Assembly: GCA_023412005.1 (NCBI GenBank)
Contig: JAEYOE010000014.1
Span: 4,890-68,889 of the forward strand
DNA from: Bacillota bacterium
Lineage (GTDB): Bacteria; Bacillota; Clostridia; Christensenellales; SZUA-584
Reading direction: 5' to 3'
DNA: 64,000 nt
Shown here: positions 1 to 64,000 of the stretch, piece after piece
Position numbering within the stretch: the stretch's first letter is position 1
Layout: each line of letters starts with the position of its first letter
Notes under the pieces: model-generated
Databases searched by the model: none
The model's input: the letters and a program-made list of their open reading frames with translations, nothing else
What the model was told of the DNA's origin: nothing
Translations under genes and position numbers: made by a program

Positions 1-343
1 TGAATATTTCAAACGATTTTTCACGCAAAGAACGGCTCACCTTAATGATACCGTCGTCACGTAAAAACCGTTTAATTTCTCCGGCAATCATAGGAACGGC
101 ATAGGTGGAAAAACGAACCTCGAATTTGGGGTCGTAACCGAGCACGGCTTTAACAAGCCCAAGGCTTCCGATCTGCATCAAATCCTCAAACTCAACACCG
201 CGGTTTAAAAACTTCCGCACAATGCTTTTAACCAGTGCTGTATTGCGGATGATCAACTTTTCTTTAGCGTTGTCGTCTCCGCGCTGGGCGGCTTTAATGA
301 GCCGCAGGCTCTCTTCGTGCGAAAGCACGCCTTTTTCATCCAT
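1..343 (-). CDS. sigF: Sporulation sigma factor SigF, N-terminal part (gene runs off the window start)
   Basis: Reverse translation from the ATG at 343 gives MDEKGVLSHEESLRLIKAAQRGDDNAKEKLIIRNTALVKSIVRKFLNRGVEFEDLMQIGSLGLVKAV...RFSTYAVPMIAGEIKRFLRDDG, which are sigma-70 region 2 motifs. It follows spoIIAA-spoIIAB as in the spoIIA operon. Confidence 0.85.
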   Translation of the reverse strand, partial: MDEKGVLSHEESLRLIKAAQRGDDNAKEKLIIRNTALVKSIVRKFLNRGVEFEDLMQIGSLGLVKAVLGYDPKFEVRFSTYAVPMIAGEIKRFLRDDGIIKVSRSLREKSFEIF

Positions 344-347
344 GTGC

Positions 348-779
348 TTATCCCGCGGCGCCGATCGCTTTTTTCATCTCCACCGTTGTTCCTTTGCCCG
401 CCGATGATGCGATTGTCACCTCATCCATGAACGTTTCCATCACTGTGAAGCCCATGCCCGAACGCGATTCGTCTCCGGCGGTGCTGAAAAACGGCTGACG
501 TGCCTGTTCAATATCGCGGATGCCTACGCCGTAATCCTCAATAACCACCTTGATCTGACGGTTCTCAAGCGAAGCGAATACCCTGATATCTCCGAGTCTG
601 TCGGGATAGGCGTGAACGATCGCGTTGGTGACGGCTTCGGATACGGCTGTTTTGATATCTGCAATTTCCTCCAGCGTCGGGTCGAGCTGGGTAGCGAATG
701 CTCCCACAACGCTGCGCGCAAAGCCTTCGTTAACCGACAGACTGGGCAGCCTTAGTTCCATATTGTTTTTGAATTCCAT
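348..779 (-). CDS. spoIIAB: Anti-sigma F factor (serine protein kinase) SpoIIAB
   Basis: 143-aa ORF with HATPase-type boxes (AVSEAVTNAIVHAY, DYGVGI, GMGFTVM). It lies between the STAS antagonist and sigF. Confidence 0.9.
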   Translation of the reverse strand: MEFKNNMELRLPSLSVNEGFARSVVGAFATQLDPTLEEIADIKTAVSEAVTNAIVHAYPDRLGDIRVFASLENRQIKVVIEDYGVGIRDIEQARQPFFSTAGDESRSGMGFTVMETFMDEVTIASSAGKGTTVEMKKAIGAAG

Positions 780-790
780 ATAAGCCCCCG

Positions 791-1099
791 TTATTTTAGT
801 TTCTTGATAATTTGATAAATGCCGCTGACGGTGAAAACTTTCTCAATCTGGGTATTGGCGTTTTTTATGTACATTTTACCGCCCTTTGCTTTGAGTTTTT
901 TGTATCTGCCGAGAATGACACCGAGGCCGGAGCTATCCATAAAACTCAAATTTTTCAGATCGAGTATCAAATTCATATCGTCGAAGCGGCGAATGAGATT
1001 ATCCAGTTCGTCCTTCACCTGCTCGGCGCTATGATGATCGAGCTCGCCAATAAGATAAGCTGTGGCAGAGTCGTTTTGCTGTGTCACTCGAATGTGCAT
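791..1099 (-). CDS. spoIIAA: Anti-sigma F factor antagonist SpoIIAA (STAS domain)
   Basis: STAS-like sequence with FMDSSGLGVILGRYKK. Start placed at the ATG at 1099, which has GAAAGGA 9 nt upstream; the ORF-track start at 1117 has no SD. Confidence 0.85.
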   Translation of the reverse strand: MHIRVTQQNDSATAYLIGELDHHSAEQVKDELDNLIRRFDDMNLILDLKNLSFMDSSGLGVILGRYKKLKAKGGKMYIKNANTQIEKVFTVSGIYQIIKKLK

Positions 1100-1129
1100 A
1101 TAGAAAAGTCCTTTCATATGATCTCTAAC

Positions 1130-1158
1130 GTATTCTTTTAAGTGCCGTGATTTCCTTT
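1130..1158 (-). promoter_or_regulatory. Sigma-H-like promoter for the spoIIA operon
   Basis: The minus strand reads AAAGGAAAT, 14 nt, GAAT. This fits the sigma-H pattern (AGGAnnT, about 14 nt, GAAT) roughly 30 nt upstream of the spoIIAA start. Confidence 0.4.
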
Positions 1159-1207
1159 AAGAGCTTTTGTTGAATAAAATCTAGTTTTGGTAACATGTTT
1201 TGGTTCT

Positions 1208-1214
1208 TGTCGAA
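1208..1214. promoter_or_regulatory. Spo0A box (TGTCGAA)
   Basis: Perfect 7-mer TGTCGAA about 50 nt upstream of the putative sigma-H -35, in the divergent spoIIA/PBP intergenic region. Confidence 0.35.
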
Positions 1215-1281
1215 ACAACATATTTAAAAGCCATTTCGGAGAGTCTAAACTCGAAAGTGAACGCAAAGAAGGTTAGCTGAA

Positions 1282-3648
1282 TTGGGAAAGCACAGCCATA
1301 AGCGGGGGATATTATCCCGCATTATTCATAAAACCTTAACTGTTATCAAATATACCGCACTCGTTTGTCTGACGCTTGGCCTTTCGGGAATCGCGTTTGT
1401 TTTTTCATATCTGATGGGTCTGGAAGAATGGAAAGAGTTTGATCCGTATAAAATTGCCGATATGCAGCAAACACTGCTGATTTTTGATAAAAACGGAGCG
1501 CAGACAGCGGCCTTATACAACAAGCAAAACCGTGTATACCTATCAATCAGCGACATTCCGGAGCACGTGAAAAATGCTTTTATCGCCATCGAGGATGCGC
1601 GGTTTTATGAACATGACGGCGTTGATATCGTTCGCATTGCAGGCTCGCTCGTAGAAGACTTAAAAAGCGGCAGCTTTAAACAGGGCGCCAGCACCATATC
1701 GCAGCAGCTTGTGAAAAACACAAGTCTGACGGGTGTTAAAACAATGTCGAGAAAGCTTCAGGAAGCGGTTATGGCTTATAAGCTTGAGCAGGTTTATACC
1801 AAGGATCAAATTCTTGAGATGTATTTAAACTTTATCTATTTCGGTCATGGCGCATACGGCATTGAAGCGGCTTCCAAAACCTATTTTGGTGTCAGCGCAA
1901 AATCGCTGACACTGTCTCAGGCTGCGCTGCTGGCCGGCGTTATCAAAGGGCCATCGCACTATGCACCGCATATTGATATACAAAAGTCGATTCAAAGGCG
2001 CAACCTTGTGCTTTCCTGCATGCGTGATCAGGGCATGATATCTGAAAGCGAAGAAGAGAAGGCTCAATCGGAAGCGGTTATACTCGCGGAAAAAAACGAA
2101 GTGGAATACGGGTATTACACGGATATGGTGCTTGCCGAAGCTGAGAACATACTTTCAATGGACAGCGAAGAGCTGCTTTCCAGCGGATGCCGTATCTTCA
2201 CCACGCTGGATCAAAAATTGCAGGAGGAAGTGGAAACGCTGTTTAAAAAAGCGAGCAATTTTCCGCCGGATGCAAAGGATGGTGAGCAATGCCAGTCTGC
2301 CGTGTGTATACTCGACAGCAAAACAGGGGAGATAAGGGCCGTGATGGGGGGACGCAGCTATGAAACGCGCCGAGGCATTAACCGTGCGATAGATATTAAA
2401 CGACAGCCCGGCAGTGCGATAAAGCCGGTGCTGGTTTACGCTCCGGCTATAGAAAAGCTGGGGCTCACGCCCATCTCGCTGGTGCTCGATGAAAAGGAAG
2501 ACTTTAATGGCTATATACCGAAGAATTTTGCAAACAGCTATAAAGGCTGGGTAACATTAAGAGAGGCGCTGGCCGAATCGTTAAATCTACCTGCCGTCCG
2601 TGTGTTCAACGAGCTTGGTGTGCAAGCAGGCAAGCTTTACGCATCGCAGGTCGGCATTCCGTTCGACGAGAAAGACAAAGGGCTGACGCTGGCTCTCGGA
2701 GGCTTTACGACGGGTGTATCGCCGCTTTGTTTGGCCAACGCTTTCACGCCTTTTGCCAACGGCGGATATTATTCGCTGCCGTCTTGCATTTCAAAAATTG
2801 AAGACGGCCGAGGCGATATAATTTACGAGAGGCCGAAAACCAAAACGGGTGTGCTGTCTCCTGAGACATCCTATCTGATAACCTCCATGCTGGAAACGGC
2901 AGTCGATTCGGGAACGGCAAAACGTCTTGCCGTTAAAAATGTACCTATTGCTGCCAAAACAGGCACGGCAGGCGCGGGGGAAGACAACAAAGATGCATGG
3001 ACGGTGGCCTATAACCCCGACTATACGATGTGCTGCTGGATGGGGTTTGACAGCACGGATGAATCTCATTGTCTGCCGTCTGAGGTGACGGGAGGCACCT
3101 ACCCCGCTAAGCTGCTTCAGCAGCTCTTTTCACGAATATACAAAGACAAGAAAGCGCCGAATTTTGTTCAGCCGGAAAATATTGTGACAGCTAAGATAGA
3201 CATCCAATCACTCAATGAAGGCAGCCGTCCGATGCTGGCCAGTGCGTTTACACCGGCCGAGCAGACAATGACCGAGCTGTTTACCAAAGACAATGCGCCG
3301 TCGGAATACACATCTTACTGGGCAGTGCCGTCTCCGCCCGATGATCTGAAAGTTGTTATCGGCGACGGCGGAATGCCGTGCATCAGCTTTACACCCAAGG
3401 AAAGCTTCATCATTTACCGCATTATGCGCAAAAATCTCGCTGACAGGACGGTTGAAACAATCAGCGAATGCACCGACGCGACATCGCTGATTTCTGTGAT
3501 TGATTTTTCGGCAGAGTATGGCAGCTCATACGAGTATTATGTGGTGCCGATTCATCCTGAGATAGAAATAAATAAAGAGCGGCTTTGCGGGCCGCCCTCT
3601 GCAGGTTTTAAAATCAAGGTTCTGCCGGAAGACAATTATATGCCGTGA
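1282..3648 (+). CDS. Class A penicillin-binding protein (transglycosylase/transpeptidase)
   Basis: 788 aa with a TTG start and an N-terminal TM helix. GT51 motifs EDARFYEHDGVD and GASTISQQL; transpeptidase motifs SAIKP (SxxK) and KTGTA. Confidence 0.9.
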   Translation: MGKHSHKRGILSRIIHKTLTVIKYTALVCLTLGLSGIAFVFSYLMGLEEWKEFDPYKIADMQQTLLIFDKNGAQTAALYNKQNRVYLSISDIPEHVKNAFIAIEDARFYEHDGVDIVRIAGSLVEDLKSGSFKQGASTISQQLVKNTSLTGVKTMSRKLQEAVMAYKLEQVYTKDQILEMYLNFIYFGHGAYGIEAASKTYFGVSAKSLTLSQAALLAGVIKGPSHYAPHIDIQKSIQRRNLVLSCMRDQGMISESEEEKAQSEAVILAEKNEVEYGYYTDMVLAEAENILSMDSEELLSSGCRIFTTLDQKLQEEVETLFKKASNFPPDAKDGEQCQSAVCILDSKTGEIRAVMGGRSYETRRGINRAIDIKRQPGSAIKPVLVYAPAIEKLGLTPISLVLDEKEDFNGYIPKNFANSYKGWVTLREALAESLNLPAVRVFNELGVQAGKLYASQVGIPFDEKDKGLTLALGGFTTGVSPLCLANAFTPFANGGYYSLPSCISKIEDGRGDIIYERPKTKTGVLSPETSYLITSMLETAVDSGTAKRLAVKNVPIAAKTGTAGAGEDNKDAWTVAYNPDYTMCCWMGFDSTDESHCLPSEVTGGTYPAKLLQQLFSRIYKDKKAPNFVQPENIVTAKIDIQSLNEGSRPMLASAFTPAEQTMTELFTKDNAPSEYTSYWAVPSPPDDLKVVIGDGGMPCISFTPKESFIIYRIMRKNLADRTVETISECTDATSLISVIDFSAEYGSSYEYYVVPIHPEIEINKERLCGPPSAGFKIKVLPEDNYMP

Positions 3649-3653
3649 GTGCC

Positions 3654-6641
3654 TTATGTTGAAGGCGCAGGTGGAGACGGAGCCGAATACTGCGTCACCA
3701 GCTTGCTGGTGAGGTTCTCGAGATCCGATGTTTTCTGTTCGATCGCGCCCGAGGTTGAGGTTGTATCGGCAATAAGCTGGCTCAGCTCATCAATTTTGTT
3801 GGATAGAGCGGCTCTGTCCTCGGCGGATAACGCATACGCCGGATTCTGCAAAACGGCATTTGAAGCGCCGATCTGTGCGTTGGCCGCAATTATGGCATTT
3901 GCGCGGTTATTGTTCTCCTGCCACCACCCGATATTATGCAAATCGCAGAAGAATTGGTAATACTCGGGGGAGCTTGGGTCGTTCATAATCTCAGAGAGCG
4001 GCAATCCACTGGCAGGGGTGAGCATGATATTCGGCATGTATTTCAAACGATCCGCCTCTGTAGGGAACTGCCAATATATCGAATCGGGAGGGAGCACCAA
4101 ATACGATTTTGCCTCGACTGTTTCATAACCGGGGCAGTACGTCGATGCAATTTTCCCGGTTTCAGGACATGTTTTCAGCAAATAATGAAGATTGCATTCC
4201 GCTGCGGGCGCTGCACCCTTAAGGAAATACGCCATTTCCGCACCGTGTTTAGGATCGGCCTTGCATGCGGCGGTGGCTTTCTGTCCCGAAACAGAGCAGA
4301 TTTCCACCTGCTCAAGGCCCAATTCATCAAGTGATTTATTAATAATGGGTGCGTTCGGCTTGCCCTCCAGAATCTTCGACATAAAGTCTTTCCAGAGCGG
4401 TGCCGCCGAGCTGGAGGCGTATACCTGACTATCAAGCGGCTTGTAATCGTCATGTCCGATCCAAAGCGTTGCCGTGTAGTAAGGTGATATACCCGCAAAG
4501 AAAACACCCTTTGCGTCTTGGTTTGTGCCCGTTTTGCCGCCAATCGTCATGCCATCTATTTTGGCTTTGGTACCGGTACCGTGATCCACAGCGTCAACCA
4601 GCATCTGGGTAAGTATAAAAGCAGTGGATTCTTTGAAAACGCGGTGTTCTTCACGAATCTGTGCGGCATCAAGAATCACATTGCCGTCTTTGTCTTTAAC
4701 AACCGTAAACGAGAGCGGCTCAAGATAATTGCCTTCGTTGGCAATTGTTGCGTAGGCACCCGCCATTTCAATGGGCGTTATGCCGGATGTGCCGAGAGAC
4801 AACCCGGCTGCCGTTTTCTGAATGTGCTTCGGATTGATACCCATGTTTACCAAATAGTTAAACGAATCATCCGGCTTAACTAAATTCAGCAGCGTGTAAG
4901 CCGTTGCACTGTTCAGTGAATTAACCATAGCGTTGTGCAGCGTAATCGGGCCGTACTTTGAACTGCCGCCCGCCGGGTATCCTTTGCCGCCGTTGTCATC
5001 CCAGCCTTCAATCTTCACTGGCATGTTGGGCACAACAAATCCGTCGGAGTATCCTTTTTCAATAGCCGGGCCGTACACAGCGATCGGCTTAATGGAAGAA
5101 CCCACCGGCATTGTGGTTTGATACGCCCGGTTCAGCGTTTTTTTAGCTTGGGGCTTATCTCTGCCGCCCACAACGGCCTTAAGCTGCCCTGTCGAATGCT
5201 CAACAACCACCGCGGCGGCCTGCGGTTCCTTGGTTTCGGTTATGCTGCCGTCGGCGTTCTGCGTCCGCTTAACTGACGCGCTCGGGTCTTCCAGCTTGGG
5301 ATATTTATCCCAGTTTTGCAGGCTTTGCTCCACATCTGTTTGAATGAGAGGATCCATTGTGGTGAATATCTGATAGCCGCTGGTGCGTATCTCGTTTTCA
5401 ATATCGGCACGGTTATCCTTGGTATCTTGAAGGTTGCGGTGCTTTAAGAAATGCGTGATGACATCGTATATGGCGTACTCAACAAAATACGGATGCTCAT
5501 ACATGCCCGATACCTCGGACGTTTCCTGAACCGTAACAGTATCGTGCAGCGCGTAATCATATTCTTCCTTCGTGATATAGCCCGCCTTGTACATTTTCTC
5601 GAGAACGCTATCGGTGCGATTATTGAGCTTGGTCGGGTCTTTTTTTACATAGAAACTGCGGCGCGGGTTATACAAGTATGGGTACTGCGTGATACCCGCA
5701 AGCATTGCGCATTCTCTGAGCGTTAACTGATTCAGTTCCTTATCGAAATAATCCTTGGCTGCGGCTTTAACGCCGTAATTTGATTCGCCGAGGAAAATTG
5801 TATTCATGTAGCCTTCGAGTATTTGATCCTTTTCGTACTGTTCCTCCAGCTGTATCGCGAGGTAAGCTTCCTGAATTTTGCGCTTGTATGTGCGTTCGGT
5901 GCTCAGCATTCTGTTTTTAACGAGCTGCTGAGTGATTGTGCTGCCGCCCTGAACGTTGTTGTTCATCAGATTGCCGATAAAAGCGCCAAAAAGTCTCTTG
6001 AAATCAACGCCATTATGGTATTCAAATCGGACATCCTCAATAGAAATAACGGCATACTGAAGCATAGCCGGTATTTCGTCCAGGCTGGCCCAATCTCTGT
6101 TCTCTAAACCCGAATAAGCCGTCATTTTATTGCCGTTACAGTCGTAAAGGTACGATGTTTCGTCTTGCTCCTGAATTTTTTCCGTATCAAGCGTCGGCGT
6201 CGTTTCCATATACGCTTTGGCAATGCCGATAACCGTTCCAAAGCCTGCCGCACCGATCATGAAAATCACAATTAAAACCAGCTTGAAAGAGGTAAGCGCC
6301 ACATTAATCACCACGCCGCCTCTTCTTTTGCGGGGGCGAAACATATTAATATGCTCTTTGCCTTCGCCTGATAAATGATCCTTTGAAATGTGGGGCACGG
6401 TATGCGTTTTCTGCATACGTTCAGAACGCGCAGAAGCCTTGGTATCCTGGATGTGATCGAACACAACGGTTTCAAACGATGCGCGCTGAGCACTTGTTTC
6501 GTTACTCGGGCTTATACCGCGCAGACGGTTAACAATACTGATGAATCCAAATTTCACGCGCTTCCAAGCAGAAGAAATAAAACTGCCGATTGATCCGGAA
6601 GTACGGCTGGAATTCCTGTGTTTATATTTATCTTTAATCAT
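3654..6641 (-). CDS. Class A penicillin-binding protein with long C-terminal extension
   Basis: 995 aa with EDVRFEYHNGVD, GGSTITQQL, SSIKP and KTGT. It converges on the other PBP gene with stops 5 bp apart. Confidence 0.9.
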   Translation of the reverse strand: MIKDKYKHRNSSRTSGSIGSFISSAWKRVKFGFISIVNRLRGISPSNETSAQRASFETVVFDHIQDTKASARSERMQKTHTVPHISKDHLSGEGKEHINMFRPRKRRGGVVINVALTSFKLVLIVIFMIGAAGFGTVIGIAKAYMETTPTLDTEKIQEQDETSYLYDCNGNKMTAYSGLENRDWASLDEIPAMLQYAVISIEDVRFEYHNGVDFKRLFGAFIGNLMNNNVQGGSTITQQLVKNRMLSTERTYKRKIQEAYLAIQLEEQYEKDQILEGYMNTIFLGESNYGVKAAAKDYFDKELNQLTLRECAMLAGITQYPYLYNPRRSFYVKKDPTKLNNRTDSVLEKMYKAGYITKEEYDYALHDTVTVQETSEVSGMYEHPYFVEYAIYDVITHFLKHRNLQDTKDNRADIENEIRTSGYQIFTTMDPLIQTDVEQSLQNWDKYPKLEDPSASVKRTQNADGSITETKEPQAAAVVVEHSTGQLKAVVGGRDKPQAKKTLNRAYQTTMPVGSSIKPIAVYGPAIEKGYSDGFVVPNMPVKIEGWDDNGGKGYPAGGSSKYGPITLHNAMVNSLNSATAYTLLNLVKPDDSFNYLVNMGINPKHIQKTAAGLSLGTSGITPIEMAGAYATIANEGNYLEPLSFTVVKDKDGNVILDAAQIREEHRVFKESTAFILTQMLVDAVDHGTGTKAKIDGMTIGGKTGTNQDAKGVFFAGISPYYTATLWIGHDDYKPLDSQVYASSSAAPLWKDFMSKILEGKPNAPIINKSLDELGLEQVEICSVSGQKATAACKADPKHGAEMAYFLKGAAPAAECNLHYLLKTCPETGKIASTYCPGYETVEAKSYLVLPPDSIYWQFPTEADRLKYMPNIMLTPASGLPLSEIMNDPSSPEYYQFFCDLHNIGWWQENNNRANAIIAANAQIGASNAVLQNPAYALSAEDRAALSNKIDELSQLIADTTSTSGAIEQKTSDLENLTSKLVTQYSAPSPPAPST

Positions 6642-6782
6642 ACAATGACACCTTTAATCTTAATATCTGAATAGATTATACCATAAGTCAATCAAAACGA
6701 CATCACTATCGCGATTAATTTACATTTTTCGATTTCTGTGCTTACGCCGTCAGCGTTCCGCATAGCTTATAAAGGGGATATT

Positions 6783-7460
6783 ATGAAAACACGCAAAAGG
6801 CACAACAGAAAGATTTGGATTGCAATTTTCCTCATTATACTCATTGCTGTGGGGTATATTATTGTTGACAATGCCATACGCCCGACGATTCTGAGTCTGT
6901 CCGAAGCGAGGCTGCGCGCCATCGCTGTCAAAGCCATGAACGAAGCCGTGAGAGAAACAATTGGAAACAATATTACATATTCTGATTTAATCAACATACA
7001 AAAGGACGACCATGGGGAAATTACGCTTGTCAGCGCGAATACGGTTCTTATGAACAATCTCGCCGCCAGCACGGCCATTTCGGCACAGGACAAAATATTA
7101 AATATCGGGGAACAGGGGATAAGCATACCCTTAGGAACGATACTCGGCGGTCAGATGCTATCGGGACGCGGGCCGCTGGTAGAGGTGCGCGTAGAGCCTG
7201 TCGGGTCTGTCACGACTGATTTTAAAACGGAGTTTGAAGGAGCCGGTATTAACCAGACGCGGCAAAAAATATTCATTGTGCTTAACGCAACACTTCGAAT
7301 TATTGTGGGAAACACCACACAGACTGTGGAGATATCCTCAGAGGTGCTGATTTCCGAAACCATCATCATCGGCGATGTACCGCAGAGCTATGTGGATGTG
7401 GCTAATAAAGACGATATGCTCAACCTTTTACCGGACACCATGATTGATACGCCAAAATAA
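6783..7460 (+). CDS. yunB: Sporulation protein YunB
   Basis: N-terminal TM helix followed by FEGAGINQTRQKIFIVLNATLRI...IIIGDVPQSY, typical of the YunB family. Start moved to the internal ATG at 6783. Confidence 0.75.
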   Translation: MKTRKRHNRKIWIAIFLIILIAVGYIIVDNAIRPTILSLSEARLRAIAVKAMNEAVRETIGNNITYSDLINIQKDDHGEITLVSANTVLMNNLAASTAISAQDKILNIGEQGISIPLGTILGGQMLSGRGPLVEVRVEPVGSVTTDFKTEFEGAGINQTRQKIFIVLNATLRIIVGNTTQTVEISSEVLISETIIIGDVPQSYVDVANKDDMLNLLPDTMIDTPK

Positions 7461-7556
7461 TCGGCGAAAAAACTTAAATACATGATCAAATAACGGCATT
7501 GTCACCAATAAACGTTTTATGTTATGATACCAACAGATTTTTTATAGAGGTGACAT

Positions 7557-8285
7557 ATGTCCGGACATTCAAAATGGGCAAACATCAAACACAAAAAAGA
7601 ACGTACCGACGCAAAACGCGGCAAGATTTTCACGAAAATCGGCAGAGAGATTGCCGTTGCCGTTAAAGAGGGCGGTGCCGATCCTGAGAGCAACTCAAAG
7701 CTCAAGGATGTGGTGGCAAAAGCCAAGGCCAACAACATGCCCAACGATACCATCTCGCGCTCAATCAAGAAAGCGGCGGGTGAGCTTGGCAATATCAATT
7801 ATGAATCAATTATATATGAAGGTTACGGGCCGGGGGGCGTGGCGGTTATCGTTGAGGCCCTGACAGACAATCGCAACAGAACGGCGGGTGAAGTGCGCCA
7901 TAGCTTCGATAAAAACGGGGGTTCTCTTGGTGCAACCGGCTGTGTGGCTTGGATGTTTGAAAGAAAAGGTGTCATCATCATTGAAAAAAATGATAAAATT
8001 GATGAGGACGAGCTCATGATGGCGGCGCTTGATGCCGGCGCGCTTGACGTGCAGGACGATGAGGATGCACTGGAGATCACGACGGATGTGGCATCATTTT
8101 CTGCGGTGTATGACGCGATTGAAAAAGCAGGCTTTGAATTTGCGATGGCTGAAGTTCAGCTCGTGCCTGCCAATACCGTCAAAGTCACGGAGGATATTGA
8201 AGCAGGCGTGCAAAAAATGCTAGACATGCTTGAAGACAGTGACGACGTGCAAAACGTGTATCACAACGCCGAAATGGACGAATAG
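7557..8285 (+). CDS. YebC/PmpR family DNA-binding transcriptional regulator
   Basis: [32 protein letters not shown]... is the canonical YebC N-terminus. 242 aa. Confidence 0.9.
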
Positions 8286-8303
8286 AAGATTATCAGGATA
8301 CAG

Positions 8304-8347
8304 AAAATACCCCTGAGTCGAATTTTTAGCTCACGGGGTATTTTTTT
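8304..8347 (+). terminator. Rho-independent terminator after yebC
   Basis: AATACCCCTGAG ... CTCACGGGGTATT stem with one bulge, followed by TTTTTTT. Confidence 0.6.
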
Positions 8348-8920
8348 ATGTTCTTTAAAAAACACAAAAAGCTTGTCATCTTTATTTGTATGATATTAAC
8401 CATTACAGCGGCCGGCCTGGCTGGTTACTTGATTGCTGACAGTGAACCGCGTGTTGTGGCAGAAAAACCGCAGGAAGATACGGATTTGCCCGTAAAGGCA
8501 GATAACGACAGCATCGATAAAGAGACAATCATAACATGGGACTATGAATATGAGATGTGCAAACATCATGTCATAATCCGCGGCGCACCCGAGCCAGATA
8601 TGATCGGGTTAACATTGACGAAGCTGGAAAGTAAATATCCCGATATCGTTATTGTCTCGTTTACACCTGAAGAAGTGATATTGAAAAAAAGGCTTGAGTG
8701 CTATTGTCCCGAGCATTTTCTCTTGAAGAGAAATAAAGGCAAGCTTTCCGTGTACCATACCGCTGCGGGAACAGATAAACAGAATGTATATATCGATTAT
8801 GATATTGTGTTTGAAAGCCTGACAAAGGAACAACGCGAAGCGCTCGAGGAGGGGCGGGTGTTCGGTAGTTTTGAAGACCTACAGCGGTATTTGGAGAAAT
8901 TGACTCGTGAAAACCGTTGA
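8348..8920 (+). CDS. Membrane-anchored hypothetical protein, possibly BofC-like
   Basis: 190 aa with an N-terminal TM helix. The pattern LTLTKLESKYPDIVIVSFTPEEVILKK..CYCPEH then GKLSVYH...LEEGRVFGSFEDLQRYLE loosely resembles the two BofC domains. Assignment is from memory only. Confidence 0.35.
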   Translation: MFFKKHKKLVIFICMILTITAAGLAGYLIADSEPRVVAEKPQEDTDLPVKADNDSIDKETIITWDYEYEMCKHHVIIRGAPEPDMIGLTLTKLESKYPDIVIVSFTPEEVILKKRLECYCPEHFLLKRNKGKLSVYHTAAGTDKQNVYIDYDIVFESLTKEQREALEEGRVFGSFEDLQRYLEKLTRENR

Positions 8921-8945
8921 CTTCGTTATCATAAAGTGTTAAAAT
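8917..8945 (+). promoter_or_regulatory. Sigma-A promoter for the FMN riboswitch and ribU
   Basis: TTGACT, 17 nt, TAAAAT with a TGn extended -10, about 15 nt before the riboswitch. Confidence 0.5.
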
Positions 8946-8959
8946 AAAGAAAATTTAAT

Positions 8960-9128
8960 TTAGCAAGTCTTCGGGGGAGGGTGAAATTCCCTTACCGGCG
9001 GTATAGTCCGCGAGCGAAAGCTGATACGGTGTAATTCCGTAACCGACAGTATAGTCTGGATGAGAGAAGAACGTGTATCTGTTTTGTGATATACCAAGGC
9101 TCTGAAGATCTGCTTCAGAGCCTTTTTA
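8960..9128 (+). promoter_or_regulatory. FMN riboswitch (RFN element) with terminator expression platform
   Basis: GTCTTCGGGGGAGGGTGAAATTCCCTTACCGGCGGTATAGTCCGCGAGC...GGTGTAATTCCGTAACCGACAGTATAGTCTGGATGAGAGAAGAAC matches the RFN consensus. The hairpin GGCTCTGAAG/CTTCAGAGCC plus TTTTT at 9098..9127 follows. Confidence 0.9.
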
Positions 9129-9149
9129 GCTCTGGGAAAGGATTGTTGT

Positions 9150-9692
9150 ATGCAGTTAAGTCAAAACACAAGAAAATTAACCACGCTTTCGGTACTCACT
9201 GCCTTATCAATTATTCTGTTGCTCCTGATACGGTTTCCTATTTTTCCCGCGGCACCTTATCTCATTTACGAACCAATGGATGTGCCGATATTGATCGCGG
9301 CTTTTGTTTATGGGCCGATATCCGGACTGCTTGTGACCGTCGTGTCGTGCATTCTGCAAGGATTGCTGTTTTCAGTTGACGGCTGGGTCGGTATCCTTAT
9401 GCATTTTATCGCGACGGGAACGTATGTAACTGTGGCATCGCTGATTTACCGTAAGAAACACAGCGTTTTTGGCGCTATTATTGGCCTTGCGGCTGGTACT
9501 GTTGCGATGGCCGCCATCATGGTGCCCACGAATCTGATCATACAGCCTGTGTTTTACGGCACGCCGATTGAGGTTGTTAAACCGCTGCTGCTACCCGTTA
9601 TCGTTCCGTTTAATTTATTAAAGGCAGCAATAAACGGAGCGGTGACATTCATACTATACAAACCGCTGAGAAAATTTCTGATAAAAAAGTAA
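9150..9692 (+). CDS. ribU: ECF transporter S component for riboflavin (RibU)
   Basis: 180-aa polytopic membrane protein directly downstream of the FMN riboswitch. The N-terminus TRKLTTLSVLTALSIIL is typical of RibU. Confidence 0.8.
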   Translation: MQLSQNTRKLTTLSVLTALSIILLLLIRFPIFPAAPYLIYEPMDVPILIAAFVYGPISGLLVTVVSCILQGLLFSVDGWVGILMHFIATGTYVTVASLIYRKKHSVFGAIIGLAAGTVAMAAIMVPTNLIIQPVFYGTPIEVVKPLLLPVIVPFNLLKAAINGAVTFILYKPLRKFLIKK

Positions 9693-9703
9693 ACAAAAAC
9701 AGT

Positions 9704-9736
9704 CGGTGCGGCATCATATGCCGCGCCGTTGCTTTT
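9704..9736 (+). terminator. Rho-independent terminator after ribU
   Basis: CGGTGCGGCAT cat ATGCCGCGCCG is an 11-bp stem with one G-U pair, followed by a T-rich tail. Confidence 0.55.
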
Positions 9737-9791
9737 CGGGGGGATTTCTTGTATACTTCAAAACAGTAAAAACATGAACGGCAGCTAATAA

Positions 9792-10214
9792 ATGAAAACA
9801 TACCATACAAATTCGACGGAAGAGACTTATGCTATCGGTTTAAGCTTAGGGCAGTCAGTGCACGAGGGCGATGTGATTGCGCTGTACGGCGGGCTGGGTG
9901 CCGGGAAAACCGTGCTGGCCAAGGGCATTGCCAAAGGCCTCGGCATTGATGACGACATAACGAGCCCGACATTTACATTGCTGCGGCAATACCAAGGAAG
10001 GCTGACGCTCTGCCACTTTGATCTTTACCGCATTGAAGACGAACAGGAGCTGGAGCATATCGGCTTTTATGATTATTTGGGTGGAGACAATGTCTGCGTG
10101 ATTGAGTGGCCGCAAAATGCCTTTGAGCTGAAAGCCGATATTGTTGTACGCATAGACGGTTCGGGCAGTGAAGCCCGGCAGATAAACATCTCTGAAAAAG
10201 AGGAGCCAAAATGA
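9792..10214 (+). CDS. tsaE: tRNA t6A37 biosynthesis ATPase TsaE
   Basis: P-loop GGLGAGKTVLAKGIA and SPTFTL..Y......HFDLYR motifs. 140 aa. Confidence 0.9.
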   Translation: MKTYHTNSTEETYAIGLSLGQSVHEGDVIALYGGLGAGKTVLAKGIAKGLGIDDDITSPTFTLLRQYQGRLTLCHFDLYRIEDEQELEHIGFYDYLGGDNVCVIEWPQNAFELKADIVVRIDGSGSEARQINISEKEEPK

Positions 10215-10894
10215 TCATACTCGCGGCTGACACATCGGGCGGCGTCTGTTCGTCGGCTGTTATCAAGGACGGGCGAATTGTCGCTGAAGCGTATATGAAC
10301 AATCAAAAGACGCATTCGGAAACGATTGGGCCGATGATTGATTTTTGCCTTTCCTGCGCGGGCATTGGCATTGCCGATGCGGATCTGTTTGCGTGTGCCG
10401 TCGGCCCCGGCTCATTTACCGGCTTGCGCATCGGCATCGGCATGATAAAGGCCTTTGCGCATGCGTCCGGGAAGCCTGCTGTGGGGGTTAACACGCTGGA
10501 TGCACTCGCGCTCAACGCAGCCGGTACTAACGAAACGGTTTGTGCTGTAATTGACGCGCGGCGCAGTGAAGTGTATACGGCATCTTACCAAAATGGAGGC
10601 CGCGTGACTGATTACCGCGCCATGCTGATTGATGATGTGCTCAATGAACGGAAAGGGCAAAGCGTTGTATTCGTCGGTGATGCCGCCGTATTGCACAGAG
10701 ATAAGATACTGAATACCGATTCGTCGTTTCGCATCGCCTCCGAAGGGATTGTGCTGCAGCGCGCGGGGTCTGTCGGGCTGGCGGCATATGAACTGTTCAA
10801 GTCCGGTATCTGTCAAGACGCTTACAGCTTAGAACCTTTTTATTTACGCGAAACGCAGGCGGAGCGTGTACGCGCGGCAGGGCAGCCGAAATGA
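10211..10894 (+). CDS. tsaB: tRNA t6A37 biosynthesis protein TsaB
   Basis: ILAADTSG... and GPGSFTGLRIGI motifs. Its start overlaps the tsaE stop. Confidence 0.9.
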   Translation: MIILAADTSGGVCSSAVIKDGRIVAEAYMNNQKTHSETIGPMIDFCLSCAGIGIADADLFACAVGPGSFTGLRIGIGMIKAFAHASGKPAVGVNTLDALALNAAGTNETVCAVIDARRSEVYTASYQNGGRVTDYRAMLIDDVLNERKGQSVVFVGDAAVLHRDKILNTDSSFRIASEGIVLQRAGSVGLAAYELFKSGICQDAYSLEPFYLRETQAERVRAAGQPK

Positions 10895-11328
10895 GCATTA
10901 TCTACAGACAGGCTGACCGAAAAGATGTTGCTCAAATTTTCAGCATTGAAACCGCGTGTTTCTCGCAGCCCTGGTCTTTGGAATCGCTGCAAGGCGACAT
11001 CTGTGAAAATGATTTGGCATACTACATTGTCGCGGAAGAAAACGGTGTTATCGTGGGGTACTGCGGCATTCATATTATTTCAGATGAAGGGCATATCATG
11101 AATGTGGCGGTGTCGCCTGAGAATAGAAGCCGGGGGATCGGGCGCGGTCTGATTGAAACCTTGATGGTGCAAACCGGCCTTGATTATTACACGCTGGAGG
11201 TTCGCGCTTCCAACGAAACCGCCATTCGTCTGTACAATAAAATGGGCTTCAGCGTATTCGGCAGAAGGCCGAAGTATTACGGAGATGAAGACGCGCTGAT
11301 TATGTGGAAGGGCAAAACGCACCTTTGA
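10891..11328 (+). CDS. rimI: Ribosomal-protein-alanine N-acetyltransferase RimI
   Basis: GNAT motif VSPENRSRGIGRGLIETL. It sits in the tsaE-tsaB-rimI arrangement and overlaps the tsaB stop. Confidence 0.85.
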   Translation: MSIIYRQADRKDVAQIFSIETACFSQPWSLESLQGDICENDLAYYIVAEENGVIVGYCGIHIISDEGHIMNVAVSPENRSRGIGRGLIETLMVQTGLDYYTLEVRASNETAIRLYNKMGFSVFGRRPKYYGDEDALIMWKGKTHL

Positions 11329-11363
11329 TTTTCCGCCGGTTCTTCCAAATCAACATTGATGAC

Positions 11364-11392
11364 TTGATACTTAGTCTGCCGGAATGTATAAT
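11364..11392 (+). promoter_or_regulatory. Sigma-A promoter
   Basis: TTGATA, 17 nt, TATAAT with a TG extended -10, upstream of the hydrolase / Mur ligase / ddl genes. Confidence 0.5.
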
Positions 11393-11444
11393 CGAAACTA
11401 AATATAAAATATAATAGTTTATATAAAAATAGAAATAACAGAGT

Positions 11445-12215
11445 ATGATTATAGAAATTGACGGTATTAAAATACATTACGAACAGGATGGGCAGGGGGC
11501 CGATGTGCTTGTGCTTCATGGATGGGGCGCCAGCATACAGACGATGCGCCCTGTTATTGATGCGTTAAAACAAAGTTACCGTGTGACAGCACTTGATTTT
11601 CCGGGCTTCGGCGGCAGCGATGTGCCGCCCGATACGTTTGATGTTCAGCAATACACCGATTTAACGTATAGGTTCATGCTTGAACTCGGCATAAAAAGAA
11701 CGCATATCTTATGCCACTCGTTCGGCGGGCGCGTTACCATTAAGCTTGCGGCGCAGCACCCTGAAGCCGTAGATAAGATTGTTTTCACGGATGCAGCCGG
11801 GCTTCGTAAAAAACGCACTATAAAGCAAAATGTAAAGATCTATTCGTTCAAACTGGCCAAACGCTTAAGCAAGGGCCGCATTATCAAGCGGGTGTTAAAG
11901 GTAATCGGCGTTGATGTGGATAAGCGTGTTAAGAATGCGGGATCAGCCGATTACAAGGCTTTAAGCGATCATATGAAGAAGGTGTTTGTACGCGTCGTCA
12001 ACGAAGATTTAATCGGTTATTTGCCGCAGATAAAAAGCCCGTCTCTTTTGATTTGGGGCGCAAACGATCAGGATACACCGCTGGAATTCGGCAAGACCAT
12101 GGAGAAGCTGATACCTGATGCCGGCCTTGTCGTGTTTGAAGGGGCGGGGCATTATTCTTTTCTGGATTGTTTTGGCCGGTATATCAGCATCGTCAACACA
12201 TTTTTCGGAGGATAA
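11445..12215 (+). CDS. Alpha/beta hydrolase fold protein
   Basis: HGWG oxyanion motif and nucleophile elbow HSFGG. 256 aa. Confidence 0.8.
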   Translation: MIIEIDGIKIHYEQDGQGADVLVLHGWGASIQTMRPVIDALKQSYRVTALDFPGFGGSDVPPDTFDVQQYTDLTYRFMLELGIKRTHILCHSFGGRVTIKLAAQHPEAVDKIVFTDAAGLRKKRTIKQNVKIYSFKLAKRLSKGRIIKRVLKVIGVDVDKRVKNAGSADYKALSDHMKKVFVRVVNEDLIGYLPQIKSPSLLIWGANDQDTPLEFGKTMEKLIPDAGLVVFEGAGHYSFLDCFGRYISIVNTFFGG

Positions 12216-12218
12216 CGG

Positions 12219-13835
12219 ATGTCGGTTTTTTTGCTCATTGCGGTTTATGTGCTTGGCGCGGCGGTTATGGTTTTCGCCTCGGCAGGGCTTGTTCATATGC
12301 TGCAGCTGGAAGGCTATAAAAACAAGAATTTAATTCACTGGCTCGGCGTAAATTCGGCAAAGATATACAACCTGCCTCTTGTTGTATCTGTTTTAACCAT
12401 TGCTTTTATGTTCATTGCCAATGCGTTAGCACCGGCATCAAGCGTGTATGTTTTTATCGGGCTGGCGGCGATAGCTGTTTTGCTCATCGCTTTGTACGCA
12501 AAAAAAATTCGCGTGGAAAAGGCCAAAAAACCGCTTGTTTACACAAGCCGTGTCAAACGGCTGTTTGTGGCTATTTCACTTTTTTATGTTATATTAGGCG
12601 CATTGCTGTTGTTGTTGGATGTGCTTGTTTTTAACGTAACCGTTGCTGCTTATGTGCCGTTCTTCGCCTTTTTTATAACACCAGGGTTTGGCGTTTTGTG
12701 CGCCAACGCGATGGTGAGCCCCATTGAGAAAGCGGTGCAGCGCCGGTATTTCAACGATGCCAAGAAAAAGCTCGAGGCACGAACTGATCTTATTCGCATC
12801 GGCATCACGGGCAGCTACGGCAAAACAAGCTGCAAATTTATACTCGGAACAATACTATCGGAAAAATACAATGTGCTGGTGCCGCCCTCCAGCTTTAACA
12901 CGCCAATGGGTTTAACGCGCGTGATTCGTGAACAGATGAAGCCGTTTCACGAGGTGTTTATTGCGGAAATGGGCGCGCGACATGTTGGCGATATCAAAGA
13001 GCTTTGCGGTCTGGTTTTTCCGACATACGGTTTAATCACATCAGTCGGGCCGCAACATCTGGAAACATTCGGCAGCATTGAGACCATCGCGAAAACAAAA
13101 TACGAACTGATCGACAGCCTGCCGCCAAGCGGCACGGCATTCTTTCCGGGCGATAATGAAATCTGCCGCGGTTTGTATGATAAAACAGCAATTGATAAAG
13201 TATTGTTTTCTGTAGACTACAGCGGCGAATCGGACGTTCGCGCCGAGAACATCACGACCGGAAATTTCGGAAGCCGTTTTGATTTGGTGTTAAACGGCGA
13301 ACGCATCGCGTGCGAAACAAAGCTGCTCGGCAGGCACAATATCTCCAACATTATCGGCTGTGCCGCCGTGGCCCATAAGCTCGGGCTCACTGCGCAGCAG
13401 ATTCGCCTCGGCATTCGTAAAATACAGCCTGTTGAGCACAGGCTTCAGATGCTGCCGACATCTAACGGCATCACCGTGATTGACGACGCGTTCAATGCGA
13501 ATCCATCGGGAGTCAGAGCTGCGATGGAGGTTCTCAAAGGCTTTGAGGGACAAAAAGTGGTGGTAACGCCCGGTTTGGTGGAGCTCGGAGACAAAGAAGA
13601 TGAAGAAAACCGCGCGTTTGGCCGCGTGATGGCGCAGAGTGCCGACACGGTGCTGCTGATTGGCCCCAAACATACCCGGCCTATTTATGAAGGGTTGATT
13701 GAATGCGGTTTTAAAGAAGATAATATCAAGGTTTTCAAGTCGCTGGATGAGGCGGCAAAAGTGCTGTGGACGATTGTAAAGCCGGGCGATGTCGTGATAT
13801 TCGAGAACGACTTGCCGGATAACTATAACGAATAA
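12219..13835 (+). CDS. Mur ligase family protein (MurF-like) with a polytopic membrane N-terminus
   Basis: Residues 1 to about 170 form roughly five hydrophobic helices. The P-loop GITGSYGKTS sits at residues 195-204, followed by about 335 aa of Mur ligase middle and C-terminal domains. It lies immediately upstream of ddl. Confidence 0.65.
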   Translation: MSVFLLIAVYVLGAAVMVFASAGLVHMLQLEGYKNKNLIHWLGVNSAKIYNLPLVVSVLTIAFMFIANALAPASSVYVFIGLAAIAVLLIALYAKKIRVEKAKKPLVYTSRVKRLFVAISLFYVILGALLLLLDVLVFNVTVAAYVPFFAFFITPGFGVLCANAMVSPIEKAVQRRYFNDAKKKLEARTDLIRIGITGSYGKTSCKFILGTILSEKYNVLVPPSSFNTPMGLTRVIREQMKPFHEVFIAEMGARHVGDIKELCGLVFPTYGLITSVGPQHLETFGSIETIAKTKYELIDSLPPSGTAFFPGDNEICRGLYDKTAIDKVLFSVDYSGESDVRAENITTGNFGSRFDLVLNGERIACETKLLGRHNISNIIGCAAVAHKLGLTAQQIRLGIRKIQPVEHRLQMLPTSNGITVIDDAFNANPSGVRAAMEVLKGFEGQKVVVTPGLVELGDKEDEENRAFGRVMAQSADTVLLIGPKHTRPIYEGLIECGFKEDNIKVFKSLDEAAKVLWTIVKPGDVVIFENDLPDNYNE

Positions 13836-13851
13836 GGAAGGACTTTTTGAT

Positions 13852-15009
13852 ATGAAAAAGAATCTTGCGGTGACATTCGGAGGACGAACCGTTGAGCATG
13901 ATATCAGCATTATAACGGCCAATCAACTGATGAGCAGCGCCGACCAAAACAAATACAACATCATTCCGATATACATTGACCGCGACGGGAAATGGTATAC
14001 CGGAGAAAAACTGCGCGATGTTGCCGTATTCAAAAAGTTCGATCCCAGCACCAAGGGTGTGACGCGTGTATTTTTATCGGCCTCGTCTGACGCGATGCTT
14101 TATGAGTACGGCAAAAAACAAAAACCCATCTGCCAGATTGATGTGGTGATTCCTGCCATGCATGGGCTGCATGGCGAAGACGGAACAATACAAGGCTTGT
14201 TTGAGCTGTCGGACATTCCGTATTCGAGCGCCGGAGTCACCGGGTCTGCTGTATGCATGGATAAAATCGTGATGAAGGCGGCGTTAAAGGGGTTTGGTTT
14301 CCCGGTTCTTGATTCGTTGTTCTTCGAACGCGATGAGTTCTATTCGGACAGCGATGCCGTCTCCAAGAAAGTTGAAAACGAGCTTGGGTATCCGGTTTTC
14401 ATAAAGCCTGCCAACTTAGGCTCCAGCATTGGCGTGAACCGTGCGGACAATCGCGACGCGTTTGTTTACGCCATGGAGGTGGCTGCCAAGTATGACCGGC
14501 GCATACTCGTGGAAAAAGCTGTGACTGACATTAAAGAAGTGAACTGCGCCGTTATGGGACGGGGGTCAGACGCGAAAACAAGCATGATTGAACAGCCTGT
14601 GACATCCAAGAGCTTTCTTGGGTTTGAAGAAAAGTATCTGAGCGGCGGAAAATCAAAGGGCATGAAATCGCTTGGGAGAAAGATTCCGGCTGATATATCT
14701 GAAGAAACGGACAAATATGTGCGCAGGCTTTCGGAAGATATTTTCAAAGCATTTGATTTAAAGGGCGTGGTCAGAATCGATTATATCATTGATCAATCAA
14801 CTGACACACTCTATGTGAATGAGGTGAACGCGATACCCGGCTCTTTTGCGTTTTACCTTTGGGAACCCGCAGGCGTTCCTTTTAACACGCTGGTAGACAA
14901 TCTTGTAGCGATAGCTGAGCAGCAGATGAGAGAAAAGAAGAAATCCGAGTTTGCATATGATTCCAATGTTCTGCAAAAAGTGGCCAGCGGTCTTAAAATA
15001 GGGAAATAA
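13852..15009 (+). CDS. ddl: D-alanine--D-alanine ligase
   Basis: Starts GGRTVEHDISI, with HGLHGEDGTIQGLFEL and an ATP-grasp C-terminus NEVNAIPG. 385 aa. Confidence 0.9.
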   Translation: MKKNLAVTFGGRTVEHDISIITANQLMSSADQNKYNIIPIYIDRDGKWYTGEKLRDVAVFKKFDPSTKGVTRVFLSASSDAMLYEYGKKQKPICQIDVVIPAMHGLHGEDGTIQGLFELSDIPYSSAGVTGSAVCMDKIVMKAALKGFGFPVLDSLFFERDEFYSDSDAVSKKVENELGYPVFIKPANLGSSIGVNRADNRDAFVYAMEVAAKYDRRILVEKAVTDIKEVNCAVMGRGSDAKTSMIEQPVTSKSFLGFEEKYLSGGKSKGMKSLGRKIPADISEETDKYVRRLSEDIFKAFDLKGVVRIDYIIDQSTDTLYVNEVNAIPGSFAFYLWEPAGVPFNTLVDNLVAIAEQQMREKKKSEFAYDSNVLQKVASGLKIGK

Positions 15010-15080
15010 ATAGTTTACAAACCTGCGATTGTATTATATATATTACATATATATAAATACTTTTAGGAGGATCATTCTGT

Positions 15081-15446
15081 ATGACTGACAATAAGAATTC
15101 CCTCGGTATGGATCAAAAGACAGCGAGCTGGTTTGCTTATGTTCTGAGTTGGTTGAGTGCCGTTATTCTGCTTGCAACAGAAAAGGATAACAAAGTGGTC
15201 AGACAGCATGCGTGGCAGTCGCTTTTCCTTGGCATTGTCATCTTTGCAGTTTACTTTTTGCTTATGATCCTGTCCGGTATGTTCCTGTTTATCGCTCCGT
15301 TCTTAATCGTCTTATTCTCAGTGTTAACTACCATTGCATGGATTGGCTGGCTTGTTCTCACGGTTATCTGCATCATCAAGGCCACACAGAATGATATGTT
15401 TAAGATTCCGGTTATCTACGGCTGGGTTGAAAAAATGAAGTCATAA
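15081..15446 (+). CDS. DUF4870-like small membrane protein
   Basis: 121 aa with three hydrophobic helices and a good SD (AGGAGG). Confidence 0.5.
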   Translation: MTDNKNSLGMDQKTASWFAYVLSWLSAVILLATEKDNKVVRQHAWQSLFLGIVIFAVYFLLMILSGMFLFIAPFLIVLFSVLTTIAWIGWLVLTVICIIKATQNDMFKIPVIYGWVEKMKS

Positions 15447-15462
15447 GAAATACATACGACGC

Positions 15463-15499
15463 AAAAGAGGTTTCTGAGTTTTCAGGAGCCTCTTTTTTA
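15463..15499 (+). terminator. Rho-independent terminator
   Basis: AAAAGAGGTTTCTGA / TCAGGAGCCTCTTTT imperfect stem followed by a T run. Confidence 0.55.
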
Positions 15500-15641
15500 C
15501 GTTTAACACATTATTTTTTTGTAAGATAGGTCATGTTAAATGACGGGAAAATGATAAAAAAAGCAAGAGGTGACAAGCCCTCGTTTCTGAATAAACCTTC
15601 GGGAATGAATCAAAATATAAAAAAAGAAAGAGTGGCCGAAA

Positions 15642-16301
15642 ATGAATCGATACAAAAGGCTGCCGCGACACATCGGCATTATTCCCGACGGCAACAGAAG
15701 GTGGGCCAAGCAAAAAGGGCTGCAAAAAGAAGAGGGGTACGATTACGGTATCAACCCGGGATTTGAACTGGTCAGAGAATGCATGGAACTCGGCATTGAA
15801 GAGATGACATTCTACGGCTTTACCATGGATAACACAAAACGTCCCGCGGCTCAAACCAGGGCATTTCAAAAAGCATGTGTGGATGCTGTGATGCAAATTT
15901 CCATATGCGACGCGAATCTGCTGATCGTCGGCAACACGGAATCACCTCTTTTTCCAAAGGAGCTGCTGCCTTATACACAGCGAACTGCCTTTGGCAAAGG
16001 GCTGATGAATGTTAATTTTCTTGTGAATTACGGCTGGGACTGGGATTTAACACAGTCCGTCGGCGTGCAAGACGTAAAAAACAAAGAAAGTTTCAGCAAA
16101 AGGATTGCGTCTTCAGACATATCAAGGATAGACTTAATTATCAGGTGGGGAGGCAGAAGACGACTCAGCGGCTTTTTGCCGATACAATCTATCTATGCTG
16201 ACTTTTACGTGGTTGATGAATTCTGGCCCGACTATACCCCTGAACATCTGTATCAGGCGCTTAAGTGGTATCAGCAGCAGGATGTGACGTTGGGCGGATA
16301 A
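15642..16301 (+). CDS. Isoprenyl (cis-prenyl) transferase, UppS family, short form
   Basis: RHIGIIPDGNRRWAKQKG and a C-terminal IRWGGRRRLSGFLP motif. 219 aa. Confidence 0.75.
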   Translation: MNRYKRLPRHIGIIPDGNRRWAKQKGLQKEEGYDYGINPGFELVRECMELGIEEMTFYGFTMDNTKRPAAQTRAFQKACVDAVMQISICDANLLIVGNTESPLFPKELLPYTQRTAFGKGLMNVNFLVNYGWDWDLTQSVGVQDVKNKESFSKRIASSDISRIDLIIRWGGRRRLSGFLPIQSIYADFYVVDEFWPDYTPEHLYQALKWYQQQDVTLGG

Positions 16302-16311
16302 GGAGAAGAGA

Positions 16312-17223
16312 ATGGTTGACGTATGTCTGCTTGGCTGCGGCGGTATGATGCCGCTGCCGCATCGGCGGCTTTCGGCGCTGCTGTATCGGTTTGAAGGCCG
16401 CATGATACTGATCGACTGCGGTGAAGGAACGCAAGTATCTGTCAAACAGACGGGGTGGGGGTTTAAATCCATCGACGCTGTTTTGTTCACACATTTTCAT
16501 GCCGATCATATTTCTGGGTTACCGGGCTTTCTGCTGACGCTCGGTAACAGCGGACGAACAGAACCGCTGACGTTAGCCGGACCGCCCGGGCTTGCTGCCG
16601 TGGTGGCAGACCTTTGCGTTATTGCGCCGAATCTGCCGTTTCATTTGAAAATTATAGAACTGTCCGTGTCTGAAATATGCGAGCTGCCAATCGGACAGGT
16701 GGTTGTCAAAAGCCTGCCCGTTGATCACACCGTTTCTTGCCTTGCCTACAGATTGGATATTAAACGCACCGGTGTGTTTGACATTCATCGAGCGAACGAG
16801 CAGCATATTCCCATAGTTTTTTGGAAAGCGCTGCAAAACGGAGAATCGGTCGAAGACGGGAACGCTCACTATGAGCCCGGCATGGTACTCGGGCCGCCCC
16901 GCAGGGGCATCAGTGTAACCTATTGCACCGATACAAGGCCTGTGCCTGAACTGATTCCGTTTTGTGCAGATTCAGATTTTTTAATCTGCGAAGGCCTTTA
17001 CGCTGAAGATGAAAAACGGCAAAGCGCGCAGGAAAAGCAGCATATGATATTTTCGGAGGCGGCTGAGATAGCAAATGAGGCCCGCGTGAAAGAGCTTTGG
17101 CTGACACATTACAGCCCGTCTTTAAAGAACCCGGAAGAAGAAGTTATTAACGTCAAACATATATTTTCAAACATCCATGCGGGTTATGACCTGAAAACAG
17201 AAACGATTCGGTACGCAGATTAA
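16312..17223 (+). CDS. rnz: Ribonuclease Z (metallo-beta-lactamase fold)
   Basis: LIDCGEGTQ and HFHADHISGLPGFL motifs. 303 aa. Confidence 0.8.
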   Translation: MVDVCLLGCGGMMPLPHRRLSALLYRFEGRMILIDCGEGTQVSVKQTGWGFKSIDAVLFTHFHADHISGLPGFLLTLGNSGRTEPLTLAGPPGLAAVVADLCVIAPNLPFHLKIIELSVSEICELPIGQVVVKSLPVDHTVSCLAYRLDIKRTGVFDIHRANEQHIPIVFWKALQNGESVEDGNAHYEPGMVLGPPRRGISVTYCTDTRPVPELIPFCADSDFLICEGLYAEDEKRQSAQEKQHMIFSEAAEIANEARVKELWLTHYSPSLKNPEEEVINVKHIFSNIHAGYDLKTETIRYAD

Positions 17224-17281
17224 CAATTTGCCTGTTTGTCTTTTTTAAGATATGATATCGCCGATAAGGAGCATACACGCT

Positions 17282-18361
17282 ATGAATTTTGAAACCGTTG
17301 CACTGGATGAGAAAAATAACGCGCTGGTGATTATCGACCAGACGAAGCTGCCGCATGACGTTGTCATGCTGGTATTGACAGAGCTGCAGGAAATATGGGA
17401 TGCCATTTATCAGTTGAAGGTGCGCGGTGCGCCCGCCATTGGCGTGGCGGCGGCCATCGGATTGTATGTTGTGACACAAAGAATAAACGAAACGGATTAT
17501 CAAAACTTTCTAAACGCGTTTAACAAGGCAAAGGAATTTCTTGCGTCGTCCAGGCCGACAGCGGTCAATTTGTTTTGGGCGCTTAATCGCATGGAAAGAA
17601 TCGTTTTAACCAACGCCGATAAAGAGGTGCCTGATATCAAAACACTGCTGCACGACGAAGCGATTGCCATAAAAGATGAGGACATTCGCGTTTGCCGGGC
17701 AATCGGCGAATACGGCTTGAGCCTGATTAAAGACGGCGACGGTATATTGACGCATTGCAATGCGGGCAGGTTGGCTGCCGTGAAATACGGCACAGCGCTC
17801 GCGCCAATCTATATTGGTTTGGAAAAGAGTTTTCATTTTCGGGTTTTTACCGATGAAACGCGCCCGCTGCTTCAGGGGATGCGGCTCAGTGCGTTTGAGC
17901 TTGTTTCGAGCGGCGTTGAAACGACGGTGATCTGCGATAACATGGCGTCGCAGGTGATGAAGAACGGCTGGGTTCAGGCTGTCTTTGTCGGGTGCGACCG
18001 CGTGGCCGCCAATGGAGATGTGTGCAACAAAATCGGCACATCCGGCGTTGCCATACTCGCAAAGCACTACGGGATTCCGTTTTACGTCTGCACCCCGACA
18101 TCCACGATAGATATGAAGATTGAGAACAGCGAGGATATACCGATAGAACAGCGCCCGGCTGAGGAAATGACGACTATGTGGTTTCAGGGGCGCATGGCTC
18201 CCGAAGGCGTTAATGTATTCAACCCGGCATTTGATGTGACGGATCATTCTCTGGTGACGGCAATCGTGACGGAATACGGCATCGCCAAAGCGCCGTACAC
18301 GCAAAGCTTAAAAGCGATCATGGAAAAGAAGGGTGAGGGAGACGTGCATTCCCCAAAATAG
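17282..18361 (+). CDS. mtnA: S-methyl-5-thioribose-1-phosphate isomerase
   Basis: eIF-2B-like family with VRGAPAIGVAAA, RPTAVNLFWA and GCDRVAANGDVCNKIGT. Start moved to the ATG at 17282, which has AAGGAG upstream. Confidence 0.85.
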   Translation: MNFETVALDEKNNALVIIDQTKLPHDVVMLVLTELQEIWDAIYQLKVRGAPAIGVAAAIGLYVVTQRINETDYQNFLNAFNKAKEFLASSRPTAVNLFWALNRMERIVLTNADKEVPDIKTLLHDEAIAIKDEDIRVCRAIGEYGLSLIKDGDGILTHCNAGRLAAVKYGTALAPIYIGLEKSFHFRVFTDETRPLLQGMRLSAFELVSSGVETTVICDNMASQVMKNGWVQAVFVGCDRVAANGDVCNKIGTSGVAILAKHYGIPFYVCTPTSTIDMKIENSEDIPIEQRPAEEMTTMWFQGRMAPEGVNVFNPAFDVTDHSLVTAIVTEYGIAKAPYTQSLKAIMEKKGEGDVHSPK

Positions 18362-18514
18362 CAGTATAATATTATATCTTTAATTTAACCATTGTCCTCG
18401 TAAACGATTTTTAAAGTGACTGAATCTGTCACGGCGAATACGATCCAACATAAAGCGGACTGGATGACCGAATTAGTGACTTTCGAGGTATTCACATACA
18501 TATATCAAGACTGT

Positions 18515-18550
18515 AAGACAAGCCAATCACAGCTTGTCTTTTTCTTTTCT
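18515..18550 (+). terminator. Rho-independent terminator about 155 nt after mtnA
   Basis: AAGACAAGC / GCTTGTCTT 9-bp stem followed by TTTCTTTT. Confidence 0.55.
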
Positions 18551-18595
18551 CAAACATCGCATTCGCATTATGACTGCACACATTAAGCAATATTT

Positions 18596-18604
18596 CATAC
18601 GATA
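18596..18604 (+). promoter_or_regulatory. Mother-cell-type (sigma-E/K-like) -10 box upstream of cotJA
   Basis: CATACGATA fits CATAnnnTA, about 48 nt before the cotJA ATG. A short motif, so weak on its own. Confidence 0.25.
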
Positions 18605-18651
18605 ATATTAAGCCATATATGGCATGAATGAGATGGAAAAGAGGAAAAAGT

Positions 18652-18885
18652 ATGATTACAGATTTCCCAATGGACATGAATATGCTGGGTACAAGCAGCT
18701 GTGTACCGCAGGAAACAGTGATTAAGGATGTTAAACTGGCACATGCGTATGTGCCCTTTCAAAAATTGTGCGCCACGTATATGCCTCTTGAAGGATTGAA
18801 GCAGGGCACCATATTCCCGCCGTTGGTTGGGCTTTATAGCTGGCAGAAAAAAGGGATGGGAGATGATATGAATGACCAGGGATGA
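18652..18885 (+). CDS. cotJA: Spore coat-associated protein CotJA
   Basis: LAHAYVPFQKLCATYMPLEGLKQGTIFPPL matches the CotJA signature. Start placed at the ATG at 18652, after GAGGAAAAAG. Confidence 0.8.
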   Translation: MITDFPMDMNMLGTSSCVPQETVIKDVKLAHAYVPFQKLCATYMPLEGLKQGTIFPPLVGLYSWQKKGMGDDMNDQG

Positions 18886-19147
18886 AATGCTGAAAAAGCT
18901 CAGCGCGCTTGACTTTTATTTGATTGATCTTCATCTCTATCTGAATACGCACCCGGATGACCGGGAAGCGATTATGAAATACAACGCCATGGTGAAAGAA
19001 GCCATGATGCTTCGGCAGGATTATCAGGAGCAATACGGGATGCTGATGGCCCACAGTTCACCGAGCAAGGTTCCGTGGCAGTGGATTGACAACCCATGGC
19101 CGTGGCAGTATAAATTCAATTTTGATTTGTCGGGGGATGATAAATAA
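18872..19147 (+). CDS. cotJB: Spore coat protein CotJB
   Basis: LKKLSALDFYLIDLHLYLNTHPDD..A...YN is the CotJB signature. It overlaps cotJA, and its stop overlaps the cotJC ATG (TAATG). Confidence 0.85.
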   Translation: MTRDEMLKKLSALDFYLIDLHLYLNTHPDDREAIMKYNAMVKEAMMLRQDYQEQYGMLMAHSSPSKVPWQWIDNPWPWQYKFNFDLSGDDK

Positions 19148-19341
19148 TGTGGATGTATGATAAGAAACTTGAGTATCCGGTAAAAATAAAGAAGCCTGAC
19201 CCTAAAATGGCCAAGGTGATCCTTTCTCAATACGGCGGACCAGATGGAGAATTGGCAGCATCGCTGAGGTATTTGAGCCAGCGATTTTCTATGATCACGC
19301 CGGAAGCAAAGGCCACGCTGAACGATATCGGTAAATCGTAA
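19147..19341 (+). CDS. cotJC: cotJC (Mn-catalase-family coat protein), 5' segment, interrupted by the element after codon 62
   Basis: MWMYDKKLEYPVKIKKPDP..GGPDGELAASLRYLSQRF..ATLNDIG matches the CotJC N-terminus. It then reads KS-stop inside AT-rich foreign DNA. Confidence 0.85.
   Translation: MWMYDKKLEYPVKIKKPDPKMAKVILSQYGGPDGELAASLRYLSQRFSMITPEAKATLNDIGKS
19321..19333. repeat. attL core (AACGATATCGGTA)
   Basis: Direct repeat of 35986..35998 with one mismatch. It lies exactly at the point where homology to CotJC is lost. Confidence 0.75.
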
Positions 19342-19377
19342 ACTAAAAGGCATATGAATTACGTTATATTTAATACC

Positions 19378-22191
19378 TTATAAGCTATCATTGGTTTCTG
19401 TGCCAGATGATTGAGTAATATCATTAGCAAGTTTTTTTACAAAATAATTGTTATCGGTACGTCCATTTTGAAGAATAAATTGCCCCCTGACTGTATTGAT
19501 AAATTCAGTTTTCGATATACTTCGTAAAATTAATATTTTTGTATTGCTATTAGCGTTAATTGTAAGGTAAGATAATCTTTCTAATGCAACAGCTGCATAG
19601 CTTTCAGCCCGTAAAAGCTCAACAAGCACGACTACAGCATAAAATAAGGCGTCGGAATGATTGTTTTCACCCACCGACAAAACGAAATTTATGATAATCC
19701 CTAATATACCGTTATCAATATTAGAAACATCAGTATCAGATAAATATTCGCCAAGATATCTTAAGGCACTAATAATATCTTGTTCAGGATTTCCTGTCAT
19801 GATAGCAAACCCAATAGCTACGTCTTCAAAAGACGCGCAACCCAAAGAAATCTTGAGTAGCAAACTGTTGTATCTAAGTATTTGAGGGGTGCTTCCACCG
19901 AATGGCTCGGCAAATCGCCCGCTTGTAATAACCTCTTCATGTGTAGTTATTTTATTCGCAAAGTCTTTCCATATTTCATGTTCGGGATATGTATTGTATA
20001 AGAAAATGGCTAGTAAAAGAGCACCTTCTTTTACATCACCCTGCTGATGTTTGCTAAGTAATGTATCCTGAATCAAATTTATAATTTCTCCAACTTTTTC
20101 ATTTGTAAGTTGAATATCATTAATTTTCAATATATTTCTTATTACTTCATATGGATTGTACCCATAAGAAGTATAATAAACACCAGATTCATTTGGTACA
20201 TTTCTATGCTGTGCTTCTTGTATATATTTCTCTAAATGTTTTAAAGGATTGCTATTCATTCCAACTTCCAGATCATATTCGCCGGAAGAAAACTCTGGAT
20301 TATATTTGTCAACAGAGCTATCAAGCTCCGACATATCTATTGTCGCTGTTTTTCTAAATACAATAATAGCTTCATGAAGTTTTGAATTATTGACCAAGTT
20401 TTCCATTGTTAAAAGTGAAACTAACTGCTTCAATATCTTAGTTTGGATTTCCTCCGTTATTTTTGAATATTCAATATATCTAAGCGTTTTTAGGGCATCG
20501 TCACAAAATCTAAAGATACCATTGTTGAAAAAGTCTAGAACTAATTCTGCAATGAGATTGTTGTCAGAACGCTTGATGATTGATTGCGCAGTCTGAAGAA
20601 TATAGCTACCAGCGTTAACGATTCTTGTATTATTAGTGCACCATTTATGGGATTGTATAAAGAATAAATTCTCTTGCGTTCGATATTGTTCATCACTCAT
20701 ATAGTAACCAAGGTGCTCAAGTAGCATACAACATGATAAAAACCGTCTGTTTTTAAATGGGATCGTTTCAATACTAGCAAGAACTGTGTCAATGTTATCG
20801 GTAGTAATGGCATCAATGCTATTACGATACGTATTCACAACTTTTCTTAAAATTTTATCATCTTGCTGAAGAATGTATATACATATAAGCTTAAAGAATA
20901 GTTGAACATCTTTACAATCAGAGAATTTAGTAAAAAGCACTTCTGTATATCGATTAAGCGTCAATCGAATATGAGTGAGCGAACCAAAGCGAACTGCTAT
21001 GTTAAAATATGATGCTATGTCATCAAAAGCACCACTCATAATTCCCATGCGAAATGTATATGGGGAATCGGTCAACATTTCAAAATGCTCTTTTAATAAT
21101 TTAGATTTTTGATTTTCTACGAATCTATCTAATAATGGATAATATATCAACTCTGAACTTTGATCTAACAATTCTTGCCCTTTTGGCTTAATATTTATCA
21201 GATTTTTTGTTTGGTCTAACATCGTGCTAATGTTTCGCATATCAATAACGATATCGTTAATAAACCATTCTGGGATACGCTCTCTGCCCTTAACAAGGTC
21301 GTAAGCTCCCTGTATTTTTAATAAGCAATCATCAAGATTTCCTGAAAAAAAGTCTGCAACTGCGCCAAACCTTAATTGAAGTACATCTGAAATATCATTA
21401 ATAGCCATAGGCTCAGATAACACTTCTTTTATTAACTGTTCAAAGGTGTTGACATTGAATTTCTGACGTCCGATTACTACACCTAAGAATTCAGAACATA
21501 ACCTGTCATACAATGCTGGCTCGTCTTCTTCTTTCGGTGATGATTTTTTGTTGTAAGGGTCCATTACTCTTGCCAAAATATTATTCGGCGAATATCTCGA
21601 ATATATTTTTTTATTAAATAAAATACTTTGAGAGGGATAAAATCCATTAATATTTTCCGGCGGTGTGATATCCGGCGGTGTGATATCCGGCGGTGTGTTA
21701 TCCGGGGTATTTGAAGTATTATTATCCGAAGCTGATATCCTCTTCCTATACCAATCTAAAATATCTTGTATGGCACGTTCGTAAGCTATCTTAGGTAGTT
21801 CAGCAAATTCAGGGACAGTTCGATAAATGGTCTCGCCAGACTGTCTGAGCTCACTATGGAGTGGTATCTCATCATTGCTTCTTTCACTGCAGAAAAAATA
21901 AAGTCGATGTATGCCTGTGCTAATTGCTTGTCTGTGTTCTGTGTAGACTGCATCGGTTACTCCATCAGCATTGTCAATAAGAAAAATACAAAGGTCTGAT
22001 AAAGAAACTTCTTGAAGATAAGCCCCCTGAGTATTCTGACTGCTGGCTTCTTGCTCAAATACATATACCGAGGCTACTAGCCCAGTCTCGATCAATAGAG
22101 TTTTTAATGCATGACGTACCAGCTTATAACGATTGTCAATTCTCGAACTTATAAATACAGTAAGTTTTCTTTCTATATCCCTACCAAACAT
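19378..22191 (-). CDS. DUF4062 (TIR-like) N-terminal domain protein with a large alpha-helical repeat body
   Basis: 937 aa. The N-terminus LTVFISSRIDNRYKLVRHALKTLLIETGLVASVYVFEQE...SLSDLCIFLID fits the DUF4062 pattern. A PPDITPPDITPPE linker follows, then about 750 aa predicted helical with no P-loop seen. Confidence 0.6.
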   Translation of the reverse strand: MFGRDIERKLTVFISSRIDNRYKLVRHALKTLLIETGLVASVYVFEQEASSQNTQGAYLQEVSLSDLCIFLIDNADGVTDAVYTEHRQAISTGIHRLYFFCSERSNDEIPLHSELRQSGETIYRTVPEFAELPKIAYERAIQDILDWYRKRISASDNNTSNTPDNTPPDITPPDITPPENINGFYPSQSILFNKKIYSRYSPNNILARVMDPYNKKSSPKEEDEPALYDRLCSEFLGVVIGRQKFNVNTFEQLIKEVLSEPMAINDISDVLQLRFGAVADFFSGNLDDCLLKIQGAYDLVKGRERIPEWFINDIVIDMRNISTMLDQTKNLINIKPKGQELLDQSSELIYYPLLDRFVENQKSKLLKEHFEMLTDSPYTFRMGIMSGAFDDIASYFNIAVRFGSLTHIRLTLNRYTEVLFTKFSDCKDVQLFFKLICIYILQQDDKILRKVVNTYRNSIDAITTDNIDTVLASIETIPFKNRRFLSCCMLLEHLGYYMSDEQYRTQENLFFIQSHKWCTNNTRIVNAGSYILQTAQSIIKRSDNNLIAELVLDFFNNGIFRFCDDALKTLRYIEYSKITEEIQTKILKQLVSLLTMENLVNNSKLHEAIIVFRKTATIDMSELDSSVDKYNPEFSSGEYDLEVGMNSNPLKHLEKYIQEAQHRNVPNESGVYYTSYGYNPYEVIRNILKINDIQLTNEKVGEIINLIQDTLLSKHQQGDVKEGALLLAIFLYNTYPEHEIWKDFANKITTHEEVITSGRFAEPFGGSTPQILRYNSLLLKISLGCASFEDVAIGFAIMTGNPEQDIISALRYLGEYLSDTDVSNIDNGILGIIINFVLSVGENNHSDALFYAVVVLVELLRAESYAAVALERLSYLTINANSNTKILILRSISKTEFINTVRGQFILQNGRTDNNYFVKKLANDITQSSGTETNDSL
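21657..21705. repeat. 15-bp tandem repeat (3 units) inside the 937-aa gene
   Basis: CCGGCGGTGTGATAT occurs three times (third unit has one mismatch), followed by CCGG. It encodes the DNTPPDITPPDITPPE linker. Confidence 0.9.
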
Positions 22192-22584
22192 TGACGAAAC
22201 ATCCCTTCACTCTATACTCAAACAAAACAAAACCATATTAGTCATTATACAACATTAAACAACATTAATACCATACTATGAGATAAATTATATTTTTAAA
22301 CTTTTGAATTAGAAACAGAAGCAAAGACTTCACTGTAAATCAAAACCTTGCTAAAGTCATTCTTATTATGGAATGCCTTTTATTTGTATAGCTATCGCAA
22401 GAACTAGCGAATTTATATGCTGGGTGATATAATACTAAGCAATATGAAATGGAAGGCTTATTATGGCTGTTTCATGAAATTTATTCAATTAACGACTCTT
22501 ACAAAAAATGAGCAAATTGTGCTTGCGTAAAGTTTCTGGCCTTCGGACATAATGACTAACTTCGACTATAGGAGCCTATGATTT

Positions 22585-24927
22585 ATGATAGATAAAAAAC
22601 AGATGACCGAAGAGGATATCAAGCTCCAATTCATTACTCCGGCAATCACCGCCAAATGGAACTTAGATTATATTACGATGGAAACGAAAATCACGGATGG
22701 AAAAATCAATCTCAAGGGTAATTTTATAATTCGTGAAAAACCGAAAAAGGCTGATTACGTTCTTTATATAAATTCGAACAATCCGATTGCCATCGTCGAA
22801 GCCAAGGATAATAAGCATTCGGTATCTTATGGCTTACAGCAGGCTATAACTTATGCTCAAATGCTCGATGTACCCTTTGCATATAGCTCCAATGGTGATG
22901 CGTTTTATGAGCATGACTTTCTCACCGGGCAGGAGCGGCAAATAGAATTTTCCGATTTCCCATCACCAGATGAACTGATTAACCGTTATCAGGCTGGAAA
23001 AGGGTTGAATGAGAACGAAAAGAAAATCATCGAACAACCCTATTATACAAGCCAGACCACATACGCACCGCGATATTATCAGCGGAATGCAGTTAACCGT
23101 ACTTTAGATGCTATAGCCAAGGGTCAACAGCGTCTCCTTCTTGTTATGGCAACTGGGACAGGCAAGACATACACTGCGTTTCAGATTGTCTATCGTCTGC
23201 TGAAAAGCGGCATGAAAAGAAAGGTGCTATATTTAGCTGACCGCAACATCCTTGTTGACCAGTCAATTCAGCAGGATTTTGCTCCACTTAAAAAGACGAT
23301 ACATAAAATCAATTTTGCTAAGGACGATCCAGTAACAATTACATCACATGAGGTCTATTTCTCGCTATATCAGCAGCTAACCGACCGTGAGGATGAAGAG
23401 AATGATGAATGCGAAGACGAAACCGTTAGCCGTCTTTCCAAGCTATTTCAGAAGGACTTCTTTGATCTCATCATCGTGGACGAGTGCCATCGCGGTTCTG
23501 CAAAGAAGGACAGTAATTGGCGCAAGATACTCGATTATTTCTCCGCGGCAACACAAATTGGCATGACCGCCACGCCGAAAGAAACAAAATATATTTCCAA
23601 CATTGATTATTTTGGTGATCCGATTTACACCTATAGCCTTCGTGAAGGCATTGATGACGGTTTCCTTGCTCCTTTCAAAGTGATAAACATCCGTACCAAC
23701 ATAGGAGAAGGCTGGCGTCCTTATAAAGGGCAACTTGATAAGAACGGTAAAGAAATTGAAGATCGTATCTACACAAACAGCGATTTTGATTACAATATCA
23801 TCCTCGAAGACCGCACGTATGAGGTTGCCAAGGAAATCACAGAATACTTAAAAATCACGGACAGAATGCAAAAAACGATTGTGTTCTGTGCAACCGAGGA
23901 TCACGCAGAGCGTATGCGAATCGCGCTGGTCAACTTAAACTCCGATATGGTTCAGAAGAACCCAGATTATGTGGTTCGCATAACAGGCAGCGATGCGTAT
24001 GGTAAGAGCAAGCTCGATTATTTCATCTCCGTTTCTGCACCGTACCCTGTTATTGCAACAACCTCGAAACTTCTTTCAACCGGTGCGGACTGCAAGATGA
24101 CCAAGCTCATTGTTCTAGACCAAATGATTGGTTCTATGACGGAATTCAAGCAGGTTATCGGCAGAGGTACTCGGCTCCGTGAAAAAGAAGGCAAAACGCA
24201 CTTTATTGTTATGGATTTCCGCAATGTGACGCGCCTGTTTGCTGACCCTGACTGGGACGGCCCAATTGAACAGGATGATAATTACGGCAGCGGTGGAAAT
24301 AGACCCGCTGGCCCCGGGCCTGTAACACCTCCCGGCCCTGGCACTGATCCGAAAGAAAAGCCAATCGTTGATGAACATGGCTGCACAGTTAAGGTGATCG
24401 GTAAGACCGTTTCAATTTATGATGCCAACGGCAAGCTGCTCCGTCAAGAAAGCATTGTGGATTATACCAAGTCCAACATCCTCGGCACATACGCTTCTCT
24501 TGATAATTTCATCCAACAATGGTCTGCAGAAGAAAAGAAAGAAAGCATCAAGGATTTGCTCTTGGAGCGCGGTATCGATTTAGAAGGCATGAAAACTGAC
24601 CAGAACATGTCCGATGTGGACGATTTTGATTTCATTTGCCATGTTGCGTTTAACCAGAAACCTTTAACGCGGTGTGAACGAGCTAACAATGTTAAAAAGC
24701 GAGATTTCTTAAGCAAGTACAACGGGGTAGCTCGTGATGTTCTTGAAGCACTTCTGGATAAGTACATGAACACTGGCATCTATGAGATTGAGAAAACAGA
24801 GATTTTGAAGCTTGACCCACTACAGAAATTCGGCAAGCCATCAAAGATTGCGCAGTTTTTCGGTGGTAAAGAAGGATATCTGCAAGCGATCAAAGAATTA
24901 GAAGAAGAACTTTATAAGGTGGGTTGA
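22585..24927 (+). CDS. hsdR: Type I restriction enzyme R subunit
   Basis: 780 aa. Nuclease-like N-terminal domain (ADYVLY...IVEAKD), helicase motifs MATGTGKT and DECH, and an EcoEI-type C-terminal region. Confidence 0.9.
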   Translation: MIDKKQMTEEDIKLQFITPAITAKWNLDYITMETKITDGKINLKGNFIIREKPKKADYVLYINSNNPIAIVEAKDNKHSVSYGLQQAITYAQMLDVPFAYSSNGDAFYEHDFLTGQERQIEFSDFPSPDELINRYQAGKGLNENEKKIIEQPYYTSQTTYAPRYYQRNAVNRTLDAIAKGQQRLLLVMATGTGKTYTAFQIVYRLLKSGMKRKVLYLADRNILVDQSIQQDFAPLKKTIHKINFAKDDPVTITSHEVYFSLYQQLTDREDEENDECEDETVSRLSKLFQKDFFDLIIVDECHRGSAKKDSNWRKILDYFSAATQIGMTATPKETKYISNIDYFGDPIYTYSLREGIDDGFLAPFKVINIRTNIGEGWRPYKGQLDKNGKEIEDRIYTNSDFDYNIILEDRTYEVAKEITEYLKITDRMQKTIVFCATEDHAERMRIALVNLNSDMVQKNPDYVVRITGSDAYGKSKLDYFISVSAPYPVIATTSKLLSTGADCKMTKLIVLDQMIGSMTEFKQVIGRGTRLREKEGKTHFIVMDFRNVTRLFADPDWDGPIEQDDNYGSGGNRPAGPGPVTPPGPGTDPKEKPIVDEHGCTVKVIGKTVSIYDANGKLLRQESIVDYTKSNILGTYASLDNFIQQWSAEEKKESIKDLLLERGIDLEGMKTDQNMSDVDDFDFICHVAFNQKPLTRCERANNVKKRDFLSKYNGVARDVLEALLDKYMNTGIYEIEKTEILKLDPLQKFGKPSKIAQFFGGKEGYLQAIKELEEELYKVG

Positions 24928-24929
24928 AA

Positions 24930-26405
24930 ATGAGCTTAACTAATTTCGTCAAGAGACTTCGAGACATTATGCGCAATGATGCAGGTATCAACGGTGACGC
25001 TCAGCGTATTGAGCAGATTGCATGGATGTTATTTTTAAAGGTATATGACGCAAAAGAGCAGGACTGGGACATGGATGAAGATGATTATAAGTCCATCATC
25101 CCGGAGGAGTGCCGCTGGAGCAGCTGGGCAGTGGATGACAAAAGCGGCAAAGCCATGACTGGTGACAGGCTGATGAGCTTTGTCAATAACACTTTGTTTC
25201 CCACGCTCAAAGGACTCAATGTAACGCCAGATACGCCTATAAAAAAGTCTATCGTAAAGACCACTTTCGAAGATGCCAACAACTATATGAAAGACGGCGT
25301 TCTGCTCCGTCAGGTTATCAACATCATTGACGAATTGGATTTGAGCGACTATGATGAAAGCCATGCTTTTGGAGAAATCTATGAATCTATACTCCGTGAA
25401 TTGCAGAGTGCGGGTTCTTCCGGTGAATTCTATACGCCCCGCGCGGTCACGGAATTCATGGCCAAGATGATCCAACCGAAAATCGGTGAAAAGATGGCCG
25501 ATTTTGCTTGCGGCACCGGCGGCTTTATCACCAGTTGGCTAAATGAACTCGCTCCACTGATCAAGACAACGGATGACCAGGTTGAATATGATAATTCCAT
25601 TTACGGTATCGAAAAGAAACAGTTTCCTTATATGCTTTGCATCACAAATATGCTACTTCATGGTCTTGATGTGCCGAAAATCTATCATGACAACTCATTG
25701 CTGCGTGATGTGCTGGATTACACAGAGGATGATCAGTTTGATGTCATCTTAATGAATCCTCCGTATGGTGGAAGTGAAAAAGCAGATGTTAAAAACCATT
25801 TCCCCTCTGACCTTGCCAGCAGTGAAACGGCAGATCTCTTTATGTCTGTCATTATGTATCGCTTAAAGAAAAATGGCAGAGTAGCCGTTATCCTACCGGA
25901 TGGTTTTCTGTTTGGCACTGACAATACCAAGGTTGCCATAAAGAAAAAACTGCTTTCTGAATTCAATCTGCACACTGTTATCCGTATGCCCAACAGTGTG
26001 TTTTCTCCTTACACCTCGATCACCACGAACATTCTGTTCTTTGACCGTACAAAGCCAACTTCGGATACATGGTTTTTCCGTCTGGATATGCCGGAGGGAT
26101 ACAAACATTTTTCCAAGACAAAGCCTATGAAGCTGGAGCATTTTGATCCAGTCATCGAATGGTGGGATAATCGGGTGGAAATTAGCGTTGACGGCTTTGA
26201 CAAGGCCAAGAAGTACACCGCTGTGCAGCTCATCGAGGAACTGGGATACAATCTCGACCAGTGCGGCTATCCCCACGAGGAAGAAGAAATACTCGACCCG
26301 ATGGATTTGATTCATGAGTATGAGGAACGACGGGCATCTTTGAATGCCGAGATTGACCGTGTACTTGCTGATATTACCTCCATTCTTGGGGGTGCGAAGC
26401 AATGA
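24930..26405 (+). CDS. hsdM: Type I restriction-modification methyltransferase M subunit
   Basis: HsdM N-terminal domain (RIEQIAWMLFLKVYD), FYTPR, and the catalytic NPPYGG motif. ATG at 24930 follows AAGGTGG. Confidence 0.9.
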   Translation: MSLTNFVKRLRDIMRNDAGINGDAQRIEQIAWMLFLKVYDAKEQDWDMDEDDYKSIIPEECRWSSWAVDDKSGKAMTGDRLMSFVNNTLFPTLKGLNVTPDTPIKKSIVKTTFEDANNYMKDGVLLRQVINIIDELDLSDYDESHAFGEIYESILRELQSAGSSGEFYTPRAVTEFMAKMIQPKIGEKMADFACGTGGFITSWLNELAPLIKTTDDQVEYDNSIYGIEKKQFPYMLCITNMLLHGLDVPKIYHDNSLLRDVLDYTEDDQFDVILMNPPYGGSEKADVKNHFPSDLASSETADLFMSVIMYRLKKNGRVAVILPDGFLFGTDNTKVAIKKKLLSEFNLHTVIRMPNSVFSPYTSITTNILFFDRTKPTSDTWFFRLDMPEGYKHFSKTKPMKLEHFDPVIEWWDNRVEISVDGFDKAKKYTAVQLIEELGYNLDQCGYPHEEEEILDPMDLIHEYEERRASLNAEIDRVLADITSILGGAKQ

Positions 26406-27895
26406 CCCCGCAGGAATTGAAAAACAGCATTCTACAGTTAGCCATTCAGGGTAAGTTGGTTGAGCAACGGCCGGAAGAAGGCACAGGCGAGGAACTTTAT
26501 AAGCAGATACAAACAGAGAAACAACGGCTCATCAAAGCAGGAACTATCAAAAAAGAAGAACTAATACCGGAAATCATTGAAGATGAGAAGCCGTTCGATA
26601 TTCCGGACAGTTGGATTTTTGTGCGTCTTGATGATATCATTCAAAAAAATATAAAACGAGGTAAATCACCAACATACATTGCTTCTAGTAATACGCTTGT
26701 CTTTGCACAAAAGTGTAATGTGAAGACAGGTGGAATTAATATGACTCTCGCTCAGTATCTTGATGAATCAACTTTGCACAAATATCCAAAAGAAGAATTT
26801 ATGCGTGATATGGACATTGTTGTTAACTCAACAGGAAATGGGACTTTAGGAAGAATAGGTATATATAGCGATTCCGATAATCCTAAAAATCAGCAAATAG
26901 TGCCGGATTCCCATGTTACGGTTGTCAGGGTCAACAACTACACACTGCCTAAATACGCATATTATTTTTTAAAAAGAAAGCAACCATATCTCGAAAGCAT
27001 GGGAGATGGCTCAACAAATCAAACTGAACTTAAACCATATGTTTTAAGAGCATTAGTAATTCCGCTTCCGCCTCTTGCTGAGCAGAAGCGTATTGTTGCC
27101 AAAATAGAAGAACTACTGCCTCTTATCGAACGCTACGAACAGGCGTGGAGCAAACTTGAGGACTTCAACAAGCATTTTCCAATCGATATGCAGAAATCCA
27201 TCCTGCAGATGGCAATTCAAGGCAAGCTAGTCGAGCAGCGCTCGGAGGAAGGTACAGGAGAGCAACTGTATCAACAGATTCAAGCCGAAAAGCAAAGACT
27301 CATTAAAATAGGGACTTTAAAAAAAGATAAACCTCAACCAGAAATAACAGAAGACGAAAAGCCGTTTGATATACCAGAAAGTTGGGCATGGGTTAGACTA
27401 CAGGAAATCGGAGAATTAAGTCGTGGTCGCTCTCAGCATCGTCCGCGCAATGATTCAAGCTTATATATCAACGGAACGGTCCCGATGATTCAAACTGGCG
27501 ATGTCGCAAGAGCGAATGGATATATCTCTGTCTGGTCAGTAATGTATAATGAGTTTGGCGTTGCGCAAAGCAGGATATGGAAAGCGGGGACCGTATGCTT
27601 AACTATTGCTGCAAATATTGGTGATGTTGCAATCTTAAAATTCGATGCTTGTTTTCCTGATAGCGTCGTTGGATTCAATGCATACAGACCCGTGGTGTCA
27701 AATGAATATTTCATGTATGGCTTGATGTGCTATAAAAGCATTTTGAACATAATGTCCCGTTCAACGGCGCAAAAGAATATTAACATTGATATTTTGTCTA
27801 AAATTGCATTTCCTCTCCCGCCCCTTGCAGAGCAAAAGCGCATTGTTGCTCAGCTAGAAGAAATCCTGCCTCTGTGTGAGAAGTTGAAAAGGTGA
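26402..27895 (+). CDS. hsdS: Type I restriction-modification specificity S subunit
   Basis: Two target-recognition domains separated by duplicated conserved regions (SILQ.AIQGKLVEQR.EEGTGE...EDEKPFDIP.SW and LPPLAEQKRIVA). ATGA overlap with hsdM. Confidence 0.9.
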   Translation: MTPQELKNSILQLAIQGKLVEQRPEEGTGEELYKQIQTEKQRLIKAGTIKKEELIPEIIEDEKPFDIPDSWIFVRLDDIIQKNIKRGKSPTYIASSNTLVFAQKCNVKTGGINMTLAQYLDESTLHKYPKEEFMRDMDIVVNSTGNGTLGRIGIYSDSDNPKNQQIVPDSHVTVVRVNNYTLPKYAYYFLKRKQPYLESMGDGSTNQTELKPYVLRALVIPLPPLAEQKRIVAKIEELLPLIERYEQAWSKLEDFNKHFPIDMQKSILQMAIQGKLVEQRSEEGTGEQLYQQIQAEKQRLIKIGTLKKDKPQPEITEDEKPFDIPESWAWVRLQEIGELSRGRSQHRPRNDSSLYINGTVPMIQTGDVARANGYISVWSVMYNEFGVAQSRIWKAGTVCLTIAANIGDVAILKFDACFPDSVVGFNAYRPVVSNEYFMYGLMCYKSILNIMSRSTAQKNINIDILSKIAFPLPPLAEQKRIVAQLEEILPLCEKLKR

Positions 27896-27950
27896 GTGCA
27901 AGCCCAGTTGTGAATAAGAAAAAGCTAAATAAAAACGAACCTTTTTCATG

Positions 27951-27979
27951 TTGACAATTTGAAAATTGTGTAGTAAATT
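27951..27979 (+). promoter_or_regulatory. Sigma-A promoter with no ORF behind it
   Basis: TTGACA, 17 nt, TAAATT. Confidence 0.45.
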
Positions 27980-27985
27980 TTAGAC

Positions 27986-28176
27986 AGTCTAATAGATTTT
28001 CTGTTAGCAATCGTTAATGTTGAGGTGATAGGGTGCCAACACTCTACGAACCTCTAACCGTTTAATTTTGAGGCAACAGGGGTTTTTACATTCCTCAAAC
28101 CTCTAACAAGGTAGTTATTAAGCCTTTATGGCAAACAATTAAGAGAGACGAACTTTTTTTAGTCGTCTTTTTTTGT
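27986..28176 (+). ncRNA. Candidate about 190-nt structured non-coding transcript, or the oriT/dso region of the element
   Basis: Lies between the promoter at 27951 and the AGACGA/TCGTCT hairpin plus T run at 28146..28174. It contains stems GAGGT/ACCTC and TTTGAGG/CCTCAAA and a 10-nt direct repeat AACCTCTAAC (28049 and 28098). No plausible ORF. Confidence 0.3.
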
Positions 28177-28357
28177 TTGCGGGAACGGGGATAAAAGTAG
28201 AAAGGGGGTGATGCCTATGGTGTTTATTTGTAATGATGGTTTATATCGCTACAGAAACATACTTGGTATCAGATATCGCAATATCCATTGTAGCCCCCTC
28301 CCCGCAAATTATTAATTAAAGTACAAATAATTATTGGATAAAGTAGCATAGTTACTT

Positions 28358-28723
28358 TTGAATAAGCATATCAGATCACAATCAGGCTCTGATATAATTA
28401 ATCGAATAATTACAGAGAAACATTTAACACAGGCTGATGTAGTTCGGAAAACCGGACTCAGCAGATCGGTAATAAATCGCATATGTCGAAACAGTAACGA
28501 TAAGGGGGAACCATATATACCAACAGATGATGTTTTCTGGATATTGGTATATGACTTAAGAATGTCAGAAGAAGAGAAAAGCGAATTGGAAAATGCTTGG
28601 TTTCCTGAAAAAAAGATTCTGCGTGAAAATGTTGGGCGAGGTTTGAGTTCAACGGAAATAAACGAGATATTATATGAATCCGAATGCAAATTGTTAGGCT
28701 ATAAAAGATCGGATGACAATTAA
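28358..28723 (+). CDS. HTH (XRE-like) DNA-binding protein
   Basis: LTQADVVRKTGLSRSVINRICR is a helix-turn-helix. The only possible start is a TTG without a clear SD. A terminator follows. Confidence 0.5.
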   Translation: MNKHIRSQSGSDIINRIITEKHLTQADVVRKTGLSRSVINRICRNSNDKGEPYIPTDDVFWILVYDLRMSEEEKSELENAWFPEKKILRENVGRGLSSTEINEILYESECKLLGYKRSDDN

Positions 28724-28734
28724 GCATAAAAAAT

Positions 28735-28771
28735 GGCCACTCTTCAAGCACTGGAAGGGTGGTCTTTTTTC
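28735..28771 (+). terminator. Rho-independent terminator after the HTH gene
   Basis: GGCCACTCTTC / GGAAGGGTGGTC stem (9 of 11 pairs) followed by TTTTTT. Confidence 0.55.
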
Positions 28772-28868
28772 TGCGCTGCTTCTCCCAAGAAGCCAACACA
28801 AAAATAATATCTGTTACTGTAAATGCAAGTGATGCGCATACCTTAAAAAATTATTAAAGGAGATTAAC

Positions 28869-29231
28869 ATGCCTAATAAGATTGAAACCACACTGATGGC
28901 GATTAATGGCAATCAGGACTTTGCTATTATCGTAGGCAAAAGCGATGTATTTCAGTATGAAAATGGGCAGCGCACAAGCAAAGAAAGAGTAGGAGTTCGC
29001 CTTAATTTAGCTCTTCAGGGAAACAAGCTCACCCCGATATCGGCGCGCATTGATGGAGCAGATCCTTTGCCAGACTTAACGGATGAGCATATTGCGGAGA
29101 CATGTAGGCAGAGAAAATTTCTCTATGTCAAGCTGATTGAACCCGTCGTATCGATATATACCATTAATAATAACATCAATATGACGGCAACGGCAAAAGG
29201 CGCAGAAATCATCGGGAACAACAGCAAATAG
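28869..29231 (+). CDS. Small conserved element protein, DUF961-like (Tn916 Orf22/23 position)
   Basis: 120 aa with a strong SD (AAAGGAG). It precedes the FtsK-like gene as in Tn916-type modules. Family assignment is from sequence pattern only. Confidence 0.4.
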   Translation: MPNKIETTLMAINGNQDFAIIVGKSDVFQYENGQRTSKERVGVRLNLALQGNKLTPISARIDGADPLPDLTDEHIAETCRQRKFLYVKLIEPVVSIYTINNNINMTATAKGAEIIGNNSK

Positions 29232-29309
29232 TGAGGGGTTGTACGGAATGGAGGGGGAGGACAACCCCCTCCAGCTGTATAGGTCAGAACAAGAAAGGAA
29301 GTCCTTGAG

Positions 29310-30518
29310 ATGAAAAGCGAAAAAGATTCTATGCTTGCACATATGGGGGAATATGTGAGAACGCATTGGAAATGGCTGTTTTTTATTATCTATATAATAG
29401 CAGCAATTTTGGGCTGGAATATGAAGCTTGAAATACTAAGTTTCTTGCATATTGATAATATTCCTTTTCTACATCCGATATATAAAATCATCATCAGTGC
29501 TATATACTTACTGCTGGGCACATGTCTCCTTATATGCATTTTGAAGTGGGTTAGAGAACCAGTATTTTTGCAATTATGGTATAAAAGAGGATTTGAGAAC
29601 ATTGGATTTAAAAACAGTCAAGGCATGGTTCCGATTCTCAAGTCAAGGCGCAAAGACAAACGTAAAACGCACGGTCTCATTTACGAGTTTGATAATGTTG
29701 GACTTTCTGTAGACGATTTTGAAAATAGCACTGATAGAATTCAAACGGTTTTAAATGGAACGGTTTATCGTATCGCATATTCTAAAAAGAGAATGAGCAG
29801 AACCTTTTTATATGTATTGCCTAAAAAGTATGCTTTACCAACAGTTATTTCACTTAACAGTATATCCATGTGTTCGGAGCCGAATCTATTATGCGTAGGA
29901 AAAACCGGAGCAGGGAAAAGCTACGCGCTTGCCACCATGATGGGGATTTTTGCATTACATATCCCTGAAGTAAGTATCACAATTTGCGATTATAAAAAGA
30001 GTTCATTTGCTCAATTTGAGGATACACCAAATTTCTTTGGTTATCAGGATGTGCCAGATGGAGTACGGGGATTCTATAAAGAATTCCAAGAGCGTCTTGC
30101 GGCAAATGATTCTGACCGTAATAAGAAGGTGAGGGTTCTTCTTATTGATGAGTACGGTGCATTAATAGCCGCACAGGACAAGAAACTTGCAGATGAACTA
30201 AAGATGATGATAGCCAATATGCTCTTTATGGGACGTAGCCTCGGTATAAAGGTTTTGATTGGTGTGCAACGGGCAGATAGCGAGCACTTTCGCGCTGGTG
30301 CACGAGATCAGTTTAGGTCAATCCTTGCACTTGGCAATCTCTCAAAAGAACAAAAGCTGATGCTATTTGCGGATGATAGAGATAGTATGACGGAAATTAA
30401 CGACATCGGTGAGGGCTATCTTTTTATTGATGGAAAGGGTCTGGAAAGAGTAAAGATTTCCCCAATCAGAGATTCCGAGTTTCTCAACGAGAGTATAAGA
30501 AAAGCTATGTACCATTAG
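29310..30518 (+). CDS. FtsK/SpoIIIE-family (TcpA/Orf21-like) DNA translocase / coupling protein
   Basis: N-terminal TM helices, Walker A GKTGAGKSYAL and Walker B VLLIDEYGAL. Confidence 0.8.
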   Translation: MKSEKDSMLAHMGEYVRTHWKWLFFIIYIIAAILGWNMKLEILSFLHIDNIPFLHPIYKIIISAIYLLLGTCLLICILKWVREPVFLQLWYKRGFENIGFKNSQGMVPILKSRRKDKRKTHGLIYEFDNVGLSVDDFENSTDRIQTVLNGTVYRIAYSKKRMSRTFLYVLPKKYALPTVISLNSISMCSEPNLLCVGKTGAGKSYALATMMGIFALHIPEVSITICDYKKSSFAQFEDTPNFFGYQDVPDGVRGFYKEFQERLAANDSDRNKKVRVLLIDEYGALIAAQDKKLADELKMMIANMLFMGRSLGIKVLIGVQRADSEHFRAGARDQFRSILALGNLSKEQKLMLFADDRDSMTEINDIGEGYLFIDGKGLERVKISPIRDSEFLNESIRKAMYH

Positions 30519-30641
30519 AGACAAGGACGGGCGGGCGGCTTATGCGTAGCAAGAAGTCGCTCGTTTGTCCATGCCGCCGAAGGCGGCAATTTAACTTGTT
30601 TCTTATGATACAATATCACGTTCTTAAAAAGAGGTGAAAAA

Positions 30642-31565
30642 ATGAGAATCGAAAGGTTGTCAGACAACATTAAACCGTCGCCAGATAGCACTGTAACAGT
30701 TAAAAAAATGGGACATATCACCGAGGTTCGTTATATGCAAGTCACTACTGGTGGTACTATCCATAAGCTTGATAAAGATAGCTATGTTGATTTAAGTACT
30801 GGTGAGGTCAAAGACTTTAAGCATAGAAAGAATCGATTAGGAAACATCGAAAGTGTCTCACGTTCCCTTCGTAATTTGCGGGATATCATAAATGCTAATA
30901 CCATTGATCAAGAAAATTGTTTATGGGTCACACTTACGTATGCGGAAAATATGCAAGACGAAAAACGGCTCTATGATGATTATCGTAAGTTCAATATGAA
31001 ATTTCAGAGATACTTAAAGAATGAAGGTATATTTAAGTGTGAATATATAGCCGCTGCGGAACCGCAAGGTAGAGGCGCATGGCATTTGCATATACTATTT
31101 ATCTATCCTGAAAAAGCACCGTTTATAAAGAATGCAACATTATCAGAGTTATGGGGTCACGGCTTTGTAAGCATATCGTCACTAATGGGCATCGATAATA
31201 TTGGTGTCTACCTATCCGCATATCTAAGCGATATGGATGTTATTAAAGCTTTGAATACAGTCGATTTTGATTGTAAGAAAGTCAAGATAGTAAATTCAGA
31301 TAGTGAAAATGACAGACGGCGTAAAAAAGCAATCATTAAAGGCGCTAGGATGAGGCTTTATCCAACGGGCTTTAGAATTTACCGACTTAGTAGAGGGATT
31401 AAGAAGCCGGTAATTTCCAAGATGACCGAGGCCGAGGCTATGCAGGAAGTAGAAGACGCAGCTCTTACATTCGAAAAAACAATACGGATAAAAAACAACG
31501 AAGATAAGACTATAAATCAAATCAATTACAGACATTTCAATAGCAGAGCTAATGAAGAGAGATAA
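30642..31565 (+). CDS. HUH rolling-circle replication initiator / relaxase
   Basis: RCR motif 1 LWVTLTY, motif 2 (HUH) GAWHLHILFIY, and a Tyr motif GVYLSAYLSD. 307 aa. Confidence 0.65.
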   Translation: MRIERLSDNIKPSPDSTVTVKKMGHITEVRYMQVTTGGTIHKLDKDSYVDLSTGEVKDFKHRKNRLGNIESVSRSLRNLRDIINANTIDQENCLWVTLTYAENMQDEKRLYDDYRKFNMKFQRYLKNEGIFKCEYIAAAEPQGRGAWHLHILFIYPEKAPFIKNATLSELWGHGFVSISSLMGIDNIGVYLSAYLSDMDVIKALNTVDFDCKKVKIVNSDSENDRRRKKAIIKGARMRLYPTGFRIYRLSRGIKKPVISKMTEAEAMQEVEDAALTFEKTIRIKNNEDKTINQINYRHFNSRANEER

Positions 31566-31664
31566 CTTAATGTCAATATGCTAAGTGCCCAGTCTTGGAC
31601 TGAACACAAGCAGTCAAGTGAACATATTTTATAATAAAGATTTCTTGAAAGGGGGACGGTGCCA

Positions 31665-31841
31665 ATGAAGGCTGAGAATTCGGAAACCCTAAATAGCATC
31701 AATGATTCAATCGCATTGACGCCGGAACAATCGGATAAGTTGCAAGCTGCTGTTAAGATTGGCCTATGTAAAGAGCTACATCGAAAAGGCTTGCTGACAG
31801 ATATGCAACTAAACTATTTAATTTTAGAACAAAACGAATAA
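31665..31841 (+). CDS. Small helical protein immediately upstream of the recombinase (candidate RDF / excision cofactor)
   Basis: 58 aa from the ATG at 31665, with AAAGGGGGA as SD. No recognised family. The functional call rests on position only. Confidence 0.35.
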   Translation: MKAENSETLNSINDSIALTPEQSDKLQAAVKIGLCKELHRKGLLTDMQLNYLILEQNE

Positions 31842-31914
31842 TGTTTTGTTGCCCATCTCCGCCGTTTTTGATAGAATAAAAGCAGCGGATTTTTTATTAT
31901 TGAGGATGAATTAA

Positions 31915-33525
31915 ATGAGTGATAAATTGAAAGTTGCGGCCTATTGCCGAGTATCAACAGATAAAGATGACCAAGCAAATTCACTGGCAAGCCAAATTGA
32001 TTATTTCACCAAATACATCAGCAATAACAATGAATGGGAAATGGTTGAGGTTTATTACGATGAAGGTATAACCGGGACTTCAACAAAAAAGCGCACAGGA
32101 TTCAATAGAATGATTGCTGATGCTTTGAACGCCAGAATTGATTTAATATTAACGAAAGAGATCAGCCGATTTGCCCGTAATACCCTTGATAGTATCAGTT
32201 ATACAAGGGAGTTAAAAGAAAAGGGTATAGGGGTTGTATTCATCAATGATAATATCAATACCCTTGACAATGACAGCGAATTGCGGCTTACGATCATGTC
32301 AAGTATTGCTCAAGAAGAGAGCAGAAAGACATCTGAGCGCGTCAAATGGGGGCAGAAGCGTCGAATGGAGCAAGGCGTTGTATTCGGCAGGGATATGTTG
32401 GGGTATTTCGTCAAGGACGGTAAATTAATAGTTAATCCAGATGAGGTCGAGGCTGTTAAGCTAATATTCCATAAGTATCTTAATGAGGGGAAAGGCACGT
32501 GGACAATAGCAAGAGAATTGTATAACTCAGGAATCAAGCCGAAACGTGTTAAAGAGTGGTCAAATACCATGATACTGAAAGTGCTGCGTAACGAAAAATA
32601 TGTTGGTGACTTGCTTCAAAAGAAAACCTTTACGCCGAATTATTTGAGCCATTCAAAGAAATATAACAACGGGCATGAGGATAAAGTATATATCCGTGAT
32701 CATCACGAGCCTATCATTGATCGCAAGACTTGGGATACAGTTCAAAAAGAGCTTGATAGGCGTTCTCCCTCTAATGAGCAAAAATCAAAACATTCTAACC
32801 GCTATTGGTGCAGCGGTAAATTAATATGCGGCGAATGTGGACAAAGGTTTGTTAGTAAAACGAAAAAGCTATCTGATGATTCGGTTTATAAAGCGTGGAG
32901 ATGTTATGCTGCCGCTAATCACGGAACAGCAAAAGTCGATGATTTGGGGAATCATGTAGGATGTGATAGCAGTTCCATAAATGACAAGGTTCTTCTTTAT
33001 TGTGTTTGCTATGTTCTTAAGCATATTCAAATCAATAAGGACAAAATCATTAAAGACCTTATGCAAAGCATAAAGTCAGTACAGTCCATAAATACGATTG
33101 TTGATACTGCTAAATTGTATGAACAGATTAGCCAAATAAACAAAAAGAAAGCCAAAGCCTATGATCTTGTTATTGAAGGACTTATGAGCAAAGAAGACTT
33201 AAAATTGCAGATAGAGGAATACGATAGCCAGATTAGAGGAATCACTTCTCAAATATCTGAAGCGGAAAACGAGAACGGCATTCGCCAAATGCAGCTTGAG
33301 GGTATAAACCAATATATAGTTGAGATAAAGAGAATCCTTAACTTCGACACCGAAAATGAGCTGTTGTATAGGGAACTTGTTGATAAAATAAAAGTCTACA
33401 ATAGGAATACGGTTGAGGTGCATATGAAATGCCTTCCCTTTGTTGTTAAATTGATATATTCATCAAAGGGAAGAATGGAGAAGTTTACAGTGAGGATTGA
33501 AAAAATTGAGATATTGGAGAATTGA
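31915..33525 (+). CDS. Large serine recombinase (SpoIVCA/TnpX/TndX class)
   Basis: Resolvase catalytic domain AAYCRVSTDKDDQ...SLASQ, then a recombinase domain and a zinc ribbon CGECGQRF...WRC, then a coiled-coil tail. 536 aa. Confidence 0.9.
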   Translation: MSDKLKVAAYCRVSTDKDDQANSLASQIDYFTKYISNNNEWEMVEVYYDEGITGTSTKKRTGFNRMIADALNARIDLILTKEISRFARNTLDSISYTRELKEKGIGVVFINDNINTLDNDSELRLTIMSSIAQEESRKTSERVKWGQKRRMEQGVVFGRDMLGYFVKDGKLIVNPDEVEAVKLIFHKYLNEGKGTWTIARELYNSGIKPKRVKEWSNTMILKVLRNEKYVGDLLQKKTFTPNYLSHSKKYNNGHEDKVYIRDHHEPIIDRKTWDTVQKELDRRSPSNEQKSKHSNRYWCSGKLICGECGQRFVSKTKKLSDDSVYKAWRCYAAANHGTAKVDDLGNHVGCDSSSINDKVLLYCVCYVLKHIQINKDKIIKDLMQSIKSVQSINTIVDTAKLYEQISQINKKKAKAYDLVIEGLMSKEDLKLQIEEYDSQIRGITSQISEAENENGIRQMQLEGINQYIVEIKRILNFDTENELLYRELVDKIKVYNRNTVEVHMKCLPFVVKLIYSSKGRMEKFTVRIEKIEILEN

Positions 33526-33736
33526 GTTGCTACTATTGTTCGCGCTATAATATGCTAATATATGATGATTTTCGTGCCAAAAAGATTTCTCTTCTGCATA
33601 GATTGGAGTTGGCATACGGCTTATCTATCGGCATGACAGAAAGCGCCTATGTGGCGGAACTTATGAAGTTGTCTCAAGAAAAAATAGCAGGGTTGAAATA
33701 AGAAGGCTCCATTTCTTGATGTTATTATTACACAAA

Positions 33737-34468
33737 TTATGTAGTGGAACGTCTACGTTTTAGCTCTGCTGGCAACTCATATAAATATTTCAATAGTTCT
33801 CTCATAAAACTGTGCAATTGTTTTGCATCATCATTAGTGACAGGATTAATAGGATCATAATGAGCCCCATCATTACCAATTAAACGCACTTCTTTTGCCC
33901 ATTCAGATAGATTTGGTTGCAGTATACCTTTATCTGATAGAGCTTTTAATCTATCAACAAGATGTCCTTTTGTTTCACCGAGATTTTCCGTAATTGCTTC
34001 GAGTGTTCGCCTTAGCATAACCGTAGATGCCCGAGGACAGTTAGCGAGTAACGTTGTTGATGCTTCACTAAATGCATCACGTATACATTCGGGGATATCC
34101 TTTGATAAATTACTATCAGGTAATGGCCACCAGTGTATTCCCCTGAAGGTAATAGAACCACCTGTCCATTTTAAACGAGAAGGTGTTTCGCCAATATATT
34201 CCTCTTCAATAACTACTGTAGCCTGATTGCAGTTTCGGCATAATAAAGAAGACACTCTATCGCTATAGGTCTTTTCACCGGTTGTTGCAACTACACCTTC
34301 GCTATAAGTTACCGGTAAGCTTCCGATTATATCAAAACTTGATTGTTTATTGCATCGTGGGCACAAGCCATTTGGTCTATATGAATCAGGAAGTCCGTCA
34401 TTTTTTAAAGGAAGTGGTTCGTTTCTTTTGCCCTTATTCGTTGGACTCTTTGCAAAAATATTAAACAT
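33737..34468 (-). CDS. Zn-ribbon plus DUF4145 domain protein
   Basis: CPRCN...CRNCN ribbon, then DAFSEA...MLRRTLEAI...IRLIGNDGAHYD typical of DUF4145. Start moved to the ATG at 34468, which has AAGGAGAAG upstream. Confidence 0.65.
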   Translation of the reverse strand: MFNIFAKSPTNKGKRNEPLPLKNDGLPDSYRPNGLCPRCNKQSSFDIIGSLPVTYSEGVVATTGEKTYSDRVSSLLCRNCNQATVVIEEEYIGETPSRLKWTGGSITFRGIHWWPLPDSNLSKDIPECIRDAFSEASTTLLANCPRASTVMLRRTLEAITENLGETKGHLVDRLKALSDKGILQPNLSEWAKEVRLIGNDGAHYDPINPVTNDDAKQLHSFMRELLKYLYELPAELKRRRSTT

Positions 34469-34594
34469 TGTTCTTCTCCTTAAATTGTATATAATCATAC
34501 TATAGTTACCTGTATATTTCAACATAATATACCAATTAATAAGATAAGAATATAAACAGTAACAGAAAATGCATTGTATTTTTATTTTGTTTTG

Positions 34595-34623
34595 TTGAAA
34601 GAAAAACTAACGCGTGGTATATT
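34595..34623 (+). promoter_or_regulatory. Sigma-A promoter for the peptide / MUG-like / DUF2971 operon
   Basis: TTGAAA, 17 nt, TATATT with a TGn extended -10. Confidence 0.45.
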
Positions 34624-34683
34624 ATAGAAATAATATAAGTGGTTTTGATTCAATATTATTATAAATAAAAGGCAGGTCATCTG

Positions 34684-34755
34684 ATGTTATTTATAATAGC
34701 AATTATATGTATAATTATAGGTTTGTCGGGCACTAAAGGAAGATATAGAAGATAA
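34684..34755 (+). CDS. Candidate 23-aa hydrophobic peptide (MLFIIAIICIIIGLSGTKGRYRR)
   Basis: AAGGCAGG lies 7 nt upstream. The stop overlaps the next gene's ATG (TAATG). It could be a chance ORF in AT-rich DNA. Confidence 0.3.
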   Translation: MLFIIAIICIIIGLSGTKGRYRR

Positions 34756-35267
34756 TGAATAACGAATGTAAATATGTTCTTGAAGATACTTTGGAATACG
34801 GACAGAGATTAGTTATTTGCGGTACGGCTGCGGGGGATACTTCAGCAGCGAAAGAATACTATTATGCTGGCTCCGGTAATAAATTCTGGGCAATACTTCA
34901 CAAAACTAAACTTACTGCCCAACAACTACACCCTAATGAATATAAAATTCTTAAAGACTATTCAATTGGCTTAACAGACATTGTTAAAGACCAACATGGT
35001 AATGATAGCAAGATAAATTTTAACAATTCACAATCCAATGAACTTCGAAGGAAAATTATTTTATTCAAGCCGAAAGTATTATGCTTCAACGGAAAAGAAG
35101 CTGCAAAAAGATTTTTTAATAAAAAAGCAGTAGACTATGGTGTATGTAAAGAAATAATTGGTGACACCATATTGTACATTGCTCCATCAACCAGCGGTTT
35201 GGCAGCCAAATGGTGGGATGAATCCTTTTGGCATGAATTATCAGGAATCGTTGGAGATGGAAAATGA
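34755..35267 (+). CDS. Uracil-DNA glycosylase superfamily protein, MUG/TDG-like, with the catalytic Asn replaced
   Basis: RLVICGTAAGDTSA aligns with E. coli Mug RVVFCGINPGLSSA. Further matches: AGSGNKFW with HPANRFW, IGLTDIV with GVTKLV, and YIAPSTSGLA with LPNPSGLS. Confidence 0.7.
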   Translation: MNNECKYVLEDTLEYGQRLVICGTAAGDTSAAKEYYYAGSGNKFWAILHKTKLTAQQLHPNEYKILKDYSIGLTDIVKDQHGNDSKINFNNSQSNELRRKIILFKPKVLCFNGKEAAKRFFNKKAVDYGVCKEIIGDTILYIAPSTSGLAAKWWDESFWHELSGIVGDGK

Positions 35268-35974
35268 GCTTATATAAGTATTCCGCTATTACAAAACATA
35301 CTAAAGAAAACTTAATGAATAACCTAATATATTTTCAATCCCCAAGTTTTTTTAATGATCCATACGAATTCATTTTTAAGTTCGAAGTTGCTGATCAAAT
35401 CTACATTAAGTTTCTAAAGCTTGTTTACGGTGATCAATATAAGTTTTTTTTAGAAAAAGGCATGTCAAAAAGTGAAGTGCTGGAGCATACTCGAGATCAT
35501 TATTTTGGTCAAATGTGTAAGTTGCTTGGGGCGGTCTGTTTATCAGAAGACGATAATAATGACCTAATGTGGGCGCATTATGGCGGTAATCATCATGGAA
35601 TCTGTATTGAATTTGATGCAGAAATTACTCCATTTCACCTATGTCAAAAAGTTCATTATATAAACGATGTTTTTTGTCTGTCGATAAATACTGTCTCCAA
35701 TCTTCAAGAACAATTAGAAATAGAAATAGGGGCAGCCTTTCTTCGAAAAAGTAAAATATGGAGCTATGAAAAAGAATGGAGAATATTATCTGAAGCTTAT
35801 TCAATTGAACCATATCCTGCCAAGGCGATTAAATCAATAACCTTTGGATTTTTCTGTGAGAAGGAAAGCAAGCAAGAAATTATTAATCTAACTTCGCACT
35901 TGAACATCAAGTATTATGAAATAGTTCGTTCAAAAGATCATTATCTAACAAAGAAGATAGAATATAATAAATAA
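35264..35974 (+). CDS. DUF2971 family protein
   Basis: LYKYSAI...NLIYFQSPSFFNDPYEF and MWAHYGGNHHGICIEFD fit DUF2971. ATGA overlap with the MUG-like gene. Confidence 0.7.
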   Translation: MSLYKYSAITKHTKENLMNNLIYFQSPSFFNDPYEFIFKFEVADQIYIKFLKLVYGDQYKFFLEKGMSKSEVLEHTRDHYFGQMCKLLGAVCLSEDDNNDLMWAHYGGNHHGICIEFDAEITPFHLCQKVHYINDVFCLSINTVSNLQEQLEIEIGAAFLRKSKIWSYEKEWRILSEAYSIEPYPAKAIKSITFGFFCEKESKQEIINLTSHLNIKYYEIVRSKDHYLTKKIEYNK

Positions 35975-35985
35975 GCAATTAAGAT

Positions 35986-35998
35986 AACGATATAGGTA
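35986..35998. repeat. attR core (AACGATATAGGTA)
   Basis: Direct repeat of 19321..19333. CotJC homology resumes in frame here. Confidence 0.75.
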
Positions 35999-36402
35999 CG
36001 GAAGAGCTTGCTCATCTTGAGATGATCGGGACGATGGTGAAGCAGCTAACGCAAAACGCAACAGTAAAAGAAATTGAAGCAGCGGGTATGTCCGCATATT
36101 ACACCGATCATGACAAGGCCATCTATCCGGCTAACGCGGCAGGGGTGCCGTTCACAGCGGCCTATCTCCAGTCGAAGGGAGACCCGATAACGGACCTCAC
36201 AGAGGATATGGCAGCGGAACAAAAAGCACGCTCCACATATGAATATCTGTTGAATCAGGCGGATGATCCGGACGTAATCGGCCCACTAAGATTTCTGCGA
36301 GAGAGGGAGGTTGTTCATTTCCAGCGTTTCGGCGAAGCGCTGCGGATTGTTCAGGAGTATCTGGAGAACAGAAAGAAATTCAGCATGGGTAAAATGGTGT
36401 AG
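35997..36402 (+). CDS. cotJC: cotJC, 3' segment (codons 63-196 of the reconstituted gene)
   Basis: The in-frame reading (DIG)TEELAHLEMIGTMVKQL...AAEQKARSTYEYLL...LRFLREREVVHFQRFGEAL is colinear with the CotJC C-terminal two thirds. There is no SD or start of its own at the junction. Confidence 0.85.
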
Positions 36403-36419
36403 GTTATTTTCTAGAAATT

Positions 36420-36448
36420 AAGGATGCATAAGGCTGCATCCTTTTTTC
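36420..36448 (+). terminator. Rho-independent terminator ending the cotJ operon
   Basis: AAGGATGCA / TGCATCCTT 9-bp stem followed by TTTT. Confidence 0.7.
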
Positions 36449-36539
36449 ATAAATTCTTCAACAAAATAATGCATTTGCGTATGATAAAACAGATAAACAA
36501 CTAAACTTTTGAGCTTTGTTTTAGGAAGGTGGTGATACG

Positions 36540-36959
36540 ATGACCAACAACACGAATATGAATAGCCGCAGCCGTACATACACTGAAGAAAAAAGTCATA
36601 CAAATCTCACGCGAACATCGGGGCAAAACATGAAGAATACTTTTTCGGTTCCGCCGATTGACGAGATAACTGGGGAAAGCATGATGCCGTCAGACTCCAT
36701 GTTGGTGCCGATGGTTCCGGCAGCAACACCGGATCGAATGACAAAGAAGAGCCCGAGTTTTTCACAAGAATATCTGCGAGAACACATCGGACAGCCGGTG
36801 CGTGCCGAATTTTTAATAGGCACGGATGGTGCGCTGATAGACAGAACGGGCATTCTCACAGAAGTCGGCGAAAACTTCATCGTCCTGAAGCCATTCGGTT
36901 CCGACGATTCTTTGATGTGCGATTTGTTTTCAATCAAATTTGTCACCATCAGCAAGTAG
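36540..36959 (+). CDS. Spore coat protein GerQ-like
   Basis: The C-terminal block YLREHIGQPVRAEFLIGTDGALIDRTGILTEVGENFIVLKP...LMCDLFSIKFVTI resembles the GerQ/YwdL family. The N-terminus is low-complexity. Confidence 0.5.
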   Translation: MTNNTNMNSRSRTYTEEKSHTNLTRTSGQNMKNTFSVPPIDEITGESMMPSDSMLVPMVPAATPDRMTKKSPSFSQEYLREHIGQPVRAEFLIGTDGALIDRTGILTEVGENFIVLKPFGSDDSLMCDLFSIKFVTISK

Positions 36960-36999
36960 CGATATAAGCGTATATTTGCTATGGAATGCCACTATTTTG

Positions 37000-37172
37000 G
37001 TCATCCTGAGAAGCGAAGCGATGAAGGATCTGTTGAGACAGATTCTTCAACTTCACTTCGCTATACTTGTTACTGCGAAAGTGAATAGAATGACCTTTGT
37101 CCTAAGGTTATCACGGTGCTTTCGTGCATCATCATTCTGAGTTTGCGAAGCAACGCAACACGAAGTGAATTG
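37000..37172. repeat. Cluster of degenerate palindromic (REP-like) units
   Basis: GGTCATCCTGAGAAGCGAAGCGATGAAGGATCTG occurs at 37000, an inverted degenerate copy ends at ATGACC 37096, and a third copy TCATTCTGAG..GCGAAG..GAAGTGAAT lies at 37129..37172. Confidence 0.5.
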
Positions 37173-37251
37173 CATTGACTTGCTGTGGCTCCCAACTAAA
37201 TGATATAGAAGTAGCGCTGTCAGCGGTATGAACCTCTAGCGAAATGGGCTT

Positions 37252-38418
37252 TTATACTTTATCCGATTTGTACACAATGTTCCCGTTGATAATGGTATAA
37301 AGGCAGTTGGTAAATGTGTTCATCGGGTTGCCGTCAAAAACAGCGATATCCGCATCTTTGCCGGGGCACAAGCTTCCCAGACGATCAGAAACACCACAAA
37401 TCTGTGCAGCATTAATGGTGATGGCTTTTAAGCCTTCATCAATGCCCAGGCCTTCCTTGGCGGCAAGCCCGGCACAAAGCGGAAGATACTGAATCAGCGA
37501 TACCGGATGATCCGTTGTTACGGCCACCTTGACGCCGGCATGATGCAGCTCGCCTGCCGTTTTAAAATCGGCGTATTGAATCTCCACCTTGTTTCTGGAA
37601 GCGAGGCCGGGGCCGACAATAGCGGGGAAGCCGGATTCCTTAATATGCGAGGCAATGAGATGACCTTCGGTGCAATGGTCCAGCGTCAGGTTCAAATTGT
37701 ATTCTTTAGCGATACGAATGGCCGTTAAAATATCGTCGGCACGGTGCACATGGGCTTTGAGCGGTATTTCTTTTCTAAACACAGGCAGCCAGCATTCGCG
37801 GCGGGGATTAACTTCAAACTGCTCATTCTTCGCTTCCGCTGCATTTTTTTGCTCATAATATATTTTTGCGTAGAACAGTTCTTCACGCAGCATAGCCCCG
37901 ATCGACATGCGTGTTGACGGCATCAGGTTGTTGCTGCCGTAGTTTTTTTTTGGGTTTTCTCCGAAAGCAATTTTCATTGCCGCCGGTTCTTTTACGATCA
38001 TATCATCCAGCCTGCGCCCGTCTGTTTTGATAAACACAAACTGACCGCCGACCACATTTGAGCTTCCGGGGCCGATCATGACTGAGGTGATTCCCGCCTT
38101 GATTGCGTTGTGAAATGCCGCGTCCATCGGATTGATGCCGTCAATAGCTTTTATGTACGGCGTTACCGGCATGGTGACTTCATTGCTGTCGTCACCGTCT
38201 GCGCCCGTTTTTTCTGATGATATACCGATATGGCAGTGGGATTCTATCAAGCCTGGGAGCACCCAGCAGCCGCGTGCATCAATTTCTATGCCGTCATGGT
38301 TTTTTGAGGAATCAATAAATTGGTCAGTCTGCACTATGCTGCGGCCTTTTGTTAAAACGCAGCCGTTCTCAACAGTAATCCCATTCATTATGAAAATTTT
38401 ACCGTTTTTTATTAACAT
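37252..38418 (-). CDS. Amidohydrolase family protein
   Basis: Starts MLIKNGKIF.., with the PGLIESHCHIG metal-binding motif and a late DADIAVFDG motif. Start moved to the ATG at 38418. The upstream 99 codons of the ORF-track call are the antisense reading of a repeat. Confidence 0.8.
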   Translation of the reverse strand: MLIKNGKIFIMNGITVENGCVLTKGRSIVQTDQFIDSSKNHDGIEIDARGCWVLPGLIESHCHIGISSEKTGADGDDSNEVTMPVTPYIKAIDGINPMDAAFHNAIKAGITSVMIGPGSSNVVGGQFVFIKTDGRRLDDMIVKEPAAMKIAFGENPKKNYGSNNLMPSTRMSIGAMLREELFYAKIYYEQKNAAEAKNEQFEVNPRRECWLPVFRKEIPLKAHVHRADDILTAIRIAKEYNLNLTLDHCTEGHLIASHIKESGFPAIVGPGLASRNKVEIQYADFKTAGELHHAGVKVAVTTDHPVSLIQYLPLCAGLAAKEGLGIDEGLKAITINAAQICGVSDRLGSLCPGKDADIAVFDGNPMNTFTNCLYTIINGNIVYKSDKV

Positions 38419-38511
38419 AAAATTCACTCCATTGAGATTAATACTAAGCAGATATTGAATAGCGTGCCCCTGATCAGAAAATAATAATCTTAAGAAATAT
38501 GAAAAGGAGAA

Positions 38512-38667
38512 ATGATGATGGATAACATTCAAAATGACCAGAACTGCAGAAACAACCAGAACCGGAACAACCGGCAGAATAACAATCAGAAGAACAACCA
38601 GAATCAGAACAACCGGCAGAACAACAATCAGAAAAACAACCAGAATCAGAATCAGAACAACCGATAG
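38512..38667 (+). CDS. 51-aa Asn/Gln-rich peptide
   Basis: AAGGAG SD, three ATGs, then MMMDNIQNDQNCRNNQNRNNRQNNNQKNNQNQNNRQNNNQKNNQNQNQNNR (25 Asn, 12 Gln), followed by a perfect 12-bp terminator. Too short for the ORF track. Confidence 0.5.
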   Translation: MMMDNIQNDQNCRNNQNRNNRQNNNQKNNQNQNNRQNNNQKNNQNQNQNNR

Positions 38668-38691
38668 ACAAGGCATCAAGATTGTATTGCA

Positions 38692-38726
38692 TTGGGATGT
38701 TGCAAAAAGCAACATCCCAATATTTT
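38692..38726. terminator. Bidirectional terminator hairpin
   Basis: TTGGGATGTTGC aaaaa GCAACATCCCAA is a perfect 12-bp stem followed by TATTTT. It sits between the N/Q peptide gene (+) and the Mn-catalase gene (-). Confidence 0.75.
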
Positions 38727-38727
38727 G

Positions 38728-39396
38728 TTAATTTGGGTTTGTGAATTGCGGCGGTTGCGGATTGCTGGGCGCAAAATACTGCCCGCCGGGTGAAGATAAG
38801 TCAAAATACATTTTCGAGTCGCCTGTTACGCCCCAGTCTTTTAACGACCCGGTGTCCTTTATTCTGTTGAACGCTTCACGGAACAATTGTGCGCTTCTTC
38901 GCGGTTTAGCAAAAAAGACAATGGTCTCACGAACGCCCTTGTCGTTAATCTGCCGGTAAAGATATTGATATACCACCTTGGCTCTTTCCTCTGCCGCAAT
39001 GTCAGAGAGTATATCCGCAGCGAGATCACCCGTTGCTTCAATATATGCGCCTGTCCATGGAAAACCTGACGCGTTGGTGAGGGCAGGCGTTAATTCCGTC
39101 TGGACATGAGCTTCAATGCTGCCGCTATTCGCGTTTGCCGCGTCCAGCGTGTGTCCGTTCAGCAAATTTACGGTTGTGGCAACCATCTCCATATGCCCGA
39201 GCTCTTCTGAAGCAACATCCAGGAAAAGATCCTTTATCTGCGGATCGTTGATAAGAAAGCTTTGCGACATATACTGAAGCGCCGCTTTTAGCTCGCCGTG
39301 CGGGCCGCTAAGCTGTTCCTGCATCATCGCTGCGTAGTTTGGGTTCGGTGCGTCAATTTTAACTGGAAAGAGAAGCTGTTTTTCGTGTTTGAACAT
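38728..39396 (-). CDS. Manganese catalase family protein (CotJC paralog) with a frame-shifted internal segment
   Basis: PHGELKAALQYMSQ, ASEELGHMEMV and AAEERAKVVYQYL motifs. Start placed at the ATG at 39396, after GGGAGGT. The expected FLxxRExxH motif is present only in another reading frame (see findings). Confidence 0.75.
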   Translation of the reverse strand: MFKHEKQLLFPVKIDAPNPNYAAMMQEQLSGPHGELKAALQYMSQSFLINDPQIKDLFLDVASEELGHMEMVATTVNLLNGHTLDAANANSGSIEAHVQTELTPALTNASGFPWTGAYIEATGDLAADILSDIAAEERAKVVYQYLYRQINDKGVRETIVFFAKPRRSAQLFREAFNRIKDTGSLKDWGVTGDSKMYFDLSSPGGQYFAPSNPQPPQFTNPN

Positions 39397-39541
39397 GAGG
39401 TTACCTCCCAAAACAAATTGTTCGGTTTTATTCTCTTCAACAAAAAAGCTTATTCGTTCAAATCATTAAAACGACTGTTTGTTTTAATGAAAAACAAAGA
39501 GATATAGCCGTCGTGATAACCTGAAATATAACGAGTCAGTG

Positions 39542-40327
39542 CTATATGCGCGATTTCATATGCGTCAGTGAGCCGCCGTTTTTAACGAGCAGTATTTCGC
39601 TGATGATGCTGAGAGCAACCTCGGCAGGCTGACCGCCGCCAAGAGCGATGCCGATGGGGGTATAGACCGCGTCAAGATCACGTCGCGCTATGCCCTTTTG
39701 CTCGAGACTGTCCATCATTACCTTCACTTTGTTGCGGCTGCCGATCACGCCGATGTATGCCGGCCTTTTTTGTATCAGGTGATAGAGCGCTGCTTCATCG
39801 TGCTTATGGCCGTGGGTCGCGATAACCACATACGTGGTTTCGGGCGAAAACTCAAGCTTTTCGCATTCCTTGCCGATATCGCCGACGATGACGGCTTTGG
39901 CTTCGGGGAAGAATGGCGATGCAGCCACATCGGCCCGGTCGTCAATCACGACGGCATCGTAACCGAGTATTTGCGCAAACTGATACACAGCCCGCCCGAC
40001 ATGCCCCGCGCCCACCAGCACGAGCAGCGTCGGCGGGGAATAGACCTTGATGAAAATTTCCACCTGCCCGCCGCATTCCATACCGAGATCATTTTTAAGA
40101 TCATACGAAAAGGAGCCGTTTAAACCCCGGCTCAAGCTCTCCTTCGCTTTTTCGATGGCCATATGCTCAAGATTGCCGCCGCCAACCGTTCCGCCGATGT
40201 TGCCGGATGCATCGACCAGCATATCTTTCCCAACCTCGGCAGGGGTCGACCCTGTGGCGGAGGTCACTGTCACCAAAGCCACTGTTTTGTTTTGCTTGAT
40301 CAGTTCAGGTATGCGTTCAATCAGCAT
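39542..40327 (-). CDS. XdhC/CoxI family molybdenum-hydroxylase accessory protein
   Basis: N-terminal XdhC_CoxI pattern (VALVTVTSATGSTPAEVGKDMLV..GGTVGGG) and a Rossmann part VLVGAGHVGRAV. Confidence 0.8.
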   Translation of the reverse strand: MLIERIPELIKQNKTVALVTVTSATGSTPAEVGKDMLVDASGNIGGTVGGGNLEHMAIEKAKESLSRGLNGSFSYDLKNDLGMECGGQVEIFIKVYSPPTLLVLVGAGHVGRAVYQFAQILGYDAVVIDDRADVAASPFFPEAKAVIVGDIGKECEKLEFSPETTYVVIATHGHKHDEAALYHLIQKRPAYIGVIGSRNKVKVMMDSLEQKGIARRDLDAVYTPIGIALGGGQPAEVALSIISEILLVKNGGSLTHMKSRI

Positions 40328-41126
40328 GGTTTGTCTCCTTTGTTAAATGATTAATGGCAAAGAGCGTACCAAAACCGATCATACGCGCTTTGTCGGATAT
40401 TGAAAAGCAGTGGTCATAAACGTCCCTTGGGTCTATGTCCGCTGTTTTAAAGCCTTTTATCACCTCATAACCATCGCGAATCAGGCCACGTAGTATACCG
40501 CTGATTTTTGCAATGACAGGTACACCGCTTACCTCAGCGATGGTTTCACCCTGCATCACATGATCGCCGATTTTTTTGCAGCATTTGATGATACCGGCTG
40601 CGGGTGCGTAGATGACGCGCTCATGCGAATAACCGCCGATCATGCCGGGAACACCGGTGTTCGGCTGGGCAGTACCATTTAATATCATGCGGCCCAAATG
40701 ATGGCCGCGCGCCGTTTCGACCACCGCATGAACATCCTCTCCGGCGGTAAAGCCCGGCCCAAGGCCGATCACCACCGGCGCCATATGTATATCTGTGCCT
40801 GTATTTTTTTTAGCGATAATCGCGTCAACGACGATGTCGGGTTTTAATTCATGAGTGATCTGACAGTTCGGATCAATCACAATCGGCACAAAACCTTGAT
40901 GATGTGCCTTTATTATCTCGGACTTGTTTTCGCACAGAACCGCCGTAATACCCTCAACGGCGGCGGTGCCGTCGTAAACGGCTTCGCAGAGCGACACCGT
41001 GCGCCTGATGGCCGACGGCTTGTCCGTTTCTGTTGCAATCACCGTATAATTAAAATGCTTGAGCATGTATATCACGCCGGTCGCTAGGTCTCCCGCGCCT
41101 CTGACAATCACCAGCTTTTCGCTCAT
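40317..41126 (-). CDS. yqeB: Selenium-dependent molybdenum hydroxylase system protein YqeB
   Basis: KLVIVRGAGDLATGV... is the YqeB-family N-terminus. The ATG at 41126 follows AAGGAGAG and forms an ATGA overlap with the yqeC stop. Confidence 0.75.
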   Translation of the reverse strand: MSEKLVIVRGAGDLATGVIYMLKHFNYTVIATETDKPSAIRRTVSLCEAVYDGTAAVEGITAVLCENKSEIIKAHHQGFVPIVIDPNCQITHELKPDIVVDAIIAKKNTGTDIHMAPVVIGLGPGFTAGEDVHAVVETARGHHLGRMILNGTAQPNTGVPGMIGGYSHERVIYAPAAGIIKCCKKIGDHVMQGETIAEVSGVPVIAKISGILRGLIRDGYEVIKGFKTADIDPRDVYDHCFSISDKARMIGFGTLFAINHLTKETNHAD

Positions 41127-41851
41127 ATCTCTCCTTCCTTCATCCATACATAGAATTCGGTGAACCAGGCTTCTTCTCGGCTTGTAAAAAGCACCGGAAC
41201 AGCACTCTTTTCAAGAGTCTTGTTGATCTCGTTTTTGACGGATGCATGAATCAAATCGCTCTTGTTGAGAAAAACAATTTTCCTTGCCTCCTGCGGTGCA
41301 CCTTTGAATAAACCCTTTGGATGTTTGATTAAACGAAGCCAATGCTGTTCCGTGATGATATCGCCCGCGTTTGATTCGGTAACATCCGCAAAAAGATCAG
41401 CGCGATGCACAAATTCGTCTGTGATCGGCTTGCCAAGGCAATCAAGGCCGATCACGCCGATAACGATTTTTGTATGGAGGGGATAAACGGGCTCCGTTTC
41501 ATTCGGTGCCTTAACCGGCTTTCTGGCTGAACCATCAGCTTCTGTAATAATACAATCGAACAGAGGAGGAAGCTGTGCCATTTCGTCCGGTGTATAGCCC
41601 AGCAGCTTGCCATGAGGCAGCTGGGCCTTTGCGGCTGTCAACAATAAGTTGTCGGCTGTCAGGTATTGGACAGGCCCGATATAAACACTTCCTTTGCCGG
41701 GATGAAATATCTTTGTGGTCGTTGTGAATAAGGTGCGCCAGCCTTTGCGGGAAAGCTCATATGCAATTTTACAGCCGACAGTCGTCTTTCCGCCGCCGCC
41801 CACAACAGAAATGATCATATCCTTTATTCCTTGCTTATCATTGTTAAACAT
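41123..41851 (-). CDS. yqeC: Selenium cofactor biosynthesis protein YqeC
   Basis: P-loop VVGGGGKTT and FTTTTKIFHP. The true start may be the internal ATG at 41818. Confidence 0.75.
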   Translation of the reverse strand: MFNNDKQGIKDMIISVVGGGGKTTVGCKIAYELSRKGWRTLFTTTTKIFHPGKGSVYIGPVQYLTADNLLLTAAKAQLPHGKLLGYTPDEMAQLPPLFDCIITEADGSARKPVKAPNETEPVYPLHTKIVIGVIGLDCLGKPITDEFVHRADLFADVTESNAGDIITEQHWLRLIKHPKGLFKGAPQEARKIVFLNKSDLIHASVKNEINKTLEKSAVPVLFTSREEAWFTEFYVWMKEGEI

Positions 41852-42073
41852 TGTAGACTATTAAGGGCAAAATGACAACAAATGCGGTTTGATGTCAGCT
41901 GTATTTTACGCCTCAAATGTATACTTCGTTATATATTGACAAAGACAGTTTGACATGATACATTGATACCATAAAAATAATTAGGTGATTAAAATATTTT
42001 TGTATTATGAAAGTTTTTTACGAGTCTGTAAAGAAGAATAAGAATGCGGAGATACTATTCATTAACGGAAGAT

Positions 42074-42100
42074 AAGGCAGTGTATTTTCATTGCCTTTTT
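42074..42100 (+). terminator. Terminator-like hairpin in the ygeY leader (possible attenuator)
   Basis: AAGGCAGTG tatttt CATTGCCTT is a 9-bp stem with one G-U pair followed by TTT. It ends 32 nt before the ygeY ATG. Confidence 0.35.
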
Positions 42101-42131
42101 AAATTGAAATAAACGTGAGGAGCATAAAAAA

Positions 42132-43331
42132 ATGGATTTTTCATTGATTAAACAAAGGGCATCCGAATACGAGCAGGCGATGACAAAGTTTTTAAGAGAG
42201 CTGATTGCGATTCCGGGCGAAAGCGCGGGAGAAGAAAAGGTGATCGGCCGCATCAAGCAGGAGATGGAAGCACTCGGCTTCGATAAAATCGAGGTTGACC
42301 CGATGGGCAATATCTTAGGGTATATGGGCGACGGAGATAAAATCGTCGCATATGATGCACATATTGATACTGTGGGCATCGGCAACATCGATAACTGGAC
42401 CTTTGACCCGTATGCCGGATACGAGACGGACGAGGAAATCGGCGGCAGAGGCGCGTCTGATCAGCTCGGCGGCATTGTCAGTGCCGTTTATGGTGCAAAA
42501 ATCATGAAGGAATTGGGACTGCTTGCGGGCTATAAAGTGCTTGTAACGGGCACGGTGCAGGAGGAAGACTGCGACGGCTTATGCTGGCAGTACATCATCA
42601 ATGAGGATAAGGTGACTCCCGAGTTTGTGGTGATCACCGAACCGACTGACGGGCGCATTTACAGAGGCCAACGTGGCCGCATGGAGATTCGTGTGGACGT
42701 TAAGGGTATTTCGTGCCATGGCTCCGCGCCCGAGCGCGGCGACAACGCAATTTATAAGATGGCGGAAATCATCTCGGAAGTGAAGGAGCTTAACAATCGG
42801 CTTCGTTATGACGAATTCCTCGGCAAAGGCACGCTGGCCGTTTCTGAAATTTTCTTCACATCACCGTCACGCTGCGCTGTGGCCGACAGCTGCGCGATTT
42901 CAATCGACAGACGGCTGACCGACGGCGAAACATATGAATCGGCGCTCGAGGAAATCAGAACGCTGCCCGCTGTGAAGAAATATAATGCCGAGGTCTCGAT
43001 GTATAAATACGACAGAGCCTCATATACGGGCCTTGTTTACCCGACCGACTGCTTCTTCCCAACGTGGGTGTCGCCGGAAGATCATGTGACCACGCAGTCG
43101 ATGGTGGAAGCGTATGAAGGCATGTACGGTACGCCTGTTGTTGATAAGTGGACATTCTCCACGAACGGCGTATCGATCATGGGCCGTTACAATATTCCGT
43201 GCATCGGCTTCGGGCCGGGCAAAGAGGCGCAGGCTCATGCCCCGAACGAGAAAACATGGAAGGCCGATTTGGTGAAATGCGCGGCTGTGTACGCGGCTCT
43301 GCCCGAATGCTACCGCAAAAGAGATAAATAA
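42132..43331 (+). CDS. ygeY: YgeY family selenium metabolism-linked hydrolase (M20 peptidase fold)
   Basis: M20/ArgE-like motifs ([15 protein letters not shown]) and its position next to ygeW. Confidence 0.8.
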
Positions 43332-43351
43332 AAATGAGAGGATTTAATAAT

Positions 43352-44545
43352 ATGAGCGATATGAAAAAAATGCTGGAGCAGCTGTCGGCACTGAATTTAA
43401 AGGATATGTATTTGAACGACTTCCTTCTGACTTGGGAAAAGTCTGACGATGAAATACAGGGTGTGTTTCAGGTTGCCGAGCTGCTGCGCAAAATGCGTGA
43501 GAACAACATAAGTTCAAGGATATTCGACAGCGGGCTTGCAATCTCGCTGTTCAGAGACAACTCCACACGCACACGTTTCAGCTTTGCGAGCGCGTGCAAT
43601 CTGCTGGGCCTCACCGTGCAGGATCTTGACGAAGGCAAATCGCAAATTGCTCACGGCGAAACGGTGAGAGAAACAGCCAACATGATTTCGTTCATGGCGG
43701 ACGTTATCGGTATTCGCGACGATATGTACATCGGCAAGGGCAACACATACATGCGCGAGGTGTCCGGCTTTGTGAAGCAGGGCTTTGACGACGGCGTGCT
43801 GGAACAGCGCCCCACGCTGGTGAACCTCCAGTGTGATATCGACCACCCGACACAGTCGATGGCGGATATGCTGCACATCATCAAGGAATTCGGCGGTGTG
43901 GAAAACCTGAAAGGCAAGAAAATCGCGATGACATGGGCGTATTCACCCTCTTACGGCAAACCGCTTTCGGTGCCGCAGGGCGTCATCGGCCTGATGACGC
44001 GCTTTGGCATGGATGTGACGCTGGCACATCCGGAAGGCTATGAAGTGATGAGCGAGGTGGAAGAGGTAGCGAAAAGGAATGCGGCAGCCACCGGCGGCAG
44101 CTTCACCAAAACAAACAGCATGAGCGAAGCGTTTAAGGATGCCGATATCGTGTACCCCAAGAGCTGGGCTCCGTATGCCGCGATGGAGAAGAGAACCGTG
44201 ATGTACGGCAATGGCGATTACGACGGCATCAAGGCGCTCGAGAAAGAGCTGCTGGCTCAAAACGCGCAGCATAAAGACTGGGAATGCACCGAAGAGATGA
44301 TGAGCCTCACGAAGGATAAGAAAGCGCTTTATCTGCATTGTCTGCCCGCTGATATCACAGGCGTATCGTGCGCAGAGGGCGAGGTGGCCGCGAGCGTGTT
44401 TGACCGCTACCGTGAGCCGCTTTATAAAGAAGCGGGCAACAAGCCGTACATCATCGCGGCGATGATTCTTTTGAGCAAGGTGAAGGATCCGGCTGCTGTG
44501 CTGAAAGGTTTGATCGACAAGAACAATCAAAGATGGATAGGATGA
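43352..44545 (+). CDS. ygeW: Knotted carbamoyltransferase YgeW
   Basis: Near-colinear with E. coli YgeW as remembered: DFLLTWE, FRDNSTRTRFSFASA, DLDEGKSQIAHGETVRETANMISF, NLQCDIDHPTQSMAD and HCLPADI. Confidence 0.9.
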   Translation: MSDMKKMLEQLSALNLKDMYLNDFLLTWEKSDDEIQGVFQVAELLRKMRENNISSRIFDSGLAISLFRDNSTRTRFSFASACNLLGLTVQDLDEGKSQIAHGETVRETANMISFMADVIGIRDDMYIGKGNTYMREVSGFVKQGFDDGVLEQRPTLVNLQCDIDHPTQSMADMLHIIKEFGGVENLKGKKIAMTWAYSPSYGKPLSVPQGVIGLMTRFGMDVTLAHPEGYEVMSEVEEVAKRNAAATGGSFTKTNSMSEAFKDADIVYPKSWAPYAAMEKRTVMYGNGDYDGIKALEKELLAQNAQHKDWECTEEMMSLTKDKKALYLHCLPADITGVSCAEGEVAASVFDRYREPLYKEAGNKPYIIAAMILLSKVKDPAAVLKGLIDKNNQRWIG

Positions 44546-44551
44546 TAAGCC

Positions 44552-45478
44552 GTGAATAAAAGAATCGTCATTGCCCTTGGCGGCAATGCGCTCGGAAAAA
44601 ACTTATCGGAGCAGATGGTGGCCGTCAGAAAAACGAGCAAGAAGATCGTCGAGCTCGTTAAAGACGGCTATCAGGTGGTGGTGACGCACGGCAACGGCCC
44701 GCAGGTTGGTCTCGTTACCGACTGTTTCGATTCGTATAAAATCAATCACGAGATTGACGATTTTACGATGTCGGTTTGCGTCAGCATCACACAAGGCTAT
44801 ATCGGTTACGATCTGCAAAACATGCTGCGTGAGGAGCTGCTGAATCAGGGGCTGAATATCCCTGTGTCCACGGTGATTACGCAGGTCATTGTAGACCCGA
44901 ACGATCCTGCGTTTCAGGAGCCGACCAAGCCGATCGGGCTGTATCTCACCGAAGAGCAAGCCGAAAAACGCCGCAGCATGGGTGAAACAATCGCCGAGTT
45001 CCCGCAAGGGTACCGTCAGGTGGTTGCATCGCCGGAGCCGCAGCACATCGTGGAATACGAAACGATTCACACGCTGCTTGATGCCGGGCAGGTCGTCATT
45101 GCATGCGGCGGGGGCGGTATTCCGGTGATGGAAATCGGTAACCGGCTCAAAGGCGTGGAAGCGATTATCGACAAGGATTACACCAGCGCTGAGCTTGCCA
45201 AATTGATAGACGCCGATTATTTTGTTATACTGACAGCAGTGGAAAAGGTGGCGCTGAACTTCGGCAAGGAAAACGAACAGTGGCTTAACAGCTTAAACTG
45301 CGCCGACGCACAGAAGTATATCGAAGAGGGACAGTTCGGCAAAGGCTCGATGCTGCCCAAGGTGAAAGCGGCGATGCGCGTGGTGACGGTGAAACCGGAA
45401 TGCAAGGCGCTGATCACATCGCTCGAAGGGCTGATTGACGGCCTGAACGGAAAAACCGGTACACTGATTACGCCCTGA
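44552..45478 (+). CDS. arcC: Carbamate kinase
   Basis: IVIALGGNAL, THGNGPQVG and CGGGGIPV motifs. GTG start. This is the YqeA-equivalent position. Confidence 0.85.
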   Translation: MNKRIVIALGGNALGKNLSEQMVAVRKTSKKIVELVKDGYQVVVTHGNGPQVGLVTDCFDSYKINHEIDDFTMSVCVSITQGYIGYDLQNMLREELLNQGLNIPVSTVITQVIVDPNDPAFQEPTKPIGLYLTEEQAEKRRSMGETIAEFPQGYRQVVASPEPQHIVEYETIHTLLDAGQVVIACGGGGIPVMEIGNRLKGVEAIIDKDYTSAELAKLIDADYFVILTAVEKVALNFGKENEQWLNSLNCADAQKYIEEGQFGKGSMLPKVKAAMRVVTVKPECKALITSLEGLIDGLNGKTGTLITP

Positions 45479-45495
45479 AACGAGAGGAGCTTTCT

Positions 45496-46821
45496 ATGAT
45501 ATTGATCGGAAACGGACTGCTTATCACACAAAACGATGCAAGCCCTTTTGTGTCAGACGGATGTGTCGCTGTGGATGGCAGCGTGATTGCCAATTTTGGT
45601 AGCACAGCGGATATGAAGCAAAAGTATCCGTCCGCCGCGTTTTATAACGCGGAAGGGCGCGTGATTATGCCGGGTCTGATCAATACACACGGGCATATTT
45701 ACAGCGCGTTCGCGCGCGGGATGATACTCAAAGACAGCAAGGTCTCAAAAAACTTTACACAGATACTTGAAAATCTCTGGTGGCGGCTTGACAGAGCACT
45801 TGGCTTGCCGGAGATTGAATACAGCGCGTATACCACGTACATCGACGGTATCAAAAATGGTGTCACCACGGTATACGATCATCACGCGAGTGCCGGGCAC
45901 GTGCCGGGCAGCCTGATGACAATTGCGGCTGTCGCCAAAAAGCTCGGCGTGCGTACATCGCTTTGCTACGAGGTGTCCGACAGAGACGGGCAGAGAATCG
46001 CCGATCAGGGAATCAAAGAGAACGCGGATTTCATCGCCTATGCGAACAGCCAAACCGGCGATATGGTGAAAGCGTTGTTTGGGCTTCACGCATCGTTTAC
46101 GCTGTCTGACGAGACGCTGGAGAAATGCGCCGCGGCTGCCAATGGCACCGGGTTCCATGTGCACGCGGCGGAAGGCATCGACGATTTGTACGACAATCTC
46201 AAAAAATACGGCAAGCGCGTGGTGGAACGGCTGCTTGATGCAAAGATACTCGGCCCGCAGACGCTGGCGATTCACGCGATTCATATTAACGCGCGCGAGA
46301 TGGACATTTTGCAGCACACCGATACCATGGTGGTGCACAACCCCGAAAGCAACATGGGCAACGCGGTGGGGTGCTCGGCGGTGCTTCAGATGATGGAAAA
46401 AGGCATATTACTAGGTTTGGGTACCGACGGTTATACCACGGATATGCTCGAATCGTTCAAGGTTGCCAATATACTGCATAAGCACAACATGGGGGACCCG
46501 AGTGTGGCCTGGGGCGAATCGGCGCAGATGCTGCTGAGGAATAACCCGAAGATCTGCGCACGGCATTTCAGCCAGCCGCTCGGCATTATAGAAAAAGGCG
46601 CTTTGGCAGATATCATCGTGGTGGATTATGATGCGCCGACACCGATCAACGACAACAATATCTCGTCACATATACTGTTCGGTATGTCGGGGCGAAGCGT
46701 GGTGTCCACTATGATCAACGGCGAATTTGTGATGAAGGATCGCGTGCTGCAAACGGCAGATGAGCGCGAGGTGATGGCCAAAGCACGCGAGACCGCCAGC
46801 GAATTCTGGAAACGCGTATAA
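45496..46821 (+). CDS. ssnA: Putative aminohydrolase SsnA
   Basis: Amidohydrolase with PGLINTHGHIYSAFARG and HAAE motifs. 441 aa. Sits in the conserved neighbourhood with ygfK. Confidence 0.8.
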   Translation: MILIGNGLLITQNDASPFVSDGCVAVDGSVIANFGSTADMKQKYPSAAFYNAEGRVIMPGLINTHGHIYSAFARGMILKDSKVSKNFTQILENLWWRLDRALGLPEIEYSAYTTYIDGIKNGVTTVYDHHASAGHVPGSLMTIAAVAKKLGVRTSLCYEVSDRDGQRIADQGIKENADFIAYANSQTGDMVKALFGLHASFTLSDETLEKCAAAANGTGFHVHAAEGIDDLYDNLKKYGKRVVERLLDAKILGPQTLAIHAIHINAREMDILQHTDTMVVHNPESNMGNAVGCSAVLQMMEKGILLGLGTDGYTTDMLESFKVANILHKHNMGDPSVAWGESAQMLLRNNPKICARHFSQPLGIIEKGALADIIVVDYDAPTPINDNNISSHILFGMSGRSVVSTMINGEFVMKDRVLQTADEREVMAKARETASEFWKRV

Positions 46822-46839
46822 TTGTAAAGGGGAGCCGCT

Positions 46840-49800
46840 ATGAGTGAAATCATGACGCCAATGCCGTTTTCTCAGCTGATCGGATGGATGCTGGACGAAT
46901 ACCGTATGCAAGACAGCGTATTTGGCGTACATAAGAATAAATTCTACAAGTCAAAAAAAGCTATTACTATTCTCGGTGCAGAGCTTGGCAGCCCGCTCGG
47001 GCCCGCTGCCGGGCCGAACACACAGCTGGCTCAGAATCTCGTCGCGTCTTACGTGGCGGGCTTTCGCTTTTTTGAGCTGAAAACTGTGCAGACGATGGAC
47101 GGGGAGGATTTGAGAAAGTGCATCCCGCGCCCGTGCATCAACGCGCAGGACGAAGGCTATAACTGCGAATGGTCTACCGAGCTTACCGTGCGGCAGGCTT
47201 ATGAGGAATACGTGAAGGGCTGGATTGCGCTGCATGTGGCAATGAAGGAATTCGGCCTTGCTGACAGCGTCGATTTTCTTTTTAACATGAGTGTCGGGTA
47301 CGATTTTGAGGGCATCACATCTGAAAAAATCGATTCGTATATCAACAATATGGAAAATGCCGAAAGCACAGATATATGGGCGCAGTGCAAGGCCTATTTG
47401 CTTAACAACTTAAGCCTGTTTGAAAACGTTACAGCCGAGTATATCGAACAGATATCGCCGACCGTATCGTCGTCGATCACGCTCTCCACACTGCACGGCT
47501 GCCCGCCGCAGGAGATTGAAAAAATCGCGCATTATTTTCTCACCGTCAAGAAGATGGATACCTACATCAAGGTGAACCCGACGCTGCTCGGGTACGATTT
47601 TGTGCGCGGCATACTGAATCAACTCGGCTATGGCTACATCACGTTTGACAATCGGCATTTCGAGCAGGATTTAAAGTTTGATGATGCTGTTAAGCTGATT
47701 GAACGATTGATGGAAACAGCGAAGCATGAAAACCTCGCCTTTGGTGTGAAGGTCTCGAATACGTTCCCGGTAATGATTAAGGACGGCGAACTGCCCGGTG
47801 AGTTCATGTATATGTCGGGTCGGGCACTTTTCCCGCTCAGCATCAACGTGGCCGCAAAGCTCAGCAGCCATTTTAACGGCACGCTGCCCATTTCGTATTC
47901 GGGCGGTGCGGATTCTTTCAATATAGAAAAAATACTCAAAACAGGTATCAAGCCCGTCACGTTCGCAACGACGATATTAAAACCCGGCGGTTACTCACGC
48001 GCCAAGCAGCTCAGCACAAAAGCAGAGGCAGTGGCATATTCGGGCGATGGAATTGATGTTGACGCGCTTAATGAGCTGGCGCAAAGTGTGCTGACGGATA
48101 AACACATCATGAAAGACGCGCGCGAGGTCAAGTCTCGCAAAACCGCGTCAACGCTGCCGTTGTTTGATTGCTTTAAAGCACCGTGCAAGCAGGGCGGCTG
48201 CCCGATTGAGCAGCAGATACCGGAGTACTTGCAGCTTGTGTCAGCAGGAGACTATGAAAAAGCGTTTGACATTATCGCGATTGACAACGCCGCGCCCGCT
48301 GTAACAGCGCAGATTTGCAGCCATATATGCCAGAGCAAATGCACGCGCGTGGATTACGATTCACCCTTGCAGGTACGGCAGGCCAAAAAGCTGGCCGTGC
48401 AAAATGCACAGCAAAAGTATATTGATGATATCAAGCCCACAACGCTTAAGACGGATAAAAAGGTGGCGGTGATCGGTGCCGGGCCTGCAGGCATTGCCGC
48501 AGGTTATTATCTGCGGCGCAACGGCGTAGCTGTAACGGTGTTTGAAAAGCGCGGGAAGCCGATGGGCATTGTGGAATACGTGATTCCGGCATTTCGCATT
48601 TCGCAGCAGGCCATTGATTTAGATTATCAAATGGCCGTTAAAACAGGCGTTGAATTCGTGTTTGGTGTTGATGAAAAAATCGATATTGAAGCACTCAAAA
48701 AGAGCTATGATTACATCATTATCGCGACGGGCGCTTGGAAGGAAAGCGCCTGCCCGGTTAAAACAGGTGGCGAAAACCTGATAGACGCGCTGGATTTTCT
48801 GGAACGTTCGAAAGCGACTGATTGCAACATAGATCTTGGAGAATCCGTCGCTGTGATCGGCGGCGGCGATGTTGCGATGGACTGCGCAAGAGCGGCAAAA
48901 CGCGCATCCGGTTCTCCTAAAGTGAGCATCGTTTACCGTCGCACGAAGGATTTTATGCCCGCCGAAGCCGAGGAGAAGCATCTCGCGATGGCCGACGGCA
49001 TCAATTTCCTTGAGCTGCTCGCACCCGTAAGTTACGAAAACGGCGTGCTGACAGTGGAAGTGATGCAGCTCGGTGACCGGGATGCGGACGGACGGCGCAA
49101 GGTGGTGCCGACCGGCGAAACAAAAACGCTCAAATTTGATACGGTGATCAGCGCGGTGGGTGCGCGGGTGGATACATCAGTGTTCGAAAAGCTCGGCATG
49201 AAGCAAACCGGACGCGGTTATGCGGCGGTTAATGACAATAACGAAACGAGCCTCGAAGGCGTTTATATAGCAGGAGACTGCCGCGACGGTGCGGCGACCA
49301 TCGTGCAGGCCATGGCCGATTCAAAACACATCGCCATCGATATACTCGGCAAGCTCGGTATCGCGCACGATTTTAAGCGTGTCGATAGGCTTACGGATGA
49401 ACAGGAAATTCGAGACAGCAGAGCGGTGCTCGAAGACGCGAAGTCGAATCAAAAGGACGCGGGCAGATGCCTTGCGTGTGACGTGGTCTGCGAAATCTGC
49501 TGCGAGGTGTGCCCGAACAGGGCGAATGTCAGCATCACGTCGGCAGGCAAGCGGCAGATTGTGCATATCGACGGTATGTGCAACGAATGCGGCAATTGCG
49601 GCATATTCTGCCCGCACACAGGGCTGCCCTATAAGGATAAGTTTACGCTCTTCTGGGATAAGGAAGGTTTTGACGACAGCACCAATAAAGGAGTCATGTT
49701 TATGGGCGGCGGTCAAGTGCTCGTGCGGGACGAATGCGGCGATGTCTTCACCTGCGGCGAGAACGATGAGGGGTTGTCTGATACGTATAAAGCCATGATC

Positions 49801-49851
49801 ACCGCGATCAAGCAGAGCTACGGCTATCTGATAACAGAAAGCACCAACTAG
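46840..49851 (+). CDS. ygfK: YgfK-type Fe-S / FAD oxidoreductase (putative selenate reductase subunit family)
   Basis: 1003 aa. DHODH/DPD-like N-terminal half, a dinucleotide fold VAVIGAGPAGIAAG, and C-terminal Cys clusters CxxCxxCxxxCP. Confidence 0.8.
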   Translation: MSEIMTPMPFSQLIGWMLDEYRMQDSVFGVHKNKFYKSKKAITILGAELGSPLGPAAGPNTQLAQNLVASYVAGFRFFELKTVQTMDGEDLRKCIPRPCINAQDEGYNCEWSTELTVRQAYEEYVKGWIALHVAMKEFGLADSVDFLFNMSVGYDFEGITSEKIDSYINNMENAESTDIWAQCKAYLLNNLSLFENVTAEYIEQISPTVSSSITLSTLHGCPPQEIEKIAHYFLTVKKMDTYIKVNPTLLGYDFVRGILNQLGYGYITFDNRHFEQDLKFDDAVKLIERLMETAKHENLAFGVKVSNTFPVMIKDGELPGEFMYMSGRALFPLSINVAAKLSSHFNGTLPISYSGGADSFNIEKILKTGIKPVTFATTILKPGGYSRAKQLSTKAEAVAYSGDGIDVDALNELAQSVLTDKHIMKDAREVKSRKTASTLPLFDCFKAPCKQGGCPIEQQIPEYLQLVSAGDYEKAFDIIAIDNAAPAVTAQICSHICQSKCTRVDYDSPLQVRQAKKLAVQNAQQKYIDDIKPTTLKTDKKVAVIGAGPAGIAAGYYLRRNGVAVTVFEKRGKPMGIVEYVIPAFRISQQAIDLDYQMAVKTGVEFVFGVDEKIDIEALKKSYDYIIIATGAWKESACPVKTGGENLIDALDFLERSKATDCNIDLGESVAVIGGGDVAMDCARAAKRASGSPKVSIVYRRTKDFMPAEAEEKHLAMADGINFLELLAPVSYENGVLTVEVMQLGDRDADGRRKVVPTGETKTLKFDTVISAVGARVDTSVFEKLGMKQTGRGYAAVNDNNETSLEGVYIAGDCRDGAATIVQAMADSKHIAIDILGKLGIAHDFKRVDRLTDEQEIRDSRAVLEDAKSNQKDAGRCLACDVVCEICCEVCPNRANVSITSAGKRQIVHIDGMCNECGNCGIFCPHTGLPYKDKFTLFWDKEGFDDSTNKGVMFMGGGQVLVRDECGDVFTCGENDEGLSDTYKAMITAIKQSYGYLITESTN

Positions 49852-49878
49852 GATATAAGTTACCGTAAGGAGGGCGTT

Positions 49879-52446
49879 ATGGTCACATTGGAAATCAACG
49901 GTACGCTTATACGCACGGACGTCGATAAAAATCTGCTGTCCTTCTTAAGAGACGATTTAAAGTTCAAATCCGTTAAGGACGGCTGCAGAGAGGGCGCATG
50001 CGGCACATGCAGCGTGTTAATTGACGGCATCTCAAAACGCGCTTGCACACAGTCTGTACAAAAGCTGGACGGCAAACGCGTCATCACTGTCGAGGGGCTG
50101 TCGGATTACGAAAAGCAGGTGTACGCGTACTGCTTTGCCAAAGCGGGCGCGGTGCAATGCGGGTTTTGCATCCCGGGCATGGTTATTAGTGCCAAGGGGC
50201 TGCTCGACAAGAACCCGTCGCCGACTCCGCAGGAAATCTGCAAGGCGCTGGTGGGCAACATTTGCCGCTGCACAGGCTACAAGAAGATTGTTGAAGCAAT
50301 ATTCATAGCGGCTGATTTCATAAGAGAATACAAAACCGTTCCCGAGCATCACTCCACGGGACGAATCATGGAAGAGGTATTCAGGCTGGACGCCTATGCG
50401 AAGACGCTAGGAACCGGAGAATATGTTGACGATATCGATCTGCCCGACATGGTATATGCCGGCGCGGTCAGAAGCGCGTACCCGCGCGCTGTCGTCAACG
50501 ATATCGATACATCCAAAGCAATGGCATATCCGGGGGTTATCGCGGTGATCACCGCAAGTGACATACCCGGCAGCAACAAATGCGGCCACATCGTGAAGGA
50601 TTGGGACACATTAATCGCCAAGGGCGATACCACACGTTACGTGGGAGATTCGGTTGCGCTCGTCGTTGCCGAAACAAAGGAAGCGCTTGAGGCTGCGAAA
50701 AAACTCGTTGATGTCAGCTACACGCCGCTGGCTCCCATTACATCGCCGCGCATGGCGCTGGAAGAGGACGCGCCGAAGCTGCATGAATCGGGAAACGTGC
50801 TGCGGCACGACCGTGTGAAGCGCGGTGATAACATCGATGACGTTTTTGCTAAGTCTAAATATGTGGTGAGCCATGTTTATAAAACCCCGTTCACCGAGCA
50901 TGCGTTTATGGAGCCCGAATGCGCGGTGTGCCGATGCGACGGCGACAGCCTCACGCTTTACACAGGCAGCCAGAATATTTTCGATGAGCAGCGCGAGATA
51001 TGCCATATACTCGGGCTGCCTGCTGAAAAAGTTCATATCATCAGCAAGCTGGTGGGCGGCGGCTTTGGCGGCAAGGAAGACATGAGTGTGCAGCATCACG
51101 CGGCGCTCGCGTCGTATATCACCAAGCGCACGGTGAAGGTAAAGCTCTCCCGGCAGGAAAGCATCATCGTTCACCCCAAGCGCCACGCGATGGAAATTGA
51201 GATGACAACCGCATGCGATGAAAACGGTATGCTCACCGGCATGAAAGCGCGCATTCTCTCAGACACGGGCGCGTACGCCTCTCTCGGCGGGCCGGTGGTG
51301 CAGCGTGCGTGCACACACGCAGCCGGGCCGTATTATTACCCGAGTGTGGATATTGAAGGCAAGGCCGTTTACACGAATAACCCGCCGGGCGGCGCATTTC
51401 GCGGCTTCGGCGTAACGCAGAGCCTGTTCGCGACGGAATGCAACCTCAATGAACTGGCGAAAATGGCGGGAATATCGCCATGGGAGATACGCTGGCGTAA
51501 CGCGATTGAGCCGGATGGCATATTGCCCAATGGACAGATTGCCGATAAAACAACGGCCTATAAGGAGTGCCTGCATGCTGTGAAAGATGCGTATGAAAGC
51601 GCCAAAATCGCCGGCATCGCAGGTGCGATTAAAAATACCGGCCTCGGCGTGGGCGTTCCGGATACCGGACGCTGCATCGTGTCAGTTGAGCAGGGTAAGG
51701 TTCATCTGCGTACAGGCGCGGCACGCATCGGGCAGGGGCTTGATACGGTGGTGCTTCAGGTGGCATGCCAAACGCTTGAATTGCCGCCGGACACCTTCGT
51801 GGTGGAGCCGCCGGACACACAGCGCACGCCGAATTCAGGCACAACAACAGCATCGCGCCAAACGATGTTTACAGGCCAAGCCGTTAAAGACGCGTGCCTG
51901 AAGCTTAAATTAGAGCTGGATAAAGGCAAGGCGCTTACAGATTTGGAAGGAACAGAGTATTACGGCGAGTTCACCTGCGTGACCGACCCGATCACAACGG
52001 ATAAAGAGCATCCGTACAGCCATGCCGCATACACCTACGGCGTGCAGATGGTGGAGCTTTCTGCCGATGGCAAGGTCAGCAAGGTGACAGCGGTGTATGA
52101 CGCGGGGCAGGTCATCAATCAAAAAAGCGCCGAGGGACAGGTGGAAGGCGGCATTGTGATGGGCCTGGGGTACGCACTGACGGAGGATTATCCGCTGGTG
52201 AACGGCGTGCCGCAGGCGACGTATGCGAAGCTCGGTCTCTTCCGTTCCAACGCGATGCCAGAGATGGACGTTCTGTTTGTCAGCAAGGATTATAAATCCG
52301 ATGTGGCTTACGGCGCAAAGGGGATAGGCGAAATTGCGACGATACCCACAGCGCCTGCTGTGGCCGGTGCGTATTACAAGCTGGACGGGATAATGAGAAC
52401 GTCATTGCCGCTTGATAATACCGCGTACAGAAAGCAGGGCAAATAG
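49879..52446 (+). CDS. Fused [2Fe-2S] plus molybdopterin-binding hydroxylase (XdhD-like, selenium-dependent type)
   Basis: N-terminal CREGACGTCSV and CGFCIPG ferredoxin motifs, then an aldehyde oxidase / xanthine dehydrogenase Mo domain (GGGFGGKE, GEIA). 855 aa. Confidence 0.8.
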   Translation: MVTLEINGTLIRTDVDKNLLSFLRDDLKFKSVKDGCREGACGTCSVLIDGISKRACTQSVQKLDGKRVITVEGLSDYEKQVYAYCFAKAGAVQCGFCIPGMVISAKGLLDKNPSPTPQEICKALVGNICRCTGYKKIVEAIFIAADFIREYKTVPEHHSTGRIMEEVFRLDAYAKTLGTGEYVDDIDLPDMVYAGAVRSAYPRAVVNDIDTSKAMAYPGVIAVITASDIPGSNKCGHIVKDWDTLIAKGDTTRYVGDSVALVVAETKEALEAAKKLVDVSYTPLAPITSPRMALEEDAPKLHESGNVLRHDRVKRGDNIDDVFAKSKYVVSHVYKTPFTEHAFMEPECAVCRCDGDSLTLYTGSQNIFDEQREICHILGLPAEKVHIISKLVGGGFGGKEDMSVQHHAALASYITKRTVKVKLSRQESIIVHPKRHAMEIEMTTACDENGMLTGMKARILSDTGAYASLGGPVVQRACTHAAGPYYYPSVDIEGKAVYTNNPPGGAFRGFGVTQSLFATECNLNELAKMAGISPWEIRWRNAIEPDGILPNGQIADKTTAYKECLHAVKDAYESAKIAGIAGAIKNTGLGVGVPDTGRCIVSVEQGKVHLRTGAARIGQGLDTVVLQVACQTLELPPDTFVVEPPDTQRTPNSGTTTASRQTMFTGQAVKDACLKLKLELDKGKALTDLEGTEYYGEFTCVTDPITTDKEHPYSHAAYTYGVQMVELSADGKVSKVTAVYDAGQVINQKSAEGQVEGGIVMGLGYALTEDYPLVNGVPQATYAKLGLFRSNAMPEMDVLFVSKDYKSDVAYGAKGIGEIATIPTAPAVAGAYYKLDGIMRTSLPLDNTAYRKQGK

Positions 52447-53817
52447 ATGGTCATCAAGAACGGACGTGTGGTAACGGAAGACAGCGTTATCGAAGCAGAC
52501 ATACTGATCAAAAACGGACTCATCGTTAATATCGGCAGCGGTTTAACTGATACTGAAACGATCAACGCAGCCGGGAATTATGTGCTGCCCGGGGGCATTG
52601 ACGTGCACACGCATCTGAATCTTGATGTCGGCATTGCGGTCGCTCAGGACGATTTTTATACAGGCACCGTGGCGGCGGCCTGCGGCGGCACCACTACGAT
52701 TGTTGATCATCCGGGGTTTGGCCCAACGGGCTGCGCGCTTGATCATCAGATTAATCTGTATCATGAATATGCGCGCGGCAAAGCAGTTGTCGATTACAGC
52801 TTTCATGGCGTGATCCAGCATGTGAATGACAATGTGCTGACCATTATGGAAACGCTGATTGAGCAAGGCATCACGAGCCACAAGATATACATGACGTACG
52901 GCTATAAGATGACGGATGAAGACATCTACGCCGTTTTGAAGCGGGCCAAGGAACTCGGCGTAATGGTCACCGTTCATCCCGAAAACGACGCGCTGGTTAA
53001 TGCGCGGCGCAGGGAATTGCCCGAGGCGGGATATACGGCTCCGAAATACCACGCGGTCAGCAGGCCCGAGGCATGCGAAGCCGAAGCGATATTCCGCGTG
53101 TCTCAGATATCGTCGGTTGTGGGGGATGCGCCGCTGTATATCGTGCATTTATCCAATCACTTGGGGATGCAGGCGGTCAATATAGCCAAGAAGAACGGGC
53201 TCAAAAATATATTTGTGGAGACTTGTCCGCAATACCTGTTGCTTGATGATTCATACTATGAGCGAGAAGACGGGCTGAAATATGTGCTGAGCCCGCCGCT
53301 GCGTAATAAAGTGAACAATGCGCTGCTTTGGGACGATATCATTGCAGGAGATATCAATACAATCGCAACGGATCACTGCCCGTTCGACTATACGCTTAAA
53401 ACGAAGCTCGGAAAAGATGATTTTTCAAAATGCCCGAACGGTATGCCGGGCGTGGAGCTGCGATTCCCGCTTATGTTTTCGGAGGGTGTGCTGAAAGGGC
53501 GCATAACAGCCAATTCTTTTTCGAAGCTCTGCGCGACGAACCCCGCCAAGCTGTTTGGTCTGTATCCGAAAAAGGGCGTGATTAAAGAAGGCAGCGATGC
53601 CGATATCGTGATTATGGACACGAAGCGTGGATACGCCGTGTCTCACAACGCATTGCATGAAAACGTGGATTACACACCTTATGAAGGAATGCGATTGGAT
53701 TGCGGTATCGGCTGCGTGATCTCGCGCGGAGAGGTCATTGTTAAAAACAACTGCTATATCGGTGCAAAAGCGAGAGGACAGTTTGTCAAGCGCGGCAAAC
53801 CGATGCTCAGCGTTTAA
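52447..53817 (+). CDS. hyuA: Dihydropyrimidinase / D-hydantoinase family amidohydrolase
   Basis: PGGIDVHTHL at the start, a later TDHCPF motif, and GSDADIVIMD. 456 aa. Confidence 0.8.
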   Translation: MVIKNGRVVTEDSVIEADILIKNGLIVNIGSGLTDTETINAAGNYVLPGGIDVHTHLNLDVGIAVAQDDFYTGTVAAACGGTTTIVDHPGFGPTGCALDHQINLYHEYARGKAVVDYSFHGVIQHVNDNVLTIMETLIEQGITSHKIYMTYGYKMTDEDIYAVLKRAKELGVMVTVHPENDALVNARRRELPEAGYTAPKYHAVSRPEACEAEAIFRVSQISSVVGDAPLYIVHLSNHLGMQAVNIAKKNGLKNIFVETCPQYLLLDDSYYEREDGLKYVLSPPLRNKVNNALLWDDIIAGDINTIATDHCPFDYTLKTKLGKDDFSKCPNGMPGVELRFPLMFSEGVLKGRITANSFSKLCATNPAKLFGLYPKKGVIKEGSDADIVIMDTKRGYAVSHNALHENVDYTPYEGMRLDCGIGCVISRGEVIVKNNCYIGAKARGQFVKRGKPMLSV

Positions 53818-53852
53818 TAATAGATTTGTAAATACAGAAAAGGAGAAACACC

Positions 53853-55319
53853 ATGAAAAAATACGAACTGATTGATTTAACCATTGACGAAAAACGGCAG
53901 CAAAGTGCGGTTAAACGCGCGAAAGAGCGCAGCATTAAAATCCCGACCTTTGCGGAAATGAAAAATCCCGATCTGATAGATGGCAGCATTAAAAAACAGC
54001 TGAAAGATGTGGGCCTTTGGGATGTGAACCCATTAAACCTTTACCGCATTAACTGGCATAACGACCCGGTGGAAAAAGGCGGGGCTTTCGGCGATGTCAA
54101 CTATATCGAACTGCCCGAAGCGCTGACCGGTGTAAAAGCGAAGATCGTGGTGATCAGCGGAAAATGGTTCCCGACGGGCGCTCATAAGGTGGGTGCGGCG
54201 TTCAGCTGCCTCGTGCCAAGGCTCGTCACAGGCCAGTTCGACCCAACCACGCAAAAAGCGGTCTGGCCGTCTACCGGCAACTATTGCCGCGGCGGCGCTT
54301 ATGACTCTGCGCTGCTCGGGTGCGATTCCATCGCGATATTGCCGGAAGGCATGAGCAAGGAGCGATTTGAATGGCTCAAAACGGTCGCGGGTGAAACCAT
54401 CAAAACACCGGGCACCGAAAGCAACGTGAAAGAGATATTCGACAAGTGCTGGGAGCTGCGCAACTCCGGGCAGGATTTGATGATATTCAACCAGTTTGAA
54501 GAATTCGGCAACTACCTGTGGCATTATGAAATTACCGGCAGCGCGATTGAAGAAGTGCTCAATAAAGTGGGCGGCAATCTGCACGGGTATATCAGCTGCA
54601 CGGGCTCAGCGGGTACCATCGCGGCCGGCGATTACTTAAAGAAGATTTTCCCGAAGAGCCGTATCGCGGCCTCCGAGGCGCTGCAGTGCCCGACCATTTA
54701 CATGAACGGCTTCGGCGCACACCGCATCGAAGGCATCGGTGACAAGCATATCCCGTGGGTACACAATGTGAAAAACACGGATGTGGCTGTGGCGGTGGAT
54801 GACGAGATTCCAATGCAGTGGATCAGAATGTTTAACGAGCCGGAGGGCTTAAAGCTGTTGAAAGAAAAGGGCGTCAGCAGTGATGTGATTGATAAACTCA
54901 GCTGGGTCGGCATTTCGGGCGCGGCCAATATCGTCGCGGCGATCAAATATGCCAAGTATTTTGAGCTGAAAGAAAACGACACAGTGGTTACAATACTGAC
55001 CGATTCGATCGAGATGTACGGCAGCCGCTTAGCGGAGCTGAATGAAGAACATGGCAAGTTCGACGCATTTGCGGCCCACGAGGTGAATGCGCGTTACTTC
55101 GACGGCATTGGCATCGATTATTTGAAGGAACTCAACTACTATGATAGAAAGGCTGTGCACAACTTAAAATATTACACTTGGGTTGAGCAGCAGGGCAAAA
55201 CATACGATGAGATTCTTGCCCAGTGGGAAGACGACAGCTACTGGACGGATATTCCAAAGCATACACAGCAGCTTGATGAGCTCATTAAAGAGTTCAACAA
55301 GAAAGTCGCCGAGGCGTAA
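53853..55319 (+). CDS. PLP-dependent enzyme, tryptophan-synthase-beta / cysteine-synthase fold
   Basis: PTGAHKVGAAF is a candidate PLP lysine site, and STGNYCRGGA and GSAGTIAAG motifs are present. 488 aa. Function unknown. Confidence 0.6.
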   Translation: MKKYELIDLTIDEKRQQSAVKRAKERSIKIPTFAEMKNPDLIDGSIKKQLKDVGLWDVNPLNLYRINWHNDPVEKGGAFGDVNYIELPEALTGVKAKIVVISGKWFPTGAHKVGAAFSCLVPRLVTGQFDPTTQKAVWPSTGNYCRGGAYDSALLGCDSIAILPEGMSKERFEWLKTVAGETIKTPGTESNVKEIFDKCWELRNSGQDLMIFNQFEEFGNYLWHYEITGSAIEEVLNKVGGNLHGYISCTGSAGTIAAGDYLKKIFPKSRIAASEALQCPTIYMNGFGAHRIEGIGDKHIPWVHNVKNTDVAVAVDDEIPMQWIRMFNEPEGLKLLKEKGVSSDVIDKLSWVGISGAANIVAAIKYAKYFELKENDTVVTILTDSIEMYGSRLAELNEEHGKFDAFAAHEVNARYFDGIGIDYLKELNYYDRKAVHNLKYYTWVEQQGKTYDEILAQWEDDSYWTDIPKHTQQLDELIKEFNKKVAEA

Positions 55320-55323
55320 CGAT

Positions 55324-56523
55324 ATGGAACTGATCAAATACGCGCCGAATAAAAGAAAAACGGGCGCGTTTACGAAAGAGACTGAGCTTTTCTCGGAAAG
55401 CGCAGTGCAAAAGGTTTACCGCTTTCACAAATCGATGGGCAGCGCATATAACCAAACGCCGCTTGTCAGCCTGCAAAGCTTCGCCGCCTCGGCGGGGCTT
55501 GCGGGGTTTTATGTGAAGGATGAATCGCAGCGCGGCAACCTAAAGGCATTTAAGCTGCTGGGCGGTGCCTATGCGGTGGGCAGCAGCATCTGCAAAAAGC
55601 TCGGCAAGGATATCTCCGATGTGGATTTTAGTTATCTGAAATCCGCCGAGGTGAAGCAACAACTGGGCGACCTCGTTTTCGCGGCCGCGTCAGACGGCAA
55701 CCACGGTAAATCCGTCGCGTGGGCGGCGCATGAATTCAACCAGAAGGCCATCGTCTACATGCCTAAAGGCACCGTGCAGGACAGAATCGACGCCATTGAG
55801 CGCTACGGCGGCACGGTTGTGGTGTCGGACGACAACTATGACTGGTGTGTGCGTGAGGTGAACCGGCTGGCGGCAGAAGAGGGCTGGGAGGTTGTGCTTG
55901 ATACCGCAAGCGAGGGCGATGCGCAGGTAGCCACATGGGTGATGCAGGGGTACGCCACGATGGGACATGAAGCGATTTTGCAGCTAAACGGCGTGGTACC
56001 GACGCATCTATTTTTGCAGGCTGGTGTCGGCTCGATGGCCGCTGCAATGACAGCCGTGTTCGCCAACCATTACGGTGATAGGTGCCCGAAAATATTCATA
56101 CTCGAGCCGCATCAGGCCGCATGCTATTATGAATCGGGTCTCAGAAACGACGGTACCGCGTGCAGCGTGGACGGCGATATGGACAGTATTATGGCCGGTT
56201 TATCGTGCGGTGTGCCAAACCCGATCTCGTGGGAGATCATACGCAATTTTGCGGATGGGTTCTTTTCGTGTGACGACGTGTTAACAGCGAACGGCATGCG
56301 CATACTCGGTAATCCGCTCGGAGATGATAAACGGGTGATCGCCGGTGAGTCGGGCGCAATCGGGACAGGCTTTGCGGATGAGCTGATGAATCACCGGCCC
56401 GAGCTGGCCGCACAGATCGGCCTTGATGCCGATTCGACAGTGCTGGTATTCAGCACTGAGGGCGATACGGATACGAAGAATTACCGCGATGTTGTGTGGT
56501 ACGGCAAATACGCGCGCCCATGA
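55324..56523 (+). CDS. ygeX: Diaminopropionate ammonia-lyase
   Basis: YVKDESQRGNLKAFKLLGGAYAV and SDGNHGKSVAWAA motifs. Start moved to the ATG at 55324, since the ORF-track start overlaps the preceding gene. Confidence 0.85.
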   Translation: MELIKYAPNKRKTGAFTKETELFSESAVQKVYRFHKSMGSAYNQTPLVSLQSFAASAGLAGFYVKDESQRGNLKAFKLLGGAYAVGSSICKKLGKDISDVDFSYLKSAEVKQQLGDLVFAAASDGNHGKSVAWAAHEFNQKAIVYMPKGTVQDRIDAIERYGGTVVVSDDNYDWCVREVNRLAAEEGWEVVLDTASEGDAQVATWVMQGYATMGHEAILQLNGVVPTHLFLQAGVGSMAAAMTAVFANHYGDRCPKIFILEPHQAACYYESGLRNDGTACSVDGDMDSIMAGLSCGVPNPISWEIIRNFADGFFSCDDVLTANGMRILGNPLGDDKRVIAGESGAIGTGFADELMNHRPELAAQIGLDADSTVLVFSTEGDTDTKNYRDVVWYGKYARP

Positions 56524-56524
56524 T

Positions 56525-57121
56525 TCAGTGTAACCGCTGCGGCTCGGCCTCCAGCAGAGCGTTGATTTCTCTGAAATGCTCCGGTGTGTCGATATCACGT
56601 AGTTGAGATGTATCGAAAACAGTATGGCGACGAAGCATATCCGGATGGCGGCTGATCACCGTCTTTCCGGCTTCATCGCCGTTTAAGCTGATGAGTTCTT
56701 CAAAAAGCACAGATGGAAAAATGTTGGGGTTGCCGGTAACGCCGCCGCTTTCCAGCGTCAGTATGGTGCCCGGTTCATACTTTTTCAGCATATGCAGCAG
56801 CGTATCTCTTTGCAGCAGCGGCTGGTCGGCCACGCAAAACATGCAGGCGTCGGCAGGGCCAAGCGCCTCTAGCCCCATGCGTATGCTTAAGGACGCGCCA
56901 AGCTCCGGTCTGTCGTTGATAACGCCTTCAAAGCCGTAGCGCTCCCCGGTTCGTAAAAGCTCGTTGTTGGCCGCAACGATGATGCGCTTATGGAAGGGCT
57001 CATTTGGCAGACTCGCTAAAATGTACTCGATGATCGGTTTATCTATTAGAATCGTATTCAGCTTGTTGCCGCCAAAGCGCGATCCTGCGCCGGCAGCCAG
57101 CAGTATACAGCCGACTTTCAT
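56525..57121 (-). CDS. MobA-like NTP transferase, molybdenum hydroxylase accessory protein (YgfJ/MocA type)
   Basis: ILLAAGAGSRFGGNKL N-terminus. 198 aa. Confidence 0.75.
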   Translation of the reverse strand: MKVGCILLAAGAGSRFGGNKLNTILIDKPIIEYILASLPNEPFHKRIIVAANNELLRTGERYGFEGVINDRPELGASLSIRMGLEALGPADACMFCVADQPLLQRDTLLHMLKKYEPGTILTLESGGVTGNPNIFPSVLFEELISLNGDEAGKTVISRHPDMLRRHTVFDTSQLRDIDTPEHFREINALLEAEPQRLH

Positions 57122-57193
57122 GATGTGTTGTCCTTTGTTTTTTTAGTTATTATACCCCGATGTTCAATTATTGACAAACGAAAGGGGAAGAAT

Positions 57194-57865
57194 ATGAAAA
57201 GCAGTTATGGCGTTTTTGATATCGTCGGGCCGATCATTATTGGGCCGTCCAGCTCGCATACGGCCGGAGCCTGCCGCCTTGCAAACGCGGCGCGGGCTAT
57301 TTTTAATAAACCGATTGCAAAGGCCGTTATTCATGTTTACGGCTCGTTTGCGGCCACATTATACGGCCATGGCACCGACAAAGCGTTGGTTGGCGGGCTT
57401 GCCGGTGTGCTGCCGGATGATGAGCGGCTCAACGATGCCCACGATATCGCCAAAGAAGCGGGGCTTGACTGCCGTTTTGTGATGGAGCAGGAATCATCAA
57501 CGAATGCGAATCTTGTGAAGTTTGACTTAACCGGAAAAAACGGTGAAATAATGAGCGTCAGCGGCGTATCGGTTGGCGGCGGGAATATCGTCGTCACGCA
57601 TATCAATCATACCGATCTGGAAATCAGCCTGCAGTACAACACGCTGATTGTGGATCATCTTGATAAACCGGGCGCCGTGCTGAGCGTGGCAAAAATTCTG
57701 GCCGATGAAAGCATCAATATCGCGAGCATGAACATGTACCGGCAGGGCAAGCACGGGCGCGCATATATGATAATTGAAACAGATCAGACAATCGGACCGG
57801 ATATCGTCAAGCGAATCAGAAGCCTTGAGGATATGTATGTCATATACATTCCTCAGCTCTATTAA
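57194..57865 (+). CDS. sdaAB: L-serine dehydratase, iron-sulfur-dependent, beta subunit
   Basis: VFDIVGPIIIGPSSSHTAGA plus an ACT-like C-terminus. ATG at 57194 follows AAAGGGGAAG. Confidence 0.85.
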   Translation: MKSSYGVFDIVGPIIIGPSSSHTAGACRLANAARAIFNKPIAKAVIHVYGSFAATLYGHGTDKALVGGLAGVLPDDERLNDAHDIAKEAGLDCRFVMEQESSTNANLVKFDLTGKNGEIMSVSGVSVGGGNIVVTHINHTDLEISLQYNTLIVDHLDKPGAVLSVAKILADESINIASMNMYRQGKHGRAYMIIETDQTIGPDIVKRIRSLEDMYVIYIPQLY

Positions 57866-57875
57866 GGAGCCCGCC

Positions 57876-58781
57876 ATGTATCAATATCAGTATTCAAATC
57901 AGAAAGACATCGAAAACCTGACTTGTAAATTTTCCATCAGCATATCTGAGCTGGCGATGCTTCACGAGGCGGAGCGGCAGGAAACCGACAAGAAAGCTGT
58001 TGTTGCGCAAATGATGGCCGCCATAAACGTTATGAAAGCCAATATTGAGGCCGGAACGGTATCAACAGTGCCATCCATCGGCGGGCTAATCGGCCAAAAC
58101 GCCGATAAAATGAATCGGTATATGGCAGCGGGGCAGACGCTTTGCGGCTGCATGCTGGGCAGCGCCATTACCTACGCGCTTGCGGTCACGGAAGAAAACG
58201 CACGAATGAAGCGCATCACCGCGTGCCCCACGGCCGGTGCCTGCGGCGTGGTGCCCGGGTGCCTTTTTGCGGTATGTGAGCAAAGGCAGCTCAGCGAAGA
58301 CGTGCTGTTAAGCGGGCTTTTTAACAGTTCCGCCATCGGCATTATCATTGCCGAAAACGCCACCATCAGCGGTGCCCAAGGCGGTTGTCAGGCGGAAATC
58401 GGTGCCGCGTCGGCCATGGCGGCATCCGCTTTAACGGAAATCTCTGGCGGCAGCGTGGATGCTTGCTTGAATGCGGCTGCTATCGCATTGCAAAATATAC
58501 TCGGGCTTGTGTGCGACCCCGTGGCGGGGCTGGTGGAAGTGCCATGCAGCAAGCGCAATGCCATGGGCGTGGCGAATGCGTTCGCCTCTGCAGATATGGC
58601 ACTTGCGGGCATCACCGGTATTATTCCTCTGGATGAAGTGATTAAAGCGATGAAAGAAGTGGGCAGGGCGCTGCCGTATGAGCTTAAGGAAACCGCAAAG
58701 GGGGGCGTTGCGGCATCTGCCACAGCCAAAGATATCAAAAACAAATTAAAGCAATTTGCCGCCGATATTAATGACAGATAA
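57876..58781 (+). CDS. sdaAA: L-serine dehydratase, iron-sulfur-dependent, alpha subunit
   Basis: CPTAGACGVVPG and GGCQAEIG motifs. ATG at 57876 follows AAGGAG. Confidence 0.85.
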   Translation: MYQYQYSNQKDIENLTCKFSISISELAMLHEAERQETDKKAVVAQMMAAINVMKANIEAGTVSTVPSIGGLIGQNADKMNRYMAAGQTLCGCMLGSAITYALAVTEENARMKRITACPTAGACGVVPGCLFAVCEQRQLSEDVLLSGLFNSSAIGIIIAENATISGAQGGCQAEIGAASAMAASALTEISGGSVDACLNAAAIALQNILGLVCDPVAGLVEVPCSKRNAMGVANAFASADMALAGITGIIPLDEVIKAMKEVGRALPYELKETAKGGVAASATAKDIKNKLKQFAADINDR

Positions 58782-58871
58782 CTAACGATAATAATGGCAT
58801 ATCCATACACTTTATGTTATTATACATCTGAAATTATTTTTCAAGTATAAAACATATTTGGAGGGGGTTCG

Positions 58872-59513
58872 ATGGATAAAACATTTTTAATGCCTTTTTG
58901 GATACAACTGGCACAAGGCATTACGGGGCATTTTGGTGATAACTGCGAGGTTGTGATACACGATCTGACAGAAGATGAGGAACACACGATCGTCTTTATT
59001 GAAAACGGACATGTTTCGGGCAGAAAGGTCGGCGATGGTTCCAGCAGAGTTGTGTTTGAGGCGCGAAGCAAAAACCCCAATGAGCTGCAGGACAGAATCA
59101 ATTATCTCACGCAAACGGAAAACGGGCGTGTGCTAAAATCGAGTACCATCTACATCAGAGACACCGAAGGCAAAGTCGTTGGCATATTTGCAATTAATTA
59201 TGACATAACGAATCTGATGATGGCGGATTTCACATTGAAAAGCCTGATTACCGCAAAGAACGACAGCAACGAACCCGAAAAAATAACAAAGGGCGTTAAC
59301 GGTCTGCTTCATGAACTGATTGAAGAATCGGTTAAGCTTGTGAATAAGCCGGTTTCTCAGATGAACAGGGAAGACAAGATCAGAGCCATCAAATTTCTTC
59401 AGGACAAGGGCGCTTTCTTGATAACAAAATCGGGCGATAAGGTATCGAAATATTTTGGCATATCGAAGTTTACGCTTTATAATTATATTGATGTGAAGGA
59501 AAACGGAAAATAG
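58872..59513 (+). CDS. YheO-like PAS domain plus HTH transcriptional regulator
   Basis: GDNCEVVIHDL...IENGHVSGRKVGD matches the YheO-like domain. The C-terminal KVSKYFGISKFTLYNYI is an HTH. Confidence 0.7.
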   Translation: MDKTFLMPFWIQLAQGITGHFGDNCEVVIHDLTEDEEHTIVFIENGHVSGRKVGDGSSRVVFEARSKNPNELQDRINYLTQTENGRVLKSSTIYIRDTEGKVVGIFAINYDITNLMMADFTLKSLITAKNDSNEPEKITKGVNGLLHELIEESVKLVNKPVSQMNREDKIRAIKFLQDKGAFLITKSGDKVSKYFGISKFTLYNYIDVKENGK

Positions 59514-59578
59514 ATTAAGTTTTTAAATTTATTAACAAAGTTTAAGGTGAAACAAACTTGTCCGTACCTTGTATCAGC

Positions 59579-59607
59579 TTGACATTGCCGGTGCGAGTTG
59601 ATAGAAT
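59579..59607 (+). promoter_or_regulatory. Near-consensus sigma-A promoter heading a roughly 510-nt region with no convincing ORF
   Basis: TTGACA, 17 nt, TAGAAT. Confidence 0.45.
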
Positions 59608-60123
59608 TAATTCACAACGAAATAAGCATAGGCTGCTGAGCGGTAAACATCGCGTTAGCGGCTTTCAGTAGCTCTTGTATAAGTCCATAAATCGGTATGG
59701 ACGTCTCTACAGGCGACCGTAAATTGCCCCAGGCTACAAGAGATACATGTTGAGCATTTGCGCTGTGCGCCGGGTAAACCGGCCAAAAGCAGCTTCGATT
59801 CTCAAGGTGTATCTTTTGCGGGTCCGGGGTTTTTGCATTCATACCGCCTCTTTTCAGGGCGGCAGAGATTGCATAAAGCGCTCTGCTGATTACGTGTATC
59901 TTGCACACGCGGCATGCCCCATCGCATATCGCGGCTCGCGAGGTCACGCAGAAGTGCAGATGCTGACTAACTTTTTACAGACAGAGAGTTATTGAGGGGT
60001 TAACTTGTATGGCTATCAGCCGGGCAGACAGAATTGATTGATTTTATAGATACGGGTTTTTACTCGGTAATGTGTGGATAGATATATCATTGTAAATGAC
60101 AAATCGACAAGGGGGAATGCGTT

Positions 60124-62436
60124 GTGAGTCAGGTAGGAAAAAGTGTTACGCGCGTGGACGCGCTGGATAAAGCGACCGGCCGTGCCAAGTATACCGACGA
60201 TCTGTGCGACAAGAGCGCGCTGATTACCGTCGTCGTCCGCTCCACCATTGCGCATGGGTATGTCAAGTCCGTCGATATTTCCGAGGCGGAAAAGGTGCCG
60301 GGTGTTGTAAAGATATTTACGTGTTTTGACGTTCCGGATATTCAGTTCCCAACAGCGGGCCATCCGTGGTCAACCGATCCAGGGCATCAGGACGTGGCCG
60401 ACAGGCTGCTGCTGAACCGCCACGTTCGCTATTACGGCGACGACGTGGCCGCCGTGGTGGCGGAAAATGAGGTGGCCGCCGCACAAGCAGCACGCGCCGT
60501 GAAGGTGGAATACGAGGAGCTGCCCTTTGTGCTAGACCCGCAGGAAGCGATGAAGGACGGCATGCCGCAGCTGCACGAGGAATACCCAAACAACGTACTT
60601 AAGCATACGTCTATTACGATCGGCAGCTACGACGAAGCCATCAAGGAGCCGGGGCTTATCTGCGTAGACAAATGGTACGACACGCAGGTGGTGCAGCACT
60701 GCCATATCGAAAACTTCGTTGCCTATGCTTATGGCGAGGGCGACCGCATCGTGGTGGTGGCCTCCACGCAGATTCCGCACATCGTCCGCCGGACGGTGGG
60801 GCAGGCGCTGGGTATACCGTGGGGAAAGGTGCGCATTGTCAAGCCGTACATCGGCGGCGGCTTTGGGAACAAACAGGATACACTGTATGAGCCGCTGGTG
60901 GCCTATATATCACAACAGCTTGGCGGGCGGCTGGTGAAGATCGACGTTCCGCGTGAGGATACCTTCGTCAGCAACCGAACACGACACGCCATCCGCTCTC
61001 ACATCGTCTCGTGGGTGCGGCCTGACGGCACATATGTTGCGCGCAAGCTGGAGGCCTTTTCGGATCAGGGCGCTTACGCCTCGCATGGGCATGCCATTGC
61101 AGCAAAGGGAATGGGCGCGTTCCCGCAAATGTACCCGTGCCCTAATGTGCAGTGTGACGCTTACACGGTTTACACGAACAAATCCACAGCCGGTGCGATG
61201 CGCGGCTACGGTATCCCGCAGGCCATGTTCGCTGTGGAAAGCCATACGGACGACGTATGCAAAGCGATCGGTATGGATCCGGAAGCATTCCGCCGTAAAA
61301 ACCTGATGCCGCAGGGCTATAAGGATAACTTCTCCAAAAACGAGAACTACTATGATACATATAACCAGTGCCTCGATAAGGCGATGGCCTACATGGATTA
61401 TCATAAAAAGATTGAGGAATACAAGAACCAGACAGGCCCCATTCGCAAGGGTCTTGGTATATCATGCTTTTGGTACAACACGGCCGTGTGGCCCATCGCG
61501 CTGGAGCACTCCTCCTGCCGCATGGTGATGAACGAGGATGGGTCGATACAGCTGCAGGTGGGTGAAACAGAGATCGGGCAGGGTGCCGATACGGTATTTG
61601 CCCAAATGGCGGCAGACGTGGTGGGCCTGAAGGATTATAAGGATGTGCATGTGGTTTCCTGTCAGGATACGGATGTCTCGCCAAACGGCCTCGGCGCATA
61701 TGCGTCGCGGCAAACCTACGTATGCGGCTTCTCCATCACGCAGACAGGGCAGATACTCAAAGAGAAAATCATCAAGCATGCGAGCGAGCTGACCCGTGTG
61801 GCAGAATCGAATCTTGATATCATTGACAGCAATATTGTTCGAGTTATGGATGGACGCGTGATGATGACGCTGGAAGAGCTGGCGACCGAGGTGATGTACA
61901 GCATGAAGAAGAGTGATCATATCACCGCCGAATCCAGCTACCATATTACTAACAACGCGTATTCCTTTGGCTGCTGCATCGCCGAGGTGGAGGTGGATAT
62001 CCCACTGTGTAAGGCAACGCTGACCAAAATCGTCAACGTGCACGATTGCGGTACGCTGATTAACCCGGCGCTGGCCGAGGCACAGGTGCATGGCGGTATG
62101 TCGATGGGCATCGGTTACGGCCTCTCCGAGCAGCTGTTGTTTGATCCGAAAACGGGCAAACCGCTAAACAACAATCTGCTGGATTATAAGCTTTCAACCA
62201 TGCTGGATCACCCGCATTTGGAGGCGCAGTTCGTGGAAAACCCGGAACCCACCAGCCCGTTTGGCACCAAGGCACTGGGTGAGCCCCCGGCCACACCCGT
62301 TGCGCCCGCGATACGCAACGCGATATTGAACGCCACCGGAGTGGCGGTTGATAAGCTGCCACTAAACCCGCACACATTGTTTCAACGGTTCATGGAGGAA
62401 GGCCTCATCGAAGATCCTTCAAAAGGGGAGGAATAA
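60124..62436 (+). CDS. xdhA: Xanthine dehydrogenase family, molybdopterin-binding subunit
   Basis: GTG start. VGKSVTRVDALDKATGRAKYTDD N-terminus, GGGFGNK, and a C-terminal GEPP motif. 770 aa. Confidence 0.85.
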   Translation: MSQVGKSVTRVDALDKATGRAKYTDDLCDKSALITVVVRSTIAHGYVKSVDISEAEKVPGVVKIFTCFDVPDIQFPTAGHPWSTDPGHQDVADRLLLNRHVRYYGDDVAAVVAENEVAAAQAARAVKVEYEELPFVLDPQEAMKDGMPQLHEEYPNNVLKHTSITIGSYDEAIKEPGLICVDKWYDTQVVQHCHIENFVAYAYGEGDRIVVVASTQIPHIVRRTVGQALGIPWGKVRIVKPYIGGGFGNKQDTLYEPLVAYISQQLGGRLVKIDVPREDTFVSNRTRHAIRSHIVSWVRPDGTYVARKLEAFSDQGAYASHGHAIAAKGMGAFPQMYPCPNVQCDAYTVYTNKSTAGAMRGYGIPQAMFAVESHTDDVCKAIGMDPEAFRRKNLMPQGYKDNFSKNENYYDTYNQCLDKAMAYMDYHKKIEEYKNQTGPIRKGLGISCFWYNTAVWPIALEHSSCRMVMNEDGSIQLQVGETEIGQGADTVFAQMAADVVGLKDYKDVHVVSCQDTDVSPNGLGAYASRQTYVCGFSITQTGQILKEKIIKHASELTRVAESNLDIIDSNIVRVMDGRVMMTLEELATEVMYSMKKSDHITAESSYHITNNAYSFGCCIAEVEVDIPLCKATLTKIVNVHDCGTLINPALAEAQVHGGMSMGIGYGLSEQLLFDPKTGKPLNNNLLDYKLSTMLDHPHLEAQFVENPEPTSPFGTKALGEPPATPVAPAIRNAILNATGVAVDKLPLNPHTLFQRFMEEGLIEDPSKGEE

Positions 62437-62441
62437 CGGCT

Positions 62442-63326
62442 ATGTTTGATATGAAGGAATTGTACGAAGCGCAGAGCGTGGCGGATGCCGTTCGTCTGCG
62501 CATGGAGCACCCGGATGCTCACATCATTGCGGGCGGTTCCGACGTGCTGATACAAATGCGCGAGGGCAAGCGCGCGGGCGTTGAACTCATTTCCATCTAC
62601 ATGATCGATGAAATGCGCGGCGTTTCTATTGATGAGAACGAAGCCATCCGCATCGGCTCGCTCACCAGCTTCTCGCACATCACCAAAAGCCCGATCATTC
62701 AGAAGTATATCAACGTGCTCGGTGAAGCGGTGGATCAGGTGGGCGGCCCGCAAATACGCAATATTGCCACCATCGGCGGCAACACCTGCAACGGTGTGAC
62801 GTCAGCTGATTCCGCGTCCACACTTCATGCGTGGGAGGCGTTGGTGGAACTGACAGGCTCTGAGGGCGTGCGACGCATACCCATAAAGGAATTTTACATC
62901 AAAGCGGGCACGGTGGATATCCGCCCCGGCGAGATACAAACGGCGCTGATTATACCAAAGGAAAGCTATGCGGATACTTTCGGCAGCTACATCAAATACG
63001 CGATGAGAGGTGCGATGGATATCGCGACGCTGGGGTGTTCCGTCAACGTGCGTCTCTCTCCAGACAAGAGGACATTCGAACGCGTTCGTGCCGCTTACGG
63101 TGTGGCGGGGCCGGTGCCCATGCGTGTGCCCACGGCAGAGGCTGCGGCAAACGGAAGCCCAGTGAGTGAAGCAACAGTCAAGGCGTTCGGCAAGGCGGTG
63201 CTGAGTGACATCAACCCGCGCGATTCTTGGCGCGCATCCAAGGCGCTGCGCCAACAGATTGCCGTGGAGCTGGCAAAGCGTGCGCTGGTTGAAGCGGTTA
63301 AACGCAGCGGAGGTGAGTTATCATGA
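62442..63326 (+). CDS. xdhB: Xanthine dehydrogenase family, FAD-binding subunit
   Basis: AGGSDVLIQM and IRNIATIGGN motifs of the CO dehydrogenase flavoprotein family. 294 aa. Confidence 0.85.
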   Translation: MFDMKELYEAQSVADAVRLRMEHPDAHIIAGGSDVLIQMREGKRAGVELISIYMIDEMRGVSIDENEAIRIGSLTSFSHITKSPIIQKYINVLGEAVDQVGGPQIRNIATIGGNTCNGVTSADSASTLHAWEALVELTGSEGVRRIPIKEFYIKAGTVDIRPGEIQTALIIPKESYADTFGSYIKYAMRGAMDIATLGCSVNVRLSPDKRTFERVRAAYGVAGPVPMRVPTAEAAANGSPVSEATVKAFGKAVLSDINPRDSWRASKALRQQIAVELAKRALVEAVKRSGGELS

Positions 63327-63823
63327 AAGATCAATACCGTATGATAGATTTTAACCTAAACGGTAAGGATGTGTCTGTCATGGTGGATGCGCGTGCATCG
63401 TTAACGGATATGCTCCGAAACGATTTTCGCATGACCTCTGTGAAAAAGGGCTGCGAGGTGGGTGAGTGCGGTGCGTGCAATGTCATTATCGACGGTGAAT
63501 GCTACAATTCCTGCATATATCTTGCTGTGTGGGCGCGCGGTAAAAAGATACGCACGCTGGAAAGCTTGCTCGGCCCGAATGGCGAGCTCAGTGATATTCA
63601 GCAGGCGTTCATCGATGAAGCGGCCGTGCAATGCGGCTTTTGTACACCCGGATTTATCATGTCGGCCATAGAGATACTCGAGAGCGGTAAGGAATACACT
63701 GACGACGAGCTTCGAAAGCTGATGAGCGGGCATCTATGCCGCTGCACCGGCTATGAGAACATACTGCGGGCTGTGAAGAAAACGATGTATAAACGGCTTG
63801 GCAAGGAAATGCCAACCGATTAG
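63323..63823 (+). CDS. xdhC: Xanthine dehydrogenase family, [2Fe-2S] subunit
   Basis: CEVGECGACNV, CGFCTPG and CRCTGY motifs. 166 aa. Confidence 0.85.
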   Translation: MKDQYRMIDFNLNGKDVSVMVDARASLTDMLRNDFRMTSVKKGCEVGECGACNVIIDGECYNSCIYLAVWARGKKIRTLESLLGPNGELSDIQQAFIDEAAVQCGFCTPGFIMSAIEILESGKEYTDDELRKLMSGHLCRCTGYENILRAVKKTMYKRLGKEMPTD

Positions 63824-63891
63824 TGAAAACGGCTATAACGGCTCACAACCGGGTCGGCGAAGTCCATTAAATCGGTGGAAGGTGAATAGAA

Positions 63892-64000
63892 GTGTCAACG
63901 GATCAATTGCTTATTCTTAAAGGGAATATTGTATACACACAAACGCAGCGAGAGCTGACGGCAGTGGAAAACGGTTATATTGTCAGCGAAAACGGCATCG
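63892..64000 (+). CDS. Amidohydrolase-like protein, 5' end only (possibly a purine deaminase)
   Basis: GTG start after GGTGGAAGGTGA. VSTDQLLILKGNIVYTQ...ENGYIVSENG resembles the N-terminal beta-strand region of amidohydrolases. Only 36 codons are visible. Confidence 0.3.
   Translation, partial: MSTDQLLILKGNIVYTQTQRELTAVENGYIVSENGI

What the first reader, a model, noticed from the sequence alone, without database searches (positions are those of the whole stretch)
19147..36402. cotJC is split by a 16.7-kb recombinase-bearing insertion: a skin-like intervening element in a mother-cell coat gene
Seen in sequence:
- After intact cotJA and cotJB, an ORF encodes 62 residues matching the CotJC / Mn-catalase N-terminus (..GELAASLRYLSQRF..ATLNDIG). 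It then reads KS-stop in AT-rich DNA.
- The same frame resumes at 35997 (TEELAHLEMIGTMVKQL ... FLREREVVHFQRFGEAL) and ends at 36402 in front of a clean terminator.
- Joining 19147..19331 to 35997..36402 gives a 196-codon ORF colinear with B. subtilis CotJC. The break falls inside the DIGTEExxHxEM metal-ligand helix.
- The 16,665 bp in between is visibly much more AT-rich than both flanks and encodes a 536-aa large serine recombinase.

Established knowledge: sigK (skin element) and spsM (SPbeta) are rebuilt by serine-recombinase excision only in the terminally differentiating mother cell.

Inference: the same strategy operates on cotJC, a mother-cell coat gene. Here the intervening DNA is an IME-like element packed with defence-type cargo rather than a prophage remnant.
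Basis: partly seen in the sequence, partly recalled or inferred. Interest (0 to 1): 0.85.

Follow-up and report, generated by a model that had tools for sequence, protein, structure and literature searches.

The report
Mobile element splitting spore-coat gene cotJC
A 16.7-kb mobile element carrying anti-phage genes sits exactly inside the spore-coat gene cotJC of an uncultured gut Clostridium; it belongs to a large, undescribed family of elements that always land at this same codon and look wired to cut themselves out during sporulation, although splitting of cotJC by such elements has been mentioned in passing before.

Summary
cotJC is cut after the GG of its Gly62 codon (window 19330-19331). 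It resumes at 35997, and the joined 196-codon ORF is a full Mn-catalase/CotJC. A strain about 1% diverged carries exactly this uninterrupted gene, including the predicted empty site.

The 16,665-bp insert is a non-phage integrative element. It holds a large serine recombinase (LSR), an FtsK-like translocase, a rolling-circle Rep, a type I restriction-modification system and two further defence-type genes.

New here: LSRs 50-92% identical sit beside a cotJC fragment in 73 of 79 informative loci from many Clostridia, broken at this codon wherever I read the junction. attP is a palindrome centred on GG.

Every element keeps a 52-60-aa gene (orfX) directly upstream of the LSR. orfX usually has a CATAnnnT -10 box, as sigmaE/sigmaK promoters do, like the cotJ promoter itself. 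The LSR has a sigmaA-type promoter embedded in a covarying terminator hairpin.

This fits skin-like, mother-cell excision with orfX as the directionality factor, but nothing shows when excision happens. The elements also transfer horizontally, and cotJC has a paralog, so plain "safe-harbour" insertion remains a real rival.

cotJC interruption was already noted by Abe 2013 and Galperin 2022. I rate this a new member of a known kind.

The parts
18596..18604 (+). Candidate cotJ operon promoter, -10 box CATACGATA, with ACAC 14 nt upstream
   Evidence: Sequence read. It matches the CATAnnnTA form of sigmaK/sigmaE -10 boxes (consensus from my own knowledge). Not tested experimentally.
18628..18885 (+). 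cotJA
   Evidence: Pfam CotJA PF11007, E=4.4e-13.
18872..19147 (+). cotJB
   Evidence: Pfam CotJB PF12652, E=1.2e-27.
19147..19331 (+). cotJC 5' segment (codons 1-61 plus the GG of the Gly62 codon). As it stands the ORF runs on to a stop at 19341.
   Evidence: Identical to the 5' part of the intact allele in L002/L004.
19321..19333 (+). attL core AACGATATCGGTA; crossover dinucleotide GG at 19330-19331
   Evidence: In relative L018, attL and attR share only GG at the junction, which fixes the crossover.
19332..35996 (+). Integrated element, 16,665 bp: a non-phage, IME-like island
   Evidence: Absent from conspecific contigs L002/L004, whose alignment to the window jumps from 19333 to 35986. GC is 0.383. 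PHROGs finds no phage structural genes.
19378..22191 (-). 937-aa cargo protein of unknown function (weak DUF4062 N-terminus; TPPDI repeat region)
   Evidence: No PADLOC, NCBIfam or PHROGs hit. Repeat-length difference from L001.
22585..27895 (+). Complete type I restriction-modification system: hsdR 22585-24927, hsdM 24924-26405, hsdS 26402-27895
   Evidence: Pfam. PADLOC REase_I 1.7e-288, MTase_I 2.8e-174, Specificity_I 3.5e-141.
28358..28723 (+). Small HTH regulator (Cro/C1-like)
   Evidence: Weak Pfam HTH hits; PHROGs transcriptional regulator.
29310..30518 (+). FtsK/SpoIIIE-like DNA translocase with a hydrophobic (probably membrane-spanning) N-terminal stretch; probable transfer or coupling protein
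   Evidence: Pfam FtsK_SpoIIIE 2.5e-6; phrog_1358 6.3e-18.
30642..31565 (+). Rolling-circle replication initiator / relaxase-type Rep
   Evidence: Pfam REP_ORF2-G2P 2.4e-20; phrog_3419 1.6e-17.
31602..31631 (+). Candidate orfX promoter: GAACAC ... CATATTTTA, with the -10 box 42 nt upstream of the orfX start
   Evidence: CATAnnnT lies 25-50 nt upstream of orfX in 41 of 63 distinct homologous loci, against 12 of 545 other ORF starts. It resembles the cotJ promoter of the same window.
31665..31841 (+). orfX, 58 aa: conserved partner of the LSR and candidate recombination directionality factor
   Evidence: Found directly upstream of the LSR in 83 of 91 family loci; 6 of the 8 misses lack upstream sequence. 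No Pfam, PHROGs or NCBIfam family.
31845..31900 (+). Terminator-like hairpin with a T-run that embeds a sigmaA-type promoter for the LSR (TTGCCC-17-TAGAAT with a TG extension, 31849-31877)
   Evidence: In the family alignment 7 of 8 stem pairs show compensatory changes, and TTGC and TGnTAnnAT are conserved.
31915..33525 (+). Large serine recombinase, 536 aa, intact
   Evidence: Pfam Resolvase 5e-35, Recombinase 7.2e-25, Zn_ribbon_recom 7.1e-7. Catalytic R12/S14 invariant. Closest solved relative is 3g13, a conjugative-transposon recombinase N-terminal domain, 5e-48.
33737..34525 (-). DUF4145 protein, PD-T7-4-like defence candidate
   Evidence: Pfam DUF4145 2.1e-18; PADLOC PD-T7-4 1.8e-12.
34755..35267 (+). 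Mug-like (G/U mismatch) DNA glycosylase
   Evidence: Pfam UDG 2.3e-16; NCBIfam PRK10201 1.2e-25, below the curated cut-off.
35264..35974 (+). DUF2971 protein, PDC-S31 defence candidate
   Evidence: Pfam DUF2971 4.1e-9; PADLOC PDC-S31 9.1e-44.
35986..35998 (+). attR core AACGATATAGGTA; GG at 35995-35996
35997..36402 (+). cotJC 3' segment (third base of the Gly62 codon, then codons 63-196 and the stop)
36420..36443 (+). Intrinsic terminator-like hairpin with a T-run after cotJC
38728..39411 (-). Second Mn-catalase homolog (about 35% identical to CotJC in relatives); possible functional back-up

Best explanation
Shown:
- A site-specific integrative element is inserted at the GG of the Gly62 codon of cotJC, inside the DIG|TEELAHLEM metal-site motif.
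- It belongs to a large family whose members are 4.9-16.7 kb long where both ends could be read. The family is defined by a conserved orfX-LSR module and a palindromic attP, GCAAT-N3-GATAACGATATA-GG-TATATCGTTATC-N3-ATTGC.
- The family targets this codon across Clostridia.
- Recombination between attL and attR at GG removes the element exactly and rebuilds a 196-aa CotJC. Natural strains with the empty site exist.
- Cargo varies between elements. In this window it is a type I restriction-modification system, two defence-candidate genes, a glycosylase and a 937-aa unknown protein.
- An FtsK-like translocase and a rolling-circle Rep suggest transfer as a mobilisable (IME-type) element.

Inferred:
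- The LSR is made constitutively from a sigmaA-type promoter hidden in the loop of the terminator that ends the orfX transcript.
- orfX is the recombination directionality factor. It is transcribed from a CATAnnnT (sigmaE/sigmaK-type) promoter like that of the cotJ operon.
- Excision would therefore be triggered in the mother cell, where cotJC is needed. The forespore chromosome would keep the element.
- The same module may also serve excision for horizontal transfer.
For: Structure:
- Split and join.
- Empty site in a conspecific strain with only synonymous differences.
- LSR homologs (50-92% identity) lie next to a cotJC fragment in 73 of 79 informative loci; every junction I read is broken at this codon.
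- All 7 complete elements give an intact 196-201-aa CotJC (or all of it that the 5' piece supplies) after excision in silico.
- LSRs at or below 49% identity in viral contigs are never next to cotJC.
- In L018, attL and attR share only GG.

Regulation:
- orfX is present in 83 of 91 loci.
- CATA lies 20-60 nt upstream in 49 of 63 loci, against 11.5 in shuffles. There is a peak at 36-37 nt, and T at position +7 in 41 of 49.
- CATAnnnT is present in 41 of 63 loci, against 2.2% of other ORF starts.
- The window's orfX promoter (ACAC-N15-CATATTTTA) resembles its cotJ promoter (ACAC-N14-CATACGATA).
- In L009 the orfX start overlaps the stop of the truncated cotJC, so the cotJ promoter would drive it.
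- In L007, L008 and L010 orfX and the LSR are translationally coupled behind a CATATAAT box.
- The terminator hairpin covaries and encloses TTGC-17-TGnTAnnAT.

Precedent:
- In C. difficile skin, the LSR is constitutive and a 72-aa directionality factor is under sigmaE (PMC5025042).
- GirX is a 42-aa directionality factor in the non-phage gin element (PMC5595907).
- C. difficile cotJ-like operons are sigmaK-dependent (PMC3789822).
Against: - There are no expression or excision data of any kind, and the organism is uncultured.
- CATAnnnT contains the generic TAnnnT -10 core. The -35 regions are heterogeneous, and I could not separate sigmaE from sigmaK or exclude another sigma factor.
- orfX has no detectable similarity to any known directionality factor, and I could not model its interaction with the LSR.
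- The family is clearly mobile. Identical or near-identical LSRs occur in hosts whose CotJB and CotJC differ by 43-52%, and closely related hosts carry LSRs 24-33% apart. Intact cotJC halves can therefore be explained by recent insertion.
- A Mn-catalase paralog lies 2.3 kb downstream. Catalase-coat mutants are mild in C. difficile (quoted in PMC11222575), so loss of cotJC may simply be tolerated.
- Some clostridial transposon LSRs (TnpX, TndX) excise without a directionality factor (my own knowledge).
Confidence: 0.55

Rival explanations
1. Safe-harbour insertion only. The LSR family uses a highly conserved stretch of a gene that is dispensable for growth as a landing pad. cotJC stays broken in carriers. 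Excision happens only for horizontal transfer, on cues unrelated to sporulation. Coat catalase function is lost or covered by the paralog.
For: - Strong signs of recent horizontal transfer.
- Transfer-type genes (FtsK-like, Rep; MobV-like in L034) and accessory defence cargo.
- The orfX-LSR module is 89% identical between species whose flanks are 72-77% identical.
- Paralog at 38728-39411.
- Carrier and non-carrier strains coexist.
- Mild phenotypes of coat-catalase mutants.
Against: - The conserved CATAnnnT box upstream of orfX resembles the cotJ promoter.
- In L009 orfX sits directly behind the cotJC 5' fragment.
- At least three unrelated LSR lineages all chose this mother-cell gene, which is the pattern of proven sporulation intervening elements.
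- No decayed cotJC half was seen in any complete locus.
Confidence: 0.28
2. Excision without a directionality factor, at a low constant rate (TnpX/TndX-like). The LSR alone excises and integrates, and orfX is a regulator or has another role. Some mother cells regain cotJC by chance, without developmental control.
For: - The LSR's catalytic domain is closest to a clostridial conjugative-transposon recombinase (3g13, 5e-48) and matches TnpX.
- The LSR has its own sigmaA-type promoter.
Against: - orfX is conserved next to the LSR in essentially all members and is separately transcribed or translationally coupled.
- This is hard to explain unless orfX acts in recombination.
- The terminator insulation implies the two genes need different control.
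Confidence: 0.12
3. Dead pseudogene or assembly artefact. The split is a fixed, decaying lesion or a chimeric contig.
For: None beyond the fact that the data are metagenome assemblies.
Against: - The same junctions appear in at least three independent assemblies (L001, L003, L104).
- Homologous junctions appear in more than 70 loci.
- The LSR, orfX and both att sites are intact.
- The cotJC halves carry only synonymous differences from the intact allele.
Confidence: 0.02

Closest known systems
skin element of C. difficile (sigK; LSR CD1231 with directionality factor CD1234) and of B. subtilis (SpoIVCA)
   Same: - An LSR-borne element sits inside a mother-cell sporulation gene, and precise excision rebuilds the ORF.
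- The proposed control logic is the same as skinCd: a constitutive LSR and a tiny unannotated directionality factor under a mother-cell sigma factor (PMC5025042).
- Only the recombinase is shared between elements, as Galperin 2022 noted for skin.
   Different: - The target is cotJC, a structural coat gene and not a regulator.
- The element is not prophage-like; it carries FtsK-like and Rep transfer genes and defence cargo.
- The family is evidently still mobile.
- Excision timing and directionality-factor function are untested here.
gin element in gerE of B. cereus (GirC/GirX)
   Same: - A non-viral intervening element with an LSR and a 42-aa directionality factor that has no known motif.
- The authors argue that any mobile element with a developmentally regulated recombination unit can play this role (PMC5595907).
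   Different: - Different target and a different LSR lineage.
- gin has three recombinases; here there is one LSR.
- In gin both genes are sporulation-induced. Here most members appear to have a sigmaA promoter for the LSR.
SPbeta in spsM (SprA/SprB)
   Same: - An active mobile element that uses one LSR both for its own life cycle and for sporulation-specific gene reconstitution.
- The directionality factor carries the developmental control (PMC4191935; PMC5595907 discussion).
   Different: SPbeta is a functional phage. This element has no phage genes.
Previously noted cotJC interruptions (Abe et al. 2013 list; Laceyella sacchari FBKL4.010, Galperin et al. 2022)
   Same: - The same gene is split.
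- In L. sacchari the pieces are 2604060..2604290 and 2612416..2612766, about 8.1 kb apart. The 3' ORF length is compatible with a break near the same motif.
   Different: - Those are one-line in-silico mentions in Bacilli.
- I found no description of the recombinase family, att sites, orfX or regulation.
- I could not fetch the Laceyella locus to test whether its LSR belongs to this family.
Integrative mobilisable elements and conjugative transposons of Firmicutes with serine recombinases (Tn4451 TnpX, Tn5397 TndX, streptococcal IMEs)
   Same: - An LSR with an FtsK/TcpA-like protein and a Rep/relaxase-like protein, and no type IV secretion genes.
- The closest solved domain is a conjugative-transposon recombinase.
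   Different: - Strict single-codon target in a sporulation gene.
- An obligatory small partner gene.
- Several family members have no transfer genes at all (L029, L067).
Heterocyst excision elements of Anabaena (fdxN element, XisF)
   Same: - Developmental excision by an LSR in a terminally differentiated cell.
- The window LSR matches the NCBIfam XisF model at 2e-31, far below its cut-off.
   Different: Different phylum, target and cell type. The similarity is only at the level of the general LSR family.

Membership tests
CotJC / Mn-catalase spore coat protein | Full-length match to the Mn_catalase profile, including the ExxH metal motif | tested here: met
   The joined ORF matches PF05067 at 4.4e-58 over residues 1-182. 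It aligns colinearly with 6j42/4r42/1jku, with TEELAHLEM aligned to IEEFSHLEM.
CotJC / Mn-catalase spore coat protein | Third gene of a cotJA-cotJB-cotJC operon | tested here: met
   CotJA and CotJB Pfam hits lie directly upstream, with overlapping starts and stops.
CotJC / Mn-catalase spore coat protein | Expressed in the mother cell and deposited in the spore coat | not testable with these tools
   Inferred from B. subtilis (my own knowledge) and C. difficile (sigmaK-dependent; PMC3789822). A CATACGATA box lies upstream of cotJA.
Large serine recombinase | Resolvase catalytic domain with the nucleophile Ser, plus Recombinase and Zn-ribbon domains and a long C-terminal region | tested here: met
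   (three domains). R12 and S14 are invariant in 24 sequences. Length is 536 aa.
Large serine recombinase | Short att sites with dyad symmetry around a 2-bp crossover | tested here: met
   The reconstructed attP is palindromic around GG in 7 complete elements. In L018 only GG is shared between attL and attR.
Sporulation gene-intervening (skin-like) element | Inserted inside the coding sequence of a mother-cell sporulation gene | tested here: met
   The mother-cell status of cotJC is by homology.
Sporulation gene-intervening (skin-like) element | Carries its own site-specific recombinase, and precise excision restores the ORF | tested here: met
   In-silico excision and a natural empty site.
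Sporulation gene-intervening (skin-like) element | Excision occurs during sporulation, only in the mother cell | not testable with these tools
   Only promoter-motif evidence is available.
Sporulation gene-intervening (skin-like) element | Recombinase or directionality factor under a sporulation sigma factor | tested here: inconclusive
   A CATAnnnT box lies upstream of orfX in 41 of 63 loci, against 2.2% background. In L009 orfX sits behind the cotJ operon. No expression data.
Integrative mobilisable element (IME) | An integrase plus partial transfer functions (coupling or translocase protein, relaxase/Rep), with no conjugation pore | tested here: met
   FtsK-like and Rep hits. None of the other ORFs of at least 100 aa searched has a type IV secretion match. 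Actual transfer was not tested.
Prophage or prophage remnant | Capsid, terminase, portal, tail or lysis genes | tested here: not met
   PHROGs hits are only Rep, an FtsK-like protein, a DNA-binding protein and a regulator. Only 2 of 80 IMG/VR loci fall in the family, and both are short fragments next to cotJC.

The most novel reading that the evidence does not exclude
cotJC is a dedicated landing pad for developmental DNA rearrangement across Clostridia.
- At least three unrelated LSR lineages each target a different conserved motif of this 200-codon gene, at about codons 31, 62 and 134.
- One gene can therefore be split into three pieces and would need two or three separate rearrangements in the mother cell.
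- In one lineage (L019/L020) this includes an inversion rather than an excision.
- The codon-62 family carries a new, universally linked directionality factor (orfX) under a mother-cell sigma factor, together with a promoter-inside-terminator device that separates its control from that of the recombinase.
- Anti-phage islands would thus ride in the germ line at no cost to the spore.
Probability: 0.35. Interest if true: 0.72.

Novelty: new member of a known kind. Interest (0 to 1): 0.55.

Why it matters
- If excision is developmental, this adds a structural coat gene and a very widespread, still-mobile element family to the short list of proven sporulation rearrangements: sigK, spsM, spoVFB, spoVR, gerE and yabG. 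The family is found in gut and bioreactor Clostridia.
- It would show how defence islands can occupy a gene without cost to the host, because the gene is restored only in the disposable mother cell.
- The orfX-LSR pair, with its 2-bp GG crossover and compact palindromic attP, is a ready-made candidate integrase and directionality-factor pair for genome engineering in Clostridia.
- For annotation, cotJC "pseudogenes" of 62-64 codons next to a recombinase in Clostridia should not be scored as gene loss.

Tried and rejected
- **Literature.** Searches for cotJC with "intervening", "recombinase", "serine recombinase" or "integrase" found only two passing mentions and no characterisation. Abe 2013 itself is not held. 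Supplements of Abe 2014 hold no cotJ entry.
- **orfX identity.** No hit in Pfam, PHROGs or NCBIfam. The word-indexed protein search returned only 5 close relatives. I did not run AlphaFold: a 58-aa protein predicted as a single chain would not test binding to the LSR, and no multimer option exists.
- **orfX-LSR fusion as interaction evidence.** Rejected. In L007, L008 and L010 the two ORFs overlap by 8 nt in different frames, so this is translational coupling and not a fusion.
- **attP (excised circle).** No match in IMG/VR. No internal att-like site in the window.
- **Co-occurrence of intact and split forms in one sample.** The look-ups returned different samples for each form. I cannot tell strain mixture from excision without reads.
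- **Purifying selection on the split gene.** There are 5 synonymous and 0 non-synonymous differences from the intact allele. The changes cannot be assigned to a branch, and horizontal transfer makes "recent insertion" an adequate explanation, so I do not count this as evidence.
- **Co-divergence of LSR and host.** Only moderate (Mantel r=0.45), with clear exceptions. Ancient vertical domestication is rejected.
- **orfX charge as a directionality-factor hallmark.** Uninformative: pI is 4.97 in the window, while the family core has a median of 9.35.
- **Short contigs L005/L006.** I considered their ends, about 90 nt inside the element, as signs of an assembly branch at the junction. With k=141 the last k-mer still spans the junction, so they say nothing about excision.

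Full report
**1. The observation**

The window carries cotJA (18628-18885) and cotJB (18872-19147). A 64-codon ORF (19147-19341) follows. Its first 62 residues are the CotJC N-terminus, and it then reads KS-stop.

The same frame resumes at 35997 with TEELAHLEMIGT... and ends at 36402. A hairpin plus T-run follows at 36420-36443.

Joining 19147-19331 to 35997-36402 gives 591 nt, a 196-aa ORF. It matches Pfam Mn_catalase at 4.4e-58 over residues 1-182. It aligns colinearly with solved Mn catalases, with the break three codons before the ExxH motif.

The intervening 16,665 bp has GC 0.383, against 0.475 and 0.491 in the flanks. Both junctions carry AACGATAT[C/A]GGTA. Zero-mismatch copies of this 13-mer occur nowhere else in the window.

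**2. A natural empty site**

An exact-sequence look-up of CotJB returned contigs of the same species in both states.
- L001 and L003 are 99.99-100% identical to the window and carry the split.
- L002 and L004 are about 1% diverged in the flanks and carry an uninterrupted 591-bp cotJC.
- That gene encodes the identical protein, with five synonymous and no non-synonymous differences.

The element is a strain-level polymorphism, not a fixed lesion.

**3. What the insert is**

Reading left to right:
- a 937-aa protein of unknown function on the minus strand;
- a complete type I restriction-modification system (hsdR, hsdM, hsdS);
- a small HTH protein and a 120-aa ORF;
- an FtsK/SpoIIIE-like protein with a hydrophobic N-terminal stretch;
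- a rolling-circle Rep;
- a 58-aa ORF that I call orfX;
- the 536-aa LSR;
- a DUF4145 protein (PD-T7-4-like) on the minus strand;
- a Mug-like glycosylase;
- a DUF2971 protein (PADLOC PDC-S31).

PHROGs finds no virion or lysis genes. The LSR's catalytic domain is closest to a clostridial conjugative-transposon recombinase (PDB 3g13, 5e-48). The best annotated phage relatives are about 37% identical; two unannotated 4-6-kb human-faecal "Bacteriophage sp." fragments reach 44-47%. "IME-like island with defence cargo" is a fair description.

**4. A dedicated recombinase family**

The LSR has hundreds of relatives at 50% identity or more in Oscillospiraceae, Lachnospiraceae, Ruminococcus, Caproicibacter and unnamed Clostridia. 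I fetched 90 family loci.
- 64 have a cotJC fragment directly beside the LSR.
- 9 more have a cotJC fragment elsewhere in the locus.
- 11 are too short to tell, and 6 show none.
- That is 73 of 79 informative loci.

Every junction read by eye breaks cotJC after the GG of the Gly codon in (N/T)DIG|TEE.

Reconstructed attP sites are palindromes, GCAAT-N3-GATAACGATATA-GG-TATATCGTTATC-N3-ATTGC. In L018, attL and attR share only GG, which pins the crossover dinucleotide.

In all seven complete elements (4.9-16.7 kb), excision in silico yields an intact CotJC of 196-201 aa. Where a second insertion has removed codons 1-30, it yields the corresponding part.

In IMG/VR only two contigs fall in the family, and both are next to cotJC fragments. 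The 78 phage LSRs at or below 49% identity are not.

The LSR gene lies at the attL end in antisense (48 loci), at the attR end in sense (15 loci, including the window), or directly behind cotJC-5' (L009). GG is always on the cotJC sense strand.

**5. The elements are mobile**

LSR distance and host distance (CotJB plus the CotJC N-terminus) correlate only moderately (Mantel r=0.45).
- Identical or 6-7% diverged LSRs occur in hosts 43-52% apart.
- Hosts 3-5% apart carry LSRs 24-33% apart.
- The window's orfX-LSR module is 89% identical at nucleotide level to that of L016, whose flanks are 72-77% identical and whose cargo is different.
- Only orfX and the LSR are shared by all elements. Some have Rep plus FtsK, one has a MobV-like gene, and some have no transfer genes.

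Consequence: the intactness of the cotJC halves cannot be taken as proof of selection for reconstitution.

**6. Regulatory anatomy (new, in silico only)**

(a) orfX (52-60 aa; core motif ..F..AIKIGIYKELHKRGLLTD.QLN.LL) lies directly upstream of the LSR in 83 of 91 loci. Six of the eight misses lack upstream sequence. It has no family assignment. Known directionality factors of sporulation elements are similarly tiny orphans: CD1234 is 72 aa and GirX is 42 aa.

(b) Between orfX and the LSR most members have a hairpin plus T-run.
- Its stem covaries: 7 of 8 pairs show compensatory changes.
- It encloses an invariant TTGC and a TGnTAnnAT box 17 nt apart.
- In the window this is TTGCCC-17-TAGAAT at 31849-31877.
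- I read it as a terminator for the orfX transcript with a sigmaA-type LSR promoter inside. Transcripts that start in the loop cannot form the hairpin. This reading is an inference.
- In L007, L008 and L010 the two genes instead overlap by 8 nt.

(c) Upstream of orfX, 49 of 63 distinct sequences have CATA 20-60 nt before the start codon.
- Shuffles give a mean of 11.5 and a maximum of 22.
- There is a sharp peak at 36-37 nt, and T at position +7 in 41 of 49.
- CATAnnnT occurs 25-50 nt upstream in 41 of 63 loci. For other ORF starts in the same loci it is 12 of 545, and several of those 12 are mis-called orfX promoters.
- CATAnnnT(A) is the -10 signature of the mother-cell sigma factors sigmaE and sigmaK. 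This consensus is from my own knowledge (Helmann and Moran; Eichenberger et al.); the C. difficile logos are figure-only in PMC3789822.

(d) Internal control. The window's cotJ promoter region (ACAC-N14-CATACGATA) looks like its orfX promoter (ACAC-N15-CATATTTTA). The loci whose orfX lacks CATA (L061, L063, L069, L070, L077, L078) have GAATATATTGTAA. The cotJ upstream regions read for L061 and L063 have GAATATTATGTTA, with a looser match in L070.

(e) In L009 the orfX start codon overlaps the stop of the truncated cotJC. The cotJ promoter itself would therefore transcribe orfX and the LSR.

Together this reproduces the C. difficile skin logic: a constitutive LSR and a directionality factor under mother-cell control.

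**7. What remains unproven**

- No datum here shows when excision occurs.
- CATAnnnT contains the generic TAnnnT core, and the -35 regions are heterogeneous.
- orfX could be a regulator rather than a directionality factor.
- A second Mn catalase lies 2.3 kb downstream (38728-39411), and coat-catalase mutants are mild. A pure safe-harbour model is therefore viable.

My estimates:
- about 0.55 for developmental excision with orfX as the directionality factor;
- about 0.28 for safe harbour only;
- about 0.12 for excision at a low constant rate without a directionality factor;
- about 0.02 for artefact or pseudogene.

**8. Comparison with the literature**

Proven cases are skin/sigK, SPbeta/spsM, vfbin/spoVFB, vrin/spoVR, gin/gerE and yin/yabG.

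cotJC has been named as a target. [quoted passage not shown] I found no description of the recombinase family, att sites, partner gene or regulation, and no experiment.

The finding is therefore a new member of a known kind. The family-level picture in points 4, 6 and 9 is, to my knowledge, undescribed.

**9. Seen on the way**

- cotJC is often occupied more than once. Twenty loci carry a second element at codons 30-31 (GG|PDGE), with an LSR only 23-29% identical nearby in most of them.
- L019 has a third site at codons 133-136 with a DUF4368-type LSR.
- In L019 and L020, two independent assemblies, cotJA-cotJB-cotJC-5' is inverted relative to orfX-LSR-cotJC-middle. Joining across GG still gives a continuous ORF, so an inversion rather than an excision would rebuild that junction.

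**10. Verdict**

Structure and mechanism of recombination are solid. Developmental timing is plausible, with new indirect support, but unproven.
- Novelty: new member of a known kind.
- Interest: 0.55.

Noticed in passing
L010, L027, L038, L040-L042, L048, L052, L055, L056, L064, L070, L076, L077, L083, L084, L088, L098, L106, L107 (e.g. L010 2594-2695 and 11320-11412): A second element is inserted in the same cotJC gene at codons 30-31 (GG|PDGE). A different LSR, 23-29% identical to the window's, lies nearby in 12 of the 20 loci, about 570 bp upstream in six of them. Only a 96-bp middle piece of cotJC is left between the two elements. This is seen in 20 of the family loci.
   Followed up: partly
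L019 11950-12040 and 19150-19240; second LSR at 17601-19154: A third insertion site in cotJC lies at codons 133-136 (core GCAGCAG, in the DMAAEQKAR motif). It is occupied by a DUF4368-type LSR element that carries an alpha-amylase and a hybrid sensor kinase. cotJC is in three pieces here.
   Followed up: partly
L019 and L020, 8728-12006: cotJA-cotJB-cotJC-5' lies inverted immediately upstream of orfX-LSR-cotJC-middle, so attL and attR are in inverted orientation. Joining across GG gives a continuous ORF. An LSR-mediated inversion, not an excision, would rebuild this junction. The arrangement is seen in two independent assemblies.
   Followed up: partly
window 31845-31900, and the homologous intergenic regions of about 24 loci (alignment A2): A sigmaA-type promoter (TTGC-17-TGnTAnnAT) sits inside the loop and 5' arm of a covarying terminator hairpin. 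In many members a second small hairpin follows that holds the ribosome-binding site of the LSR. This is a compact device that separates transcription of orfX from that of the LSR.
   Followed up: partly
L007 8303-8480, L008 2523-2700, L010 764-940: In the Ruminococcus elements orfX and the LSR overlap by 8 nt (ATGTCATTAA) instead of being separated by the terminator. Both genes would then be driven by the CATATAAT-type promoter upstream of orfX.
   Followed up: yes
window 21656-21705 versus L001 12834-12845: The 937-aa cargo protein has a TPPDI tandem-repeat tract whose length differs between otherwise identical strains. Products of 937, 947 and 957 aa were called in different assemblies.
   Followed up: no
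window 31619-33512 versus L016 9703-11598: The orfX-LSR module is 89% identical at nucleotide level between two species whose chromosomal flanks are 72-77% identical. The rest of the two elements is unrelated (L016 carries a PIN-TPR-GreABC protein and LRR proteins). This suggests the recombination unit is exchanged between elements.
   Followed up: partly
window 38728-39411 (-): A second Mn-catalase homolog (227 aa) lies close to the cotJ operon. Its C-terminal region reads FFAKPRRSAQLFREAF where CotJC has FLREREVVHFQRF, so the last His ligand may be missing.
   Followed up: no
window 8963-9075 and 59655-59756: An FMN riboswitch (103 bits) lies upstream of the ECF riboflavin transporter gene, and a purine riboswitch (53 bits) lies further on. 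Both are ordinary.
   Followed up: no
window 21246-21259: The palindrome AACGATATCGTT, one mismatch from the att core, lies inside the 937-aa gene. It is probably chance, and no flanking arm similarity was seen.
   Followed up: no

What the first reader, a model, noticed from the sequence alone, without database searches (positions are those of the whole stretch)
34595..35974. Translationally coupled operon: 23-aa membrane peptide, MUG-like glycosylase fold lacking its catalytic Asn, and DUF2971
Seen in sequence: a TTGAAA-17-TATATT promoter heads three ORFs joined by TAATG and ATGA overlaps.
- The middle protein aligns along its length with family-2 uracil-DNA glycosylases (E. coli Mug). Its GINPG motif reads GTAAG, so the Asn that positions the hydrolytic water in Mug/TDG is Ala. 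The second motif is also altered (APSTSGL versus NPSGL).
- The downstream protein has the DUF2971 signatures YKY...FNDPYEF and WAHYGGNHHGICIEF.
- The upstream peptide MLFIIAIICIIIGLSGTKGRYRR looks like a small membrane toxin or leader peptide.

Inference: this is a base-recognition module that either senses or excises a non-canonical (phage-modified?) base by a different mechanism, coupled to an unknown DUF2971 partner. It is the rightmost cargo of the element. I do not know it as a described system.
Basis: partly seen in the sequence, partly recalled or inferred. Interest (0 to 1): 0.7.

Follow-up and report, generated by a model that had tools for sequence, protein, structure and literature searches.

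The report
Uracil-DNA glycosylase beside DUF2971 defence gene
Two known kinds of gene, a Deinococcus-type (MUG2) uracil-DNA glycosylase and a stand-alone DUF2971 phage-defence candidate, sit together at the end of a mobile element, but they are not a conserved pair, so this is an ordinary defence-island juxtaposition and not a new system.

Summary
The three ORFs, their TAATG and ATGA overlaps, the GTAAG/APSTSGL motifs and the DUF2971 signatures are all in the sequence.

The "missing Asn" is not a lesion. The protein belongs to the published MUG2 class typified by Deinococcus radiodurans MUG (PDB 2c2p; model TM 0.90). That class carries Ala at this position and uses an Asp instead. The Asp is present here (D84) and invariant in 120 homologues.

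The DUF2971 protein matches the PADLOC candidate family PDC-S31 (E = 9e-44). It shares its domain with Aristaios, a validated single-gene abortive-infection system.

The pair is not conserved:
- 0 of 88 other MUG2 loci have a DUF2971 gene.
- 0 of 165 DUF2971 loci have a MUG2 gene.
- The three closest DUF2971 orthologues stand alone.

MUG2 genes are mostly housekeeping. They overlap unrelated downstream genes by 4 bp just as often.

A minority sit in defence or mobile contexts, with different effectors downstream (UzuA, HNH, HsdR). A Brig-like anti-phage role for this foreign, AT-rich copy therefore remains plausible but untested.

The 23-aa ORF is unique and unverifiable.

The operon is the right-end cargo of a 16.65-kb serine-recombinase element that splits cotJC.

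The parts
34595..34623 (+). Sigma-A/sigma-70-type promoter-like site: TTGAAA, 17 nt, TATATT, with a TG extended -10. It lies in the 158-bp divergent intergenic region shared with the DUF4145 gene.
   Evidence: 10/12 match, TG present. The count of such sites in the region equals the shuffle expectation, so only its position supports it.
34684..34755 (+). 23-codon mini-ORF (MLFIIAIICIIIGLSGTKGRYRR). Its stop overlaps the glycosylase start (TAATG). It may be a translated leader or coupling ORF, or a small membrane peptide. Unverified.
   Evidence: AAAGGCAGG at 34668-34676 lies 7 nt before the ATG (read). The hydrophobic 14-mer is rare among small ORFs of the island (2/174). No counterpart in 88 MUG2 loci or 5 DUF2971 orthologue loci.
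34755..35267 (+). MUG2-class (D. radiodurans MUG-type) family-2 uracil-DNA glycosylase, 170 aa. Motif 1 is C22-G-T-A25-A-G, the predicted catalytic residue is Asp84, and motif 2 is P144-S-T-S147-G-L.
   Evidence: Pfam UDG 2.3e-16. Best PDB sequence hit 2c2p, 1.8e-23. AF2 model pLDDT 93.8. Foldseek best hit 2c2p, TM 0.90, rmsd 1.8 A. A25 and D84 are invariant in 120/120 homologues.
35264..35974 (+). DUF2971 protein, 236 aa, of the PDC-S31 type and sharing the DUF2971 domain with Aristaios. Probably a stand-alone abortive-infection-type defence effector. Conserved motifs: FNDPYEF (30-36), WAHY (103-106), YEKEWR (168-173).
   Evidence: Pfam DUF2971 4e-9. PADLOC PDC-S31 9.1e-44 over residues 2-227. 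Subfamily alignment. GGAG lies 7 nt before the ATG (read). AF2 model pLDDT 90.
35986..35998 (.). Right junction core of the integrated element (AACGATATAGGTA). Its partner, AACGATATCGGTA, is at 19321-19333. It marks the operon as the last cargo before the 3' part of cotJC.
   Evidence: The joined cotJC (196 aa) aligns without a break to Mn-catalases across the junction.
33737..34525 (-). Divergently transcribed neighbour: a DUF4145 protein (PD-T7-4-like). A separate defence candidate in the same islet, not part of the operon.
   Evidence: Pfam DUF4145 2.1e-18. PADLOC PD-T7-4 1.8e-12.

Best explanation
The locus is one transcription unit that joins two functionally independent cargo genes at the right end of a 16.65-kb serine-recombinase element inserted in cotJC.

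Gene 1 is a complete MUG2-class family-2 uracil-DNA glycosylase. It lacks the Mug/TDG Asn because its class uses an Asp (here D84) to drive hydrolysis of the N-glycosidic bond. It is therefore expected to flip out and excise uracil, and possibly 5-substituted uracils or ethenocytosine, from DNA and leave abasic sites.

Gene 2 is a stand-alone DUF2971 effector of the PDC-S31 type, with the same domain as Aristaios. It is expected to abort phage infection on its own, possibly through an ADP-ribosyltransferase-like activity.

They are co-expressed here through gene packing in a defence islet, not because they form an obligate system.

Inferred, not shown: in this foreign, AT-rich, mobile copy the glycosylase most likely serves as a Brig-like base-excision restriction factor. 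The probable targets are phages whose DNA carries uracil or 5-substituted uracil in place of thymine, which (from my own knowledge) occur among phages of spore-forming Firmicutes. The mini-ORF, if translated, mainly delivers ribosomes to the glycosylase start codon.
For: Identity of gene 1:
-.
- The DrMUG class, its Asp93 and its activity on U:G, U:A and ssU are described in PMC5128194 and PMC9796141.

Identity of gene 2:
-.
- Aristaios is a single-gene DUF2971 Abi system (PMC11381338).
- The ART-like prediction is from PMC12522546.

Independence of the two genes:
- 0/80 genomic MUG2 loci have DUF2971 within 8 kb, and 0/165 DUF2971 loci have MUG2 within 6 kb.
- 0/8 further MUG2 loci have DUF2971.
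- The closest DUF2971 orthologues (72, 55 and 53% identity) stand alone.
- DUF2971's neighbours are prophage or mobile genes. No UDG or DarG-like family appears among the 25 families listed (of 63 matched).
- MUG2's neighbours are metabolic genes with no recurrent partner.
- 4-bp overlaps of MUG2 with amidase, Zn-dehydrogenase, ABC permease and hydantoinase genes show that overlap alone does not mean partnership.

Mobile or defence setting of this copy:
- Gene GC is 0.35 against host 0.50, whereas family members elsewhere deviate by +0.005 +/- 0.036.
- The island carries a type I R-M system, a PD-T7-4-like gene and PDC-S31.
- Other MUG2 copies lie beside UzuA, HNH, HsdR, SIR2-STAND, transposases and serine recombinases.

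Precedent: UDG-superfamily defence glycosylases Brig1, Brig2 and Brig3 (PMC11078745; 10.1101/2025.10.29.685425; 10.64898/2026.02.25.707755).
Against: - No experiment supports any activity.
- The operon exists in only one genomic context (4 contigs, all the same), so conservation cannot test co-function here.
- The two genes are translationally coupled. In three other loci a MUG2 gene directly abuts a different DNA-targeting effector (by a 4-bp overlap in L248 and L049). A looser functional link could exist.
- The defence role of the glycosylase rests on context only. About 90% of the family looks housekeeping, and the defence-context members do not form a clade.
- I could not reproduce the ART fold for DUF2971 (Foldseek best E = 0.36; no ART, DarT or AbiGi hit with HMMER).
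Confidence: 0.6

Rival explanations
1. This is a genuine two-component module. The MUG2 glycosylase is a front-end that marks or damages phage DNA (abasic sites at U or modified-U). The downstream effector, DUF2971 here and UzuA, HNH or HsdR in other loci, acts on the product. In short, a modular glycosylase-plus-variable-effector architecture.
For: - ATGA translational coupling in the window.
- L248: a MUG2 gene overlaps by 4 bp a UzuA/GIY-YIG-like gene.
- L049: a 4-bp overlap with an HNH gene.
- L055: a MUG2 gene directly upstream of a type I hsdR, with hsdM and hsdS nearby.
Against: - Each pairing is a single case.
- The three closest UzuA relatives have no MUG2 gene, and the closest DUF2971 orthologues have none either.
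- The same 4-bp overlaps occur with metabolic genes.
- Defence-context MUG2 proteins do not cluster in the tree.
- DUF2971 (Aristaios) is reported to work as a single gene (PMC11381338).
Confidence: 0.13
2. The glycosylase is plain repair cargo: a horizontally captured housekeeping base-excision enzyme that protects host or element DNA from cytosine deamination. It has no role in phage defence and merely sits next to a defence gene.
For: - All family-invariant residues are kept.
- The family is overwhelmingly chromosomal, compositionally native and flanked by metabolic genes.
- MUG2 genes are almost absent from viral contigs (3 of 2.9 million), and none is in the phage or plasmid records.
Against: - This copy is strongly foreign (GC 0.35 against 0.50).
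- It is wedged between two defence candidates at the end of a mobile element that also carries a type I R-M system.
- Several other copies lie in defence or mobile contexts.
- UDG-fold glycosylases have been recruited to defence repeatedly (the Brig1-3 papers).
Confidence: 0.22
3. This is a toxin-antidote pair. DUF2971 is a DarT-like DNA ADP-ribosyltransferase toxin, and the glycosylase is its antidote, removing the modified base as DarG removes ADP-ribose.
For: - A published prediction that DUF2971 resembles DarT/AbiGi (PMC12522546).
- The upstream-antidote, downstream-toxin gene order, with translational coupling.
Against: - DUF2971 genes are stand-alone in 165 loci, with no macrodomain, DarG or UDG family among the 25 neighbour families listed.
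- Close orthologues lack any upstream partner.
- The ART fold could not be confirmed here.
Confidence: 0.03

Closest known systems
Deinococcus radiodurans MUG (DR0715; PDB 2c2p, 2c2q), the 'MUG2' class of family-2 UDGs
   Same: - Same fold over the full length (TM 0.90, rmsd 1.8 A, 34% identity).
- Same Asn-less motif 1 (GTAPS in DrMUG, GTAAG here).
- Same conserved Asp (Asp93 there, D84 here).
- Similar PSTS motif 2.
   Different: - Only about 34% identical.
- DrMUG is a chromosomal repair gene, whereas this copy is compositionally foreign cargo of a mobile element in a spore-former.
- Its activity and substrate range are untested.
E. coli Mug / human TDG (canonical family-2 UDG)
   Same: Same family-2 fold and overall alignment. 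The GL wedge-like residues of motif 2 match Mug's PSGL.
   Different: - It lacks the GINPG Asn.
- It scores 90 bits against the NCBIfam Mug equivalog cut-off of 144.
- It belongs to the separate MUG2 branch.
Brig1 / Brig2 / Brig3 defence glycosylases (UDG superfamily)
   Same: A UDG-superfamily glycosylase encoded in an AT-rich, mobile, defence-island setting. The proposed logic is the same: excise a phage-specific base and leave abasic sites.
   Different: - Brig1's nearest structure is a family-4 UDG (4ZBY; PMC11078745). This protein is family 2, and family-4 structures score only about TM 0.6.
- No phenotype is known.
- Its family is mostly housekeeping and not dedicated to defence.
Aristaios (lactococcal plasmid DUF2971 Abi system) and PADLOC PDC-S31
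   Same: - A DUF2971 domain protein.
- A full-length PDC-S31 match (9e-44).
- Relatives are single genes in prophage or defence hot spots.
   Different: - Aristaios is 316 aa; this protein is 236 aa. I had no Aristaios sequence, so their identity was not measured.
- In the window the gene is translationally coupled to an upstream glycosylase, which is not seen elsewhere.
DarTG toxin-antitoxin defence system
   Same: By published prediction, DUF2971 has a DarT-like ART core with a conserved Tyr and an ExE motif (PMC12522546). The window protein has Y106 and E169/E171.
   Different: - There is no DarG or macrodomain partner.
- The ART fold was not recovered by Foldseek or HMMER here.
- The neighbour is a glycosylase and is not conserved.

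Membership tests
UDG superfamily, family 2, MUG2 class (DrMUG type) | UDG-superfamily domain above Pfam's curated threshold | tested here: met
   PF03167: 60.6 bits against a cut-off of 24.3, residues 16-160.
UDG superfamily, family 2, MUG2 class (DrMUG type) | Closest solved structure and sequence is DrMUG, not E. coli Mug or TDG | tested here: met
   phmmer: 2c2p at 1.8e-23 against 1mug-type at 2.8e-17. Foldseek: 2c2p ranks first, TM 0.90.
UDG superfamily, family 2, MUG2 class (DrMUG type) | Motif 1 without the Mug/TDG Asn (G-T-A-x-x) | tested here: met
   CGTAAG in the window. Ala at the Asn position in 120/120 homologues and in DrMUG (GTAPS).
UDG superfamily, family 2, MUG2 class (DrMUG type) | Catalytic Asp equivalent to DrMUG Asp93 | tested here: met
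   D84 aligns with the residue that is Asp in 2c2p and Ala in the inactive mutant 2c2q. It is invariant in 120/120 and in A1.
UDG superfamily, family 2, MUG2 class (DrMUG type) | Glycosylase activity on U:G, U:A and ssU | not testable with these tools
   Needs an enzyme assay.
Canonical Mug (NCBIfam NF007570 equivalog) | Score above the equivalog cut-off, and the GINPG Asn | tested here: not met
   90.1 bits against a cut-off of 144. Asn replaced by Ala.
Brig-type defence glycosylases | UDG-superfamily fold encoded in a defence island or mobile AT-rich region | tested here: met
   Fold. Island with type I R-M, a PD-T7-4-like gene and PDC-S31. Gene GC 0.35 against host 0.50.
Brig-type defence glycosylases | Kinship with Brig1 (nearest structure a family-4 UDG, 4ZBY) | tested here: not met
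   Family-4 structures (4zby and others) reach only about TM 0.6, E about 1e-7, far behind family 2. The Brig1 description is in PMC11078745. No Brig sequences were at hand for a direct comparison.
Brig-type defence glycosylases | Excision of a phage-specific base, and a phage-resistance phenotype | not testable with these tools
   Needs phage challenge and enzyme assays.
DUF2971 / PDC-S31 / Aristaios-type single-gene defence | DUF2971 domain and a full-length PDC-S31 profile match | tested here: met
   PF11185: 38.1 bits against 22. PDLC04990: 9.1e-44, residues 2-227 against profile positions 8-251 of 259.
DUF2971 / PDC-S31 / Aristaios-type single-gene defence | Stand-alone gene, with no conserved partner, in prophage or defence hot spots | tested here: met
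   Relatives: phage tail and baseplate genes, integrase, HsdS, HTH neighbours; no MUG2 in 165 loci. The window copy is the exception in having an overlapping upstream gene.
DUF2971 / PDC-S31 / Aristaios-type single-gene defence | ADP-ribosyltransferase (HYE-clade) fold and motifs | tested here: inconclusive
   The conserved Tyr (Y106) and E-x-E (E169, E171) are present. But Foldseek against the PDB gave nothing significant (best E = 0.36), and HMMER found no ART, DarT or AbiGi signal. The assignment rests on PMC12522546 and PMC11381338.
DUF2971 / PDC-S31 / Aristaios-type single-gene defence | Abortive-infection phenotype | not testable with these tools
   Needs phage assays.
   0/80 plus 0/8 MUG2 loci with DUF2971, and 0/165 DUF2971 loci with MUG2. 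The operon itself is seen only in one genomic context.
DarTG-like toxin-antitoxin | An adjacent antidote gene (macrodomain DarG or equivalent) conserved with the ART gene | tested here: not met
   No macrodomain or recurrent partner among the 25 families listed for 114 genes flanking DUF2971.

The most novel reading that the evidence does not exclude
MUG2-type glycosylases are recurrently recruited as an upstream, translationally coupled front-end for different DNA-targeting defence effectors: DUF2971 here, UzuA, HNH and type I HsdR elsewhere. In this operon the glycosylase would convert uracil or modified uracil in phage DNA into abasic sites, which license or potentiate the DUF2971 effector. 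The 23-aa hydrophobic peptide would be a third, membrane-associated component.
Probability: 0.1. Interest if true: 0.7.

Novelty: new member of a known kind. Interest (0 to 1): 0.3.

Why it matters
If the captured MUG2 glycosylase does restrict phages, it would be the first family-2 UDG shown to act in defence, extending the Brig1-3 principle. The natural targets would be the uracil- and 5-substituted-uracil-DNA phages of Bacilli (known to me, not retrieved here). From general knowledge, Mug-type enzymes are not inhibited by the phage protein Ugi that blocks host Ung.

As it stands, the value of the locus is mainly annotation:
- It corrects "glycosylase fold lacking its catalytic residue" to "Asp-dependent MUG2 class".
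- It identifies DUF2971 as a PDC-S31-type defence candidate that shares its domain with Aristaios.
- It shows that translational coupling in a defence islet need not indicate a system.

Tried and rejected
1. Conserved pair. Profile HMMs for both proteins were run over 88 MUG2 loci and 165 DUF2971 loci. There were no co-occurrences.
2. Toxin-antidote idea. A Pfam census of 114 genes flanking DUF2971 lists no UDG, macrodomain or other recurrent partner among its 25 listed families.
3. A dedicated defence subclade of MUG2. The NJ tree is star-like. The window protein pairs only with P0002 at about 50% identity, and defence-context members are as far from one another as from housekeeping ones.
4. 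Overlap as evidence of function. The same 4-bp overlaps occur with amidase, Zn-ADH, ABC permease and hydantoinase genes.
5. UzuA as a regular partner of MUG2. The three closest UzuA relatives have no MUG2 gene, and a viral-contig scan for UzuA found nothing.
6. Confirming the ART fold of DUF2971. Foldseek against the PDB and BFVD, a profile against PDB sequences and a relaxed Pfam scan were all uninformative.
7. A conserved leader peptide. None lies upstream of the DUF2971 orthologues or of 88 MUG2 genes.
8. Mobile MUG2 copies in annotated phages and plasmids. Only canonical Mug at 30-34% identity was found, mostly in chromosomal-type records.
9. The original DrMUG paper (PubMed 16223719) is not held. 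I relied on the review PMC5128194 and on PMC9796141.
10. Literature searches for PDC-S31 and Uzume/UzuA gave nothing usable.
Full report
WHAT IS THERE

- a 23-codon ORF at 34684-34755;
- a 170-aa ORF at 34755-35267, whose start overlaps the mini-ORF stop (TAATG);
- a 236-aa ORF at 35264-35974, whose start overlaps the previous stop (ATGA).

TTGAAA-17-TATATT lies at 34595-34623 with a TG extended -10. However, promoter-like sites in this AT-rich stretch are no more frequent than in shuffled sequence (11 found; 12.8 +/- 3.7 expected). No terminator lies between the DUF2971 stop and the flanking gene. The only one found is at 36420-36443.

THE SETTING

The operon is the last cargo of a low-GC island (0.38, against 0.50 for the rest of the window). 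The island interrupts a cotJC-type Mn-catalase gene just downstream of cotJB.
- The junction cores are AACGATATCGGTA (19321-19333) and AACGATATAGGTA (35986-35998).
- Joining them gives a 196-aa protein that aligns without a break to Mn-catalases across the junction.

The element carries:
- a large serine recombinase;
- FtsK-like and Rep genes;
- a complete EcoAI-type type I R-M system;
- a 937-aa protein of unknown function;
- a DUF4145 gene (PD-T7-4-like), transcribed divergently from the operon.

The operon occurs in only four public contigs, all with this same context.

THE GLYCOSYLASE

It is a UDG-superfamily protein (Pfam, 2.3e-16). It scores well below the NCBIfam cut-off for canonical Mug (90 bits against 144).

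Its best solved relative is the D. radiodurans MUG, by sequence (2c2p, 1.8e-23) and by structure (AF2 model pLDDT 93.8; TM 0.90, rmsd 1.8 A). That enzyme also lacks the GINPG Asn (it has GTAPS). It defines the MUG2 class, whose catalytic residue is Asp93 and which removes U from U:G, U:A and single-stranded DNA (PMC5128194, citing Moe et al. 2006; see also PMC9796141). PDB 2c2q is the inactive Asp mutant.

In the alignments the window's D84 sits at that position. Across 120 homologues, the Asn position is Ala in 120/120, D84 is Asp in 120/120, and P-S-T-S is nearly invariant.

So the "missing catalytic Asn" is a class trait with a known replacement. The protein keeps every invariant residue of its class, and I predict it is an active glycosylase.

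THE DUF2971 PROTEIN

It passes Pfam's threshold. It matches PADLOC's candidate single-gene family PDC-S31 over its whole length (9.1e-44).

Its subfamily (21 sequences, 43-72% identical) conserves FNDPYEF, WAHY..H.G.C.E and W.YE.EWR.

Published work describes a single-gene DUF2971 abortive-infection system, Aristaios, on a lactococcal plasmid (PMC11381338). Other published work classes DUF2971 as an HYE-clade ADP-ribosyltransferase fold related to DarT and AbiGi, with a conserved Tyr and an ExE motif (PMC12522546).

I could not reproduce the fold assignment. A confident model (pLDDT 90) found nothing significant in the PDB (best E = 0.36) or in BFVD. HMMER saw no ART, DarT or AbiGi signal.

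IS IT A SYSTEM?

From the DUF2971 side:
- The three closest orthologues (72, 55 and 53% identity) stand alone. One sits beside flagellin genes and a prophage-like cI/cro module, one follows an HTH gene, and one follows an RHS toxin.
- None of 165 DUF2971 loci has a MUG2-type gene within 6 kb.
- Their flanking genes are P2-type tail and baseplate genes, integrases, HsdS and HTH regulators. No UDG or macrodomain family is among the 25 families listed.
- 113 viral contigs encode DUF2971 relatives.

From the glycosylase side:
- None of 80 genomic loci (548 or more matching stretches in the one-genome-per-species collection, many phyla) has DUF2971 within 8 kb. Nor do 8 further loci.
- In those genomes the gene matches local composition (deviation +0.005 +/- 0.036).
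- It is flanked by ATP synthase, M20 peptidase, CN-hydrolase, aminotransferase and similar genes.
- Only 5 of 80 loci have any hit to a panel of defence and mobility proteins.
- Only 3 of 2.9 million viral contigs carry a relative. Phage and plasmid records hold only canonical Mug.

Overlap is not evidence of partnership. MUG2 genes overlap by 4 bp with amidase, Zn-dehydrogenase, ABC-permease and DUF2007 genes, and by 1 bp with a hydantoinase B gene.

WHAT KEEPS IT MILDLY INTERESTING

Some of the nearest relatives of the window's glycosylase lie in defence or mobile contexts:
- L248 overlaps by 4 bp a UzuA/GIY-YIG-like gene (PADLOC, 9.5e-62).
- L249 lies between REase-ARP and a SIR2-STAND gene.
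- L250 lies beside a resolvase and a Mu-type transposase.
- L049 overlaps an HNH gene.
- L055 directly precedes a type I hsdR.
- L255 is a frameshifted copy next to two large serine recombinases in a provirus.

These copies do not form a clade, and UzuA's closest relatives lack a MUG2 gene. They therefore look like independent captures.

Defence glycosylases of the UDG superfamily are established (Brig1, Brig2, Brig3). However, Brig1 is nearest to family 4 (PMC11078745), not to family 2.

It is a reasonable inference that a mobile, Asp-dependent uracil glycosylase active on U:A could restrict phages with uracil or 5-substituted uracil in place of thymine. TDG, a relative, excises hmU (PDB entries listed). 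This inference rests on context and on general knowledge only.

THE MINI-ORF

It has a well-spaced AAAGGCAGG 7 nt upstream. The glycosylase start has only a distant AAAGGAAG (12 nt away), whereas DUF2971 has GGAG 7 nt upstream (read). That fits a coupling or leader ORF.

Its hydrophobic segment is rare among small ORFs of the island (2 of 174). But nothing like it precedes any other MUG2 gene or DUF2971 orthologue. It cannot be validated by comparison.

VERDICT

These are two members of known families, co-transcribed in a defence islet of a cotJC-splitting element. They are not a new system.

Noticed in passing
window 19334-35985 (junction cores 19321-19333 and 35986-35998): A 16.65-kb low-GC element splits a cotJC-type Mn-catalase spore-coat gene just after cotJB. 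Joining the flanks restores a 196-aa ORF that aligns continuously to Mn-catalases. The element has a large serine recombinase (31915-33525) plus FtsK-like and Rep genes. It may be a skin/SPbeta-style sporulation-gene intervening element, or an integrative mobilisable element.
   Followed up: partly
window 19378-22191 (-): A 937-aa protein at the left end of the element. It has only a weak DUF4062 match (Pfam 0.0025) and no PADLOC or NCBIfam hit. It may be another defence gene.
   Followed up: no
window 33737-34525 (-): A DUF4145 protein (Pfam 2.1e-18) that matches PADLOC PD-T7-4 (1.8e-12). It is transcribed divergently from the operon and shares the 158-bp intergenic region.
   Followed up: no
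window 22585-27895 (+): A complete EcoAI/FtnUII-type type I restriction-modification operon (hsdR, hsdM, hsdS with overlapping stops and starts), carried as cargo of the element.
   Followed up: no
window 38728-39411 (-): A second, intact Mn-catalase-family gene lies 2.3 kb downstream of the split cotJC. It may be a paralogue that covers for the interrupted gene.
   Followed up: no
L248 5001-6313: In a metagenomic contig, a MUG2-type glycosylase (50% identical to the window's) overlaps by 4 bp a UzuA (Uzume) GIY-YIG-like gene. This is the same architecture as in the window, with a different effector.
   Followed up: partly
L255 4836-5442: A MUG2-type gene (54% identical) broken into three frames. 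It lies next to two large serine recombinases, a SymE-type toxin and a Fic protein at the end of an IMG/VR provirus. It looks like a decaying cargo copy.
   Followed up: partly
L055 8001-11421; L049 6045-7759: In a Bacteroidales MAG, a MUG2 gene directly precedes a type I hsdR, with hsdM and hsdS nearby. In a Gemmatimonadaceae MAG, one overlaps by 4 bp an HNH-endonuclease gene.
   Followed up: partly
L188-L203 and other IMG/VR loci: DUF2971 genes recur at one position in P2-like prophages, between Phage_tail_S and baseplate V genes. This looks like a moron or defence hot spot.
   Followed up: no
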